64,000 nucleotides of DNA from Mytilus trossulus (taxonomy: Eukaryota). Made by a program: the position numbers and the translations under genes. Shown here one piece after another: positions 1 through 64,000 of this stretch. Within the stretch, counting starts at the first letter, position 1. Every line of letters begins with the position of its first letter. Under the pieces are notes generated by a model, which was not told where the DNA came from, searched no databases, and worked only from the letters and a program-made list of their open reading frames with translations. Location: the NCBI RefSeq assembly GCF_036588685.1, contig NC_086380.1, positions 29,326,001-29,390,000 of the forward strand, read 5' to 3'.

Positions 1-219
1 ATAGTTGAGATAGTTCAGATGTACAGGAAGACCATTAGTTAAATATTAATCAAGTGTATCGATCATTTACAGTTTTTATTATATTCCATCAAGTTGTTAT
101 TTTAGATACAAAGAAAATATTCACGTAATTTATCATATAACATAATAATTTCTGTTATATGTGTACGTAATCTTATACTTAGTGTTTAATGTCATGTGCT
201 CCTAGGCAAAGGAGGTTTA

Positions 220-250
220 TTCACAGAAGAATAAAATTTCGTTTCGTTTC
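220..250. promoter_or_regulatory. Candidate GAS-like plus ISRE/IRF-like element upstream of the cGLR
   Basis: TTCACAGAA (220-228, TTCN3GAA) next to TTTCGTTTCGTTTC (237-250; GAAACGAAACGAAA on the minus strand). Motif match only. Confidence 0.3.
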
Positions 251-1783
251 ACGAAAGAATCCGCTTTTGTATTAGCCTTTTGGAAAGTTTGAACGTGATG
301 TTGATGAATGTTGATGAATGTTGATTTGTTATGTAATGACACATTTTCATTGGATTTAAAGCAATATTATATGATATTTCACTTCTAAGAATGATTGGAC
401 ACACTTAAAAACAAGGTACACATGTTGGTTTGAGAAATTTTTTTTGCTACGCGAATTTTGCCTACAGCGATATGACCTCGGGTGGCACATTGATAGTAAA
501 AAGAAAATATCAGAACAGCAAATAGAAATAGTGAATAATGCCCCCGAGGTCATATGTTATAGGACTAATTTGTAGACCAAACGCGTGTCTGTAGTACAAA
601 AGTTTAAGCCTCGTGTCTATGGTTAGTTTATTGTCACAGTACATGAATTAATTAATACCGAATCTGACCGTCAAGCATCTAGACAAATTGTAACATAACG
701 TATTACGTAAATTTGTCATATCATACGGAAAAGCACATTAAGATACAAAGAAAGACAACCCTACTACGAAACATGTATCATGTGTATAATTTGTATGATT
801 GACTTATTTTAGTCCGTTTGGTTATTGTTATGTTTTAAGGACTCGCGCTTTTTGAAATAACCTTGGAGTTTGGTGTTTCTACTATGTTGATACACCTGCT
901 GGTAGAGTCTAAGTTTTAGATAGACTAATACTATAATTTCTAATTTCTTTACGTCCACATTATTTGAACTTTGTGGGATAGTTGTCTCATTTGCAATATA
1001 AATTTGCATTTAATCATGTAAATATTTCCTGAATGCGTGACTTTCAAAAAGTTCCTGTTTACAACTTTCATTTCAATAGGTTGAGTACATGTTTAAATCT
1101 GTATACATCGCTGCTTATGGTAGTTTAAAACATATGTTTTTAAACTACCATTGTGTATATTATAGTCGATATAAAACCAATTATTTACGCTATGCACACA
1201 GCTATTTTAACATTCAATTTAAAACTTCAACATGTTCAAACGAGACTAGGATTGCACAAGGCGGAAGAAATAAATAACTTCAAACGGATTATTCATTTAT
1301 ATTAGGTAAGATATTAATCTAATAAAATGTCCAAAAACATATACTGTAAGGATGTCAAAAGAGAGGCGAAGATACCAAAGAGCACATTCAAACTCATAAG
1401 TCGAAAATAAACCTGACAAAGCCATGGCTTAAAATACTAAGACAAAGACAAAACACACTCTTTGCTCGGATTGTTATTTCTGTGAGAAAACCCCATTTCT
1501 ATTCTCAATTTTAATAGTACACACAACACATAGTATTAAAACCAAATATTGAGCTTCTTGAACCCCACAAAAAATGTGGATGATCGCAGGTGATTCGGAA
1601 GGATAAGCAGATCCTGCTCCACATGTCGTGCCCGTCGTGTTGCTCATGTGAGTATAAACCTGATGACAAATTTATCTAATCTGTTTTTAAACATATAATA
1701 AACCTCATCAAAACACACCAATTTTACACATGAAGTTGAAATAAACATTTAAATAAGAAAGGGATATTTGAATCTTTTCAGTA

Positions 1784-4075
1784 ATGGATTTAATGGAATT
1801 TCATTTGCCAACTATTTTGAAAGCATGTGGTACATCATTGCCCTTGGTGAACTTACGTCAGAACGAGGCCAACTATGCTAACAAGATAGGGAACATTATT
1901 GACAATTTTCGAAATGAATCCCAGGCTATGATTGTTGGAAGCACTGCTGAAGGCTTAGGAACAGCAATTGATCGACAATATAAAGACCTATCGTCAAGTG
2001 ACACAGATATTATCTTGATTTCCTCTGACTTTAAGGTTTATGAACATATAAATGAAAAGGATATCGTGGAAGCTTCCTATCCAACACTTAATCACGTTTT
2101 ACGAGTACCAGACAAGACATGTCCTGGCTATGCAAAGCTAGCTGTCTCACAAATTCGAAGCGATCTACGAGATGTTTGTCATCAAAAGGGTCGCACAAGT
2201 TTCTTAAAAAATAATTTGAAAGAAAAAAGTCTTGAATTCAAAAAGCACTGCCCAAACCATTCAAATATTCATGGTCCAGCGGTCAATACGGAACTGTTTC
2301 CCCGAGATATCGCTTCATTCTTTCGACAAACAGGTAGTACAACACCTATTAATGTTGCAGATTTCGAAAGGGAGAGTGACTATGGGATAGAGGATACAGA
2401 TTTCGTTTTTTGCCTAAAAGGCGACAAATGGCCAGCAGAGGCTTCCGAGTGGACGAAAAGGAAAAGGTCTTACAATTGGCCGACAGAAGAACAATATGAC
2501 AATATAATCAAATCAGGTTATTTCCTTGCTGGAGTTGGAAGTAAAGAATCTGAAGAGAATGAAATTCAATGGAGAGTATCCTTTAACATTGCCGAACAGT
2601 TAATGATTGAGTCTTTTAACGAAACACAAATTCACTGCATTATGCTTTTAAAGTTATTGAAAACAAGTCAGCTTTCAAAAGTAGCTGGAAAAAACATAAC
2701 ATCATATACAATGAAAACTATAATGTTTTGGAGTCTGGAAGAAACATCTGATGAATTTTGGCAACCATCAAATCTATTGCGTTGTGTTTGCTTTTGCATG
2801 TCAAAACTGAAAGACTTTGTTGAAAAAGGGTTTCTCCCAAACTACTTTATCAGGGAACGAAATCAGTTCATCTCGACTGAATTTTCGGGAGACATACAAA
2901 CCAGAACCAGACAATTCCTGGAGAGTTTTCTTGAAGACCCCAAAGCTGGCATCAGTGTAATTTTGTCAATATACAAAATGTACGAAAACACTGCACTTCC
3001 CGTTTTGAATGCAATCAGTAAGGAAATTTTCATTGAAGAATGGCTTCGAATAAGAATATCGATGGCACAACAGTATCACGCTACTAGTGTGCATTCATTC
3101 TGGAAACTATATGACGGATATAGTTCAAAAACAAGTTTATCCCGATGTAAAGACGCCATGCAAAATCTGACAACAGTAATGTATGCACAGCCTTTTATCA
3201 AGCTTTTGCAAAATTGCATGGGCGTACTGGAATATGTCCGTCTAAAAGAAAAGAAGCTAACAGTTGAAGACACAACTGACACGACTGAACGTAGTCAATA
3301 TCTAAAATACATGAAGATGAGTCTTGTAGGAGACCGTACACATACTAGCCTTCGTATTGCTACGTGCTACCTAGATGATAAGATAAAGGAAGATTGCCTC
3401 AATGTTATACGGACTGTAACAGACCACCCGGATAATTATTTATTTATGCAAAACTACAGCCAGTACGTTAAACAAACATTAAACAACACTATTAAAGCGT
3501 TTGAAAACATCTCACCTATCCACAAAGTTCATGAAATAGCCATGTACAACAGAATCATAAACAGAGACCTAATTGACCAAGATCCGTACAAAACAATTGA
3601 AGAATTCGAACAATTGAAAGAAGAGGGCCATGTTGTTGGCGGATACAATGCATTTATCCTTGTTTGGGAGCGGTGTTGGTTCGACGTTACATTTATGCCT
3701 GCAGAATTACCAGTTTTACCGAAACCAGCGGCATTGGAGTTGTGCATTGACAATAGCCAGAAGAAAATAAGTTTTCACCCACTCCTTTATGGACTACTTC
3801 TTGAATTTATTTGGCATGTGAATAATTGTTCCAAGAACGAGGAAAGGGAAAAGGTTCTAGAAAAAATGAAAGACTGCGTTTCCAGGATATTAGGTGTAGA
3901 ACAGTATAGAGGACTTAATTTTATGATATATTGTTGTTCGGTACAGCATGATCTTTGCTCAGCCTCTAGATACTTGATTCAGTCGTTCAAACTCAACCCT
4001 GTCAAACAAAACGTAGCATATATGTATATCAAGTATATCATTAATCTTTTGCGAAAAGTCTATGTCCATCCTTGA
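1784..4075 (+). CDS. Mab-21 domain nucleotidyltransferase / cGAS-like receptor (cGLR), 763 aa, with C-terminal alpha-helical (TPR-like) extension
   Basis: Uninterrupted ORF. Motifs VGSTAEG...SDTDII (G52-S53, D73, D75), PGYAKL, HGPA, DTDFV (D206), WPAEASEW..R...WP, QWRVSFNIAE, SYTMKTIMFW and LPNYFIRERNQF are characteristic of invertebrate Mab-21/cGLR proteins. A ttttcag acceptor just before the ATG (AG 1780-1781) implies a non-coding 5' exon. Confidence 0.92.
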   Translation: MDLMEFHLPTILKACGTSLPLVNLRQNEANYANKIGNIIDNFRNESQAMIVGSTAEGLGTAIDRQYKDLSSSDTDIILISSDFKVYEHINEKDIVEASYPTLNHVLRVPDKTCPGYAKLAVSQIRSDLRDVCHQKGRTSFLKNNLKEKSLEFKKHCPNHSNIHGPAVNTELFPRDIASFFRQTGSTTPINVADFERESDYGIEDTDFVFCLKGDKWPAEASEWTKRKRSYNWPTEEQYDNIIKSGYFLAGVGSKESEENEIQWRVSFNIAEQLMIESFNETQIHCIMLLKLLKTSQLSKVAGKNITSYTMKTIMFWSLEETSDEFWQPSNLLRCVCFCMSKLKDFVEKGFLPNYFIRERNQFISTEFSGDIQTRTRQFLESFLEDPKAGISVILSIYKMYENTALPVLNAISKEIFIEEWLRIRISMAQQYHATSVHSFWKLYDGYSSKTSLSRCKDAMQNLTTVMYAQPFIKLLQNCMGVLEYVRLKEKKLTVEDTTDTTERSQYLKYMKMSLVGDRTHTSLRIATCYLDDKIKEDCLNVIRTVTDHPDNYLFMQNYSQYVKQTLNNTIKAFENISPIHKVHEIAMYNRIINRDLIDQDPYKTIEEFEQLKEEGHVVGGYNAFILVWERCWFDVTFMPAELPVLPKPAALELCIDNSQKKISFHPLLYGLLLEFIWHVNNCSKNEEREKVLEKMKDCVSRILGVEQYRGLNFMIYCCSVQHDLCSASRYLIQSFKLNPVKQNVAYMYIKYIINLLRKVYVHP

Positions 4076-4395
4076 CCATGACATATTTTTCTAAACAGGG
4101 TAAAACTGTTGTAATATCTTGAAGATAGTTATAATAATAAAGTAAAAAAGTTGGGTTTTTGAACATTTCAGATTACAATAGAAAAAACGATTTTGATGTT
4201 TAAAATAAATAATACTAATATTAATATTTAAACTGCTATTTATACTTTTGGTTTTAATTTTCATGTCTATCATGACAAAAACCGGACTTTGTTTTTTTAA
4301 TTAGATGTGTTACTGCTTTGTGTCGATCTGATGAGTTGAGCCTTTTTCAACTAGAGTTTATAATTTGTTCTTATGTTGTACTGTTACATAACTTT

Positions 4396-4640
4396 ACCTG
4401 CATTTGGGATGATATTTCCCAGCTTATTTGGTATTCAAGAGCTTACATATGCTGCTCAAACATTTTAAAACGTCACCAACATCTGAGCTACAAGTTGATA
4501 AACCAGGGGTATATCAAAGAATGCATAATTCTTTTTTCTTAAGCAGTTCATCGGAAGTTACAAAAGCCTTATCGATAAATTTTCCGTATCAACTTCATAA
4601 AAAAATACTCGATGGTTTTGAATTATAGATTCTGGGTACG
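4396..4640 (+). mobile_element. Degenerate Penelope-like retroelement RT C-terminal fragment
   Basis: Reads ISQLIWYSRA...LKRHQHLSYKLINQGY, resembling the PLE RT thumb motif SQLIRYSRAC...KLLxQGY. Frameshifted. Confidence 0.65.
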
Positions 4641-5109
4641 CACGTTGTTTATCATCTTGCATTAATAACGTGTTATAGTATTCTTTAATTTGTTTTTAAA
4701 AATATAACTTGTACTGTTTAGTATGTTTTTGGAGGAATCCATTTGACATGCCTCTGTACTTTTACATCCAGTCATAGTTTTATTGTTCTATGGTACAATT
4801 TTTGTATTTTGTATTTTAATTTTTCTTATGTGCTTTGTATATATATGCATTTTTGTATTTCATTGATACACATGATGTAGCTCTGTACTTATACGTATCG
4901 TCATTGTGCTATGGTATATTTTTGTATTCTTGTCTTTCGTTGTTTTGGTTTACAAATATGCTTTGTATTAACCCCTAGTTTTTGCTGGGGTTCGTTCATT
5001 TGTACTATTGCTTGTCTGTTTGTCTTTTTCATTTTTAGCCATGGGGTTGTCAGTTTATTTTCGATTTATGCTCTGGTATATTTCGTCCGTTTTTTAGTTC
5101 AGTTTAGAC

Positions 5110-5365
5110 ATATTTATTAAAAGTGGATTGGGAAAAAAGTTTTGCAATTTATATTATTCCCTTTCCAATTTGCGGGTGCGAGTGCTGCATTGTAGCGCTT
5201 TTAGCCTGCTCTATTTCGAAATCTACAAGGATGTTATTTTACGTGCAAGAGATATGGCTCTCTTTTAACACGGGTCATCAGCCATTGATCGTCCCCTTCC
5301 GACGGACTATCATCGTTTCCTCAAGACCATACTAGCAAATGATGTCAAGGGAGAGCCGAAAAATC
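5110..5365 (+). repeat. Interspersed repeat, second copy at about 56050-56300
   Basis: Both copies share agtggattgggaaa...tgcgggtg.gagtgctgc.ttgtagcg...tcgtcccc..ccgacg.actatcatcgtt.cctcaagaccatact. Confidence 0.8.
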
Positions 5366-5371
5366 AGTCAA

Positions 5372-5508
5372 ATATGCTTGTTGTTCGGTGTGAGCCAAGG
5401 CTCCGTGTTGAAGGCCGTACTTTAACCTATAATGGTTTAATTTTTAAATTGTTATTTGGATGGAGAGTTGTCTCATTGGCACTCACACCACATCTTCCTA
5501 TATCTATT
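5372..5508 (-). repeat. Abundant interspersed repeat family (SINE-like), truncated copy
   Basis: Reverse complement of atagatataggaagatgtggtgtgagtgccaatgagacaactctcc..., seen in longer form at about 58146-58700. Further copies at about 9345-9432, 23430-23545, 26580-26950 and 47900-48070. Confidence 0.8.
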
Positions 5509-5649
5509 TGTATATATGCCAATTCATTTGTTTTTTTACAGTGATTAAGATTATACCACAGTGTTGATTGATTTTCGTCTATTTTATGACATTGTTACCT
5601 ATTATGTATATTTGTCTTTTTCACACAATGTTGTCAATAGAATTTAATT

Positions 5650-5850
5650 TTATGCGACTGTCAAACAAGTGAGAGGTTGATCTAGATTTAATAACCAGGT
5701 TTAATTCACCATTTCCTACTTAAGAAAATGCCTGTACCAAGTCAGGAATATGATAATTTTCATCCATTCGTTTGATGTGTTTGAGCTTTTGAAATTTTCA
5801 ATTGATTACTGAATTTCCGTTTTGAATTTTCCTCGGAGGTTCGTATTGTT
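5650..5850 (+). repeat. Interspersed repeat family (accaggtttaat...gaaaatgcctgtaccaagtcaggaatatga)
   Basis: Recurs at about 7720-7890, 11790-11900(-), 28133-28450(-), 32660-32790, 49190-49480, 51445-51730 and 59500-59690. Confidence 0.8.
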
Positions 5851-8169
5851 GGTTATTGTTTTTATTTTTACATAACCCTTCCCTGAGAAGAGGAGTTGGT
5901 GCTAAAAACCTTGTTTAATCCCGTCACAATCTGAATGTGCCTGTCAAGGTCTAGAGATTGTGTATAAGTAGTTGTGATTGATATGTATAAAGAAAACAGT
6001 AGTATATATACCGCTGATTAAATGTCTTGAATTGAAAACAAATCTGGTTTAAAACTAAAACTGAAAAGAATATAAATGTAAAAAAAAAAATAATGGATCC
6101 AACCCATGGGTCTTTCGAAGGATACGTACAATGTACCTTTTTCAAGACAAGTCTATGAAACTCAAATACACAACCTGTCGCGATCGGGCGTGTTTAAACA
6201 ACGTTATTTGAAACAAACAGAACACAATATAATATATTATACATACGTTCTAAAACAAATAACACAATTGCAGAGCTATTTTCAGACAAATGGAAATCAA
6301 AGACTTTTCATATAAATTAGTTATTTAGATCTTCTCTGTTTAAAAGTCTTTCACTTTTTGGGAATATTAATTATTATTTCCCCTGTTTTACCTTTTCCAC
6401 ATGAGTTTTATTTCGATTTTGCAATATGTACACGCAGTAGGTTCAAGTCAGTCTTTTGTTTTTCTATTTTTATTAAATCTTTGAACATATGATTGGATTA
6501 CAGTTTTGAATTTCGATTTTTGTCAGCAGTGTTTTCATTTAAAATGAGGAACATTCAAGCTCATAAATTGGTTTATTGTGTGAAGAAAAAATACCTCGTT
6601 TATTATATGAAATTCAAAACTCGTCCCATTCACAGAGGCGAAATATTAGTGCAACAGTATTTCTATGTGAAATACTTCAATCATTAGTCTTAGCCATCCA
6701 AACATTCCAAAAATACATTTTAAAATCTGTTATATTCATAGAAAAACAACAAATATCACTGAATTTGTTACACATACATTAGGAATGAATCCTGCAATCG
6801 ACCTTATAACTACCATACAAATGCAAGTGTACTGATTAAATGAATACAAAACGTATATATCATGTATAGAATACATTTATAATCTTCCTGCATCCTTCTT
6901 CTGTTGTGAGCGAACGGTAATAATTGAATTACTAGAATTTAGGGTTGACATTGCAGTTCGCGTTTTAGACTGAGTTAATTTCACTTATTAACAAATTCAA
7001 CTTTTGAGATGTTAAAAAATATATACTAATGTCAGTTAAAACATGTTTAACACTGTTCTCGCTTCGTAAACAGGAGACCCAGTTATTTTTTTTTTATACA
7101 ATAAAATTGAGAATTGAAATGAGGAATGTGTCAAAGAGACAACAAACCGATCAAAGAGCGGATAACAGACGAAGGAGACAAATGGTTCTCCAGTACATCG
7201 ATATGAGTCTGCTCCGGACGCGTGCTTTAGCTAGCCCATAAACAAAAAGGTGCACTAGTTCAGTGATAATGGAGGTCAAACATATCTCCGAAATATATAA
7301 AAGAAACTAACATTAAAAATCATAAAAATGTACAAAAATTGTCCTCATTTGTAGACTATAATTGATTATTTTAATGGTTAAGTGTATTATAAATATCAAG
7401 TCTCAGTGAAATAGGTGTATATATACGTTGGCCGGATACGTGACTTTAGAAGTACAACTCATGTATCTACGTTTAACCAAAAAACCGCATGTTTTGTTCA
7501 TTTGAATCAAATTACATTTTTTACGTGGCTCGTTATTTATACATCTCGCTGTGGTTTTATTGTGCTATGGTCATTTTTTGTGATCATGTCTTACGTTTTT
7601 GCTTATCTACTTTGTTTTGTGTATAGAGTGTCGTTTTTTCTTTTTGATTTCATTTTGGTTACCAAAGTTAATTTTACTCACACGTTGATGTCAATGTAAT
7701 AGGTTTGACATACAAATTACAAGTTAAGCTTGTTATACAGCTAGGTGTAATCCATCATTTTCTGCATAAGAAAATACCTGGTTCAAAACAGGAATATAAG
7801 AGTTGTTTTCCATCAGTTTGATGCGTGTAAGCTTTTAATTTTGTCTTTTGAGAAAGGACTTTCCGCTTTGAATTTTCCTTGGAGTTTTTTGTTTTAATAT
7901 CATTAGAATTTAACGAAAGTGAAGCAAAGTATTCTTTTATTGAGACAACTTATAAAAAGGTTTGAGGTCGAAACGCAGTTTTTTTGGCCAGGTGAATACA
8001 ATTTTACTCCATGAATTTATATATACGCATGTACTTGTACATACATGTATAGGAAGGACGTGTCTTGGTACAAGGTCAGCAACTGTAATACTGTCATTTA
8101 CAAATACAGAAGGAAATAGCTTTATTGAATTCATGTACAAGGTCACACACTAAAATATTGTTTGCAAAA

Positions 8170-11100
8170 ATGTCTAGGAGGGAAGATATCGATTGTATAC
8201 ATAAAGCACACGAACGGATAAAACCGTTTGTTCATAAAACACCAATTTATACTAATTCGACATTTAACAATCTGATTGGAAAAGAAGCTTTTTTCAAGTG
8301 TGAAAATTTGCAGAAAACTGGATCTTTTAAAGCTAGAGGAGCATTAAATACTGTAAGTTCATGCATGATGACTTGTAATTAATTCACTCTCACAATTCGT
8401 CATAATGAACACATTGGCATATACATGATATAAGAGGTGTGCATGCGATGCGATAATAGTAATTTAAACCAGAAGAAACGAGAGTTTTGCAACATGCGTA
8501 GTCAGAAGTAAAACAAATTCCTTTAAAACCATTCATTCAATAGCAGAAACCCTCTATCAAGCAAAATGTCTGGAATTCTGAGGATGTAGTATTCCATATA
8601 CATGCTCTTTTTATAAATTGCAGCGTTAACACTAAAAAATTGAGAGTTCTGATAAGAAACATTTGAAGTCATCTCTATTTGCAAATGTGATGAAGCTTCC
8701 CTATCATATTCAAACTTAAAACGTAATACCTACATTTGTTAAGGATAAAAACCGTATCCTATGACCTCTAATTCATTGGTTCAGGACGGCAAACACATAC
8801 ACAATTTTTGATATGATTTTTGTTTTATCTGAACATATCACCAAACGCGATGTGTTGCATTTCATGACTTGCATATGACTTTATGACTTCAATCAGATGG
8901 CAAAAATGTGATGTTAGTTAAATGTGCGTAATTATACGGTATCCGTTTTTATTATTGTTAAAGGCCTTATGGTTACCTAAATTGGCACTCATACCACATC
9001 TCCTTATTTGCATATCTTTTATATATAAATATCATGCTAGTTTAGTATATCCTCTATGTAGCCATCTGTATGTTCTGGGAAGGAGTGGGCTAAAAAACAT
9101 CTCGCAATCAAAATAACAAAGCCCTTTTTTCGAACTTATTACTAAAAAATTGAAATTTTGCATTGCATTTCAGATATTGAAACTAAAAGAGCAAACTCCT
9201 GATTTAAAAGGAGTCGTAAGTATTAAATTACATTTCTTATTGTATAGTACATTTATGGTTTATAGAAAAAGATCAAAGCTTTATGGTATAGTCTATAGTG
9301 TAACAAAGAAAACACGAAAGTGATTATTTATAATACATGTATACATTGACCTATAATTACTTTTTTACTTTTTTAAATTGTTATTTAGATGGAGAGTTGT
9401 CTCATTGACACTCACACACCATCTTCCTATATCTGTAAACCTGTAATATTCCATAGAACAAGTGATATAAGAATACATTTTCTACTCAAGGCAAACATGC
9501 ATAGAAACATCTCCTAACTAAACAAAAAAATACTGAATAAAAAATAAAAACACACCGGTCGAGGAAAACTTACACAAATGAATCTAAAATATATATTTTA
9601 GAAAAGCATCTTTTAAATACGCTTGTATATTTTCTTGTAGATGTTGCCAATATATATCAATTGAGCCCTTAATTTAAAACATTTTTCACAGGTAGCTTAT
9701 AGTAGTGGCAATCATGGTCTCGCCACAGCATGGGCATCTCGTTTGGCAGAGGTAAAGTGCTCAGTGGTTGTTCCCAAAACGACAAATGAATTCAAAGTCA
9801 CAGCAATACAAGGTTATGGAGCAGAAGTAGTAACATGTGAATATGATCCTATATCTAGGTTTGTTTTCTAAGACATATATGCTAGTATAAAATAAAATTG
9901 AGAATGGAAATGGGGAATGTGTCAAAGAGACAACAACCCGACCAAATAAAAAAAAACAACAGCAGAAGGTCACCAACAGGTCTTCAATGTAGCGAGAAAT
10001 TCCCGCACCCGGAGGCGTCCTTCAGCTGGCCCCTAAACAAATATATACTAGTCCAGTGATAATGAACGACATACTAATTTCCAAATACACCACATGCATG
10101 CGCTACGGTTGATGATAACAATTAAAACAATATCTGAAGTGATATTGCATTAATTTTTATATATATTGATACATGGCAGTTACAACATTCTGATTTAGTC
10201 TTAAAGTTAAGATACAGCGATCTTTTAAGTTTCTGGAAGCGAAATAAAAAATGGAGAAGATCGATCAGTTTGTTTTTATTATTGGTAATCGCAGTTTATT
10301 TCGATCAACAGAGTTAACGGTTGCAATTGGTTCACACGAAAGATCAGATTTTTTTTTTTGTGGAAAAAATAATATATGAACGATTGTCAATTAAACGAAT
10401 CAAACATGTTATTGACGTCATCTTTTCACAAGCAAGTATCACGATTGTTATGGACTATCTGTTTGGCAATTGAACAAGGATATGAACTCATTTTTGCAGC
10501 AATGCTACTGTCTTTATTTCTTTTATTGCTTTTGACATCAACCAAACGTGATTAGTTACTTGGAAAGGGCATACAGACGATTGCAACTATTGGAACAGAA
10601 CTTATTTCAATGTTTTAGCTATGATTGTTTGCATTTCTTTTTCTAATCAGTTGGTGATTTTTAAGTTCAAATATTTTCTAATTTGTGGTTGTTCAAATTT
10701 TTACAGTTATTGTTCTGCCACAATAATCTCATACGTTGGTTTACCTAAGAATAAACGATACAAGAATTAATAGGCAACGTTAGCTCATATCAATGATAAT
10801 ACATGGAATGGTCATCAATATGTGCAAGAAAATGTTCAACAATATCAAACCGGTTGGCATTACACTAAACATCATCCAAACTGTTGGATACATTTTTTGT
10901 TTTATTATTTAACTTTTACCAATACATACTTTACCATTAGACTACAGTGATCATACAGAACTTCAGTCATGAAAATATAAATTCAGCACTGCATGAATTA
11001 TGTCAGAAAAAACCCACTAATAAATTGTCTTAAATTGTAATAAGAACTGGACGGTCATAGCTATTAACAATGTTTTTTTAACCTACAATTAGATTAAAAG

Positions 11101-14100
11101 CCTGTGAAACTATAGCAGCAAATGAAGGATATGAAATAATCCATACTTCTGATCATTATGACATTATACATGGACAGGTAAACAATACATGTAATATGAG
11201 TAAAAGTAGTTATGGGTAATAAACAATAAAACAATTCAAACAATATTTTTTTAGTTGTCATATCTATACTCACAGCTACTTTTGCATAGGTACTATTTCT
11301 GTACTAAAAAAATGCAGTACTGGAAATTTACTTTTAATATTTAGTACTATTTCTTTACTTTAAAACTATTGTAATATTTAGGTACTTGTAATTTACAGTA
11401 CTTGATTTGTACTAAATATTTTGGTACAGAAATTAGACAATATACCATGTTTGAAAATCATAACTTTACGAGATTTGAAATAGAAAAACTTTCGAAATGC
11501 TGCAAATGTAACCATGGTATCGGTAGTAACCAAAAATCTGTAGTATCTACATTTCAAGTACAAATAAAGTACTGTAAAATACAGGTACCTAAATATTACA
11601 ATAATTTTAAAGTAACAAAATAGTACTGAATTTTAAAAGTAGATTTCCAGTACAACAAAATTTTAGTACAGAAATAGTAACTATACACAAGTAGCTGTGT
11701 ATACGGCACGCACATCTATGCATATTAAAGATATAACAAAAATCAGCTTATAGATAAAAGTTATTTAAAAATATTAAAAAAAAAAAACTCCCAGTAAAAT
11801 TAAGATTGGAAGCCCTTTATCAAATGCTAAATCTAAAGCTCAAGCACATCAAATGAATGGAAAACAAATGTCATATTTTAGACATGGTACAGGCTTTCCT
11901 TCTATAGTAAATGAGTATATCATTACAGTGACTTATAATTAATGACACTCTTGTTCATTGATTTTATTGTTTTCCTTCAAAGGTCAAACTTTTCTTTGGA
12001 TACATAGAATTCCATATCATTTTCAATGACAGCATTACTAAAAGAAATAAAAACGCAACAGAGATACCAGCCATGTAATTGTGCTCGCCAGACGCGCGTG
12101 TCGTCTTCAAAAGATTCACCAGTGACGCTCGTATAGTCAAATGTTTTTTTTTCTGTACAGGAGTAAACCCGTATAACCTTGAGGGTTTATCAGTGTATTT
12201 GTACGTAAATAAACAAAGTTTTTTACAAACAAAAAATGCAGTACTCAATGATTAAGAATGGAAACGTGGAACTTGATGTGTTAAATCAAAAAAAATTGAC
12301 GAAAGAGCAAAACACAGCCAAACGGGCCTTCAACACAGCGATAAAATCTTGCATCAAAAGTGAAGCATTTTAAATATTTACCGGCAAATCAGTACCAAAA
12401 TAATTTTTACCATTCAATTCGTGTTTCCCAATCATGAAAAAAGCTTTTGTTTTTTTTTAATCATTTATAACATAATTCTGTCCAAAGCATTTTATCTTGA
12501 AATGTTCATAACTAATGATTTAAGGAGGCTCCTGGGTACAAAAACTTTAGCAAAAAATTAAACCTTTATTTTTTCATTTCAAATTTTATTTATTACACGT
12601 CTATTAGTTGTTACTTTATGATATGGTACAAAAAACAACCCACAAAAATGATTTGGTTTGGCCCCAGATGACTTTAAAACTTGAAAAAGCTCCAAATTAT
12701 CTCCCTTTGGTGCGAAAATGCCTTTTTTTGCCTTAAATTTGAAATATCTTTTTTAACTCATCGGTGACGTATATTTTTTATTATTGTTTTCAAATAAACT
12801 GTACATAAACTAAATTATTGTAAAATTTAAGCGATTTCTTATATTAGGTTATTTTTTTATTTTTTTATTTCGATATTTCCTCTTTTTCTCCTATTAGTTC
12901 AACAGAAAAAAGGGACATTAACAAAAATGTATGTTTTTTCCAGAAGCAGATTTTAGCTTAAATGAACGGTGACCCCATTTTTTATTTCATTTTTCTTTTA
13001 AGTATATGATAAAGTTCATTTATGAAAAAATATAGCGAAATCCTATATTAGAAAAAAAATCATTTATACCCAGGAGCCCCCTTAATGATGACTAATTTAT
13101 TAAATTTCAATTTTCAGGGAACAATCGCGTTGGAGTTATTACAGGACGTACCAGATTTAGATGCGATATTAGTATCAGCTAGTGGAGGCGGAATGATATC
13201 TGGTATATCTATTGCTGCTAAATCTATCAACAAAAATATAAAAAGTAATATTTACAATTTGTTATATTTTCATTACAATTACATTTGAACTAGTTTTTAA
13301 AGAGTAATAGATCACCAGAAAACGACATTCCAAACTTTACTTACACCTTAAATAAATCGTCCATAACCTTTTTGAAAAAAAATCAGTTTTAGCGTCTATA
13401 TGATATTACTTTGCAATTGGAATGAATAACTACATTTTATTATACTTCACGATAAAATGCCATATTTTGATTTGTTAAGACGAGGGTGTCAATTTACTCT
13501 ATCACATGGCTGAGCGGTTGACAATTTTTTTTAATGTTACCCTCTCGTCTAGACCAGTCAGAAATCAATAATTCAAAGAACAATGAATTGAATTTACATC
13601 AAGGAATTAAATACAATGCTAAAGTTCAACGTTTTGGTTCAGATTTTATTATCGACTGTTAAAATAAATAAAATAAAACATTTTGCTTGACTTTTATTGT
13701 TTTTTTTCTAATGCCCGTAACGATGTTATGAACGTGACGTCATAAAAAATACTTTTAAAAGAAAAGTAATCTGTAAAAGCCAATAATGATAGGACATTCA
13801 GTATAATAAATTAAATAACACATAGTTGAGAGGGTGATAAAGCAGATTGGAACCCCCTCGAAAAGGCATTGTCAACCTTGGCTTCGTCGCGGTTGACAAT
13901 GTTTTCTCGGGGTACCAATCTGCTCTATCACACTCTCAGCTATGTGTTATTTAAACAATGTTTCAAAATTCAGTGAAACCTTGTAAAATACTAGAATTAA
14001 AATGTATACAACAGTAAATTGCAATTACTAATTTCAATGAAATGTCGTTCCTACGCACACCCTGGTTATTGAGAGGCAAGCCATATTCTGTCAATAAAAT

Positions 14101-17100
14101 TGCATTATTTCTGTTTCAGTTTTTATGGTAGAACCCCAAGGTAAAATGGCTGAGGAGAGCTTAAGGGCAGGTAAATATTTCAATTTTATATTACAGGAAT
14201 GAGCTGACAACATATCGTTAATTTTTCTGCGTAATCTGCTTGATCACCTTTCATCGCCCACTTTTATTGGATAACTGTATGTTTCGTTTTGCTTAGTTTT
14301 TCGTTACCTAGGTAGTACTTATTATTTCAATAAATAGCTATTAAGATGATATTCATTAATTATAATTGTGATAACAATTATAAAAAAGAATATGTTTTGC
14401 AAGAACAAGAAAATTTTACACTATCTTTGAATTCACAATTGTTTGATTTCATGTTTGAAATTGTTGTTTCCGGCCCTTTTTTTGAAATACAACCGAAGAT
14501 GATTTTTATATTAAAGATAGTTATCAATTGACTATTAGCAAACAAATTCAAGCGCAAAGACCAGTTTAAAAAAACACATTTTGTTCATTGGTATCACTCT
14601 TCGGTGATCTACAATTGTTTATTTATATGTCATCTGATCTCTTGAGGATGGCTGTCTCATTGTTAATTATATCACTTCTTTTTCTGTTTTAAATGTACAT
14701 CTTTTACATCTTAACTGGATTGTATAGTAAATGTAGGTTTGTTGTAAATGTTTACTATGATTTTGTTATAGGCAACAGATTGTGGCCTAATCCCCCACAG
14801 TTTATAGATACTATTGCCGAAGGACTAATGAGTCAACAATTAGGCAATCTCACCGTCCCAATCATCTGTAGATTTGTAGAAAAGGAGGTTTTCACTGTTG
14901 TAAGTTTTGCTATTTGAAACTGTAGAAAAAAGAATGGCACAATTAAAATAATGTCAATGTAAGTAAAGGATATAGAAATATGTTTATCTGCAATTCCTAC
15001 ATCCATCAGTTAAAAGTAAGCTTAATAAAGTGGTCTGATCGGTGTTACGTGATTTGCATGTATATATTTATAGCAACGTCCGATTGGAATTTGGCAGTTT
15101 AGTAAGTTCAACTGTTCAATGTAACAGAAGAAATCATTGATGCATTTGTCTAGTGAATACTTCTCCAAACTAGACTACCTCTCCCCACATACAGATTCTC
15201 TAGGAAAAACATTAATGTCTAGTGTTTATAACAGGTACTCTTTAAATTTTGTATTTTTAAAAGTATTTAACAAGTTTTTAAATTGGACTAGGTGATATTT
15301 ACTATAATGAAAAAAAAACCACACAAAAAATACGAGTAAAATGTAGAGTTTTAGTCTAAATATATCATATAAAATTCATAACATCACATTTAACAATATA
15401 TAATTAAATTCATTCTAAAATAAAAGATAAGACAAAACTTTAATAACACTGATTTTGATATAAAATTAGGGTTAAGCAATTTATGAGTAATCCAGTAATA
15501 GTTGAAACTTACTGTTTGCAATAATGATAAAATAGTTGACGTTTTATATTTCTGCATGCACAAACATTGGTTAAATTTCTTTGCTAATTTCAGAATTTTA
15601 TAACGCCAAGAAAAGTGTAGAATGGAAAATTATGGAATTTTATAGAAAAGACTTTATTCATTTGTCAAAAAAGTTGCAATATATAAATGAAACTTTTGAA
15701 TTAACAGATAAATTCCTGAATCACAAATGCATTACTGCATTTCAAGAGTCATAATATGGTTTGAAAATAGACGAGAGGTCAAGGATACATAAAACATCAA
15801 CATAACATACAGTCGACATCAATATGACATAAAACTTAAAAAGTAATCTGGTGTCTGTGTAATGTACTTAGCTAGATATAGCATACAAACTAGTACAATG
15901 AAATATAATGCGTGCAACACTCGGTGTGATAGTAAGCTCAATCTGTGTATTCCCACTTCCCAATCAATGAAAGCCATTAAGAAATAGTGTATTAGCTTTC
16001 AATTCACTTTGGTTTTATTTCTTTTCAACTGAATATCCACGTTTACTAAATAAACTCATCATAGATACCAGGACTAAACTTTGTATATAAGTCAGACGCG
16101 CGTTTCGTCTACAAAACACTCATCAGTGACGCTCGAATACTAAAAAGTTAAAAAGGCCAAATTCAGTACGAAGTTGAAGAGCATTGAGGACCAAAATTCT
16201 TAAAAGTTTTACCAAATCCAGCTAAAGTAATATATGCCTGAGGTTAAAAGCGATGTAATGCAATTGTAGTTTTATGCATAATGTATTGCACTTACATGGT
16301 CTTACTTTTCTAATTTGATAGATTTTTCTATTTAGGGAAATGAAGATATTATTAATGGAATGGTGTTCTCTTTCCGGTATATGAAGGTAACATTATATAC
16401 TCAACACTCTTGTGATCACTTACTCTATTATATTTGCAATCATAATTTGCACATGCGTTAACACACTCGAAAAGAATATCATGAACAGCGCACAATTTCA
16501 ATTTTCGGTCTTGCGTTGTTAAAAAAAAAGAATGACTAACGTAGATACAAGTATCATGTCTTGTCTATAATACTAAAATTACGAGGTCCAATTTGTAAGC
16601 CGTCATCACATAAAAACGACGAATCACAGAATTCAACTTTATATATAACTAATATAGTACAAAGGTGTAGATTAAAAATTACACCACTCCAGGCCCTTTT
16701 GTTTTCCACGTAATTAATATTGCCAATAATTAAGAAGTTCCGGGTCGAGTCCGATACCGATACCAATAGTATATTCACCTGTTACCTATTACCTTATCTG
16801 TACGTTCCGCATCTGACAGGCGCACCACCAAACGGTGTATTTAGGATTAATATGCTATATACACGGGTCATAATCACAAGGTTGACACTACTAAATAGTC
16901 AAATTGTTACCTATTGTAGTATTTTAATCAGTAAGACTTTCTAAGATAACAATACGATTACTAAAAATCTGGACTAAAAATAAGGCGCATAGGTACAGTT
17001 TTCAATTTGTTTGTGGGCATGACGTAAAACAGCGAAACAAAGAATTCAACTTTATTTATAGTAATATAGGACAATGCTGTTGACTCCATTCCAGGACCTC

Positions 17101-18558
17101 TTTTTTCCAAATAATAAATATTACCAATAATTGATAAGTTCCGGTTCGACGGGTTCAAACAGAAAGATTTGAAAGCAGAGAAAACTGTGTATCTTATAAT
17201 CGGCATGACTTTATCAGATGACAATACTAATACTAAAATAAGGCTTGCGCATAGTTATATACTTTAATTCAGTCACGGACCCGTGATATCACGGGTGTGT
17301 TCTAGTGTAACATTAAATGTGTCAATCATTATTTGTCATTGTTTTTAAGAACGCTTGATAAAATCTGATGTTTAAAAAATATCTATACATATAGAATCCC
17401 TTTTTCGGGGTTTGTTAGAAAGAACTTGTTTTACACAAAGTAGTTCCTTGTTTGCATAACTGTTATTTTGTAAACATGTAAAACATTTGGGAAATATTGA
17501 TATCAAATGAAAGCTTGATGACTTTAGATCACTATATAATAGTTATTGAAAGTTCCCGGTGTATAATAAGAAAATGCAAGTTAGATACAAAAGGTTGACA
17601 TTTCCAAATTTCAATCTAGGTATCTATGATGATTTTATTTACAACCTCTTGGTCCATGCCACTGCTGGATGATTTTTTATTTTACGAGGGTATCACCAGC
17701 CCAGTAGTCAGCATTTCTGTGTTGACATGTATTATCATTGAAATGGTTATAATTATAAGTTATCTGTTTACCAAACTTTGAAATTTTGAAATACAAAGTC
17801 TACCTCAGGAATGGATAACCTTAGCTGTCGTTGGCAATACGTTTATGAATGTTTGGTTCTCAATACTCTTCAACTTTGCCCTTTTGTTTGCCTTTTTAAC
17901 TTGATTGTAATCGAGCGTCACTGATGTGTGTTTTGTTGCCGAATATTTGAAATACTAAGACTTTTCTACCTCAAGAATGGATAACCTTAGCTGTATTTGG
18001 CAATACGTTTATGGATGTTTAGTGTTGAATAATTTTAAACTTTGATCTTGATTTGGCCTTTTTAACTTTTTTGTATTTGAGTGTGTTTTTTGTTGACGTA
18101 ACGCGCGTCTGGAGAACATAAAAAGTTTTAATTTTAATGTAATTACAAACGAAAGATGTGTTCATTTGAGTACGGACTAGGATGAGATGTTATTTTGACT
18201 TGAAATGTCTGTCTGTCTTTATCTGAACACATCTGTTTTTATTAATAATTCTTTAATTTGAATTATTTTACTAAGAAACAATCGGGCTAATATTAAGTTT
18301 TGTTATTCCATAAAAATAAAATGAAAATGGAAATTAGAACGTAGAACATTAAATAAATGTTATGATTGTAATGCTATATAGTAATTTTTTTTTAATTTTT
18401 TATTTAAGATGGCAATAGAAGCCGCTGCTGGAGCTACAGTAGCTGCTGCCATGTCAGAGAAGTTAAAACAGATGGATCCTGGTATAAAGAAAATCGGAGT
18501 TATATTATGTGGTGGAAATGTTGACATGTTGAAATTACCATGGTACTCTAAAACATAA
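8170..18558 (+). CDS. SRR: PLP-dependent serine/aspartate racemase family protein (fold type II), 9 exons, 327 aa
   Basis: Exons 8170-8352, 9174-9215, 9692-9858, 11093-11177, 13118-13244, 14120-14170, 14772-14899, 16336-16386 and 18409-18558. All are GT-AG with consistent phases and total 984 nt. Motifs: FKCENLQKTGSFKARGA (PLP lysine), SSGNHG, GQGTIALE, SGGGMISG, VEP, TIAEGL, LCGGNVD. AATAAA at about 18724. Confidence 0.93.
9893..10085 (+). repeat. Interspersed repeat family (aaattgagaatggaaatggggaatgtgtcaaagagacaacaacc)
   Basis: Related copies at about 7100-7330, 53060-53450 and 57040-57185(-). Confidence 0.8.
11271..11699. mobile_element. Foldback/MITE with long (about 140 bp) imperfect terminal inverted repeats and CAC...GTG ends
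   Basis: Left end cacagctact..tactatttctgtactaaaa..gtactggaaat is mirrored by atttccagtac..ttttagtacagaaatagta..agtagctgtg. Confidence 0.8.
12524..13081. mobile_element. Non-autonomous TIR transposon with TTAA target duplication (Kolobok-like GG...CC ends)
   Basis: ttaa|ggaggctcctgggta ... tacccaggagccccc|ttaa. Confidence 0.8.
13811..13954. repeat. 144-bp near-perfect palindrome (hairpin MITE-like)
   Basis: ttaaataacacatagttgagagggtgata..gcagattgg..cattgtcaacc [loop] ggttgacaatg..ccaatctgc..tatcacactctcagctatgtgttatttaa. Confidence 0.85.
16091..16134 (-). ncRNA. Minimal type I hammerhead ribozyme motif within a retrozyme-like repeat fragment (about 16050-16250)
   Basis: Minus strand gtca-CTGATGA-gtgt tttgt agac-GAAA-cgcgc-GTC-tgac. 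Core intact, one stem II mismatch. Confidence 0.7.
16554..17305 (+). mobile_element. Non-autonomous Helitron-like element
   Basis: Perfect 16-nt palindrome cccgtgatatcacggg (17280-17295) followed 6 nt later by CTAG|T (17302-17305), the canonical Helitron 3' end. Internal duplication (agaattcaactttat...ccaataatt..aagttccgg). The 5' TC boundary is approximate. Confidence 0.65.
17610..18130 (+). repeat. Degenerate retrozyme-family repeat with internal duplication and broken hammerhead cores
   Basis: Homologous to the reverse complement of 22120-22545. Remnants gagcgtcactgatgtgtg (17913) and gacgtaacgcgcgtctgg (about 18095). Confidence 0.7.
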
Positions 18559-19229
18559 TGAAATGGACCAAGACAGTTTAAAGTGTATATGTATAGTAAA
18601 ATACGACGTTTTACTATGGATATTGTGTAAACCCTTTTTTTCTTCTTATGAAACAGGAGAAAATCAATGACATCATTGGATTTCATAATACTTTTATTTC
18701 AGAATACTACACATTTAGGTGAAAATAAAAGAAAAAAATCACTATGAAGACAGACGAATAACTCGAGGTTTCAATTATTGACACTCGTCCATACAACATA
18801 TACATATATACAACTTTCAAAGTGTTAATACTTAGTAAATGAATATTTTCTGATCAGAGAATACATCAGATCACTTATTCTTGAACGAAGCCAAATGTCA
18901 AGAATCAATAAGAAGAAAAACACAAACAGTCTAACTTATGATAAATACGAGGGCTTATCATTTTCCTTCTCTTCCACAAAATAAAAAGGCCACTCTAAGA
19001 ACTTAATTACAAATTTAAATGAACAAAACGAAAAAGAAAGAAAAATCAGTCATTAAAACTTATTATAGAAAGAACAGATTATGTTGTCTTCAAAACAAGA
19101 AGTTGTGTAAAAGGTTTGAATTGCTGTACGAGGACAATAAGAGTTCAAAGCAAAACAATGGAACTGATAATTGATGTGTGTTGTTTGGCCTTTTCGCCCC
19201 AACAATGTAATGAATTTGTTGAAAGATAT

Positions 19230-20200
19230 ACCCTTTATATGAAATTGAACAAATGCATTAATTGATTCCTGAATGAAAATAATTATTGCAAAGAGCAGTC
19301 ACATAAATACTGATCAACTGCATTGGTACAGACATCTATGTTGAAAATGGAGGGTTGAACCTGATTTTATTGGTAGCTGACCATCTCACTTGTATAACAG
19401 TCGCATCAAATTCCAATATATGGACATGCGAGTGTGAACAAAACAAACAGACATGTCAAAAATAGGGGTATTGCAGTCAGCATTGTGCTCTAATCTTAAT
19501 CACTATGAAAACAAATAATTATGTATTAAAGAAGCACAAAAAGGCATTAAGAGAAAGCAAATTATAAAAGATATAGACAAGAAAACTAATCTTTACCATA
19601 GCACAATAACAAAATAACGGGATGATTAAGTAAACGAACACATCCTATTCCCTGCATGATTGTGATCAATTGAAACTTTGAAATAAATCTCCATCAGCAG
19701 TGGCATCGACCCAGTGGTTGCAAATAAACACACCATAGATACCAGGAATGAATCTAATATTTACGCCAGACGAATGATAAACCCTTTTTATGAAATTGAA
19801 CAAAAGCATTAATTGATTCCTGAATGAAAACAATTATTGCAAAAAGCAATCACATAAATACTGATCAACTGTCATATTCCTGCATTGATACAGACATCTA
19901 TGTTGAAAATGGAGGGTTGAACCTAATTTAATAAGGGACTACCCATCTTACTTGTATAACAGTCGCATTAAATTCCAATATATGGACATGTATGTGTGAA
20001 CAAAACAAACAGACATGTCAAAGTAGGGGTATTGCATTCAGCATTGTGCTATAATCTTAATAACTATGAAAACAAATAATTATGTATTAAAGAAGCACAA
20101 AAAAGGCTTAAAGAGAAAGCAAATTATTAAAGATATAGACAAGAATACTAAACGTCATCATAGCACAATAACAAAATAACGGGATGTTTAAGTAAACGAA
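19230..20200. repeat. Local duplication of about 410 bp (period about 550 bp)
   Basis: atgaaattgaacaaa.gcattaattgattcctgaatgaaaa...aagtaaacgaacac occurs at about 19230-19640 and 19780-20200. The spacer contains a retrozyme-family fragment. Confidence 0.85.
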
Positions 20201-21627
20201 CACTAAAAAAATCTGTATACGTTGTATTGTAATTGAAGCCTTAGTTAAGTAAAGAATAACAAATTATGTTAGAATATTTACAATTATTAACCTCTTGGAT
20301 AATCTCTTTACTGCAATATTAACTTCTGATCATTTGTAATATTTTTTGAATTTTATTTTTTTGTAACTTGCTCATACAGACATTGAATATTTTGATTGCA
20401 GAACATTAATTTCACCATGACCTTTAGCTATATTTTTAGAGTGACAATTAACCTTATAGGCATTTAAATTGTTTACATAAGGTTGCAGAACCTTCCACAC
20501 AAGCACAGATTGTGAAGATTAAATTATAATTGACACCACCTTATTGTTAAAATAAAAATAAACTGCAAATCGGTTAACTTATTTACAACTGTCAATCAAC
20601 ATTTAGAAATCTTTTATCAATATCAAATTGTATTTTTTATATAAATATGTCCTCTATTGATTACGAGGTCAATCTAAATGTAAATTATGTTTATAGTACG
20701 ACATTTATCCACTCATTCATTGAAAAGCAAAAATTTACCCTTGACAACGCTTTTCTAATACACAATTTTACACCTGTAGAACGTATAAATAAAGACATCT
20801 GATCAACCAGCTTTAAGGGCATACGATACAGTTACAGGGGAGGTAATGACGTTGCTAACGTAAAATGTTATTTTCGCGACGTCAAACTGTGACATATCGG
20901 GAAAAGATGCATTTTTTGACTGTTTTTTTATCCTTCAAACTGATTTAATTTGAAAACGAGTTCATGGACCCCTATTTTTCAAAACAGCAATTTGTTTCAT
21001 TTTGCAGGCAGATTATGTGACCCAGTTTATAAAATTGTAAATAGAGGATTTTTTTTAATTTTGATAAACATGCAGCAAAAAAAGACGTATTTTCCTCAAT
21101 TCATGAACATTTGATAAATATGAGTTATTTCTGAATACAAAATGCATACTTTTTTTATACATTCTTATAAAATACAAATATTACCGAGTATTTAACAAAA
21201 AACAATTTGTGTTTATCTTTAATAACAAAAAAGTTATGTCTTTCTTTCAAAAAAGAAATAACGGCCAAAAATCAGTGCTTGTTATAGTTTTGAGTTGTAA
21301 AACTCACTAACTACCTATAAATATGAATTCCCTGAATAAATTCCCTGAATAACTTCCCTGGTTATCCAGTGAATAATTTACAGGAATACTCGGCCAACTG
21401 CTGTGAAAAAACGTATTTAAACGGAAGTGCTGATGTTCTGTTAAATGTTATGATTTAACATTAGAATAAACCAAAACATGCATATGGAAACAATTGTTCG
21501 TTGAATATGTGGCTTAAGTAACGTTACCTTAAACAATATAAAATAATAAAGATTTTTCGAACTCAAAGCAGAACAAGACAGAAAAACAATAATATAGTTC
21601 TAAGATAATTGAATTCAAACGTAAACT

Positions 21628-21800
21628 ATTTCAAGGCTTGTTTTTCCTATGATCATGATTTTCTTGATAGAGGGATGCTGTTTACAGGGAAACTTTTAAA
21701 CCAATAGTTCCTAGCAGTTAAGTTGATATCACCCTCATGTTAATTTAATAGACGTTATCATGAATTGACTGACCGATACAAAATGTCTCTTCAACAGATG
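21628..21800 (+). mobile_element. Degenerate Penelope-like RT fragment
   Basis: Reads approximately HDFLDRGMLFTGKLLNQ*F..KL..RRYHELTDRY, the same motif family as 4396 and 25495. Confidence 0.6.
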
Positions 21801-22155
21801 ACCGGTACAAAATATCTCTTCAACAGATAACAACATCAAATGTCTTAACTACATTTCGTCTTTTTTCATACAAACTTTACACAATATAGACCTTGACGAT
21901 GGGTACTTATCATCACGTTAAAAAGGAGGGATGAAGAAACCAAACGGACAGTGAAAATCATAAATAGAGTTTTTGTTCCTCACTCTTAAAATGAATTTTT
22001 AGATAAGATAAAATGAATATATTCACATCAGGTTGCTTGTTCATTGATTCACGAATATTTTTCGGACACTATATTTTTAAATGACCTCCATTAAATAATT
22101 AATTATAACTAATAAGTAAACTCATCTTAGATACCCGGACTAAATTTTGCATATA

Positions 22156-22197
22156 CGCCAGACGCGCGTTTCGTCTACAAAAGACTCATCAGTGACG
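22156..22197 (-). ncRNA. Minimal type I hammerhead ribozyme
   Basis: Minus strand cgtca-CTGATGA-gtct tttgt agac-GAAA-cgcgc-GTC-tggcg. Stems I and II pair; stem III is the palindrome ACGCGCGT. Confidence 0.88.
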
Positions 22198-22502
22198 CTC
22201 GAATCCAAAAAAGTTAAAAGTTTGAAGAGCATTAAGGATCAAAATTCCAAAAAGTTTTGCACAATACAGCTAAGTTAATCTATGCCTGAGGTAGAAAATC
22301 CTTATTTTAATAAAAAAAGTAAATTTTGTAAACAGTTAAATTATAAATATAACCATGACAATGATAATTCATGTCAGCTCAACAAAGTGCTGACTACTGG
22401 GTTGGTGATACCCTCGTGGAAATAAATATCCACCAGCAGTGGCATCGACCGAGTGGTTGTAAATAAACTCATCATAGATACCAGGACTAAATTTTGTAAA
22501 TA

Positions 22503-22543
22503 CGCCTGACGCGCGTTTCGTCTCAAAAGACTCATCAGAGACG
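22503..22543 (-). ncRNA. Minimal type I hammerhead ribozyme
   Basis: Minus strand cgtct-CTGATGA-gtct tttg agac-GAAA-cgcgc-GTC-aggcg. Compensatory A-U to U-A swap in stem I relative to the 22156 copy. Confidence 0.88.
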
Positions 22544-24395
22544 CTAAAATTAACTCGACATACATGTCCATGCATATTTGAGGGTTTGAGTGTCCTAATA
22601 TTAACCTGGTAATGATAACGTTTAATGTTTTCAAGGAACATGAGGAACATATGTACACGTTATTGTTCCATCAGACAACCACGTCAACAATGTTTGCTTT
22701 ATTTGCTTTAAAAGATATGGAGTGTTTAACGAAAGAAAATTTGACTCAAAACATATATGCGTACCTTACATTTACCTCTACATCATTTATGAAAGAGGAG
22801 ATTTAAAAAAGTATTGTGTGTGCCTTATTTTTAGTATAATCTTAAATGGCTATGCAAATCTCGTTTCTCTATTCTAAATACGTTGATTTCACACTTTTTT
22901 CTTTAAAAACTCTATTTAGCAGAATTATTAAGATGTTCTAATTACATTCGTTTCAAAAATCGTAGTGTCATAGATAAAACAAATTGTTTTAGAACATGTT
23001 AAACTGGAATCTACAGCATATTAATTTTATAATTATCATCCTTCTATTTTACAGAAAAAAATTTTCTCTGCTGATCGCTGGCGGTTTCCAAATCTCATTG
23101 AATACTTTAAGCTTTATGTTGTTCAAATTACTTAGATTTTGTTAGTAAGGTGTGCTCCTTATCTAACTATTGCTATCACTGAGAAGACAATAGTTTAATC
23201 AATTAGTAAAACGTTTTGGTAAATTTGTTTCAAGATGAATATTGGGATCACTGTAGTACCCTTGATGAAAATTTCTGTTGAAAATTATAAAATATGTTTG
23301 AATAAAAGGATTGCACACAGCCATTTTATTTCAGAACAGAAGTATCTTTTAATGTACTATCAAACCGGTAACCATTGTGCTTTTATACATACCTGCAATT
23401 AAATGCTTAACACAAGTCAGAATAATTTATATAGATATGGGAAGATGTGGTATAAGTGACAATGAGACAACCCTTCATCCAAGTCACAATTTATAAAAGT
23501 GAACCATCATAAGTCAAAGTACGGTCTGTATTACTAAGCCTAGGCTTATTAATTTGGACATGCAATGACCGACACTATATTTCAACTGAAGACACAGTAG
23601 CTATTTATTTTTCAAATAGAAATGGGACTGTCAATCAGTGGTTGCACTCCTAAATAGTCTTGTTACATCAAATGTACCGATTAGTTGTACAACGCTGACT
23701 GGATGACATGAAAATGATTTTTTTTTGTAAAAAACGACCAGCCATTCAATTAGAAAGTTCTCCTAAAACTGCTTGATAATGGTCAGAAATTTTCAGTGCC
23801 AACAAAAGACCATATCTGGATGAAAACAAGTGAGAAAATGCGACGAAATCCAAATTTGATTATTTCCGACTAAGAAAAAGTAATCCTAAGAAGATCAGTA
23901 GAGTCACAGTTGAGTTAATAAAATGATGATATTAACTGTTAATATTAACAGTTATTATGTTGTTTTAAATTAGCAAAAACGCAGGTTAAAGAAGTTCGCT
24001 GTTCAGTTTCAAAATAAATAGCTTTCCATAACACTAGTTTATATTGATAGGGGATTAATAAAGGAAGCAAAAAGCAAAAAAATACAGGGGTCAATGTGTT
24101 TGTTTTCGAGATATTAGCCATTGGAATAATTACGAGAAAACGTTATCTCTTGATTTTTCATAGCGTTATCATTGACCAGTTTAAGTTCTCAAAAACTAAG
24201 ATTGTATAAGACTTTTACAAATGGCTAATAGTTATACACGTAAAAGATGTATAAAAAGAAAATGGGGGTTCATGGACAAAACATATTAAATTGATAAAAA
24301 CAAAAGATTTCGAAAATATGTCAAAAATTCCAAAACAGGACAAGCAAACACCCTTCAATATCAACGTCAATTCAAGTGATATTATATTGTTTTAT

Positions 24396-24525
24396 ATAGA
24401 AATAGGGAAAATAACTTTTTAATTGATATGTAAAAAACGGGTTTCTTGTAAAATTGTTTTAGAAATAGGGAAGATCACGTTTTAATTGATATGTAAAAAA
24501 CGGGTTTCTTGTAAAAAATTGTTTT
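24396..24525. repeat. Tandem duplication of about 63 bp
   Basis: tagaaatagggaa...ttttaattgatatgtaaaaaacgggtttcttgtaaaa occurs twice. Confidence 0.85.
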
Positions 24526-25494
24526 GAACCTTATTAAAGAAAGACAACATACAATTTTTTCGGTGCACTAAAAATGACTTCTGGTTTTACACAAGTTCAC
24601 TATTCTTTTATTTTTCGCATGTTTTCACTAACTTAAACACTCGAAGAAATACCTTTATTATAAGTGTGTTAAGAATTTTTAAAAGCAAAATTCTTTAAAA
24701 AAAATTAATGGTATTTACTACGCTATCACCGCCTGATTTGAGTCTTTCTTTGAATCTTTTCTTTGCTTTTCATCAATGTTTGCAGCACTATATATATAAA
24801 ATCAGAAACTAAGAGATAATTAGGTTGATATATTTAAGAAATGTCAAATACTTTAACTACAGGTACATCAATACTATATAACGTATTTACCAATTAATTC
24901 TAATTTGTACACAAAAGTTTAAATAGACGGTCATTCATTTTGGTATCTTATCTGATATCGTATTCAACATATAAGTTGAAACGTATTCTTTTCAATAAAT
25001 AAGCACAGAGTACCATACAGTGCATATTGTATTTTTACCCATATATTTGATTTTAAAATATCACATGGTTCCGCGAGAACATTAAATCTTTTCATTACAA
25101 ATATGCCTTAAATGTGGATCTTTACCTAGAATTCTGAAAATGTGACTGAACTTGGTTATAGACATGTCAATATAATCATTTGTTGGATTGCTATGATAAC
25201 TTTGATAAAGTAAGTATTATTTTATGTTTTACTACGTTAATAATAGATTTTAATAGATGATATGAAATTAGCCCTAAAACGGATAAATTAGCCAGTTTTA
25301 CTGATGACGCCTTTCTGGTGATATAAGGTAGCGATACGCAGTTAAGAAAACAAAATACTTCCAAAACAAGTTTTCATACTTGAAAACTTCGTATGAAGCA
25401 AAATGCGAAATTAAACTCCTCACTATGTATTGATACTTAAGTCATGATTTGTTATTACATTTTGGTCTGTTCCTATACTGGAATGCCTGATTTA

Positions 25495-25830
25495 TTTGAT
25501 ACGTTACTCTAGGGCTATCTTAAAGTACATTGATTTTGTTGAACGAGGAATACTGCTTTCTTAAAAGTTGCTAAGACTATGAATCAATAAAATTAAGGTC
25601 ATCACTCAAGAAATTTTACGGTCGCCATCATGAGCTGATTGGCCATTATGACAAAAGTGTGTCGGAAATCATATCTTATATTCTTTCTCAGTCTTTTAAA
25701 ATAACTTTCCAAAATTACCGAACTGAACAAAGAAATAACAAGACGGATGCCGAACACGGTGCAGGAAATGCTTACACGTCTGGATCACCTGATTTCACTC
25801 CCGGTTTTTAATGGAGTTCGTGTTGTTTCT
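25495..25830 (+). mobile_element. Degenerate Penelope-like RT 3' fragment
   Basis: LIRYSRA..KYIDFVERGILLS..KLRSSLKKFYGRHHELIGHYDKSVSEII with stops and frameshifts, followed by a common tail (gcaggaaatgcttac...cacctgatttcactcccgg). Confidence 0.7.
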
Positions 25831-28800
25831 TATCTATTATTAATAACAGTTGATGTACATGTCTTTTGGTTTTTTGAGTCTTTGTTTACTCCTTGGATTT
25901 GATTGTTATTGTCTTATTGTCTTTAACTGTTGTTTGTGTGGTAGATAAGATACAGTGAAATTGCTTAGATAAGAAACCTAGAATGGAGTTATCACCAATA
26001 TTAACGAAACAATTCGCAATGACTGAGAAAGGCCAAGTTTAAATACAATTTCATATATGGACACTACACTTTACGGTTAGCTTTTAATATAGCATGAAGG
26101 GTTAGAATCATGTCTATTTGTGTAATTGTCCGGGTATAAATTTTCGATCAAATGTATATGACGTTAATTCGTCGAGCTTTGGGAAAGAGAACATGCCATT
26201 TATCCCATAAAGAATATGTTGTTTGAAGACCACACACAGAGAAAAAACAAAGGCTGCAATTATGGACTAATAAATTGTGAGTAATCCGTAAATATCAATC
26301 CCTCTTAAGTTATAATTTCGGAAATTAGTTCTTCTCACTTTTTAAACAAATTATGTTTATTTGTTGACATTTTTCCGTTAATAGATTTTTTTCAAAAATT
26401 TATAACACATTTTAATGTCGTCTATGGCTGTTTGCCTTACATGAAAAACAAAAAAAAATAAAATTTTATTTTGGTATTTTGAGTTAAGAACATAAAGATA
26501 TTTGTAGTAAAATATAGAATATGGAACAAACAATTGGAGGTTTACATGATATATTGGAAATAAACTTGAAAGAATATCTATAAAAAGAAGATGTAGTATG
26601 AGTGTTAATTTTGACAACTCTCTGTCAAAGTCGCTATTTGTAAAAGTAAACTATTTAAGGTCACAGTAATGTATTCATCACGACGCTTGGGCTAACACTG
26701 AACAGCAAGCTATAAAGGGGTACAAAACTACTAGACTAAGTGTGAAACTCTATAAACGGGAAAACTTATGGTCTAATCCTTATAAAACACGAGAAATGAG
26801 AAAGAGGTGCACACAAATGAAGCGGTTTTAACGTTTTGAAAGATACAAACATTCACCCTTGTCTGAAATAATACTGTAACATCACACAAAGAAAAGGACA
26901 CTAAAAGATAAAAAATTGAATTGGCTTAATTCAATCAGAATTTTATCATTATTTTTTACTTTCAATCACCTTGATTACATTAACCGTATTCATTCGACGG
27001 CAGCCAACAGAGGGCATATGGTTTTATTTTACATATCCAAGTTCCTATTACAAATGGGTTATTTAATATCTCCACTGCTTTTCTAATTAGTTTTGTACCC
27101 ACTTTGAATCTAATATATAATTCCTTTAAACAAATTTAAAAATACATATCAAGGTTATTTGTAATTTGTTGTTTGTTTCTTTTTATTCATTACCTTTTAA
27201 ATCTTATCCATAAAAGGACTTTGCCTGGTAAATGAATTTTAAATATTGATACGAAACACGATCAACACTTCAAAAAATCCGCATTGAAATTAATTTAAAA
27301 AAGAAATCTGTATGCATTTATAAATGAACACAATGCTCAGTTAGTGTCTTTGAAGACTATTGACATAACTATATATATAATATGTGATATAAATTTCTAT
27401 ATACTATCAACTATGTAATTAAAGTCACATGCAACAATTTAGTTGTACAATGTAATTATAACGTTATTGACATTGAATCAATGCATGCATAAATATCAAA
27501 CTAAGTCTTTAAATGTTTACAAATCTGCTACGAATTTTTGATATATCATATTTCATACAGTGATAGTTAATCGCGAGCTAAGGCCAAATAAAAAAGTGTG
27601 TGTTTACTGTCACATGCTGAAAAAAACCCAGGGTATCTAGGTTGGAATGTTTTCTTTTACATTGAGTCTATGGGATCAACATCGTGACTTTAACAGTACT
27701 AGTGCTTAATAAAAAATGACCACTGAACATAGAAAATGATTGTGCGGATGGGTCATGACTTGTTATTTATGCTATTTTTACACTGGTTTTTTGAGTGCCA
27801 CTGATTTGCTTTTTGTGCAGGATATGGAAATCAAATAAAATACAATATAAATTTGATGTGGTTAATATAATTTTACGACCATAAGAATACTCAACAAATA
27901 TATACCCATTGCTTTTTACGGCTAGATAGTTCTTATTAGTATTTTCATTGAGATTAAATAACACACATTTAGTTTCCAAGTCAATAAAGTTTCAAAAAGA
28001 CAATTTTAACCTGAACATCTTTTGATTTTCTGGACGGTACTTAATGTTTAACATCGGAAACGTTAAAAAGATGGATGAATATCTAGAAACTAAGATCTCA
28101 AACTTATAACATTAATTCAGTTTTGCTAATGAAAAGTAAAATCACAAAAATACTGAACTCAGAGGAAAATCAATACGGAAAGTCCATAATCACATGGCAA
28201 AATCAAATAACAAAACGCATCAAAAACGAATAGACAAGAACTGTCATATTCCTGACTTGGTACAGGCATTTTCAAATGTAGAAACTGGTGGATTAAACCT
28301 GGTTCTATATCACTAACCCTCTATCTTTAATAACAGTCTCATCAAATTCCGTTATATTTACATGATGCGTTAAATAATTAGTCACAATTAATAAAATAGT
28401 CAAAATATGGGTACATCAGTCATCATCGCATAACAATTTCAAAAGGGACAACGGTCCTTATAAAGATGCTTAAACCCATGTTTTCAATTTTCTCAAAGGC
28501 ACTGTGAATTCAACATGTAGACCATTATATAAATGGTTTTGTCGTTGTGTTCCTGGTCCACTTGATATGACTAATATGTAAGACGCTTGACATTGTAGCA
28601 TTCACCACATAAAGGTTTTTCCCTGTCCACAACTCTGAGTTTATTTTACTCCGATAAATTACGCTTCCAATTTCATATACTTGAATCTAGACTTATACTT
28701 TTATGATAATGAATTTCATTAAATGAATTGTAACAACCTGCGAATATATTACCCATAACAAATATCAACATTAGGAACCGATATCAATACATACACGATT

Positions 28801-28882
28801 CGAATATGTATGGCAGAAGTTTTTGCGTTTAAGATAACCTGGAATATTCTATGTAATGATTGATCAATTACGATTTATAGGT

Positions 28883-31800
28883 ATGACAGCGGTTTCTTCT
28901 ACAAAAGATTGTTTTAAGATGGAAACTCTAGGTGAAATTTCGAGAAAAGACGGATTTGATGACATAAGGCCAGCACAACCAATCACCGAAGAACAAGACT
29001 ACCATAATTATGACCTTATATCTGTATGTATATTATATTTTTCTTTATGCCGTTTGAGTTGATTCGATTCTCTTAGTCATGATAAAAAAAAAGATTTTCC
29101 ACTCTTTTTCATTATTATACTTTTTCTGTCCAATAGTCGACTTTTTGGGAATTTGCTGAGAGATTCTTATCGTACCAACACATCTATTGTTTCTTTATAC
29201 GGTTACCATGGTCCTAATTTTAACCAGGAAATCTATATGACAAATATGATAAATCAGGTCATGAATGAGATGTTGTAATAAAAAACACCAAACAACAGTA
29301 TCAGTAAAGAACCCTTGCTTAAGAATGTGTCTATTTGAAAGATAACTGTAAGTGCCGCCACAAAATTAAAAGGTCTACTTGCAAATTCTTATGACGTTTG
29401 AATTTCAGACTGTATGCGGCTTGCTAAAAATGATCTGGTAAACTACTTTAAAACAGTATAACACAAATACGGAACCCTCTGGCTTTAATAAATTCCAAGA
29501 GGAAAAATTAAAAAAAATTGACAGAATCAAAAGATAGAGTTTTCAACTTAACATTAATACTTCCAGGCAATCTGGATCTAACATATAGGCTTGTTTTAAT
29601 TTTAGACATTTAAATTTCAGACGTTCCACTGCAAATTAAGATAGATGTTTGTTTTTTCTTCATTATATCCTTTTATACATTTATAAAAATCTGTTTCAAA
29701 ACAACGTTAGTTTCTCTGGTGAATTTGAATCTAAAGGTATCTATTAGTTTGATATGTGCAGGTAAAACTTTGTTATTTTTGGTAGTGTTTGACTTTTTTA
29801 TATTTGTATATATTAAACGATTGGATGGACAATATTTTGATGAATTGTCATTTTCGGAAAATTTTGGAAACGCAGTCGAGGAGACATTAAATAGACATGG
29901 CGTGATGATTGTTTATTCATAACTATACATTTCCAAGCATTGGATTGTTCACAGATAATTTGAATAATTATTTATATTGAAATAAATCTTTTTTTATAGA
30001 CCGAAATTCAAGATGAACCACGAGTCCAGGGTTATTTATCTTATTTTTCTACTTTTGCTGGAGAAAAAATTACTGATCGCTATGCTGGAGGTTTGTGTCT
30101 TTGCAAGAAGTGTTTATATTCATATATACTAGTAGATATGTTATTCGGATGCTAAAATCATAATATTAATGAGAATGTTATCAAAACCTTCGCATTTACG
30201 CATATTTGAATGATAATAGTGACTACACTCAATATCTCTTAATAAGGGACATGCAATGTAAAAAGTAAAATAGCAAAAATACCGATTACAAGGAAAATTC
30301 AAATCTGAAGACCCTTGTCAAAAGGAAAATCAATGCTGAAGCACATCAACCGAATTAAAAACAAATATCTATACCTGAATGCGTCCAAGTATTTCCATGT
30401 GTCGGAAATGAGGGATTAAACCATCTTCCAATGCTAGTTAAACCTCTTAATTGTATGACAGTCAATAAAATTTCACAATAATAAAAGCAAAGCTTGAACT
30501 AACAGAAATAATATGTGAACATGTCAAAATAAGGAGTTCTTCAATTACCTATGTGTCATCAAACGTATCTTCAATACAGTTTTCAATGAATAAAGCAAAC
30601 CAAGCCGATACATGGAGTATTTCTAAATGAATTAAAAATTTGTCAGTATGCCAAATTTCAATTCATCAATACATCAAATGTAATGAAGAATTGAACATGG
30701 TTAAAGCTACTTCATGTAATGCATAAAATTAACTAACCAAGCCACCTACTGATACTCATGTTAGTAAAGGTGAAAAATCCATTCAAATTTGTATAAATGT
30801 TCATTGGAAGCAATATTATAGATTAAAGGTAGGTTTTTTGAGCTGATATAAAATCGTGAAAAAAATCCATTTACATGTTCTTAAACCTGGAATTTATATA
30901 TTTAAAGAAAAAATCAAAGAACGGTCAAGAGTAGTCAAAACATCATGGACACCCAAGGAAGATATGCAGTTAGGCACAATAGTCAAGGTGAAGAAATCAG
31001 GAAAAGAAGTACATGTGCAATGGGACAAGCTTGAAGAGAAAGTTAACCAGTTAGATCTCCGCTTACTTGACAATGCGCCAACAGGTACGATCAAATTGCA
31101 TTTTTTTAAACTTTAATTTTTATTTTGAAAAGGTCACTCGTTCTAATCACCGTCTCAAGGTCTTTAATCCTTAATTTTTGTTATTTATCATTTCGAGTTA
31201 ACGAATTGTTTAATTGGATAGAATTACGGATCAAAATTCGCCTAAAAAAAATAAAATGTGGCATATTAGGCCATTGCACTAAATTAAAAAAACACGCAAA
31301 AAATATCAAATTAAATGAGAATTTGATCAATAGATTCACACTAAATCACAACCCCAGTTATCATGACCATTTAAGTGTTGACCTCTGAGTTCATAATTAC
31401 CGAAAAGATTTCAGTAAGTAAACGTCAATTTTGAAAGTCATTTAACGACTGGCATATTGCAAAGTGTAAAACCGAAGGAAACCACCAAGTGCATGGATGA
31501 CAGATTTAACCTTGCATTTCTCACCTGTAGGCAATCGTCGAATTTCTGCTGTGGTAGATATCATTATTTTAGGTGCGATTCTGCTTCCAATCGACGTTTA
31601 TTTTGTAGAGAATAATTAACGGTTTCGCGATGATGGTAGGCAATACAGCCCTTGACCACTGTCATCGACGAAAACAGGTCTTGCAGTTATGTGGTGATTG
31701 TCAACATTTGGAAAAACAATCGGTTGACAAACTTCCCTGATGTATCCATCACCTTCAATATTTTTCTCGTTTGGTCTCAAAGACTCAATCGGACATTTGT

Positions 31801-34800
31801 TACATACGACAGAAACCGGCTTTCGTCCGACAAATGAGTCTTTTAAGTTCAAACCATCTTATAGAAAACACAATACCTAACGCAATCATAGATGTCGATA
31901 AGATAACATGAGACGTCTTATTAATGTTGACTTCTTGATTGTTTTTGGTTGTAATGTACCTATTTTAAGCTTAAGGTAACCATTATCCTTTTGGAACAGA
32001 AATATTTGCAAATGGCATTCTAAGCAGGTAATGCTTCGAATGGGTTCCACGATCCGTGGAAGTCTTTCACGAAGTTTGTTTAGATGTGTTTCCGGAAGCT
32101 GACTACAGAGTAATGTTACCACATGTGACGTCTATTATCTTTAAAGGAAACCCCAGTTGACTGCAAGTCTATAAATAGTCATATATGAGACTTCGATATT
32201 TGTCTTTGTATCATGTAAACATGAAATGAATAATTTGTCAAAACACCGAACCAAATGGAAGCAAGCGTAAGCATCTTGATATTTGGATATACCATGGAAG
32301 GCATGGTTCACGTGCATGCAATTTCTTTATTAGCAGTAACAGCAGTATTATCACATCTTTTTAACCGAATAATGGTCTTTTTTTTTCGTTTGAGTTGATA
32401 TTTGCGGTAACACAATGTAATTAAATATATAATTGGGTGCTTTTCTTTTGTTTGTTGATATTGGAGCTATAAAGATTCACGTATATTATTGCAATTCATT
32501 GCAACGCTTGAACATTTGTATTTTGCTACTTTAACAACCTTCAACAAGGTTTAAATAATCACTAAACTACTGTCAGCACTCTAAAATGCTTTAACTGTTT
32601 TATGTTTTTTGGCATATTCGTGAAATTGTATACAATGCTACAACTATGATGCTAAATTAGATAATGCCTGTATCTAGTCAGACATATGACTGTTGTTATC
32701 CAATTAGTGTGATGTGTTTGAGCTTTTGATTTTTGCCATTTACTTAGGAATTTTCCATTAAGAATTTTCCCCGAAGCTCAGTATTTGAATTTTTATTGTT
32801 GTCAGGCTTCTGAAAACTAAAAAACGTAAAAGTAAAAGAAAATATCACTTCACTTTTGTTTTAGATCCTAATTAGATACGATTTTTTTTACCTTCCTAAC
32901 GGCTTTAAGTATATTTAGCTGAGGAGTTTAGCATTATCTAAAATACTGATGTTTTTGTTTGCCTTTGACAAAAAGTTGGAATATTCAAGTTACATTTTAT
33001 ATCTTTACAAGTGTACTTTGACAAATAAATGTGAAGAAACACATATTTTTAATTGAATTTTATAAAAATTTCTGAATGATTGTATTTTCTATAGAGAAAA
33101 AAGAAAAAAGTTCAAGAGTAGTATTGATATCTCGAACAACCATAAACAACAGTACAGCAAGCGGCATTCATCCTGAAAGAAAAGTAAACCTTCGTTTATT
33201 GGACAATGCACCCATTGGTATGCACTTCTTATATTTTTTGTTCTGATTGTGAATTCTACGTATTTGCACTTAGCTGAGTCTATATTAATCATATGATTTA
33301 GGGTATTCATAAAAGTCAATGTTATGCATACGGCTCAATATGTATGAAACTTTGCTTTTAACATCAGTTGATAAAATATACTAAAAAAAAGAACAGGATG
33401 ATGATTATTTACAAATAAAGAAATAGGACGAATATAACAAAACATAGCCAATAATTGATGTCTGACTGTTTCGAGAGGATAAAAAATGTATTTGTAATAT
33501 TTTTCAGCAAATCTTCAGGCAAATATTTTTAAATTTTTTACAACGCTTACACAAGCACATATGATATTTCATGGTTGTTACAGCCTCAATCTGGATTGAA
33601 TAAAGATTAGTGACATTTTACACTCTCAAATGCTTTATATCTCTCAGTCTATGGCATATATGTTATACCACTGATGCAATGACCGACAGATTTTCAGAAA
33701 TTTACTGTTTTATATATAACGCATGTGAATTTCTTATATGAATTAAAATCTATCTTATCAATCCGATGCCAAAAAGTTACATGTCAATGTTATACTTTAA
33801 CCCAAATATTCTAGTGGATAAGTTTTGATATTTTGATATTTTGTATTCAAAGACAAAATAGAACATGGAGCAAGAGTAGTAAAAAAATCTTGGACACCTA
33901 AAGAAGAAATGCCTTTAGGCACAATAGTTATGGTGAAGAAAGCAAGAAAAGAAGTTCATGTCCAATGGGACCAGATTGAAGAAAAAGTTAACCTGCATGA
34001 TATACGTTTAGCGTCTGATCTTCATTGCACTAACAGGTATTGCTGTATTGTATTTTGAATAAAAATTATTAATAATGTGCACGTGGCTGTTGTATATATT
34101 TGTTTGAATAGAACGCATAAGCTTTGACATCGGGTTTTTGAAAAAGTGAATTGAAAACATCCTTTTCAAGATATATGTGGAAGTCTTATTTAAAGTCTGG
34201 TTATTTAAAATAAAAAATGAGTTTAATGATATATTAAGAATTAAGTAAGTAAAATTTTCTAACAAATAATACATGTACATATGATTCTATTTTTGTTCTG
34301 CTATAGATTTTTTAATAGCAACAGCATAGTTCTTGCCTGGACATTGTCAGTTTATTTTTTACTAATGATTTTCATATTTGAAAAACGGTATACTACTGTT
34401 ATCTTTATTCGAGTATCCCTTTTAAAACTTATGCCTTTTTTACGGAACCTGATTAGTTGAATTGCTTTTGAATTGAATTAGAAAATATATCGCACAGTCT
34501 TATTGTTATCATCAAATTTTTAATAAATATATTGTAGTATTCATTATTTAAACATAACTGGTTTGTATTTGACATACCATACAGAATATTAATTTCCTTT
34601 CTTTTAAACATAAAATGCATAATTACAAATGTTTACACGTTAACAGATTGCATACATATTTTTCACATTTTTTTGTAGTGAAAAAAAGGAAAGTTCAAGA
34701 GTAGTAAAATTATTGTCAACCGCCAACGAAGAAAATTGTCTAGGCACCATAGTCAAGGTCAACAAAACAAAACAAACCGCTCGTGTCCAATGGGATAAAA

Positions 34801-37800
34801 AACCAGACGAAAAAGTTAAGATGGTTAAACTACGTTTAGTCAGCAATTATCTTACAGGTATTAACTAAATAATGATATCTTTAAAACTGTTAATTGATTA
34901 CTCTATTTATCGCTATTTTGTGATAATTGTTTGTATTATACTACTCCCTTGTGATAGAAATTTATAGCTAGAAACTAAGGATACATGTGGCGTTGCTATG
35001 AAATTAGCAACGTCATCACAGGTAGAATAGCGATAAACAGATAATCATTGGTCACCTCAACTCGATTGCTTTTCTCGCTTTCGCCGTTACGGCTCAAAGC
35101 GAGAAATTCAATATCGTTGAGATGATCAACGATAATCTATAAATATTTTCATAAAAAAAAATTAATCGAGAGACGATTTCGAATTATTGAAAAGTTGAAA
35201 AAGTTGAAAAGAGATCTGCGTCTTATACTAGGTCATGAGATCTATTTCATTACTTGAGTGACAACTAATATTTCAACTTTACGCATACAACGTTTTAATT
35301 CTGTATATTTTAGCTTTTCTCTTGTAACTAATTCTGCTTTAATGAATACTATAATGAGAGTAATCAGTTACCATATAATGTATTGAAACTATTCAACTGG
35401 TACACCACACGAGTTCTATACTCAATAATGTCAAACTATAATTCCATTTTATATGACAAATTAATGTTTACATGCATAACATTTTGAAATACCTGAAACA
35501 TTTAAGCAGCTGTGTGTACTATTTTATGATTCTGTGCGATCTTGTTTTGTGTGTGTTAACAATATACCAGAAATATGCGGTTATTTTAATAATGTAAGCG
35601 AAAAGACCATGTTTCATGTTATTTGATACTGTTATAATATCAATTAAAACCAAACACTGTATATTCCATGCCACGAGCGATATAATAGACCTTCAATATG
35701 TTCAAGAAACAAAACGCTACATTTGAGTACCGAATTAAGCTTAACATCTTCGAATTATGGATTTTTATTTATAGAAAAAATAGAAAATGGTTCTAGAGTA
35801 GTTAAAAGATCACAGACAACAAGAGAAGAAATACCTTTTGGTACAATAGTCAACATAAATCAATTCAAAAATGAAGTTCAAGTTAAATGGGACAAGCCTG
35901 AAGAAAAAGTTGACCCGCTTGACCTTCGCTTATATGACAATGCGCCATCAGGTAGTTCATAGTTATAATTTGTAATTTTTATATGTGATTTATATTTTTC
36001 AAAGTTTGTAAACCTGAAACAATTGTATTCATTTTAAATAAGAAAACATGCAAAGCTTTCGTTGGTATCCGTTTTCGTTAGTCGCATTTATCTATTTGTG
36101 TTTTTTTCATCTTCTCTTTTCTAAAGTTTCAAGAAGGTTTTCAACTATGAGTTCAAAACGATACATTTGAACCAGTATCTTACTTTTAAGTTCACCTAGC
36201 TCTTTGGGCCAAGTGAGACTTTCTCATCACTTTGCGTCCGTCGTCCGTCGTCGTCGTTGTCGTCGTCTGTTAACTTTTACAAAAATCTTCTCCTCGATGG
36301 CAGTTAAGGAGTTATTGCCCTTTATAGTCATTTTTTACCAATTTTTCGTAAATTTTTGTAATCTTTTATAAAAATCTTCTTCTCTGAAACTACTGGACCA
36401 AATTTAATCAAACTTAGCTACAATCATCATTAGGGTATCTTGTTTAAAAAATGTGTGCGGTGACCCAGCCAACCAACCAAGATGGCAGCCATGGCTAAAA
36501 ATAGAACATGGCGGTAAAATGTAGATTTTATAACCAAAGCATTTAAAGCAAATCTTACAAGAAGTTAATTTGTTTATATAGTTAATATCTATCTGCCCTA
36601 ACATTTTCAGATGAATTGATCAACTGGTTGTTGGGTTGCTCCCCCCTCATTTGGTAATTTTGATAGAAATTTAGCCGTTAATGGTTATTATCTTGAACAC
36701 TATTATAGATAGAGATAAACTGTAAACGGCGATAATGTTTAGCAAATGAAGATCCACAAATGCGTCAACAAGACCAAAAAGGTCAGTTGATCCCTAAAGA
36801 AGTTATTGCCCTTTATAGTCAATTTTTACAGTTTTCATTTTTTTGGTAAATTTTGGTAAGTTTTTACAAAATGATTTCCTCTGTAACTAAAGGTCAAAGT
36901 TCATTACAGATAGAGAAAATTGTAAGTAGCAAGACTGATCAGTATAGTATGATCTTCAAACACATTACCATCACCAAAACACAATTTTGTCATCTATCCA
37001 TCTGTTTCCTTTGATTGATATGCACATAGACCAAGGTGAGCGATACAAGCTATTAAGAGCCTCTAGTTAGATATATCTTCCTATCTTTAAGGTAAAGTTA
37101 ACTTTATAAAGTATCAGGCACCGTTGAATTCAGATATATTTGTCTATTATGTTGTTTTTGTCACACACCTTTCTAACTGCTTTATTTCTTATAAATGATT
37201 GCCTTTAAACATTTTACATCAAGTATACCTGATGGTAGTAAATCGTGTAAAGCTTTATCCGCACGATGACCTATAGTTAAAAACTTCTATGTCATCTTGT
37301 GGATTGTTGTACCCACAACAAATATATACCACATCTTCTTATTTTTATGTTTAAAAATGTAATCATAATTGATAATTAAAGTAAAATAAAAATGAAAAAA
37401 GTGCTGTTTTTCCATACATATACTAGTAATGACAGTTAGTCAATTTTGATTGAGACCAGATCCATTATGTTGTGATTGCTGAAATTGAAAAACCTTGTCA
37501 ATGATTGAAAAAAAAATCGTGACCATTATCTTCCTTTTTATGTTATATCCAACGATGTTGGGCATGTCCCTTCATCCTGGTATCTATGATACTTTTATTT
37601 AGGAATTATTTTTGTTGAACGATTTAAAAAAAAGAAATTATGGACGTCATATGTTTCGGTTTGAGAGTTCTGGATGAAGAAATTATATGAAAATAACTTC
37701 GTACTCAGAACATATATCAAACCATGTTTTCATCTCCTCTGAACACTGATCAGTATCGAAAACTAAATCCCGAATTCTAGGTGAATGCAAACAATACATT

Positions 37801-40800
37801 AAAATGAAAACCCTTATGATTTTTGCACCAAATCATGTCAATCTTTCATAACACAATAGCTACAAACCAAGGCTAAATCCTAGAAAATACACATGAAATA
37901 ATATTATGACCATTAAAACCCACACTACTCGTTATAATAGTTTTATTGACACATTGTTTTAACTAAATGAGATCTCCCTGCTGTATTCTGTTGTACTCTG
38001 TTATAATTGTTTTTAAAAAAAATGTATTTCACTATTTGTTCAAGGAGTGAAACATGCCAACGTAACATGCGATGAATGTTATACGTATCCTCTACGTGGC
38101 ATACGATGGAAGTGTCTCCACTGCGACAGCTACGATCTTTGCACAGTCTGTTATATGGTTGATGAACACAATGTCAATCATATCTTTAGTCGCATTCAAA
38201 GTGAGGATTCAAAAGGGTAATAATCTGCTATTTTTATCTCCATTTTTCTCCCTTTCATTCTTTACACTTTTTAGGGGATTTGGTGGTCGAGTGGTATAAT
38301 TAGCACAATTACTGTATGACAAGACTGCCAACGTTGATGTCTGTTCAATTATAATCATACTCAACAAGAATTATCTGCTTTCGACCTAAGTTCTGCACCC
38401 CGGAGTCCTTAACCAATAAAAACTAGCTCTTTAAGAGGTGATAAACACCAATTGATTAATATACACATATAAATGTATTGACAACAAAGTGAGAACCAAA
38501 TAATACGACATGAAGAGCAAAAATTAGGATACAACTGTCAACATTGTTCCAATCTTAATCGTTTACTATACAACAAACAATTGTGTCAACAAATAAATGT
38601 CACAATAGCACAATGAAGATATTTACTGACACCGAGTCACACCGAACATACAATCTATCATGTTATACAAGGACATATAAAATGAAAACACATGACCACG
38701 TAATTAAGATTTCAAGTGGGTTCAGTTCCTAGGATTTATATTTTAAGGTCAATATGTATCAGTTGTGATGTTTATACGAATATCTGTCAACAAGGGGTTT
38801 GTTTGAAGAAAAAGACGAGACGTTCTTTGACCCACCGCGGAGTAACAGTTGCAATCTCTACGAGTAAGGAAAAGAAATAAACATTCATATTCGTTACACA
38901 CAATTTACGACAATCAAAATATTTTGTACGAAGAAGCTAATTCCATTAAAAAATCGTTTCATATCTGTATTCCAGAAAAGAACTTGCAGCACGGTTTGAT
39001 GTGAAACTGACTGGCTATGCATTTGCATGTGGCATATTGGAGAATGCAGAAGTGTCGCTTCGAAAAGATAACAGAAAAAGAGGTATAAACATTACAGTTT
39101 GATTGTCATACTTTAACTTATTTTCTCTCTGTGGTAGTTTTCAAGAGAATATATCTGATAAACATGACAAGATGACATTTTAAAACATCCCAATGCGACC
39201 ACTAACTATTTTTTGGTTCTTTTTATGAACACTGAAATTAAAATAAATCGAAAAACTGCAAGTCGATACAATTTATATATCGCTTTTCATCAACAAAAAC
39301 ATCATTATAAGGATTGTTTCCAATGTTATATTGTTAGTTATTTACTTAGATGGTATTATGAGGAAACGAAATATTTACAAACATTCGTATTGTTTTTTAA
39401 CAGCAAGAGAGAGTTGTGAAAAGTCGTAGTGACCATTAATGATACTTTTTTCTTTATTTCTTTAATATATATATATATATATATATATAAAATGACTGAA
39501 TAAATAGTCAACGATCAATCTTACAAGGCGATGGATCATGTAATATGATTCTGTACACTACAAAATATAATATATAACAAGTCAAAAAGGGTACAACATC
39601 ACCATAAAATAACTATAAAATATACAAATATTAGATATTTCGGATAACAGATATCCTTCTTCAATAATAGCACGATGTCAAATGAATCATGTCAATTCAA
39701 ATTGAGACTGTATCAAAATCTTGATTTATACAATTTAAGCGAACGCTGGAACAATTTTAAAATTTCCAAACACACCGCAAAGACTACAGAAATATGCCAA
39801 AAATAAAAATAGTTATTTACGATGTGAAATGGCACAACTTTAGATTTCCAAAGGATGTGACAGTTGAGATGTAATAACTGCATTGAGGGCAGTCCTCAAA
39901 CAAAAAAATCAAAATAATCAAAAGTGTCCTTACCGATCCAGGATGGTATAAATTAGACAACGGCAGGGCAATTACAACGGAAACTACATATTAAAGCCTT
40001 CCAAACGAATAGCAGTCTAATAGTGATTGAAAAAATAAGTTTTGTATATTGAGCTTAAATAATTGAACGTGACAACGTACTTATACATCATCCCGAATCA
40101 ATGAAAACCTGTAATTTAAACGGTTATTTTAAAAATAATTTCGAACTGTAAAGCCAGTACTAAATCCGGCGTTGTTTAAAACAGGTGGTCACAGAAAAAT
40201 GAGGGACTCGTTCTATGTTTTTTCATTTATGCCCTCTGGGGAGACTGTCCGTAACTAATATATATACAACTCGTCTAAACATCAACCCAACAATGTTAGA
40301 TCTGTAAATTTGCTTTCGCAAATTTTTGGTTCTTCCCTCGCCGGGATTCGAACCCATGCTACTGTGATATCGTGACACCAAATCGCCTGCACTGCAGCCG
40401 TCCCGCTAGACCACACGACCACCTGGGCTCTCAAAAAAAGAGCTTTCGCTGGCCATATGTTACCTTTCCACGTCAGTTTTAATCTAGCGGCGTACTACAG
40501 TACATGATATATAAGACATGAAGATGTTATTGTTACAGATCAGCTAAATTATCTATAGTAAAGGATCCTACAAATTAATGTAAAATACAGTCACAGAAAA
40601 TAATTACATTCATAAGTACGTCTGAGTCAGTGACAACCCTACAACAGATGTATCCATCGGATCGCCATCAATGATGGTGATACATGGCTGTGTACATAAT
40701 GTATATACAACTCGTCTAAACATCAACCCAACAATGTTAGATCTGTAAATTTGCTTTCGCAAATTTTTGGTTCTTCCCTCGCCGGGATTCGAACCCATGC

Positions 40801-43800
40801 TACTGTGATATCGTGACACCAAATCGCCTGCACTGCAGCCGTCCCGCTAGACCACACGACCACCTGGGCTCTCAAAAAAAGAGCTTTCGCTGGCCATATG
40901 TTACCTTTCCACGTCAGTTTTAATCTAGCGGCAATATATATACGAGTCTAAATTGAAAACTACGTTCAAACCTATGATTGCGTTGGATAAAAACCGCAAT
41001 TTTTATACGTGTGCATGTCAAACAAATTTCGTTGTAGAAGGGTCTAAAAACAGCACAAACAACATTTTCCAAAAGACCAAAAATGTGAAAAAGTATATTT
41101 AAACAAAACGCATTTGACTAACAGGTCGAACAACCGATGTTCTTAAACCCTGCTGACTGCCATTGACGAATGCCAAATAAAATTGATCACAAGATGTAAC
41201 AAAATGGATCTGAATATAAATTTAATACGTCACAGAAAAAAAAATTTGTTAACTTGTGGCTACGATGTTGTGCCACAAACATTCGGTGTCAATATTTCTT
41301 TAGTACACCAGATCTAGATTTCGACAATATATGTCTCTTCAGTGATGTTAGGGATCGAAACGGTATTTGAAAGGCCATATAATTTACTCTCAATTTAAGA
41401 TTGACTCTTGAATTTTAAGAGACAATATAGGATGAACGGATCATATAAACCGGAGGGAAAATATGATACATGCCCAAACAAAAAATATTAACGAGTCTAA
41501 ATTGAAAACTACGTTCAAACCTATGATTGCGTTGGATAAAAACCGCAATTTTTATACGTGTGCATGTCAAACAAATTTCGTTGTAGAAGGGTCTAAAAAC
41601 AGCACAAACAACATTTTCCAAAAGACCAAAAATGTGACAAAGTATATTTAAACAAAACGCATTTGACTAACAGGTCGAACAACCGATGTTCTTAAACCCT
41701 GCTGACTGCCATTGACGAATGCCAAATAAAATTGATCACAAGATGTAACAAAATGGATCTGAATATAAATTTAATACGTCACAGAAAAAATAAATAAATA
41801 TATATATGAAAAGATTGATTAATTCGTCTAGCTTATATATATATATATGAAAAGATTGATTAATTCGTCTAGCTTTGTCAGATGGAAAATTCAAATGAAA
41901 AGAATAATATCATGTAGAAATGTATTTGTTTACTTATATAAACTCCTTAACAACAGGTTTAAAAAATACAACGGGGTAAAAATAATTAGTTAAGGCAATA
42001 CGAATGTACATGTAATTGTACATCTTATAAACACAACTAGACATCATCAAAATCAAAACAAAGTTCAAACGTCATTTATCAAAAGTGGTTTGTAAAGAGG
42101 AATGGGTATTTTGGAAATTTTCATTTACTTTTAAAGTTAATTACAATATTTGTAAACTGTAAAGCTAAAGGGTGACATATATTTCATTTATGAAAGTGTA
42201 ATGTTAAAACGTTCAAAATCATTATCTCATGTGTATATATTCTAGGGATTGGGTACGATTTTATTCGTCACTTCCGTAAATTCATTTCTAATTATAATTA
42301 AAAAGTCGCTGTTGATAAAGATTAAGATATTCTGTTCGTATAAATAGTTTAAACACGAAATTGTAACAAATAAACTTTTTACTGATATATTACATAACAA
42401 TTGTTTCAATTCAAGGTGTAGTACTAGCAATACGTGAGGATGTAGTTGACGTACAATGGTTGACTAATCATAAAAGAAGTCGACACAATATTTTGGAACT
42501 TCAATGCGAGGTTGCAGAAGCACGGCAGTTTTATCCGGACCATCTACCGATACTCGGAAAAGGTTACAGTTATTAACTCTTTAAATCAGTATCTATAAGA
42601 CATGATAACGACTATGTTAAAATAATAATGGTACAATTTAATTTTGAATGTGCCTAAAACATTAGTATTACGGCCCTTCACTACATAATTGATAAAAGTT
42701 ATATGTATAACTCGTTTCAACATTTCACCTTCTATAAATAAGGCTCAATATTCAAACTAATGAAAAACTTTTTTTTTCTTGAATTTAATCTTAATTAATG
42801 ACATATAGGAAAAAAGGAATACATGTACCGTTGTTGCTACGCACATCATTTTTTTTATATTTCTATGCTGAACGGTTCGAAAAAGAAAGGAGTAGGGGCA
42901 TTAAGGCCTGGTTTTGGCCCAAGAAAATAAAATGATTGATAACTTTTTCAAATTGGCACATAATGTTTAGAAATGGATAGTGTCAAGAAATATCAATGAA
43001 AAACATTACGATTTTTATGTGATGACGTCACAATTATGTCATAATGTGTACTGTTTTCACAAAAACGATGAAAAATACAGTGTTTATGCAGTTTACTATC
43101 TTTATTTCTGTTGTGGAAACATGGTGCGCAGCCAAGAAACAACTTAATAATTTAACAGAAGTTTTATTATAACTATTGACAAAATCTCACCAAATAAAAA
43201 GTTGTTTCTTGGGTGCGCACATACTTTTTCAATCTAAAATATACTTAAAATTTGATGAAAAACAAAGAAAATCAAGAATTTTTACAAATTATGCAAATTA
43301 AGTCATGAATTGTTGCCATGGTAACTTGTTCAGTGTCCAAAATTGTTTTGTTTTTCTGAATACCTTGTACCTTAGATAAAGTACAGCAATTTAAAAATAT
43401 GTATGATAACTTTTGAATTTGCAGTAATTTTTGGGCCAAATAAGGGCCTTATTGCCCCTACTCCTTTGCAAGCCCAAAACAATGCATACATGTGTGCAAG
43501 ATATAGGAATTTTATATTACATTTATAAATGTAGAACGAAACTATTCAAAGTAAATAAAAAGGGAATAACGGAAAATAAAACGTATATCTAGTATTTAAT
43601 AAGTTGAAAAGAAGATTGACACTGAATGATTTCAAAAAAAGCCATTGACAATTAAACGCATTTGTCATGCTTATAATGCAATATTGTCCGATTTCATGAC
43701 AATGTCGTCAATTAAAGGTTAGCAAGACAGTGGTTGAACTATTGATGATTCGGGGATAAGACTTTCACAATGGGCGAGGTCAATCATTTGTCCTCGTTGT

Positions 43801-46800
43801 TTTCCATTTACCTTAAGATGCTGTTCTTGATTGATCCTGTTGGGAGGCAAAGAAAAAGGACATCGATAAGAAACTTAAATGAGCACACAGGGTGTTCGAC
43901 CAACAAAATATTTTATTTCACGTCAATTTGAGACCTAACGTCAATCTCTATCGAATGCATACACATAGATTAAACCATATTATTAGACCGTTACACGCTC
44001 ATAAACGCACATGCAATGAAGGTCAACGTAACTGATCCCAACGATTAATTTTGCTATTAACATTTGCTTCAAACTCTTTATAAAACGTTTTAATTGTAAT
44101 TATTTGAATAGATACTCTAGGCCATGTTGACGTTGATTTCAACCACAACAACATAACAGAAAAGGTCAGTGAATTTTGTACGTACACTGTAAGTTATTAT
44201 TTTTTTAATTTAAAACTTTTTTTAAATACGTCTTGTTTCAAATTGCATGTGATGAGTGAACTTTTTTTTCTTGATTTCATAAATTGTGTTATAATTAAAA
44301 ACACTTAAGATGCAAAAATGCTAATTGTGCCCATCTTTGGTCGTGAATTGCATCATTTCAATGTATGATGATGGAATATGTTTTAGAAAGGTATCTAATT
44401 TAGCCATGTATTTTGTTGGTGAAGTAAGAGTATACGCTATAAGGGTAAATACAAAACAAAATGACCACAATTAGAGTAGATATCTAAGTAATAGGATTTG
44501 TTTGTAAATCGTGTTTATTATAATACCTTATTGTAAATGTTCAATTTAGTAAGCTATAAAAGCAAGTTTAAACAACAATTTCCTTAGAAAAAGTATGTAC
44601 CACGTCAAGGAGAAAGTACAATGACAGTTTTTTTTTGGTTGTGTTAATTCGTTGCATTCAATTTTGTCAGTTTTAATGCATTTTCCATTTGAATTTGACT
44701 TGATATATTTGATTTACTTTTTAAATACCAATAAAATTAATCAGATTCAGGTGAACATACGGTATCGGATTGAAAAGGAACAGAAACGATCATATAAACC
44801 TGTGTTGTACCTCATTTTCGCAAATAATAAAGACACAGATCACAAAAAAGACAAATGTCTCCTAATGGATGAAGTCTTTGAATATTCAAGTAAGTAACTA
44901 AAAACTTTTAACGGTAAAGTAATTATACATACAACATATGTCTTATATATTTATAAATCTTTAATTCTCATCTCTATCGTGACAACATATCACCATAACT
45001 ATTTTGTTAGCTACATCTTTGTCTTTTCTTGATATAATTTCTATTTTTTTGTGATATAAATGAATAAATCACATTATGGTAAAAACTATAACTTTTATTA
45101 AGAAATTAAGTATGTAAATTATATTTCATATGTCACGAAGTAACAATAAACCTGACAGATTGCATTGTTAAATGTTGGCGTCTTCTGTTTTATACCGGCT
45201 GATATTTAATTAAATGTTTTAAAAATGAATAGAATCATTGTATCTCTATAATTCTGCAACGGTTATGTTACAGAAAAAACTAAATTACCATGTCATGTCA
45301 TCGGAAAGAAGGTACTGTTTCTGCATGGTTCTTCGCGAGTAGTATGTATTCACCATACCACCAGTAATCATACAATCAAGGTAAATGTAGATAACATGTA
45401 TGTATCATATAGCAAACTAATTATACCCCCGCTTTAAAAAAGGGGGGTATACTGTTTTACCTCTGTCTGTCCGTCAGTCCGTCAGTCCTTCAGTCCGTCC
45501 GTCAGTCAGTCCGTCCCATGAAACTTTCGTCACATTTTTCTCAGGAACTAAAATACAAGGATTTCTGAAATTTGGTTTCATGGTTTATCTAAGTCAGCTA
45601 TACCGTGTGATGCGTTTTCAGATTGATCACTTGACAACTTCCTGTTTACCGAACACTTGTATGATTTTACACATGATAGCCAAGTTGAAAATTTTCGTCA
45701 CATTTTTCTCAGGAACTACAATACAAGGATTTCTGAAATTTGGTTTCAGGGTTTATCTAAGTCAGCTATACCGTGTGATGCGTTTTCAGATTGATCACTT
45801 GACTACTTCCTGTTTACCGAATACTTGTATGATTTTACACATGATAGCCAAGTTGAAAATTTTCGTCACATTTTTCTCAGGAACTACAATACAAGGATTT
45901 CTGAAATTTGGTTTCAGGGTTTATCTAAGTCAACTATACGGTGTGATGCGTTTTCAGATTGATCACTTGACAACTTCCTGTTTACCGAACACTTGTACGA
46001 TTTTACACATGATAGCCAAGTTGAAAATTTTCGTCACATTTTTCTCAGGAACTACAATACAAGGATTTCTGAAATTTTGTTTCAGGATTTATATAAGTCA
46101 GCTATACCGTGTGATGCGTTTTCAGATTGATCACTTGACAACTTCCTGTTTACCGAACACTTGTACGATTTTACACATGATAGCCAAGTTGAAAATTTTC
46201 GTCACATTTTTCTCAGGAACTACAATACAAGGATTTCTGAAATTTTGTTTCAGGATTTATATAAGTCAGCTATACCGTGTGATGCGTTTTCAGATTGATC
46301 ACTTGACAACTTCCTGTTTATATTATCCACTTGCGGCGGGGGTATCATCAGTGAGCAGTAGCTTGCAGTTTACTTGTTTGTTTTACATGGTACACACGTT
46401 TTTGATTTCAGCTATCCCCTGACTCTTTGCATATATGATTCATATAATACAAATTGCATTACAATTCAGCTCTTAAAAAATACAAAAAACACTATACTAA
46501 TCATACAGGTTGTGAAGAAAAACTAAAACACAAGTCATACTTTTTTTTGAATGTTGAGTAATAGCCCATACAAATTAATACAAAAAATGTTTTTTTCGGA
46601 CTTTTGGACTTTTTAAGTGTATGTTTTGCTTTTGAATCAAGTTGTTTGTTAAATAGTAAGTTGACATAATGAATTGTTATACGTTGTTGTTTTAATCAAA
46701 CATAGGAATTAGTAAAGAAAGGATTCCGGATTTTCGAAAGAGGGGATACAAACACCAAAGAAACTGAAATTAAATACTTCATTAGAATGGCAGAATGTAA

Positions 46801-49800
46801 GTATTCCCCAAAAATAATATTAAATTTCAACAAAACAGATGATTTTGATGCATTATTATGAACTGCAATTTCTATGTAGCACCTGCATTCTGAGATGTTT
46901 ATATCCTTGTTTAAGTGATGCTCATGGGCTTGTGTTTATTTAACATGCTTTCCTAGAAAGATAGTTGCTTGCGAATCATAATCATTCCAATATTTGTCGT
47001 AATCACAATCCTGTTCACATGTTCTTTGAATTTGACATTATGACATACACTTCTTGTTTCTCAGTTGTCTGTTTTCTATGTTTTGATTTGTAATTGTTTT
47101 TTTGGATCTTTTTCTTTGTATTTGCTATGTCAGTTTAATTTTTGACTTATAAGCTTGAATGTTCCTTTGATACCTGTCGACTCTCTACTGAAAGATTAAT
47201 ATTAAATTTTATAATATTTGCATTATGATATTACTTTTACATTTTCAGATGTGTTGGATGAGAAAGTTCTGCCCGTAATTATTTCCTTACGTAATGGAGG
47301 ATTGCATAAAGACGTTTTATTCAGTGCTAGCAGTTTATTACTCCCGATTATTCGATTCAAGGTACCAAATTAATTTAACAACATGTTATTTGTTAAAGGT
47401 ATTTTTCAAAGTGATACAATGCTTTATGAAATTGTTCAGGACGGGTATCCTTCATTGAAAAAAAATTGCTATAGTTTTAGTAAGTAAGATATATGTTGTT
47501 ATTATGATGTCAAAAGATAAAACCATTTAGATATTCCATTTGATTACTATCAGGGACACTATTCTAGACAATATCTGTGCATTTCTAATAATCTGCTTTT
47601 GTAGAAAAACTGTCCAGACGCAACAATTTTAACGCTTGCAAATGATGGTTCTACTGAACAAGCAACTGAACATATCACAAATTTAAAGACTCCGTGGACT
47701 GTCAGAAAATCAGAATCCCTTATTGTAATAAAGAATGCAGAAACAGCAGAAGAAATATCAGCTATAAGTGATGTGCAAAGTAACTTGGATTTCGGAGCTT
47801 TGATATGTCATGTCGTTATTGGAGGTATGCCCGTTTCAAATAGTCCATCATTAATAGTTATCAAAGGTATCAGGATTATTATTTAGTACGCCAGTTTTCT
47901 CGTTTGAATTGTTTTACATTGTCATTTCAGGGCCTTTTATAGCTGACTATGCGGTATGGTTATGGTCTGGGCTTTGCTCATTGTTGAAGGCCGTACGATG
48001 ACCTATGATTGTTAATTTCTGTGTCATTTTGGTCTGGTTGTGGACAGCTGACACGTTGGAAATCATATCACTCTTTTTTTTTTTTTTATATTAGATGTCA
48101 TATGTATAGATATTAACGAAATTTAAAGGAATCTATGCATACATTGTTCGTGATTATGATATGCATTAACCGCTTTTTTTTAATTCCAAATAAACGATTC
48201 ATCGAATTTGCGTATAAACTACCAAATGAAGACGTCTATTTTATGTTTTTTTATGATATATAAGCATATGATCTTAACTAATGTGATGTTTATATCTATC
48301 ATGCAATCATGTTTCCTTTTTTTTGCAGTTTTCATGGCGAACAAACAAAACATATACGTAAGTTCAAATTTACCATGCTAATTAAACAACTATTTTTATT
48401 TACGTTCTTAAAAGAAACAGCACATGTAATATACCAAAGACAGTGAAACTCAAAATACAACAAACTATCGTGTGGTCTCATGTGCCTTTGAAGAGTAAGC
48501 ACATCCCAGTCCAATGGCTATAGCCACCGAGTTGCTCTTAATCACACTAGTACACTTGAGAGAGAGAAAAAACGCTTTGAAATCAATTTTAGATAACCTT
48601 TGAAGCAGATTAATCGGAACAGAGTACGACTTTCTCCAAGACAAAATAGAGACTCAATTGAAAAAAAAATCATAACCAGAATCACAGTTATTGATTGAAT
48701 AAAAACAATAAAACTATGGTTAACAATCGATCTACGCCTTTTGATCTCTAATTTCACTGTCCCTCTTGTATCTTTTAACCTTTTTTTTCACAACCCTTTG
48801 CTCCAAACTTAAGGTGCGTCTTTAGACATGTCCGAGAAATAGGTCCTCCACTGTAAATGAGAACTGGCTCATTACTGATCTTGCGAACAAGTTGTAAAAT
48901 ACAAAGGTAGGGATTCACGCCATTTCGATTTGGTAAATGTGTCTTTTCCAATAATAAGACGATTCTAAATCTTCATAACGGTAGCCAATGGAATGTTCCA
49001 AACACATCAAAATTTCAACGTGAAAATTGATCTTTTTTCAAAGCAATGTTTATAAACAATACCATGTATCAATCGTTCTATAAACTAAACAGCAACTTGA
49101 TATTAATTGATTGGTTGGTTTTATGCGTCAACTTTAGCACCGTTTTGGATAAAGCCGCATTTTCCGGGTAGAACCACCGATCTTCACACAGAAACACGTA
49201 CTTTATGCACAACGCTATAATTCTTGGGAAATGTTACTTAATTAACGCATCGTTGTATATATAATGTAATTTAATGCAACTGTCATACCAGTTAGTAGTT
49301 TAGCGATATAAAACCAGGTCCTATTACTATTTTCTTCATTTGAAAATGCCTGTACCAAGTCAGGAATATAAAAATTGTTGTCCATTCGTTTGATGTGTTT
49401 TATCATAAGATTTTGCCATTTAAGTGGGGACTTTTAGTTTAAATTTTCCTCGGAGTTCAGTATTTTGTGGTTTTACTTTTTTTCAGTAAAAATACAAACT
49501 ATTTTAGGACACAGATAAAGACGTGTACGCAAACATATTATCGATGTATCTTTTGAAGATTGAAAAATGGAAAATTCCGGAAGACGCCATCAAAATGGCA
49601 TTTGATTATCGATCTATTGAATACATATATGAAAAGGTAATGAAAATAATGAAATATATTTTTTAGTTATGACTTCAGTTATCAAACATATTTTTGCAAT
49701 TAAAAACAAATGTTATATGCTCTTCAACTTTGTATTTGTTTGGTTTATAATTATTTCGTTATGAGCGTCACTGATGATTCGTATGTAGACGAAACGCGCG

Positions 49801-52800
49801 TCTGGCGTACTAAACTATAATCCTGGTACCTTTGATAACTATATGACGTATTTATAATGATAAGTTCAGTATGGTGCCAATCGAACATTTAGTTGTTTTG
49901 CAAGCCTTTTCATCATGTTAATATTTGTTTTTATTGATTAAAAAAGACGAAAAGCGAAAATATTAACCTATACGATCAGTTCAAGAAACAGTTTATAATA
50001 CCGATTACATTATAATTCGTTCAAACTGATATATGATTTAAAGCACTGTTTATACCAGTTTCTTTCTTGATGTGGAGCTTTAATCTAAAATTCTAATATG
50101 ACGTGATTCTATCGCTTTATAAACAAACCCATGCTCGGAAACCAATACAATTTGTTTGAACATACGTATTTTGACTACTGCAGAACAATAACTTTAATAT
50201 ATTTTATTTAGTTTAAACACTTTTTAAAACTATGTAATGATGGACACGTTGTAAATAAAAGATATACAATAAATTCAATGTATTACAATTAAAAATCGAC
50301 ATATTTGACCTAGATACGACAATGTTCATGTTGGCTGTTCAAATTCCTTCGTTCTGAAAAAGACATTACATGTAACATGCTTTTTTACTTAAAAAGGAGT
50401 TTCATGAAAGAGCCTACAAAAACGCTATACACTGATAAACATCAGACATGGACAGTGGCGTAACTGTCCTCATCAAAATCCAAATAATTGATGCAAGCTA
50501 TCGTTCGGGTAAAAATAATCACGAATATGATTATTTCTTTACTATGCTTTGAATATTTTTTTGTAATATCAATGTTAGATAAAGGTTCCTCAACATGACG
50601 GCCTGATTTGGCGAATAAATGCAATACAAATATAATTGTTACATTACTTCATACAGATATCCAATAAAGTAAATGGTAGTCACTCTAGTAAATACTCTTT
50701 CAAAGACATATCAACATTACTGGTCTTTATTATACATTGTTATACCACTTTTATTACCATTCTTATGCCAATTTTATTTGTTGAAAAATAATTAAAAAAA
50801 AAAACAACAGCAAAGCAAATGAATTTGAATCTTAAATATATTTTAGTTATATAAGAAGGGTCGAACACGACTCAACTTATTTCTGAAATATACTTGACCA
50901 AATCTGAACCATAATTGACCAAATATGAACCATACTTGATCAAATCTGAATCATACTTGACCAAATTTGAACCGTATTGGACAAACTCCGAACCGTATTT
51001 GATCTTTGTGAACCATACCCGATCAATTTCTAGCAGTCCTCGACGTATTCATAATCTTTATCTCTTATTTATTCGGTTTTTATTATTTTTTCCAATAATA
51101 TGTTTGCTAATGTGATTCGTCTATATTCCACTTGGAAATACTTGGATACATATAGCGTGGCTGTGTACTTAAACATCCCGTTATTGTGCTATGTAAAACT
51201 TTTCTGTTGCTTGACTTTCATTTTGTGCGTTGTGTTTACACCTTTTTATGTTTCTTTATTACATATTTAACGTGGCTCAGTACTTATACACCCCTTCATT
51301 GTGTTCTTGTGCTATGGTAAATTTGTGTATTCTTGATAATATGCTTGTTCTTCTTTGTAACATATTTGTTTGTTTTTTTAGTCATTAATATTATAACAGA
51401 AATTATGTTGACTGCGTATATCTGACATTTGTATCGATAAAAAAACGTACTTTATACACAACACTTTGATTCTTGGGAAATGTTACTTGATTAACGCATC
51501 GTTGTAAATGTAATTCCATTTGATGCAAATGTCATTCCAGTGATAGGGTTAGCGCTATAACACGAGGTTCAAACTTCTATTTTCTACATATGAAAATGTC
51601 TGAACCAAGTCAGACATATGACAGATGTTGTCCATTCGTTTTATGTGTTTTATCATTTGATTTTGTGTTTCGATTTGGGACTTTTAGTTTTAAATTTGGA
51701 GTTCATTATTTTTGTGATTTTACCTTTCATTATTCAAGAACAATTGACATGATATATGGGTTTCAATATATGATATCGATAAAGATGTTAAATTATCTAC
51801 ATTAATATATGACATTTCACTTAAAGGATTTGACAACTGCATTTGGTAATGGATTGCGCACTGATTTGGAAGCTTTGTCAAGGTTAAGGGATTTGCCAAC
51901 AGATTGGAAAGAAAAAGGTGAATATTTTTTTTATTGATAATGCTTTAAACATTAGTTGATAATCTTAGTAAAAATGCAGTAGTATCAGAAACAAGTTTAT
52001 AAAAACTTTATACATTACTTATCAAAGAAAATGCATTAAGAATGGGAAGATGCTTATTGATATGGCCTACAATTATAACATTTACAGTTCAGGGTTAAGT
52101 TCGTTCATATTCTAGACATGTTTCATAAATATATTAGACGGCCGTGTTCAGACTAATCGCCATGTACAGAAAACATGTTTACAATTAGTTAAATGTAATG
52201 TAAACTGGTTTCACATTAGATTTGATCACAACTATACACCAGGTTTAACAACCTGTACAAGAGATTTGTTCACATGTGAAAACTACATGTCATAAATTTG
52301 AATTCAAATTTCTCGGACAACTATTCTAGCAGTTATAAAATTATCTTGCGCGTCTTGCGTATCAAATTATAAGCCTGGTACATTTGACAACTATTTAGTT
52401 ATGAGTGAATCGTTCATTGAGTAATGACCAGTGACAAATATGTCAGTAATATCAAAAAGAAATGTTTTACTGCAATAAAAGATAGGATTTATTTACTACA
52501 ACTGTGAAACTCAAGGGAATATGTTTGTTCGACCTATTTTCGTATAAAACCGGATGTGACGTACCATGATTTGATGTGTACTGTTTTCATTACAGTATAT
52601 ATCTCATTTTACTTTAATCGTTTACAATCTGATATACTTAAAAGATATTGAGAAGGCAATCACAAACTCTGATGTCATCGGACTAATATTTTTGACATTA
52701 CTGCGGAAACAGTTTTATTCTGGGGCGACTCAGCTTGTAGACACAGGATTTGTAAGTCAATTGTAAAGTTAAGCTTTAAATGTATAATTTGTTTTTCAAC

Positions 52801-55800
52801 ATCAATGAGTTGAAAAGTTGTATAAAGTTTGTAATTAGTGTCATTAGTAGTAGTACGCACCCTGCATATATATTTATTTATATAATATGCGCTTCTTAAC
52901 ATCGTTCATTTAAACAATTATGGGATAATCCCATTTCTTTTACTATTAACGCATTCAGTTGGTTGAATATTTTAAATAAATTACGAAGCAAGTGAGCAAC
53001 CAAAACCCAATAGTCAAAAGATTTTTTAGATAAATATAAGGAAACATTGATATAAATGAAAATCGGGAAATGTGTCAAAGAGCAGATAACCCGACTAAAG
53101 AGCAGAAAACAGCATAATGCCACCTATGGGTCTTCAATACAGCGATATAATACCGCATCCAAAAGAATGTTTTAGTTGACAAAATTTGGCAAGGTTGAAC
53201 ATGTTTTTGATATCTCATAAATCCCCCTATAGTATACTCTAGCCATGTAGAATGGAACAAACACACATCAGTACGTCCATCAAACTCAGTTTACAAGAAG
53301 TCAAGGTCCGATGTCAGAAAAAGTAATGTAACAAAACAAACTAAACAAAATGACTATGATACATACATTAGGACTACTAGCAGTCAAGCTCCGAACCTAA
53401 ATTAAATTGATTGGAAGACAATGCTGTCATCATATGAACATCTAGAACAATCCTTCCGGTTAAGGGTTGAGTATCATACCATTATAGAATAAATGTGTTT
53501 ATTTCCAATGCAAGTACTTTATAAATGAATAAAAACTAAAGTCAATATATGCCATGTTTAACATGTTTAATGACCTGACAGCTGTATCATAACTATATCA
53601 TTTCTTAATGAATCAACTAATAGTTTTGATTGCCTTTGATGTGAAATCCAACATCGTATTGCTTTGTAAAGAATACCCCCATAAAACATTGGATGTGATA
53701 TACATGAAATAATACGATGTTGATTAATATTTACGAATGATGTATTTGTACCGATGACAATATTTTACCTAGTTTGTGATATGATAAACCCTGGTTTTAT
53801 AGGTTTAAAAAAATATATATGTCTTTTGCTAAAATCTAATTCGTTGTAACATACACGAGGGAATCGTATTAAATAAAATTAATAAACCACACAAGATTTT
53901 GTCAAGGGAACGCCATCAACTAAAAATGGACATTTAACAATTGGAAATGGAAAATCATCTTTTTTATCATAATGTTTTGTATTGACCTTCTCGTTAATGA
54001 TATAGATATTTTACTAACGGAAAAATATTTTCGGTATTTTTTTTAACTTGGTTATGTCAAATTATAAGGCAGAAATATAAACAATGCTTTGTATAATAAA
54101 TGTTATACGGAATAAGTACAGTTATACATAATCAAAAACAGATTATTGAAAAAAAACATCGTTATAAAATATGTATAGTAAATTTAAGATTTGATCAATA
54201 TATTTGGTTTACTCTTGTTTTAATGGGAACTTTAAAGTTTGTATAGCGTGTCCTCATTTAATGACAGAAACAAGTATCAAATCAATGGCGCATAACTATT
54301 TCAAAGACATGAAAAATGTGTTATATTTGAATTTTTTCGAAAGGGAAGGAAGCATTTTAAAAAAAATAAAAATCGTACTTTTTGTATCTTCATCTATTTT
54401 AAAGGTTCGCATTAGTCATATATTAGTCGGATGCAAAATTTTACAAGATGCTAGTGACGATAAGAAGAATGAGCAACTACATAGGGAGACATCACAAAGA
54501 TTAAAACTGTAAGGAAAATATCAAATCAGATGCAATATAGAATGTTTTAAACATTAGAAGGCCGTCTGTCAAATTCTTTTAAGTATCCATATTTCATACT
54601 AGTGTGAATGTTATTTAACGCGTTATTATTTAAGGAGTATTAATTCACAAATTTGACTCTAATTCTTATATTCGACTAGTTACATACTAAAACGAATATC
54701 CAAATTATAAAAAGTTTTTAAAAAATCAAAGAATCGATATTATGTTTTAGCATGTCTTGTTGTTTTATTTCAGTTAAAACTCCTTTTAACCATCAAGGTG
54801 ACATTGACAGATTGTCGACTGTCATAGCATCTGTCGAAAAAACTATTATGTTTTGGAACTGCACATTCAAACACTACAGATGCATATTGGTTTAAAATAT
54901 GTTGTATTTTTGCCCTTTACACAATACGGAAAAGATTCATCTACATCATTGCAAACATGATTTGAAAATGATAATAACCGAAGACTATGAACGGGTTAAA
55001 GATAAGCCATTGATAGGTTCGGTCCATATTTGGTATTCAGAAAATGTTTCTTTATTATAGATATTTTACGGAGCGTGCAACCCTAATTACTGGATTTATT
55101 TACGAGGCCACTTCAAACAACGATTTAATTGAAAATGAACTTGATGAACCGGTCAATCATGCTGGGCGTCTTTTGGTGAACCACGGGTATTTAGAGGATG
55201 CGATTAGAACACAAAACAAGCCATTTCTTGAAAACAAAATCGTAACCGATATCCTGCATAAAATGTGGTACGGGGAAGAGGAATCTGTATTCCGGCAGGT
55301 ATGTTATAATTATGCAAACTAAATATATTGCAAACTTATATATTGTGCAATAGACAATAAACTCAACAACTAAAGTTACCCCGAAAACTCACCCGATTAA
55401 AAATGCAATCTTCAAAAAATTATGAGGTTCTTTTCTTGAGAAAACAGAGGCATGTCGTGTTCCAAACGTGTACATGCTATGATTTGTATTTGCCATTTAC
55501 GACTTATTAATAATTAAAAAAAATGACAGTACTGGATAGTTTTTTTTTAAACTTTGAAAATGGTTTGTTTTATATAATGTACCACCATATTTTTTCAAGT
55601 TTTATATATTCCCTCTTTTCATTTATTGTTCAAATTTTTCACATCTGTATTCAAAATAATAACACATTTGTTCAGCCGATTTACATACACTGTTTTATAG
55701 TTTTATTTTTGTTTGCCAGAATGCTTGATACCCTATATGTATATGGTCCAGCCATTTATTATCATAATATGTGTACGTTTCAGAATATCAAACAGTCTGG

Positions 55801-58800
55801 TGTTTAATTGTGCACATAACTGTAATTGTATTTTCTATTAACGACCTAATATATAACTTCTATAATGACACTACTGGGTACAAATATTTTCTTATTATTA
55901 ACAACCTTTGCAGTATTGTATAGTTAACCACAATCTTCTAAAGTTTGATATTTTCATTTTTTTAAATGATCTACAATTTCAATATAGAACAAAAATAAAT
56001 AAAAAAAAAAGAATTAGACATTCGGCTAACGGTTAAGTTTGTTGTAAACATATATATTTATAGTGGATTGGGAAACAAGTAATTGCAACTTATATTCATC
56101 CCTTTACACTCTGCGGGTGTGAGTGCTGCCTTGTAGCGGCATTAGCCAACTCTTTCAAAATCTACAAGAATGTGCAAGAATTATGGCTTTCTCTTAACAC
56201 AGGTCAACCATTTATCGTCCCCTCCCGACGAACTATCATCGTTCCCTCAAGACCATACTCGCAAATGGTGTCAATGAAGAGCCGGAAATTCAATCCCTGA
56301 AAAGTCGGCTCTCCCTTGACATATGTAAATATATGATGACAAGTCATGTGTAGACAATTCAAATTTTGCTTTTATTTTTTTTTTAATTTTCGTATTTTAT
56401 TTGGTTATTATCATTATGTTTTATCTTTGATATTATAAGTTAGTGATATTGATAAACCAAAGATTCCCTCTTCTTATTATATATGTGTAACCATGCAAGA
56501 TTTTTGTGTACATGAGTATTGTGCCAAACTATCACGTCTGCTAACAGTTCATTTAAATGATAAATAAATGATGAGATTAATTAGATATTTTGTATTCTAA
56601 GGAATCTGTTTTGAATAGTTCTTACAATACGTACGTTATACTTGTTTTACCTTTTGGTTATATATTGAGACGTTTAAACGTCTTTAAAGCTCAGAACATT
56701 TATCTTAGCAGTTGACTGTTTGATGGTTTTAAAGAATTGACTAATTTTATATAATTTACGTTTTTAATATTTTGTGTAGTGTTAATATGGTTAAAAGGCA
56801 GTAGTAATTTACCAAATTGAATGTAATTTGTAAGGGCAAACCCATTCTTGTACGGAATGTGCAACTACATGTACCTGCAAAAACATACTACTTGTGATTC
56901 ATATAAACAAAAAACTGTAAAGATGTCTGTTCGTGTTTAAATTAACAATACATGGGGAAACCTTTTGTGCAAAATAAACACATTGTCATAAGTGCTTAAG
57001 AAGAATTTTTTACTTCCATTATCACTAAAATATAATATTTTAGCTAAGGGACCCGCTGAAAAACGCCTCCGGGTGCGGGATTTTCCGGAGGTATTAAAGA
57101 ACCATTGATGGCTTTAAGCTATATGCCGATATTTGGTCGTATTGTTGTCTTTTTGACACATTCCCCATTTCCATTCTCAATTTCATTAGGTATTTGAAAT
57201 GTATCAGGGAGGTTTATTTTTGGAATGATTAAATTTTGTTCAAAGACAAAATATACAATATGTTCTATATATCACGACACCAACTCGCATTTATAAAGAT
57301 CTGCAGTAATGTTGGGTTAATAATACTTGTATACAACATGTGACTTATTGAAGGGATAATCAAAACCAAAGAGTTGCAAATTTCAAACTAACACCATGTC
57401 AAAACGAAAAAGAACACAGATACACACAACCAAAGGTTACGATACATAAACAACCCTGTGAATGAGTTCACATACTCCGGAACCTCAAACAGTATCTTTT
57501 TAACGTTTTATCATGACAAAGTACAACGAACAACACATGATCTACACTGTAAATATTTAACTCAATGCTCTTTATTTTTTTACTTGTTTGGCTTCATAAA
57601 TATTTTGATATGAGCGTCACTGATGAGTCTGATGTAGACGAAACGCGTGTTTGGCGTTCTTAATTATAATCCTGGTACTATTTAGGTTGGCATTTTCATC
57701 CTGTTGGCCCTGTTACATTTACTTGTGATGCCAGTGTTAATGATCAACATTACAGCTCCTCCTCTTAAATGGTAAGTACTCAATGCATCATTGTAATGAT
57801 TTCTAAAAATGACAACATGCATGAAAAGATTCAAAAATTAGTAAAGGTTTGTATCATAATCTATTGAAAGGGAGAAGAAGATTTTTTTTTTTATTAATCT
57901 TGCATTTGGTGTATTAATGACACCATCTACAATAAAGTTTGGATTGATATGAAATCGATGTGATTACCACAATTACAAATGTAGCTGTCATATCATATTT
58001 TAATTAGTACTTATAAATGTGAACAACCTATTTAAATTATCGTATCAAGTACCATACCTGCTCTACAGTCGGGTTTTTGTCTCTGTGACACATCCCAATT
58101 TCCATTGTCAATATAGTTTACTTCAAATACTACATGCATGTTTTAAATAGATATAGGAAGATGTGGTGTGAGTGCCAATGAGACAACTCTCCATCCAAAT
58201 AACAATTTAAAAATTAAACCATTATAGGTTAAAGTACGGCCTTCAACACGGAGCCTTGGCTAACACCGAACAACAAGCTATAAAGGGCCCCAATATTACT
58301 AGTGTAAAACCATTCAAACGGGAAAACCAACGGTCTAATCTATATAAACAAAACGAGAAACACGTATATATTACATAAACAAACGACAACTACTGTACAT
58401 CAGATTCCTGACTTAGGACAGGTGCAAACATTTGCAGCGGGATTAAACGTTTAAATGGATCCAAACCTTCTCCCTTTTTCTGAAACAATAGCATAACATC
58501 ACAACATAGAAAAATATACGATAACATATCAATTGTCAGACTTAACTCAATCAAAAAACGTATGATTACACAATGAACGAATAAATTTGATCTGCGATAT
58601 CAGAATACAAATGCACAGTTTATTAAGACAAACATTCATGACCAAAAAGCTAAAAAACAAATTCAAACACACTGAGAAATATTTAACCAATCAATGTTCA
58701 CTTTAGAAATAAACCGGTCTGTTAAATGTCTGTATTTCAACATATAACAGTTTAACCTTTTTATAATGTAACTTTATGATGTTTGATGATTACTATGTGT

Positions 58801-61800
58801 GGGTTTTTTGCCATACGTGAAGCTTTTATCTGCCTTCCCTTCCGGAGCACCTATATCACCTCTACTTTTTTATGGGGCTGGTGTTGATTAAACTTTAGTT
58901 TTTTTAAATTTTGTTTCAAGTGAACTATTGTTTGTCTGTTTGGCTTTTTTTCATTTTGAGCCATGACGTTCCAGTTTATTTTCGATTTATGAGTTTCTCT
59001 GTCCCCCTGGTATCTTTCGTCCCTCTTTTAGTAGATGATAATTTTAAAAGAATGTACGTTAAATCAAGGAAATAAAGATATAATGCAGTGTTTTTTGTAG
59101 GTTCTACCGGAAATACAATCTTCCTTTTATGAAAGCCTTGATTCAAATGGTAAGAAATATTTATTTCCTTTAAGGAAACATACGATATACCACCATCTAA
59201 TGGTCAACTGAATGAAAGTTCTATGTAAACATATTTGAAGATTTATTAAGAAATATATATCGATTGACTTTACGAAAAAAAATGTAAATGCAGAAAAATT
59301 AAGATGGGGAAGCTGCATATCAAACGATATATCTAAACTTACATAACAATAAACGATTTCTAAAAGCAGTAATTGAATAGCTTTTTATCGTGATAACAGC
59401 TTAGTATGGTATGCGAGGTTTGTCTCTTATTTATGATTTGAATATGAATTATATAATACTAAATTTATATCAGAAAAATCAATTTAATTTCATACGAGTG
59501 AAGTGAGAGGTTTAGCTAGCTATAATACCAGGTTTAATACACAATGTTCTACATAAGAGAATATATGTACCATTTCTGGAATATGACAGTTTTAACCATT
59601 AAATTGAATGTGTTTTAGCTGTGATGTTGTCTTTTGGTTAGGGACTTTTCTGTTTTAATTTTGGGCGGACTTTTTGTGATTTTACCTTTTTGACAACTTA
59701 AAAGTATATTAACATAAAATTATAGAGCATTTTGTTTTGCAATCGTTAAAGTTGATCTGCTCATATTTTAGCTTGGATACTTGGCTTTGCTGATGATATA
59801 TGCATACATGTTGCTCTTTAACTACATACATGAAGTATTTTCTTGGACAGATGGAATAATAGTAGGGTGGATGATCAGTTTTTTGCTCAATGAAATTAAG
59901 CAGGTATATAAAATAGTTGTATTGTTTTTAAATTCTTTTTTTAAAGAAAAAAGTATCTGCTATGATTTAATAGTTGCAATAGAACCTTGCGTACATTTGA
60001 ACCAAAAAGTATGAGTCTCCGTGAAATACTTCTAGTAATTCTGACACCAAACTATGTGTCATACGACAAGACTTACTTTACTGTATGCATTGTTTAGCCT
60101 ATATACCATAATTAAAAAAAATACAAATCTGTCCATTCAATGACATAGATGTTTCTAAGTGAGATTTTCTTTTCAAATGCATTTAAGTTTTCGGTCTACG
60201 GTTTATTTATAGTTTGAGCACAATAGTAATTAATCATGATTAAAATGTCTGAAATCATTACCCAGTGGCAATAAAAATGTACTGTAATTGCAAGAAACAA
60301 TCACCAATAAATTGCTTTGGTGTATGAAATATAAAACTCCATTTGTATGTGATAAGGGGTATAATATGTGTTTTACCAGATTTTTCTAGCATGGAAACGC
60401 TACTTAGGGGAAATAATTGTATTATCTCTTTTGTTGACATAACCATGATTTTAAATGTCTAAAAAGGGAATCTGAATTAAATATTATAACCTCCCTCGTG
60501 TATAGATGAAGCGGTTATATTTCTTTCGAAAATATATGGTCATTTGATTATTTAATAGAGTAAAGGTATGCATACTTTTAATGTGATCATAAGAGCTAGC
60601 ACGAAGAAAGCACGAAATCTTCTAGAAAACAAAACACGAACACACAAAAGTAAATGCATGATTTCAAATTCTTTGTAACCACTTTGTTGTCATTACGAAA
60701 CTCATGTTATTTCTTCACTGAAGCAATATATTTTGAAAAAATCACATAAGTCATGTTAGTTTTTTCGAAAGTTACATGATGTCAAATCTACTAGAATGTT
60801 CTATTTCAGTGTAATAAATGGAAGAATGGATAGTTTTTGGTTTATTCCTACCAATGATTCTAAGTGAAATTCTAAGATGAAAAAAAACCGATTACTGTCA
60901 AATAAATTTAAGATCAGACATGTTTTAAGTAAGACATACACATTCATAGTACTCAAAATAGCAACATCAATGTTGATAGTACGAGCAAACGGTATTTCAT
61001 ATACACAGTGTTTTATTCATGTATATACAAATCAATAATATAGTTTTAAGTTACACTTTGGTTTTTGAAGGCAATTGTTTCAGCTATAAGACATAGATTT
61101 AAACGGTATATGTGTAATGTATGGAACCTCTTAGATTGGACTGTCATGCTTGTGTACGCAATTGGAATGTTTTTAAAATTGGGAAAGGATGTTACATATG
61201 AAGACTCGACAAAAATATTATTGGTTTTAACTTTTATTCTACTCAGCATTCGCATATTAAACATGTTTAGCATATCTGAATATCTTGGACCGAAACTTGT
61301 GATAATTCAGAAAATGGTAAGATTAATTTAACATATTGACAGAAGAAAACAACAATACTCCCCAAAAAAGACACGTCATCATAATTTTATTTGACAATTA
61401 TTCCACTTTAAAAATGCTGATTAATTGCAATAAACTTGTCCAGTTTTAAGAACTTTTGTGCTGACTTGAAATATATATGTTCCGCTTCTGTGAATTTAGA
61501 GTTTATACAATGTTGCAATCTTGAATTCAACAGAGTAATCTAAACAGAAAGATTATCAAAAGAGCACAACTTTCACAAACGTTCGGTAGTTAAAGCCTTG
61601 AACGTCATTATGTTTGATACATTGTGAGTCTTCAGCAGGCAAACCACTTGTCTGCGGCACCAAATCATACACATGGTTTCTGTAATAAGGTTTGCTGACA
61701 GCGAAATACCAGTATTTTGTATTATATGCACAGTTGTCTATATTGCATACTGTGGTCACAGTAAGGCATGACTACAGTTATTTTATTACAGGCTTTTGTT

Positions 61801-64000
61801 TGAATCAAGCAACAGAAGCATAATAAATGTCTTTGGTGAGAAACTCATTCTTGACATTGATAAGCTGACATCACAGAGCTCAACACAATAAAGGACATTT
61901 GAGTATAATGTTCACATAAAGAGAGACTGACGATGCAAAAGTGATATGCAGACTCGCATACTAACAGAAAATTCAATATTAAAAAAAAACACCTGAAAAT
62001 AGGAGCAGTCAATATTGATTTTATATCAGCGCGTGTAGATCTAAGGAATAAGATAATACAGTTACACAGATAAAATTATATAACTTCATACAAGTGGTGT
62101 CCCAAGTTGATATAATGTATACATCAATATGTAAACATAAATGTCCTTTTTTCTTGTTTAAAGGTTTTACTATCTAATTAAATAATATGCATACAGAAAT
62201 AAACACACGAAACATAATATATAAATAAGAAGTACTGTTTCACATATGATTTTTGATTTGATTGTGTACATGTTGTTCGATTGATTTGAAAACTTTTTCT
62301 CTGTTTTCAGTTCAAGGACACATTTGTCTTTCTTGTTATTTTAACAGTTATCATGACGAGCTACAATGTGTCATATCATTCCTTGCTCTACCCAAACTCT
62401 GAACTTAGTTGGGCAGAGATAGAGAATGTAATGCAGAATGGTTATTGGACGCTTTTTGGAGAAGTTGGGTTAATAGACAGCGAAACACGTGGGTTAACTA
62501 ATAATCTAATAAACTGTTAAGCTCATCTCTCAACTTTGTGTGTGTTTCCGTTATGTCTATGTTTTCATTTAAGCTGTTGTTGTCATTCAAACTCGTATGC
62601 TATCAAATTTTATCACTGAATTAACAAAAACTGTTCTAGGAAGATTTCCCTTTATGTGAAAAGTTCAGTTCTGACTTAGATGACGTCTCGCAACATGACA
62701 CACTATAGAAAGTAACATACTTTGAACCAATAGAGCATGAAAGAGTATTCTATGGAAATTTATCTCAATAATTTTGACAAATTCATGTACAATGATGTAT
62801 TGATCACACAGTTCTTCGAAACTATCGTTAGCAATATGAATAAATTTTAGATTTGTCAAGTTCTAGAAATGTTAATCTGTTTGTATTTTTTCGTTTAAAC
62901 AAACAAGAGCTGAAATTATCTTAATTTACTTTTAGTATCTGATTGTACTGACGACAAAAACATTTACACTAGTAGTAACCATACACTGAAACGGGATAGA
63001 TGTCCGACGCATTTGGGAATACACATTTCACCATATTTGAAAGCCCTCTATGGTTTGATTGCAGTGATTATACTTTTGAATTTGCTCATAGCAATCTACA
63101 GGTAAGATTTCAAACAGGTGATATTGATAGTTAGGATCATTTGGTATAATATCTGTTTAATAGAGCAAGTTCAGCAGTTAAGTATAATATTTATTAAAAA
63201 TAAACTCATCATAGATACCAGGACTAAATTTTGTATATGTGCAAGAAGCGCGTTTCGTCTACAAAAGACTCACCAGTAAAGCTCGAATCCAAAAAGAATA
63301 TTAAGGCCAAATAAAGTACAAAATCGCTATGGTTAGATGTTGAACTCAATGAATAAATGTTAAAAATACTAATTGTTCAACCTAAACTAACAGTCATGAA
63401 CTATGTTGGTTTAACATGTTCAATACCACAATTTATATTCCTATATTAGTCTTTGTTAAATTTGCACTTTTCAAAAAATTGTCAACAAATTATCTGTATT
63501 TCAAATAAAGAAATACTTGTCATGTTTTTTCCGGTCCAGTACTATACACAAACTTTCACAAAATACTTCATTGTATAAGATAATATACTCATCACTAGAA
63601 GTTAACCAATCAAATTGTCACCTATTTTTCATCCGTGTACAAATTTTAGTACACAAATAACCTCAATATTTAGAAATATTCTATAGGAACACCCAAATGA
63701 AAAAATAATGCTGACTTAAAACACTAAGATATATGTTCATGATCCAGAAATGCTTGACTGTAATGTAATGTAGAATTAAATTTTCACAAATGTCAAATCC
63801 GGGGAATACTTTATGTAGACCTTTTTTTTGGCAAGCAACCGGATGTGACGTACAATAATTTGATAGTTTTACACCTGTAACTCTTCTTTAATATGAAATA
63901 TATACTTCTGTACATCTTGTTAAAAGTCATATACATAGATTATGATGCTGATACTAGACGAATATTTTCAGTGATACATATAAAAAAGTGAATGATGAAT
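28883..64000 (+). CDS. Divergent TRPM-like cation channel with N-terminal Mib/Herc2 repeats and ZZ zinc finger (3'-partial, about 1270 aa in window)
   Basis: In-phase GT-AG exon chain: 28883-29023, 30000-30090, 30908-31084, 33095-33217, 33853-34036, 34679-34857, 35775-35951, 38045-38216, 38976-39082, 42416-42562, 44112-44164, 44745-44889, 45274-45380, 46706-46796, 47249-47361, 47605-47824, 48329-48357, 49508-49636, 51827-51917, 52645-52751, 54405-54508, 55061-55298, 57686-57771, 59101-59149, 59772-59903, 61071-61316, 62311-62488, 62936-63101, 63972->64000. TRPM hallmarks: ILVGCKIL, LHKMWYG, NEIKQ, WNLLD, LGPKLVIIQKM, YWTLFGEV, LLNLLIAIYSDTY. The middle exons (44-52 kb) and the start codon are least certain. 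Confidence 0.85.
30908..35951 (+). CDS. Array of five paralogous exons, each encoding a shortened Mib/Herc2-like (SH3-like) repeat
   Basis: Exons 30908-31084, 33095-33217, 33853-34036, 34679-34857 and 35775-35951 share SRVV...LGTIV.V....V.VQWD...EKV...DLRL.DNAP. This matches Mind bomb ARVV...GTV...VVVWD...DLRILDSAPTG. Confidence 0.8.
35038..35138. repeat. Long imperfect hairpin (MITE-like)
   Basis: agataatcattggtcacctcaac..gattg..tttctcgcttt [gccgttacggc] aaagcgagaaa..caat..gttgagatgatcaacgataatct. Confidence 0.75.
36187..37068 (+). mobile_element. Helentron-associated non-autonomous element (HINE / DINE-1 / pearl-like)
   Basis: 5' sub-terminal repeat ttcacct with nearby partner aagtgag, (gtc)n microsatellite, degenerate internal repeats (ggagttattgccctttatagtca twice), 3' aggtgagcga plus short hairpin before ctagtt. 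Confidence 0.7.
38045..38216 (+). CDS. ZZ-type zinc finger exon (Mind bomb-like)
   Basis: Translates GVKHANVTCDECYTYPLRGIRWKCLHCDSYDLCTVCYMVDEHNVNHIFSRI, with 6 Cys and 2 His ligands in ZZ spacing. The supplied ORF 38072-38299 is in the wrong frame. Confidence 0.93.
40260..40932 (-). mobile_element. tRNA-derived (SINE-like) element as a partial tandem (period 441 bp) between TA-repeat flanks
   Basis: Identical segments of about 230 bp at 40261-40492 and 40702-40932. The minus strand carries A-box tggtcgtgtgg and B-box ggttcgaatcc (tRNA-like 40335-40428 and 40776-40869) but has a poor acceptor stem. Confidence 0.75.
40942..41790 (-). mobile_element. Partial-tandem repeat element (period 549 bp) carrying a hammerhead ribozyme; Penelope-dependent/retrozyme-like
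   Basis: Near-identical direct repeats of about 300 bp at 40942-41245 and 41491-41790, with a hammerhead in the spacer and (TA)n at both flanks. Confidence 0.75.
41306..41347 (-). ncRNA. Minimal type I hammerhead ribozyme, second sequence family
   Basis: Minus strand catca-CTGAAGA-gaca tatat tgtc-GAAA-tctag-ATC-tggtg. Stems I and II pair; stem III is the palindrome ATCTAGAT. Confidence 0.85.
42886..43467. mobile_element. Non-autonomous TIR DNA transposon (about 35-bp TIRs)
   Basis: aaaggagtaggggcattaaggcc..tttggccca ... tgggccaaa..ggccttattgcccctactccttt. Internal inverted pair gtgcgca.ccaagaaacaactt / aagttgtttcttgggtgcgcac. Confidence 0.85.
45421..46378 (+). mobile_element. Helentron-associated element (HINE/pearl-like) with about 4.8 tandem 168-bp internal repeats
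   Basis: 5' tatacccccgc with inverted partner aggggggtata, (gtcc/gtca)n microsatellite, 168-bp units from about 45520 to 46320, 3' gcgggggtat plus gtgagcagtagcttgc hairpin, T-rich flanks. Confidence 0.85.
49766..49807 (+). ncRNA. Hammerhead ribozyme motif with damaged stem II (retrozyme fragment about 49715-49842)
   Basis: cgtca-CTGATGA-ttcg tatgt agac-GAAA-cgcgc-GTC-tggcg. Confidence 0.55.
50889..51016. repeat. 21-bp minisatellite, about 6 copies
   Basis: Unit atacttgaccaaatctgaacc with variants. Confidence 0.85.
57615..57656 (+). ncRNA. Minimal type I hammerhead ribozyme motif, sense to the TRPM-like pre-mRNA
   Basis: cgtca-CTGATGA-gtct gatgt agac-GAAA-cgcgt-GTT-tggcg. Ends 29 nt before exon start 57686. 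Confidence 0.72.
57686..63101 (+). CDS. Pre-S1 and S1-S6 transmembrane/pore exons of the TRPM-like channel
   Basis: Hydrophobic exons 57686-57771, 59101-59149, 59772-59903, 61071-61316, 62311-62488 and 62936-63101. Filter LFGEV, pore-loop Cys pair (SDCTD...RCP) and S6 LLNLLIA. Confidence 0.92.
58146..58700 (+). repeat. Long copy of the abundant SINE-like interspersed repeat
   Basis: atagatataggaagatgtggtgtgagtgccaatgagacaactctccatcc...; shorter copies occur elsewhere in the window (see 5372). Confidence 0.8.
63199..63320 (-). repeat. Retrozyme-family fragment with mutated hammerhead core
   Basis: Minus strand reads ctGGtga-gtct tttgt agac-gaaa-cgcgc. A similar inactive copy lies at 12086-12130. 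Confidence 0.7.

Follow-up and report, generated by a model that had tools for sequence, protein, structure and literature searches.

The five repeat exons studied here belong to the Mytilus trossulus gene LOC134727554, a gene of 32 exons on the + strand in which a module known from Mind bomb E3 ligases is fused to an ion channel. The encoded order is five barrels derived from the Mib/Herc2 domain, a ZZ zinc finger, a sixth barrel and then a full TRPM-type channel. All 31 introns are GT-AG and in frame, and the joined exons reproduce the protein P0002. On the evidence of sequence comparison, the five-repeat array arose once, in Mytilus, inside a tandem gene cluster, from a single symmetrical phase 1-1 exon.

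Most of the gene lies within the window, the stretch of 64,000 nucleotides that was analysed, and all features described here are on the + strand. The first coding exon (28883..29023) is spliced to position 30000 in contig runs X1 and X2; its ATG at 28883 is likely the start codon, since orthologues begin MTAVSS, while the database model starts at 28919. The next exon (30000..30090) encodes a 30-residue segment that precedes the first Mib repeat, is conserved in mussel and oyster members and is covered by contigs of both runs; the joint 30090-30908, from this exon to repeat 1, is not among the joints listed from X1 and X2. Repeat 1 (30908..31084, 177 nt, phase 1-1) is a predicted Mib/Herc2-derived SH3-like barrel. 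Repeat 2 (33095..33217, 123 nt, phase 1-1) is internally deleted, repeat 3 (33853..34036, 184 nt, phase 1-2) is 7 nt longer near its 3' end, and repeat 4 (34679..34857, 179 nt, phase 2-1) compensates for the frame change in repeat 3. Repeat 5 (35775..35951, 177 nt, phase 1-1) adjoins the ZZ finger, and the MZM module consists of these two and repeat 6. The ZZ exon (38045..38216), closest to the ZZ of MIB1 and HERC2, is followed by the two exons of repeat 6, a post-ZZ Mib/Herc2-like barrel (38976-39082 and 42416-42562; joint 38216-38977 in X1). Six exons (44112..47824) encode a strongly diverged domain that is SLOG/MHR1-2-like by fold comparison of the relative P0084, and seven (48329..57771) encode the MHR3/4 and pre-S1 region by profile comparison. 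The exons for S1-S6 and the TRP helix occupy 59101..64000, and the gene continues beyond the window end to about 68465. MZM and channel account for all 32 exons.

The initial annotation had described five repeats before ZZ, one per exon, and this is what we find: all five exons have AG/GT ends, and joined they give 280 codons without a stop in a single open frame. Their phases confirm that exons 1, 2 and 5 can each be skipped in frame, as had been proposed, and imply that exons 3 and 4 can likewise be skipped as a pair without frameshift; all three five-repeat paralogues have both the 7 extra nucleotides in exon 3 and 2 extra ones at the beginning of exon 4, which compensate for them. The similarity among the exons is well above the chance level: a repeat HMM scores the five at E 2e-30 to 2e-4, partly by construction, as it was built from these exons and their relatives; exon 1 alone, used as a genome-wide query, recovers exons 3, 4 and 5 at E 3e-17 to 8e-7. 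The copies indeed differ, with 30-63% protein identity between them, and each repeat position forms its own lineage across the three paralogues. Copies 1 and 3, which had been noted as alike, are the closest pair (74% DNA and 63% protein identity). The likeness claimed for copies 2 and 4 holds for their shared start, but overall they are just 55% identical in DNA and 37% in protein. Moreover, because repeat 4 starts with SSRVV here and with GSRVV in all seven other orthologue sequences covering the site, part of this likeness arose recently, in this lineage. The internal deletion reported for repeat 2 is real and removes the central hairpin. All five repeats lack the GxDW..DGG loop of canonical Mib/Herc2, again as described; the loop is already missing in the single-repeat paralogues D, E, P0019 and P0024, and judged from these sequences its loss is older than the five-fold amplification. 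The supposed lysine richness proved modest, at 17, 10, 13, 19 and 10% in repeats 1-5 versus 9.1% in the whole protein, with 12-15% in single-repeat paralogues. Net charge is +2 to +7 in repeats 1-4, and repeat 5 is neutral.

The relationship to Mind bomb is seen in the MZM module: residues 334-504 of P0001 (repeat 5-ZZ-repeat 6) match MIB1 39-231 at E 3e-22 in phmmer, and the oyster protein P0235 matches MIB1 at E 2.6e-35. None of the five window repeats scores above the curated cut-off of the Pfam family MIB_HERC2 (PF06701), for which P0001 reaches just E 0.45; the relatives P0021, P0022, P0023, P0031, P0068, P0233 and P0234 pass it, and the window repeats are therefore derived MIB_HERC2 members by descent. 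Oyster family members retain a canonical MIB_HERC2 repeat above the cut-off, and ancestral family members have the order M-Z-M-M-Z-M. In the structure model of P0001, a Mytilus coruscus homologue (a weak model, with mean pLDDT 52.9 and 20 close sequences), five strands are predicted in repeats 1, 3, 4, 5 and 6 and none in repeat 2. We predict that the former five are five-stranded SH3/Tudor-like barrels and that repeat 2 is an unfolded linker. Fold matches of the repeats are generic Tudor/KOW/SH3 folds (Z 7-9): the repeat 4 model matches PHF19 Tudor (Z 8.9, rmsd 1.9, 56 aligned), the top matches also include Spt5/NusG KOW and ssDNA-bound PWWP, and the comparison with MIB1 (4xi7) gives Z 7.4, rmsd 16.2 and 111 aligned. 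The ZZ finger of p62 binds free N-termini and requires D147 for binding; the mussel ZZ retains the equivalents of p62 D129, R139 and D149. An orthologue of Mind bomb is ruled out: the C-terminal part is a channel, and in P0002, P0004, P0006 and P0008 even a Pfam threshold of E 1 yields no REP (MIB), ankyrin or RING match. The original framing of the gene in terms of Mind bomb thus does not hold: it is a TRPM-type channel gene, a point that the initial annotation leaves out.

The channel region is closest to TRPM3/TRPM2 (E 1e-31), all 60 listed PDB matches are TRPM (best E 1.4e-31), and profile-profile comparison gives a TRPM match over 615 columns with probability 100, MHR3/4 being aligned from column 635 on. 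The roles of the S2-S3 Ca2+ site and of TRP-helix residues are described for nvTRPM2 in parts of PMC5976436. When these residues are placed through a P0022-nvTRPM2 alignment, E1049, Q1052, N1071 and D1074 of P0002 align with nvTRPM2 E893, Q896, N918 and D921; all four Ca2+ ligands and the TRP-helix glutamate are retained, a feature of TRPM2/4/5/8-type channels. The SLOG-like region has no match to Pfam LSDAT. The top Foldseek row for the P0084 model is nvTRPM2 (E 2.9e-3), the top three VIA rows are TRPM5, TRPM5 and TRPM7 (Z 6.9, rmsd 5.2, 236 aligned; below the tool's safe level), and the first Atlas match is an LSDAT cluster (0.91, 194 features). Together, the fold and Atlas results point to a putative diverged SLOG domain before MHR3/4. 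The Pfam search gave no NUDIX or kinase match, and the protein ends ~150 residues past the TRP helix.

MZM-TRPM fusion proteins of mussels and oysters form one clade, and the stem branch leading to the fused channels in the tree is long, at 1.45 changes per column. In oysters the fused protein has a single repeat at the position of the array. It could be argued that annotation has wrongly joined two genes, a truncated MZM gene and a separate TRPM gene directly downstream of it: draft-genome models often stop before the channel (P0001, P0009, P0035, P0031 and P0235 do so), and no single contig was seen to span the repeats and the channel exons in a search whose output was swamped by high-copy intron repeats. 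We regard this as extremely improbable given the canonical, in-frame introns throughout, the recurrence of the fused order in all five tandem copies and in single gene models of mussels, Saccostrea and Ostrea, and the common clade of the fused channels. Word-limited searches, with 20 of 150 representatives named, returned no named member from Crassostrea/Magallana, scallops or clams, which does not imply absence. We found no description of an MZM-TRPM fusion in the literature. Databases label family proteins 'MIB' or 'TRPM2', which masks the fusion.

The tandem cluster contains three paralogues with five repeats and two with one; there are at least 17 related loci, and five repeats are kept in five Mytilus species. 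Homology and paralogue comparison bear out that the exon of the first Mib/Herc2 repeat was amplified five-fold. For the two-exon duplication unit that had been suggested, the AU test (eight topologies, two alignments) gives p = 0.42 on one alignment, on which no topology is rejected, and a borderline 0.047 on the other, where the 2+4 grouping alone has p 0.062. The alignment chosen decides whether repeat 2 groups with repeat 4 (bootstrap 64) or with repeat 5 (91). Comparison of the introns within an array gave no match that would mark a duplication unit; the matches found involve same-position introns of paralogues or interspersed pieces. Protein HMM and nhmmer searches of 464 kb revealed no hidden sixth upstream repeat. 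The array does not behave as one of variable copy number, since among 62 proteins there are never more than five repeats and exactly five in 37. Three draft models of the 62 (P0010, P0012 and P0016) lack some internal repeats, and P0012 reads through intron-like sequence; we do not take them as alleles, although real alleles may be among them.

In contigs of X1 and X2 the exons are spliced in the order 1-2-3-4-5-ZZ, with joints 1-2 and 2-3 in both runs and joints 3-4, 4-5 and 5-ZZ in X1. All five repeat exons are thus present in spliced contigs, as opposed to the transcription of a single repeat exon. The exon skipping proposed in the initial annotation finds no support, with 0 skip joints among 6 in the two runs, whose contigs, presumed to be RNA, attest joints and can neither exclude rare skips nor give expression levels. 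In Mytilus californianus, 26 of 27 models retain all five repeats. Contig variants in the repeats (4 synonymous and 6 non-synonymous in X1, 3 and 5 in X2, four shared) are too few to judge selection.

The array is not decaying neutrally: its dN/dS between paralogues is 0.30, 0.21 and 0.19, with upper bounds of at most 0.42. Together with the spliced contigs, this rules out pseudo-exons. The same values indicate purifying selection and run counter to the proposed fast evolution like that of immune receptors; they are no higher than those of the transmembrane region (0.26-0.33), and selection of this strength also fits a mere need to stay folded. The ZZ exon has dN/dS 0.03-0.08 and repeat 2 has 0.18-0.22, and 2 of 15 single-repeat intervals reach 1. 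Five repeats are retained in all three paralogues at dS 0.4-0.7. Among orthologues, repeat 1 is 92-98% identical, repeats 3-4 are least conserved (80-94%), and repeat 4 changes fastest. Within the edulis complex repeats 3-5 change about twice as fast as the rest, and among trossulus, edulis and galloprovincialis 10-12% of array residues differ versus 4-5% of the rest (28/281 vs 51/991, p 0.005; 29/281 vs 16/397, p 0.002; 33/281 vs 18/397, p 0.0006, in Fisher tests that are post hoc, uncorrected and not independent, and that do not distinguish positive from relaxed selection). The array shows no such excess when coruscus is compared with californianus (10/281 vs 25/973, p 0.41) or with trossulus (33/281 vs 99/973, p 0.44). 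That the amino acids of repeats 3-5 change faster in the edulis complex is a hint toward the earlier reading of diversification.

By analogy, a Mib/Herc2-related array at the N-terminus of a TRPM-type channel may offer a surface in the cytosol on which partner proteins dock through short peptide motifs, and we give this about an even chance. The docked partners would position the channel or regulate it. Judged by what is known of TRPM channels, and with the Ca2+ ligands and the TRP-helix glutamate retained, the protein would be a tetramer gated by cytosolic Ca2+, so that the whole channel would display 16 amplified barrels, of which four would belong to MZM modules. As in Mind bomb, the MZM would recognize a short linear motif, without ubiquitin transfer because RING is missing, and the additional barrels would raise avidity or recruit more partners. 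Five repeats are dispensable for the function of the family, because paralogues D and E manage with one. The missing GxDW..DGG loop, the Ser at the p62 D147 position of ZZ, the weak structure model and the generic fold matches speak against docking.

Alternatively, the extra repeats could be tolerated passengers, a symmetrical exon copied four times while only repeat 5-ZZ-repeat 6 binds, the copies being retained solely because the channel would suffer from an N-terminus that is unfolded or out of frame. The single-repeat paralogues that stand beside five-repeat ones, the lost core of repeat 2, the low conservation of repeats 3-4 and the two dN/dS intervals reaching 1 would fit; however, five repeats are kept in three paralogues and five species although a phase 1-1 exon would easily be lost without frameshift, repeat 1 is highly conserved, and repeat 2 has a dN/dS of about 0.2, so that we think it rather unlikely. 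It is unlikely, too, that the protein senses infection or damage inside the cell, with foreign or protease-made peptides binding the barrels or ZZ and opening the channel while the array diversifies under pathogen pressure; this reading carries the immune-receptor idea of the initial annotation over to a channel. The excess change in the edulis complex, the tandem cluster with its many related loci, the binding of free N-termini by p62 ZZ and the absence (NUDIX) or strong divergence (SLOG) of nucleotide-sensing parts agree with such a sensor, but paralogue dN/dS does not exceed that of the transmembrane region, the excess is absent from the two comparisons with coruscus, the Fisher tests carry the limits given above and allow relaxed selection equally, and the array never exceeds five repeats. 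Very unlikely is the binding of polyanions (phosphoinositides or nucleic acid) instead of peptides by basic barrels, like those of KOW/PWWP type: the positive charge of repeats 1-4 and the KOW and PWWP matches suggest it, but these folds are generic, the ancestry is Mib/Herc2 by sequence, lysine is near the level of single-repeat paralogues, and repeat 5 is neutral. Carrying the docking interpretation further, and distinctly doubtful, is the idea of peptide-gated TRP channels in mussels and oysters, with the ligase recognition module replacing nucleotide sensing on TRPM and the Mytilus array widening the peptides sensed; a cytosolic peptide would then open the cation pore, be it the tail of a partner, an N-terminus made by a protease or a pathogen protein.

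A TRPM channel joined to the module by which an E3 ligase binds its substrates, a combination that has lasted since mussels and oysters split and has expanded to many loci, suggests a way in which protein recognition could lead to ion flux, and we found no description of it in the literature. The array itself offers a clean and datable example of how a symmetrical exon is amplified and a shift in intron phase compensated, and the single-repeat paralogues of the same cluster are natural controls that make the role of the extra repeats directly testable.

Among known systems, the Mind bomb ligases MIB1/MIB2 (PDB 4xi6/4xi7) have the same Mib/Herc2-ZZ-Mib/Herc2 order and sequence, and binding of the N-box peptide of Notch ligands by the MIB1 MZM is described in parts of PMC11887331 and PMC5345843. 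Unlike Mind bomb, the mussel protein has five repeats before ZZ, has lost the GxDW..DGG loop and continues into a channel. The ZZ fold is shared with the N-terminus readers p62/SQSTM1, HERC2 and KCMF1; the p62 D147 position is Ser in the mussel and Asn in MIB1, and the mussel ZZ is flanked by two barrels, like that of MIB1. Mytilus is reported to have 167 TRP genes, and lineage-specific TRPM expansions of intertidal bivalves include tandem clusters of TRPM-like genes in Mytilus, as here; parts of the main text of that study describe no domain fusions or Mib/ZZ (bioRxiv 10.1101/2024.05.23.594666). TRPM channels are divided into the alpha, beta, beta-like, gamma and TRPS subfamilies (PMC13143021) and bear nucleotide-binding (SLOG, NUDT9H) or kinase modules (described in part in PMC13143021 and PMC12980990). 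With TRPM2/3/8-like channels such as nvTRPM2 (PDB 6co7) the mussel protein shares MHR3/4, S1-S6, the FGE filter, the TRP helix, the S2-S3 Ca2+ site and the position of a coiled-coil-like tail, and the N-terminal fold modelled for the relative P0084 comes closest to TRPM MHR1-3. It differs from them in carrying an MZM module in front and a putative SLOG domain too diverged for LSDAT.

The five repeat exons lie at 30908-31084 (phase 1-1), 33095-33217 (phase 1-1), 33853-34036 (phase 1-2), 34679-34857 (phase 2-1) and 35775-35951 (phase 1-1), as drawn in the initial annotation. Each is bounded by AG and GT, and joined they form one open frame of 280 codons with zero stops. The sequence of repeat exon 1 is identical to a stretch of P0002, the 1412-residue product of M. 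trossulus LOC134727554 (gene A). The 32 exons of this gene stretch from 28919 to about 68465, and the final ones fall just past the end of the window; all 31 introns are GT-AG, the spliced exons reproduce the protein, and the exon phases of P0002 bear out exons 1, 2 and 5 as phase 1-1. Joints 1-2 and 2-3 are present in contigs of two runs, X1 and X2, taken as RNA by guess, and joints 3-4 and 4-5 in those of X1, where a loose end at 35952 continues into the ZZ exon. Repeat skipping was seen at none of six listed joints in these contigs, which lose rare forms, so that rare skipping could escape.

Behind the array the protein has a ZZ finger (Pfam E 2.8e-10), then a sixth barrel and finally a channel. 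The best 60 PDB matches of the channel part are all TRPM (top E 1.4e-31), ordinary TRPMs align to the family profile across 615 columns, MHR3 through TRP helix, and the S2-S3 Ca2+ ligands and FGE filter are retained. A Pfam search of family proteins gave no match to REP, ankyrin, RING or NUDIX. Because of these matches and absences, we conclude from sequence that the gene is a TRPM-type channel with a Mib/Herc2-ZZ-Mib/Herc2 module (MZM; repeat 5-ZZ-repeat 6) in front, an anatomy that is close to certain; the initial Mind bomb identity was dropped. No Pfam family matches the segment that links repeat 6 to MHR3. In the model of a relative, P0084, TRPM N-termini were the best match in both fold searches (nvTRPM2, E 2.9e-3; TRPM5, Z 6.9, rmsd 5.2, 236 aligned), and the Atlas assigns SLOG-TRPM clusters (0.91) to the pre-MHR3 region; each is weak alone, and together they suggest a diverged SLOG. 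A segment of 30 residues ahead of the first repeat (window 30000-30090) is conserved from mussels to oysters with no relevant Pfam match, and may either pack against the barrel or serve as a ligand in cis.

None of the five window repeats matches the Pfam Mib/Herc2 model. Their Mib/Herc2 descent is nevertheless clear, because repeat 5-ZZ-repeat 6 of P0001, the M. coruscus homologue, matches MIB1 39-231 (E 3e-22) and because a graded series leads to canonical repeats. The full GxDW..DGG loop is present in oyster P0234/P0235, altered in Mytilus P0021/P0022/P0031, and gone in the single-repeat proteins D, E, P0019 and P0024, with the five-copy array at the far end. Since the loop is already absent from single-repeat genes, its loss preceded amplification. 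The AlphaFold model of P0001, a protein that shares 88% identity with P0002, has five strands each in repeats 1, 3, 4, 5 and 6 (mean pLDDT 52.9, 20 sequences), and modelled repeat 4 resembles Tudor/KOW/SH3 barrels (Z 8-9), which bears on fold, not function. An SH3-like barrel is thus predicted for repeats 1, 3, 4 and 5 but not for repeat 2, which was modelled without structure.

Five tandem copies (A-E) lie within about 440 kb, with gene A in first place. The cluster contains 17 repeat exons and none beyond these: five each in A, B and C, and one each in D and E. The lone exon of D or E is phase 1-1 (180 and 201 nt, respectively), a type copyable without breaking the frame, and the comparison of D/E with A/B/C upholds the proposed five-fold amplification of one repeat exon. 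Each of repeats 2, 3, 4 and 5 groups with its positional counterparts in the three genes A, B and C (bootstrap 100, 100, 100 and 89), while repeat 1, 83-85% identical across them, forms no resolved group at the root. Because of this grouping by position, the array arose once, after D and before the A/B/C split, and has not been homogenized since. In the channel-body tree, 8 rows of five-repeat proteins group as a clade (support 99) beside the D type. In all three paralogues exon 3 is 7 nt longer and exon 4 has 2 additional nucleotides at its start, and the two are therefore locked as a pair. The suggested two-exon duplication unit, one candidate among the possible orders of duplication, received AU p 0.42 on one alignment and 0.047 on a second.

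Some irregularities were observed among these loci. The repeat-6 exon of paralogue B carries a one-base frameshift in an A-run (L018, G000:C8 about 29425709), an assembly error or a recent loss; dN/dS of B is still purifying. In M. californianus LOC127712112 (P0003-P0005, P0019, P0039-P0062), 27 isoform models alternate stepwise between the sequences of neighboring paralogues, most likely a merged annotation of tandem genes, with cross-paralogue splicing or gene conversion as alternatives.

Named members of the family were identified in five Mytilus species, Saccostrea cucullata, S. echinata and Ostrea edulis, and at least 17 related loci are present in the M. trossulus genome. In the channel-body tree, a quick tree without a mixture model in which long branches are flagged, a single clade holds 24 of the 37 rows (466 columns; SH-aLRT 100, stem 1.45). 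The order M-Z-M-M-Z-M is shared by the oyster proteins, P0022 of Mytilus and gene E of the cluster, and on inspection the single-ZZ genes look like internal deletions of it. P0021 (M. coruscus, 2219 aa) apparently carries two channel bodies behind one double-ZZ module, and is probably two tandem genes merged. Other TRPM-like proteins have added domains (fibronectin III in P0104, TIR in P0128), and P0018 is a draft MZM-TRPM model with a CARD, possibly merged.

Two further genes were noted in the window. A single 767-codon open frame at 1772-4072 (+) has Mab-21 and Mab-21_C domains; we take it to be of the cGAS-like receptor type, a neighbor only, with no link to the array shown. PLP-dependent enzyme exons (PALP domain match) at 8089-18555 (+) presumably encode a serine racemase/dehydratase-like protein. 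Introns hold a tandem array (45525-46320) in which a 168-nt unit recurs 4.7 times and an open frame is present, and direct repeats of 236 nt and 314 nt (40256-40932 and 40933-41795); high-copy elements lie at about 36000-37400. At G000:C8 about 29312900-29320900 (L056/L055), a minus-strand 751-codon open frame, a few neighboring frames of 225-283 codons and a low-complexity array of roughly 5 kb with three frames open are possibly a mobile element.

What could the array do? The accessible text of PMC11887331 and PMC5345843 reports that the MIB1 MZM binds a short motif in Notch-ligand tails. On a RING-less channel, an MZM would most simply serve to dock motifs of partners that position or gate that channel. 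The additional barrels would raise avidity or bring in more partners, with repeat 2 as a linker. By analogy, we give this docking role an even chance. That the extra repeats are tolerated passengers is appreciably less probable. Array dN/dS (Nei-Gojobori) is 0.30 (0.20-0.42) for A-B, 0.21 (0.14-0.30) for A-C and 0.19 (0.12-0.30) for B-C, pairs that are not independent, next to 0.26-0.33 in the transmembrane region and 0.03-0.08 in ZZ, and 13 of 15 single-repeat intervals lie below 1. By these values the amplified exons are not decaying, and joints 1-2 to 4-5 in the RNA-like contigs indicate that they are transcribed. Five repeats precede ZZ in 37 of 62 proteins scanned and more than five in none; three of the 62 are draft models with internal repeats missing.

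A peptide-gated immune or damage sensor, close to the immune-receptor-like array initially proposed, is unlikely, slightly more so than passengers. Residue differences among trossulus, edulis and galloprovincialis reach 10-12% in the array versus 4-5% elsewhere (p 0.005, 0.002, 0.0006; post hoc tests at the protein level only), mostly in repeats 3-5, and this excess runs counter to a purely conservative picture; coruscus versus californianus has no such excess (p 0.41). Polyanion binding by the repeats is improbable, and a fusion created by annotation is the least credible reading of all. In ZZ, three of four checked p62 pocket positions (from the accessible text of PMC6197226) are kept. The initial observation is confirmed and its interpretation partly supported; the amplification that produced the array is old, and its exons are conserved and spliced.

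At the level of titles and abstract beginnings, with subscription journals outside coverage, we found no description of a Mib/ZZ-TRPM fusion, and neither PMC13143021 nor PMC12980990 uses 'ZZ-type' or 'Mib' in its main text. Large TRP expansions in Mytilus are described in the accessible part of a preprint (bioRxiv 10.1101/2024.05.23.594666), whose supplements may list the fusion genes. Databases name the fusion proteins 'MIB', 'TRPM2' or 'uncharacterized'. More notable than the array is the family that hosts it, mussel-oyster TRPMs joined to the recognition module of an E3 ligase.

What the first reader, a model, noticed from the sequence alone, without database searches (positions are those of the whole stretch)
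28883..64000. Mind bomb MZM module fused in frame to a TRPM-like ion channel
Seen: one phase-consistent exon chain runs from Mib/Herc2-like repeats (..DLRLYDNAPSG) through VKH-ZZ finger and a further repeat ending FYPDHLPILGK. It then goes directly into DTLGHVDVDF (like the TRPM N-terminal DAFGxIxF motif) and on to S1-S6. Known: Mib/Herc2-ZZ-Mib/Herc2 ending FYRDHCPVLG is the substrate-recognition MZM module of the E3 ligase Mind bomb, normally followed by REP, ankyrin and RING domains. None of those appear here, and canonical TRPM channels do not carry MZM. Inference: exon shuffling made a channel whose cytosolic N-terminus recognises peptides or proteins, i.e. a possible protein-gated or immune-sensing TRP channel. 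I do not know of a characterised protein with this architecture, but cannot search.
Basis: partly seen in the sequence, partly recalled or inferred. Interest (0 to 1): 0.9.

Follow-up and report, generated by a model that had tools for sequence, protein, structure and literature searches.

The report
Mind bomb module fused to TRPM-like channel
This mussel gene really does encode an ion channel of the TRPM type whose inner end carries the protein-recognition module of the Mind bomb ubiquitin ligase. The same design recurs in a dozen copies in this genome and in oysters, yet nobody appears to have studied it.

Summary
The window is Mytilus trossulus (G000 C8:29,326,001-29,390,000). I reproduced residues 1-1248 from 28 exons in the window; all 27 introns are AG/GT.

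- **N-terminal module:** five tandem degenerate Mib/Herc2-like exons, a ZZ finger with all eight zinc ligands, and a second Mib/Herc2-like domain. Together they align colinearly with the MIB1 MZM (PDB 4xi6, E 2e-22 for a 93%-identical orthologue).
- **Junction:** a phase-1 intron (42563-44111) joins the module to the channel.
- **Channel:** it is TRPM-derived. The only significant PDB sequence hits to the membrane part are TRPM (E 1e-31; family profile 4e-55). A predicted fold matches TRPM8/4/3/2 at Z 20-24. The S2-S3 Ca2+-site residues and the TRP box are kept. The first melastatin domain is too diverged to confirm.
- **One gene:** gene models in five Mytilus species and three oysters cross the junction. 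Twelve loci in this genome keep a ZZ exon upstream of the channel on the same strand.
- **Not supported:** protein gating or immune sensing remains inference, and a CARD-bearing model looks chimeric.
- **Literature:** no paper found describes this architecture.

The parts
28883..29023 (+). Exon 1 (coding start)
   Evidence: The RefSeq model starts at the ATG at 28919. M. edulis and M. californianus orthologues start 12 codons earlier, equivalent to 28883.
30000..30090 (+). Exon 2, N-terminal leader (residues 36-65)
   Evidence: Exact match to P0001. A similar ..STFAG..IT.. leader precedes the MZM in oyster P0017.
30908..31084 (+). R1, Mib/Herc2-like repeat exon (177 nt, phase 1 to 1)
   Evidence: Boundaries. 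Predicted as an SH3-like barrel, Z 6-7, tied with Tudor, KOW, HERC2 and MIB1. 92-98% identical to orthologues.
33095..33217 (+). R2, truncated repeat exon (123 nt, lacks the middle ~18 residues)
   Evidence: Less conserved than R1: 85% identity to M. californianus.
33853..34036 (+). R3, repeat exon (184 nt, phase 1 to 2)
   Evidence: The frame shift is compensated by R4.
34679..34857 (+). R4, repeat exon (179 nt, phase 2 to 1)
   Evidence: R3+R4 = 363 nt, so the two must be spliced together to keep the frame.
35775..35951 (+). R5, repeat exon acting as the first Mib/Herc2 domain of the MZM (177 nt)
   Evidence: Its second half aligns to MIB1 residues 39-69 in one continuous alignment with the ZZ. 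97% identical to M. californianus.
38045..38216 (+). ZZ zinc finger exon
   Evidence: Pfam ZZ E 2.8e-10. MIB1 4xi6 E 1.3e-16, HERC2 ZZ E 7e-15. The CxxC..CxxC..CxxC..HxxxH ligands are all present. A second AG at 38046-38047 (six bases, AAGGAG, hold both acceptors) would put the exon start at 38048, 3 nt downstream of 38045.
38976..39082 (+). M2a, linker and first half of the second Mib/Herc2-like domain
   Evidence: Aligns to MIB1 residues ~126-165.
42416..42562 (+). M2b, second half of the second Mib/Herc2-like domain, ending FYPDHLPILGK (phase 1 out)
   Evidence: Aligns to MIB1 up to ..FYRDHCPVLGE, residue 231, the end of the MZM.
42563..44111 (+). Junction intron between the MZM and the channel (1549 nt, GT..AG, phase 1)
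   Evidence: The spacing between the same two flanking exon types is 2-8 kb in six paralogous loci.
44112..44164 (+). First channel exon (DTLGHVDVDF..., 53 nt, phase 1 in, 0 out)
   Evidence: It has no in-frame ATG, so it cannot start a separate protein.
44745..48357 (+). Exons 12-17: alpha/beta domain in the position of TRPM MHR1/2 (residues 506-740)
   Evidence: Exon list. Predicted with pLDDT 80-90 as alternating strands and helices. Only weak links to TRPM SLOG: hhalign P 0.033 and Foldseek nvTRPM2 E 0.03.
49508..55298 (+). Exons 18-22: helical MHR3/4-like region and pre-S1 (residues 741-963)
   Evidence: Model residues from ~440 on align with TRPM8/4/3/7/2 chains from ~420 on, Z 20-24.
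57686..63099 (+). Exons 23-28: S1-S6, pore and start of the TRP helix (residues 964-1248)
   Evidence: The E/Q (S2) and N/D (S3) Ca2+-site residues, the LGPKLV linker, the FGE pore motif and LLNLLIA in S6 are conserved.
63964..64000 (+). Start of exon 29; the last ~165 residues lie beyond the window
   Evidence: tblastn of P0001 residues 1247-1258.

Best explanation
**What it is.** This is one protein-coding gene of Mytilus trossulus, LOC134727554. It encodes a 1412-residue subunit of a TRPM-derived cation channel. The cytosolic N-terminus carries a Mind bomb-type MZM recognition module without any ligase parts.

**Shown here**
- The exon chain, its phases and its splice sites.
- Homology of R5-ZZ-M2 to the whole MIB1 MZM.
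- Five-fold tandem duplication of the first Mib/Herc2 exon.
- Homology of the membrane part to TRPM, with retention of the S2/S3 Ca2+-site residues, the TRP box and the pore motif.
- Conservation of the whole architecture in mussels and oysters and in twelve loci of this genome.

**Inferred (about 0.85 likely).** Transcripts run from the MZM exons into the channel exons.

**Inferred mechanism (about 0.35 likely).**
- The subunits form a tetrameric, Ca2+-dependent non-selective cation channel, like TRPM2/4/5/8.
- The four N-terminal MZM arms lie at the outer rim of the cytosolic ring. They bind a short peptide motif or free N-terminus of a partner protein, as the MIB1 MZM binds the Jagged1 N-box and ZZ fingers bind N-terminal peptides.
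- Binding would either anchor the channel at a particular membrane protein or bias gating through the adjoining melastatin-homology domain.
- With no RING domain, the module can only recognise; it cannot ubiquitinate.
- R1, R5, ZZ and M2 are as conserved as the channel itself. R2-R4 evolve faster, so they may be spacers or variable contact surfaces.
For: **Exon model**
- It is exact.
- The junction sequence and phases were read directly.

**Gene models crossing the junction**
- M. trossulus P0001, M. edulis P0157 and P0153, M. californianus P0158, P0159 and P0161, and M. coruscus P0160.
- M. galloprovincialis P0155, plus P0154. P0154 is split from its channel half at a later intron, not at the junction.
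- Divergent paralogues and oysters keep the same continuity: P0166, P0170, P0172, P0174, Saccostrea P0017 and P0173, and Ostrea P0181 and P0200.

**Linkage in this genome**
- Twelve loci on C8, C11, C12 and C14 have a ZZ exon 23-105 kb upstream of a channel S3-S5 exon on the same strand.
- My rough estimate of the chance expectation is about 0.001 per channel locus.
- Six loci have the last MZM exon 2-8 kb upstream of the first large channel exon.

**MZM homology**
- P0154 residues 330-500 align with MIB1 residues 39-231, E 2.1e-22.
- P0017 residues 79-299 align with MIB1 residues 9-233, E 3.5e-36, with Pfam MIB_HERC2 at 1.3e-18.

**TRPM homology**
- Sequence.
- Fold: Foldseek E 1e-20 over more than 1000 columns and VIA Z 20-24.
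- Conserved functional residues.

**Clade and constraint**
- The family is one clade with 100/100 support, and ZZ-bearing members occur in every subclade.
- Constraint by domain is given.
Against: - No transcript-derived protein spanning the junction turned up.
- All the support for the join comes from gene predictions and comparative genomics.
- Some long family members lack an MZM (for example P0177, 1131 aa). The channel can therefore exist without it, and MZM-less isoforms of this gene are possible.
- The repeats fail Pfam MIB_HERC2, and the MZM part is modelled with low confidence (pLDDT 30-75). Binding competence is not shown.
- The first melastatin domain cannot be confirmed as SLOG.
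- The fold model used an alignment that included canonical TRPMs, which favours a TRPM-like outcome.
Confidence: 0.75

Rival explanations
1. Two adjacent genes have been wrongly joined by gene predictors. One would be a short MZM-only protein ending by read-through after 42562 (..GKGYSY, stop). The other would be a separate channel gene with its own promoter in the 1.5 kb gap.
For: - No RNA reads were seen.
- Read-through of the donor at 42562 gives a stop four codons later.
- Older M. edulis and M. coruscus annotations name separate 'MIB' and 'TRPM2' fragments.
- M. galloprovincialis RefSeq has two models at this locus.
Against: - The split models do not break at this junction. P0154, P0208 and P0165 all run from the MZM into the alpha/beta domain.
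- The first channel exon has no in-frame ATG and enters in phase 1, matching the MZM exon.
- Linkage, order and strand are kept in twelve loci on four chromosomes and in oysters. This is not expected of two independent genes over that time span.
Confidence: 0.08
2. The fused full-length form exists, but it is one of several products. Internal promoters or alternative splicing would also give MZM-less channels, MZM-only proteins, or forms with fewer repeats. This is not exclusive of the best explanation.
For: - M. californianus has at least 27 predicted isoforms of the orthologue.
- M. edulis isoform X2 skips a transmembrane exon.
- R1, R2 and R5 are symmetric phase 1-1 exons that could be skipped without a frame shift.
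- A second AG three bases downstream of the ZZ exon acceptor gives an alternative exon start at 38048.
- MZM-less relatives exist.
Against: - All inspected orthologue models include all five repeats.
- At least one 'isoform' (X27) is really the neighbouring paralogue.
- No RNA data were examined.
Confidence: 0.3
3. The N-terminal module of this particular copy is a decaying relic. The repeats would have lost peptide binding and serve only as a spacer, so the protein is functionally an ordinary TRPM-like channel.
For: - No repeat passes Pfam MIB_HERC2.
- The tryptophan- and glycine-rich signature seen in the oyster domain is gone.
- R2 is truncated.
- R2-R4 are the least conserved parts.
- Model confidence is low.
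Against: - Open frames, including the paired R3/R4 frame compensation, are kept in five Mytilus species.
- R1, R5, ZZ and M2 are 89-98% identical between M. trossulus and M. californianus. That equals or exceeds the channel domains at 88-92%.
- All eight zinc ligands are intact.
Confidence: 0.15

Closest known systems
Mind bomb E3 ligases MIB1/MIB2 (MZM module; PDB 4xi6, and 4xi7 with the Jagged1 N-box peptide)
   Same: - Mib/Herc2 - ZZ - Mib/Herc2 in the same order and spacing.
- The same ..D.AP.G|.KH junction into the ZZ and the same ..FY.DH.P.LG. ending.
- Colinear alignment at E 2e-22, and E 3.5e-36 for the oyster relative.
   Different: - No REP repeats, ankyrin repeats or RING fingers, so no ligase activity.
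- The first Mib/Herc2 domain is amplified five-fold and degenerate.
- The module is followed by an ion channel.
TRPM channels, nearest by similarity to TRPM2-like (beta) and TRPM3; solved examples are nvTRPM2 6co7, the TRPM2 chanzyme 8sr8 and TRPM8 9p90
   Same: - S1-S6, the S4-S5 linker and S6.
- The TRP box and C-terminal helices.
- The helical MHR3/4 region.
- The four S2/S3 Ca2+-site residues.
   Different: - Separated from canonical TRPMs by a long branch of 1.75 changes per site.
- Pfam LSDAT_euk and TRPM2-like domains are not detected.
- No NUDT9H or kinase domain.
- An MZM sits at the N-terminus in place of the usual leader.
TRPM 'chanzymes' (TRPM2-NUDT9H, TRPM6/7-alpha-kinase)
   Same: They set a precedent for a TRPM channel fused to a module borrowed from an unrelated protein family (PMC13143021).
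   Different: Those modules are C-terminal and enzymatic. This one is N-terminal and a binding module without catalytic parts.
HERC2 (Mib/Herc2 domain next to a ZZ finger that binds the N-termini of histone H3 and SUMO1; PDB 6ww3, 6ww4)
   Same: The ZZ exon scores nearly as well against the HERC2 ZZ (E 7e-15) as against MIB1.
   Different: There is no HECT or RCC1 context. The flanking second Mib/Herc2 domain and the FY.DH.P.LG ending are Mind bomb features.

Membership tests
TRPM channel family | Six-transmembrane channel domain homologous to TRPM S1-S6 | tested here: met
   The best 60 PDB hits of P0001 are all TRPM chains, E 1e-31 to 1e-22. A family-only profile gives E 4e-55 against nvTRPM2 and TRPM3.
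TRPM channel family | TRP helix/box directly after S6, and C-terminal helices | tested here: met
   W..Q...L.EEY after S6 aligns with the TRPM W.FQR..L..EY. Profile matches extend into the TRPM3 C-terminal helices. A predicted long C-terminal helix is present.
TRPM channel family | N-terminal melastatin homology region 1/2 (SLOG fold; Pfam LSDAT_euk) | tested here: inconclusive
   - Pfam LSDAT_euk is absent here but present in canonical relatives P0048 and P0049.
- The family profile gives no PDB sequence hit for this part.
- hhalign pairs the LPV.IS..NG / IPII..K motifs with the TRPM motifs at P 0.033 only.
- Foldseek against nvTRPM2 gives E 0.03 over 212 columns.
- Some whole-chain alignments start at model residue 275, matched to TRPM2 residue 174.
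TRPM channel family | Helical MHR3/4 region between the alpha/beta domain and S1 | tested here: met
   VIA-align Z 20-24, 430-550 residues aligned. Model residues 440-1097 align colinearly with TRPM8/4/3/7/2 residues ~420-1130. Caveat: this is a predicted model, and its alignment included canonical TRPMs.
TRPM channel family | Placement inside a named clade (alpha, beta, beta-like, gamma TRPM, or TRPS) | tested here: inconclusive
   The tree shows a 100/100 split of the family from 16 canonical TRPM-like sequences on a long branch. No TRPS sequences, no labelled gamma or beta-like references and no outgroup were available.
TRPM2/4/5/8-type Ca2+-activated channels | Glu and Gln in S2 and Asn and Asp in S3 forming the Ca2+ site (established from TRPM4, TRPM2 and TRPM8 structures; my own knowledge) | tested here: met
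   E768, Q771, N790 and D793 (P0155 numbering) are at least 90% conserved across the family and canonical TRPMs. Function was not tested.
Mind bomb E3 ligase (MIB1/MIB2) | MZM module (Mib/Herc2 - ZZ - Mib/Herc2) | tested here: met
Mind bomb E3 ligase (MIB1/MIB2) | Ankyrin repeats and C-terminal RING fingers | tested here: not met
   Pfam finds neither in P0001 or any of 31 family members. Real MIB2 shows them. This protein is therefore not a Mind bomb ligase.
ZZ-type zinc finger | Eight zinc ligands, CxxC..CxxC..CxxC..HxxxH | tested here: met
   Pfam ZZ at 40.3 bits against a 21.4 cut-off. All ligands are visible in the alignment with MIB1.
Mib/Herc2 domain (Pfam PF06701), for repeats R1-R5 | Match to the family profile | tested here: not met
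   - There is no Pfam hit for any repeat exon and no MIB1 hit for R5 alone.
- Homology is supported indirectly. A profile of R1-R5 finds the Pfam-defined domain of oyster P0017 (residues 75-144, 17 bits).
- The predicted fold is an SH3-like barrel, tied with many small barrels.

The most novel reading that the evidence does not exclude
Mussels and oysters have evolved a multigene family of TRPM-derived channels that are switched or positioned directly by protein ligands. The ligands would be captured by an N-terminal Mind bomb MZM module. The tandemly amplified, faster-evolving Mib/Herc2 repeats would act as a diversifying recognition surface. This would be a one-protein route from peptide recognition to a Ca2+/cation signal, possibly used in stress or innate immune sensing.
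Probability: 0.2. Interest if true: 0.85.

Novelty: new variant of a known kind. Interest (0 to 1): 0.62.

Why it matters
- **Known precedents.** TRPM channels are known to borrow enzymatic modules at the C-terminus (NUDT9H, alpha-kinase), and those fusions define how the channels are gated.
- **A different logic.** An N-terminal substrate-recognition module from a ubiquitin ligase would mean recognising a protein or peptide rather than a small molecule. It sits next to the domain that receives ligand signals in TRPM2.
- **What the family explains.** It accounts for part of the unexplained 'TRPM2-like' expansion reported in oysters and mussels (21 copies in C. gigas, PMC8004665; 167 TRP genes in Mytilus, bioRxiv 2024.05.23.594666). 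Those expansions have so far been discussed only in terms of heat sensing.
- **Practical advantages.** The family offers natural variants with one MZM, two MZMs, five-fold repeats or none, which are ready-made controls for experiments.
- **Annotation.** Many database entries called 'MIB' or 'TRPM2' in bivalves are halves of one protein.

Tried and rejected
2. **Oyster intron positions.** The look-up of encoding contigs for oyster P0173 was meant to compare intron position at the junction.
3. **Transcript-derived proteins.** A search for proteins spanning the junction returned only genome-based models. The one transcript-like contig protein, P0180, starts inside the alpha/beta domain.
4. **CARD + ZZ + channel (M. 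edulis P0167) as an immune link.** Rejected for this genome. The CARD exon belongs to a family of at least 14 copies at C8:54-57 Mb. None lies near the channel cluster at 29.4-29.75 Mb, so the model is probably chimeric.
5. **Single repeat exons.** Against Pfam and PDB they gave nothing.
6. **Fold of the N-terminal half (P0154).**
   - Mean pLDDT was 57.
   - Foldseek gave no match at E<=0.001.
   - VIA-align showed only generic SH3-like barrels for R1.
7. **SLOG identity of the alpha/beta domain.** It was not established.
8. **Rfam.** At gathering thresholds it found nothing in the window.
9. **Joined spliced model.** I neither built nor searched one from the window. Searches used single exons by reference, or database proteins returned by the tools. 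only checked the database protein against the window.
Full report
**What the window is**

The window is 31% G+C animal DNA. It lies at G000 C8:29,326,001-29,390,000 of a 1.3 Gb assembly. A search with one channel exon returned a 1412-residue protein, P0001. This is RefSeq XP_063448005.1, "uncharacterized protein LOC134727554 [Mytilus trossulus]". Where tblastn matched, its exons are 92-100% identical to the window.

**Checking the observation**

I read the splice sites directly. I then threaded P0001 through the window with a script.
- Residues 1-1248 are reproduced exactly by 28 exons. All 27 introns are AG/GT. The last ~165 residues lie beyond the window.
- The critical join is real at the sequence level. 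Exon 10 (42416-42562) ends ..FYPDHLPILGK plus one base, followed by GT. Exon 11 (44112-44164) follows an AG and supplies two bases, giving D, then TLGHVDVDF....
- Exon 11 has no in-frame ATG.

I searched the window exon by exon by reference. I did not build or search a joined model of my own. The full-length sequences used in searches are database proteins returned by the tools.

**The N-terminal module**

- The ZZ exon passes Pfam ZZ. Its best solved relative is MIB1 (4xi6, E 1.3e-16), then the HERC2 ZZ. All eight zinc ligands are present.
- The M. galloprovincialis orthologue P0154 is 93% identical to P0001. It aligns in one piece with MIB1 residues 39-231 (E 2.1e-22). That stretch runs from the second half of the first Mib/Herc2 domain, through the ZZ and the second Mib/Herc2 domain, to ..FYRDHCPVLGE.
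- The exon 10 boundary therefore falls at the end of MZM homology.
- The five upstream exons R1-R5 are copies of the first Mib/Herc2 exon. None passes Pfam or finds MIB1 alone.
- A profile of the five finds the Pfam-defined MIB_HERC2 domain of an oyster relative over its full length.
- R1 is predicted as an SH3-like barrel. It ties with Tudor, KOW, HERC2 and MIB1 barrels at Z 6-7.
- R1, R2 and R5 are phase 1-1 exons. R3 (184 nt) and R4 (179 nt) shift the frame in opposite senses, so they must be included together.
- All five repeats, in the same order, occur in M. edulis, M. californianus and M. coruscus, and in a 76%-identical paralogue.
- Between M. trossulus and M. californianus, R1, R5, ZZ and M2 are 89-98% identical. 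That is as high as or higher than the channel domains at 88-92%. R2-R4 are 80-85% identical.

**The channel**

- P0001's 60 best PDB sequence hits are all TRPM chains (E 1e-31 to 1e-22). They cover pre-S1 to the TRP helix.
- A profile built from family members only gives E 4e-55.
- I modelled P0155 with AlphaFold2. It is 1123 aa, is the M. galloprovincialis orthologue starting at R5, and belongs to the same 90% cluster. The model has pLDDT 72.5 and pTM 0.66.
- Foldseek matches the model to the TRPM2 chanzyme, nvTRPM2, TRPM3 and TRPM8 at about E 1e-20 over more than 1000 columns.
- VIA-align gives Z 20-24, with model residues ~440-1097 colinear with TRPM residues ~420-1130.
- The caveat is that the input alignment contained canonical TRPMs.
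- The alignment shows several conserved features:
  - the S2 Glu/Gln and S3 Asn/Asp that form the Ca2+ site in TRPM2/4/5/8 (the site itself is from my own knowledge of those structures);
  - the LGPKLV S4-S5 linker;
  - an FGE pore motif;
  - LLNLLIA in S6;
  - a TRP box.
- The alpha/beta domain right after the MZM (residues ~488-740) is confidently predicted. It cannot be shown to be the TRPM SLOG domain:
  - there is no Pfam LSDAT_euk hit;
  - hhalign gives P 0.033 on the expected motifs;
  - Foldseek against nvTRPM2 gives E 0.03.
- On a tree of the membrane region the family is one clade (100/100). It sits on a long branch away from 16 canonical TRPM-like sequences. The nearest canonical sequences are named TRPM2-like. 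TRPS and outgroups were not available.

**One gene or two?**

The case is therefore comparative.

1. Every gene model inspected crosses the junction.
   - This covers five Mytilus species, including several isoforms, and Saccostrea cucullata, S. echinata and Ostrea edulis.
   - Where annotators split the locus, they split it elsewhere. M. galloprovincialis P0154 runs from the MZM through the alpha/beta domain and stops by read-through of intron 17.
2. Within this genome, twelve loci keep the arrangement.
   - They lie on C8 (a tandem array at 29.36-29.75 Mb plus one at 24.1 Mb), C11, C12 and C14.
   - Each has a ZZ exon 23-105 kb upstream of a channel S3-S5 exon on the same strand. Several have two ZZ exons.
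   - With about 30 ZZ exons in 1.3 Gb, my rough estimate of the chance of such a neighbour is about 0.001 per locus.
3. In six loci the last MZM exon lies 2-8 kb upstream of the first large channel exon.
4. ZZ-bearing members occur in every subclade of the family tree. The fusion therefore predates the mussel-oyster split. ZZ-less entries are mostly truncated models sitting next to near-identical ZZ-bearing ones.

I put the single-gene reading at about 0.85. Some long members truly lack the module (P0177).

**How it probably works**

- **Shown:** a recognition module without ligase parts is attached to the N-terminus of a well-preserved TRPM-type channel.
- **Inferred:**
  - It forms a tetrameric, Ca2+-dependent cation channel.
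  - Its MZM arms bind a short motif or N-terminus of a partner protein. PDB 4xi7 is MIB1 MZM-REP with the Jagged1 N-box peptide, and 6ww3/6ww4 are HERC2 ZZ fused to the SUMO1 and H3 N-termini (titles).
  - Binding would anchor the channel or bias gating through the adjacent alpha/beta domain.
- I give this mechanism about 0.35.
- Nothing tested here supports an immune role. The CARD+ZZ+channel model P0167 is probably chimeric, because the CARD exon family lies 25 Mb away.

**Known or new?**

- The protein is in RefSeq and UniProt, but only as "uncharacterized", "ZZ-type domain-containing", "MIB" or "TRPM2" entries.
- Full-text searches found no description of the architecture.
- None of these mention Mind bomb or zinc fingers:
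  - the 2026 survey of TRPM domain gains and losses (PMC13143021);
  - the TRPS paper (PMC7306681);
  - the oyster TRP survey (PMC8004665);
  - the abalone TRP survey (PMC12980990).
- The mollusc "hotspot" preprint (bioRxiv 2024.05.23.594666) describes TRPM expansions in Mytilus and oysters. The twelve passages shown to me discuss expansion and heat stress only and do not mention this architecture.
- I class the finding as a new variant of a known kind: a TRPM-derived channel with a novel N-terminal fusion. It is confirmed at the level of gene structure and evolution. Transcripts and function are unverified.

Noticed in passing
G000 C8:29.36-29.75 Mb (window plus ~360 kb downstream): The window gene is the first of a head-to-tail array of five or six paralogues. 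ZZ exons lie at 29,364,017; 29,422,924; 29,502,275; 29,597,182; 29,672,793 and 29,710,732. Channel exons lie at 29,387,050; 29,456,843; 29,555,071; 29,626,470 and 29,752,949. Several matches contain stop codons, so some copies may be broken.
   Followed up: partly
window 33853-34857: R3 (184 nt) and R4 (179 nt) shift the frame by +1 and -1, so only joint inclusion keeps the reading frame. The arrangement is kept in all Mytilus orthologues inspected.
   Followed up: yes
window 45521-46320: A 168-bp tandem repeat (4.8 copies, 97% matches) sits in the intron between exons 13 and 14. It creates a spurious 333-codon open frame on the + strand.
   Followed up: partly
window 40223-41650: Two copies of a ~440-bp element (identical ORF pairs at 40223-40482 and 40610-40923) are followed by another duplicated segment (40929-41099 and 41436-41648). 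They lie in the intron between M2a and M2b and look like a dispersed repeat.
   Followed up: no
window 38045-38048: There are two acceptor AGs three bases apart at the start of the ZZ exon (six bases, AAGGAG, hold both). The exon can start at 38045 or 38048, which would add or drop one residue before VKH.
   Followed up: no
G000 C8:54.19-57.49 Mb: At least 14 near-identical (88-98%) copies of a CARD-encoding exon lie on both strands. They were found with the N-terminus of M. edulis P0167 and are unrelated in position to the channel cluster.
   Followed up: partly
window 48329-48357 and downstream intron: M. galloprovincialis RefSeq splits the orthologous gene here. P0154 reads through this donor (..NKQKIYVSSNLPC, stop), and P0152 starts in the next exon. 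This is likely an annotation artefact or a truncated isoform.
   Followed up: partly
window 1-64000: Rfam at gathering thresholds finds no RNA family anywhere in the window.
   Followed up: no
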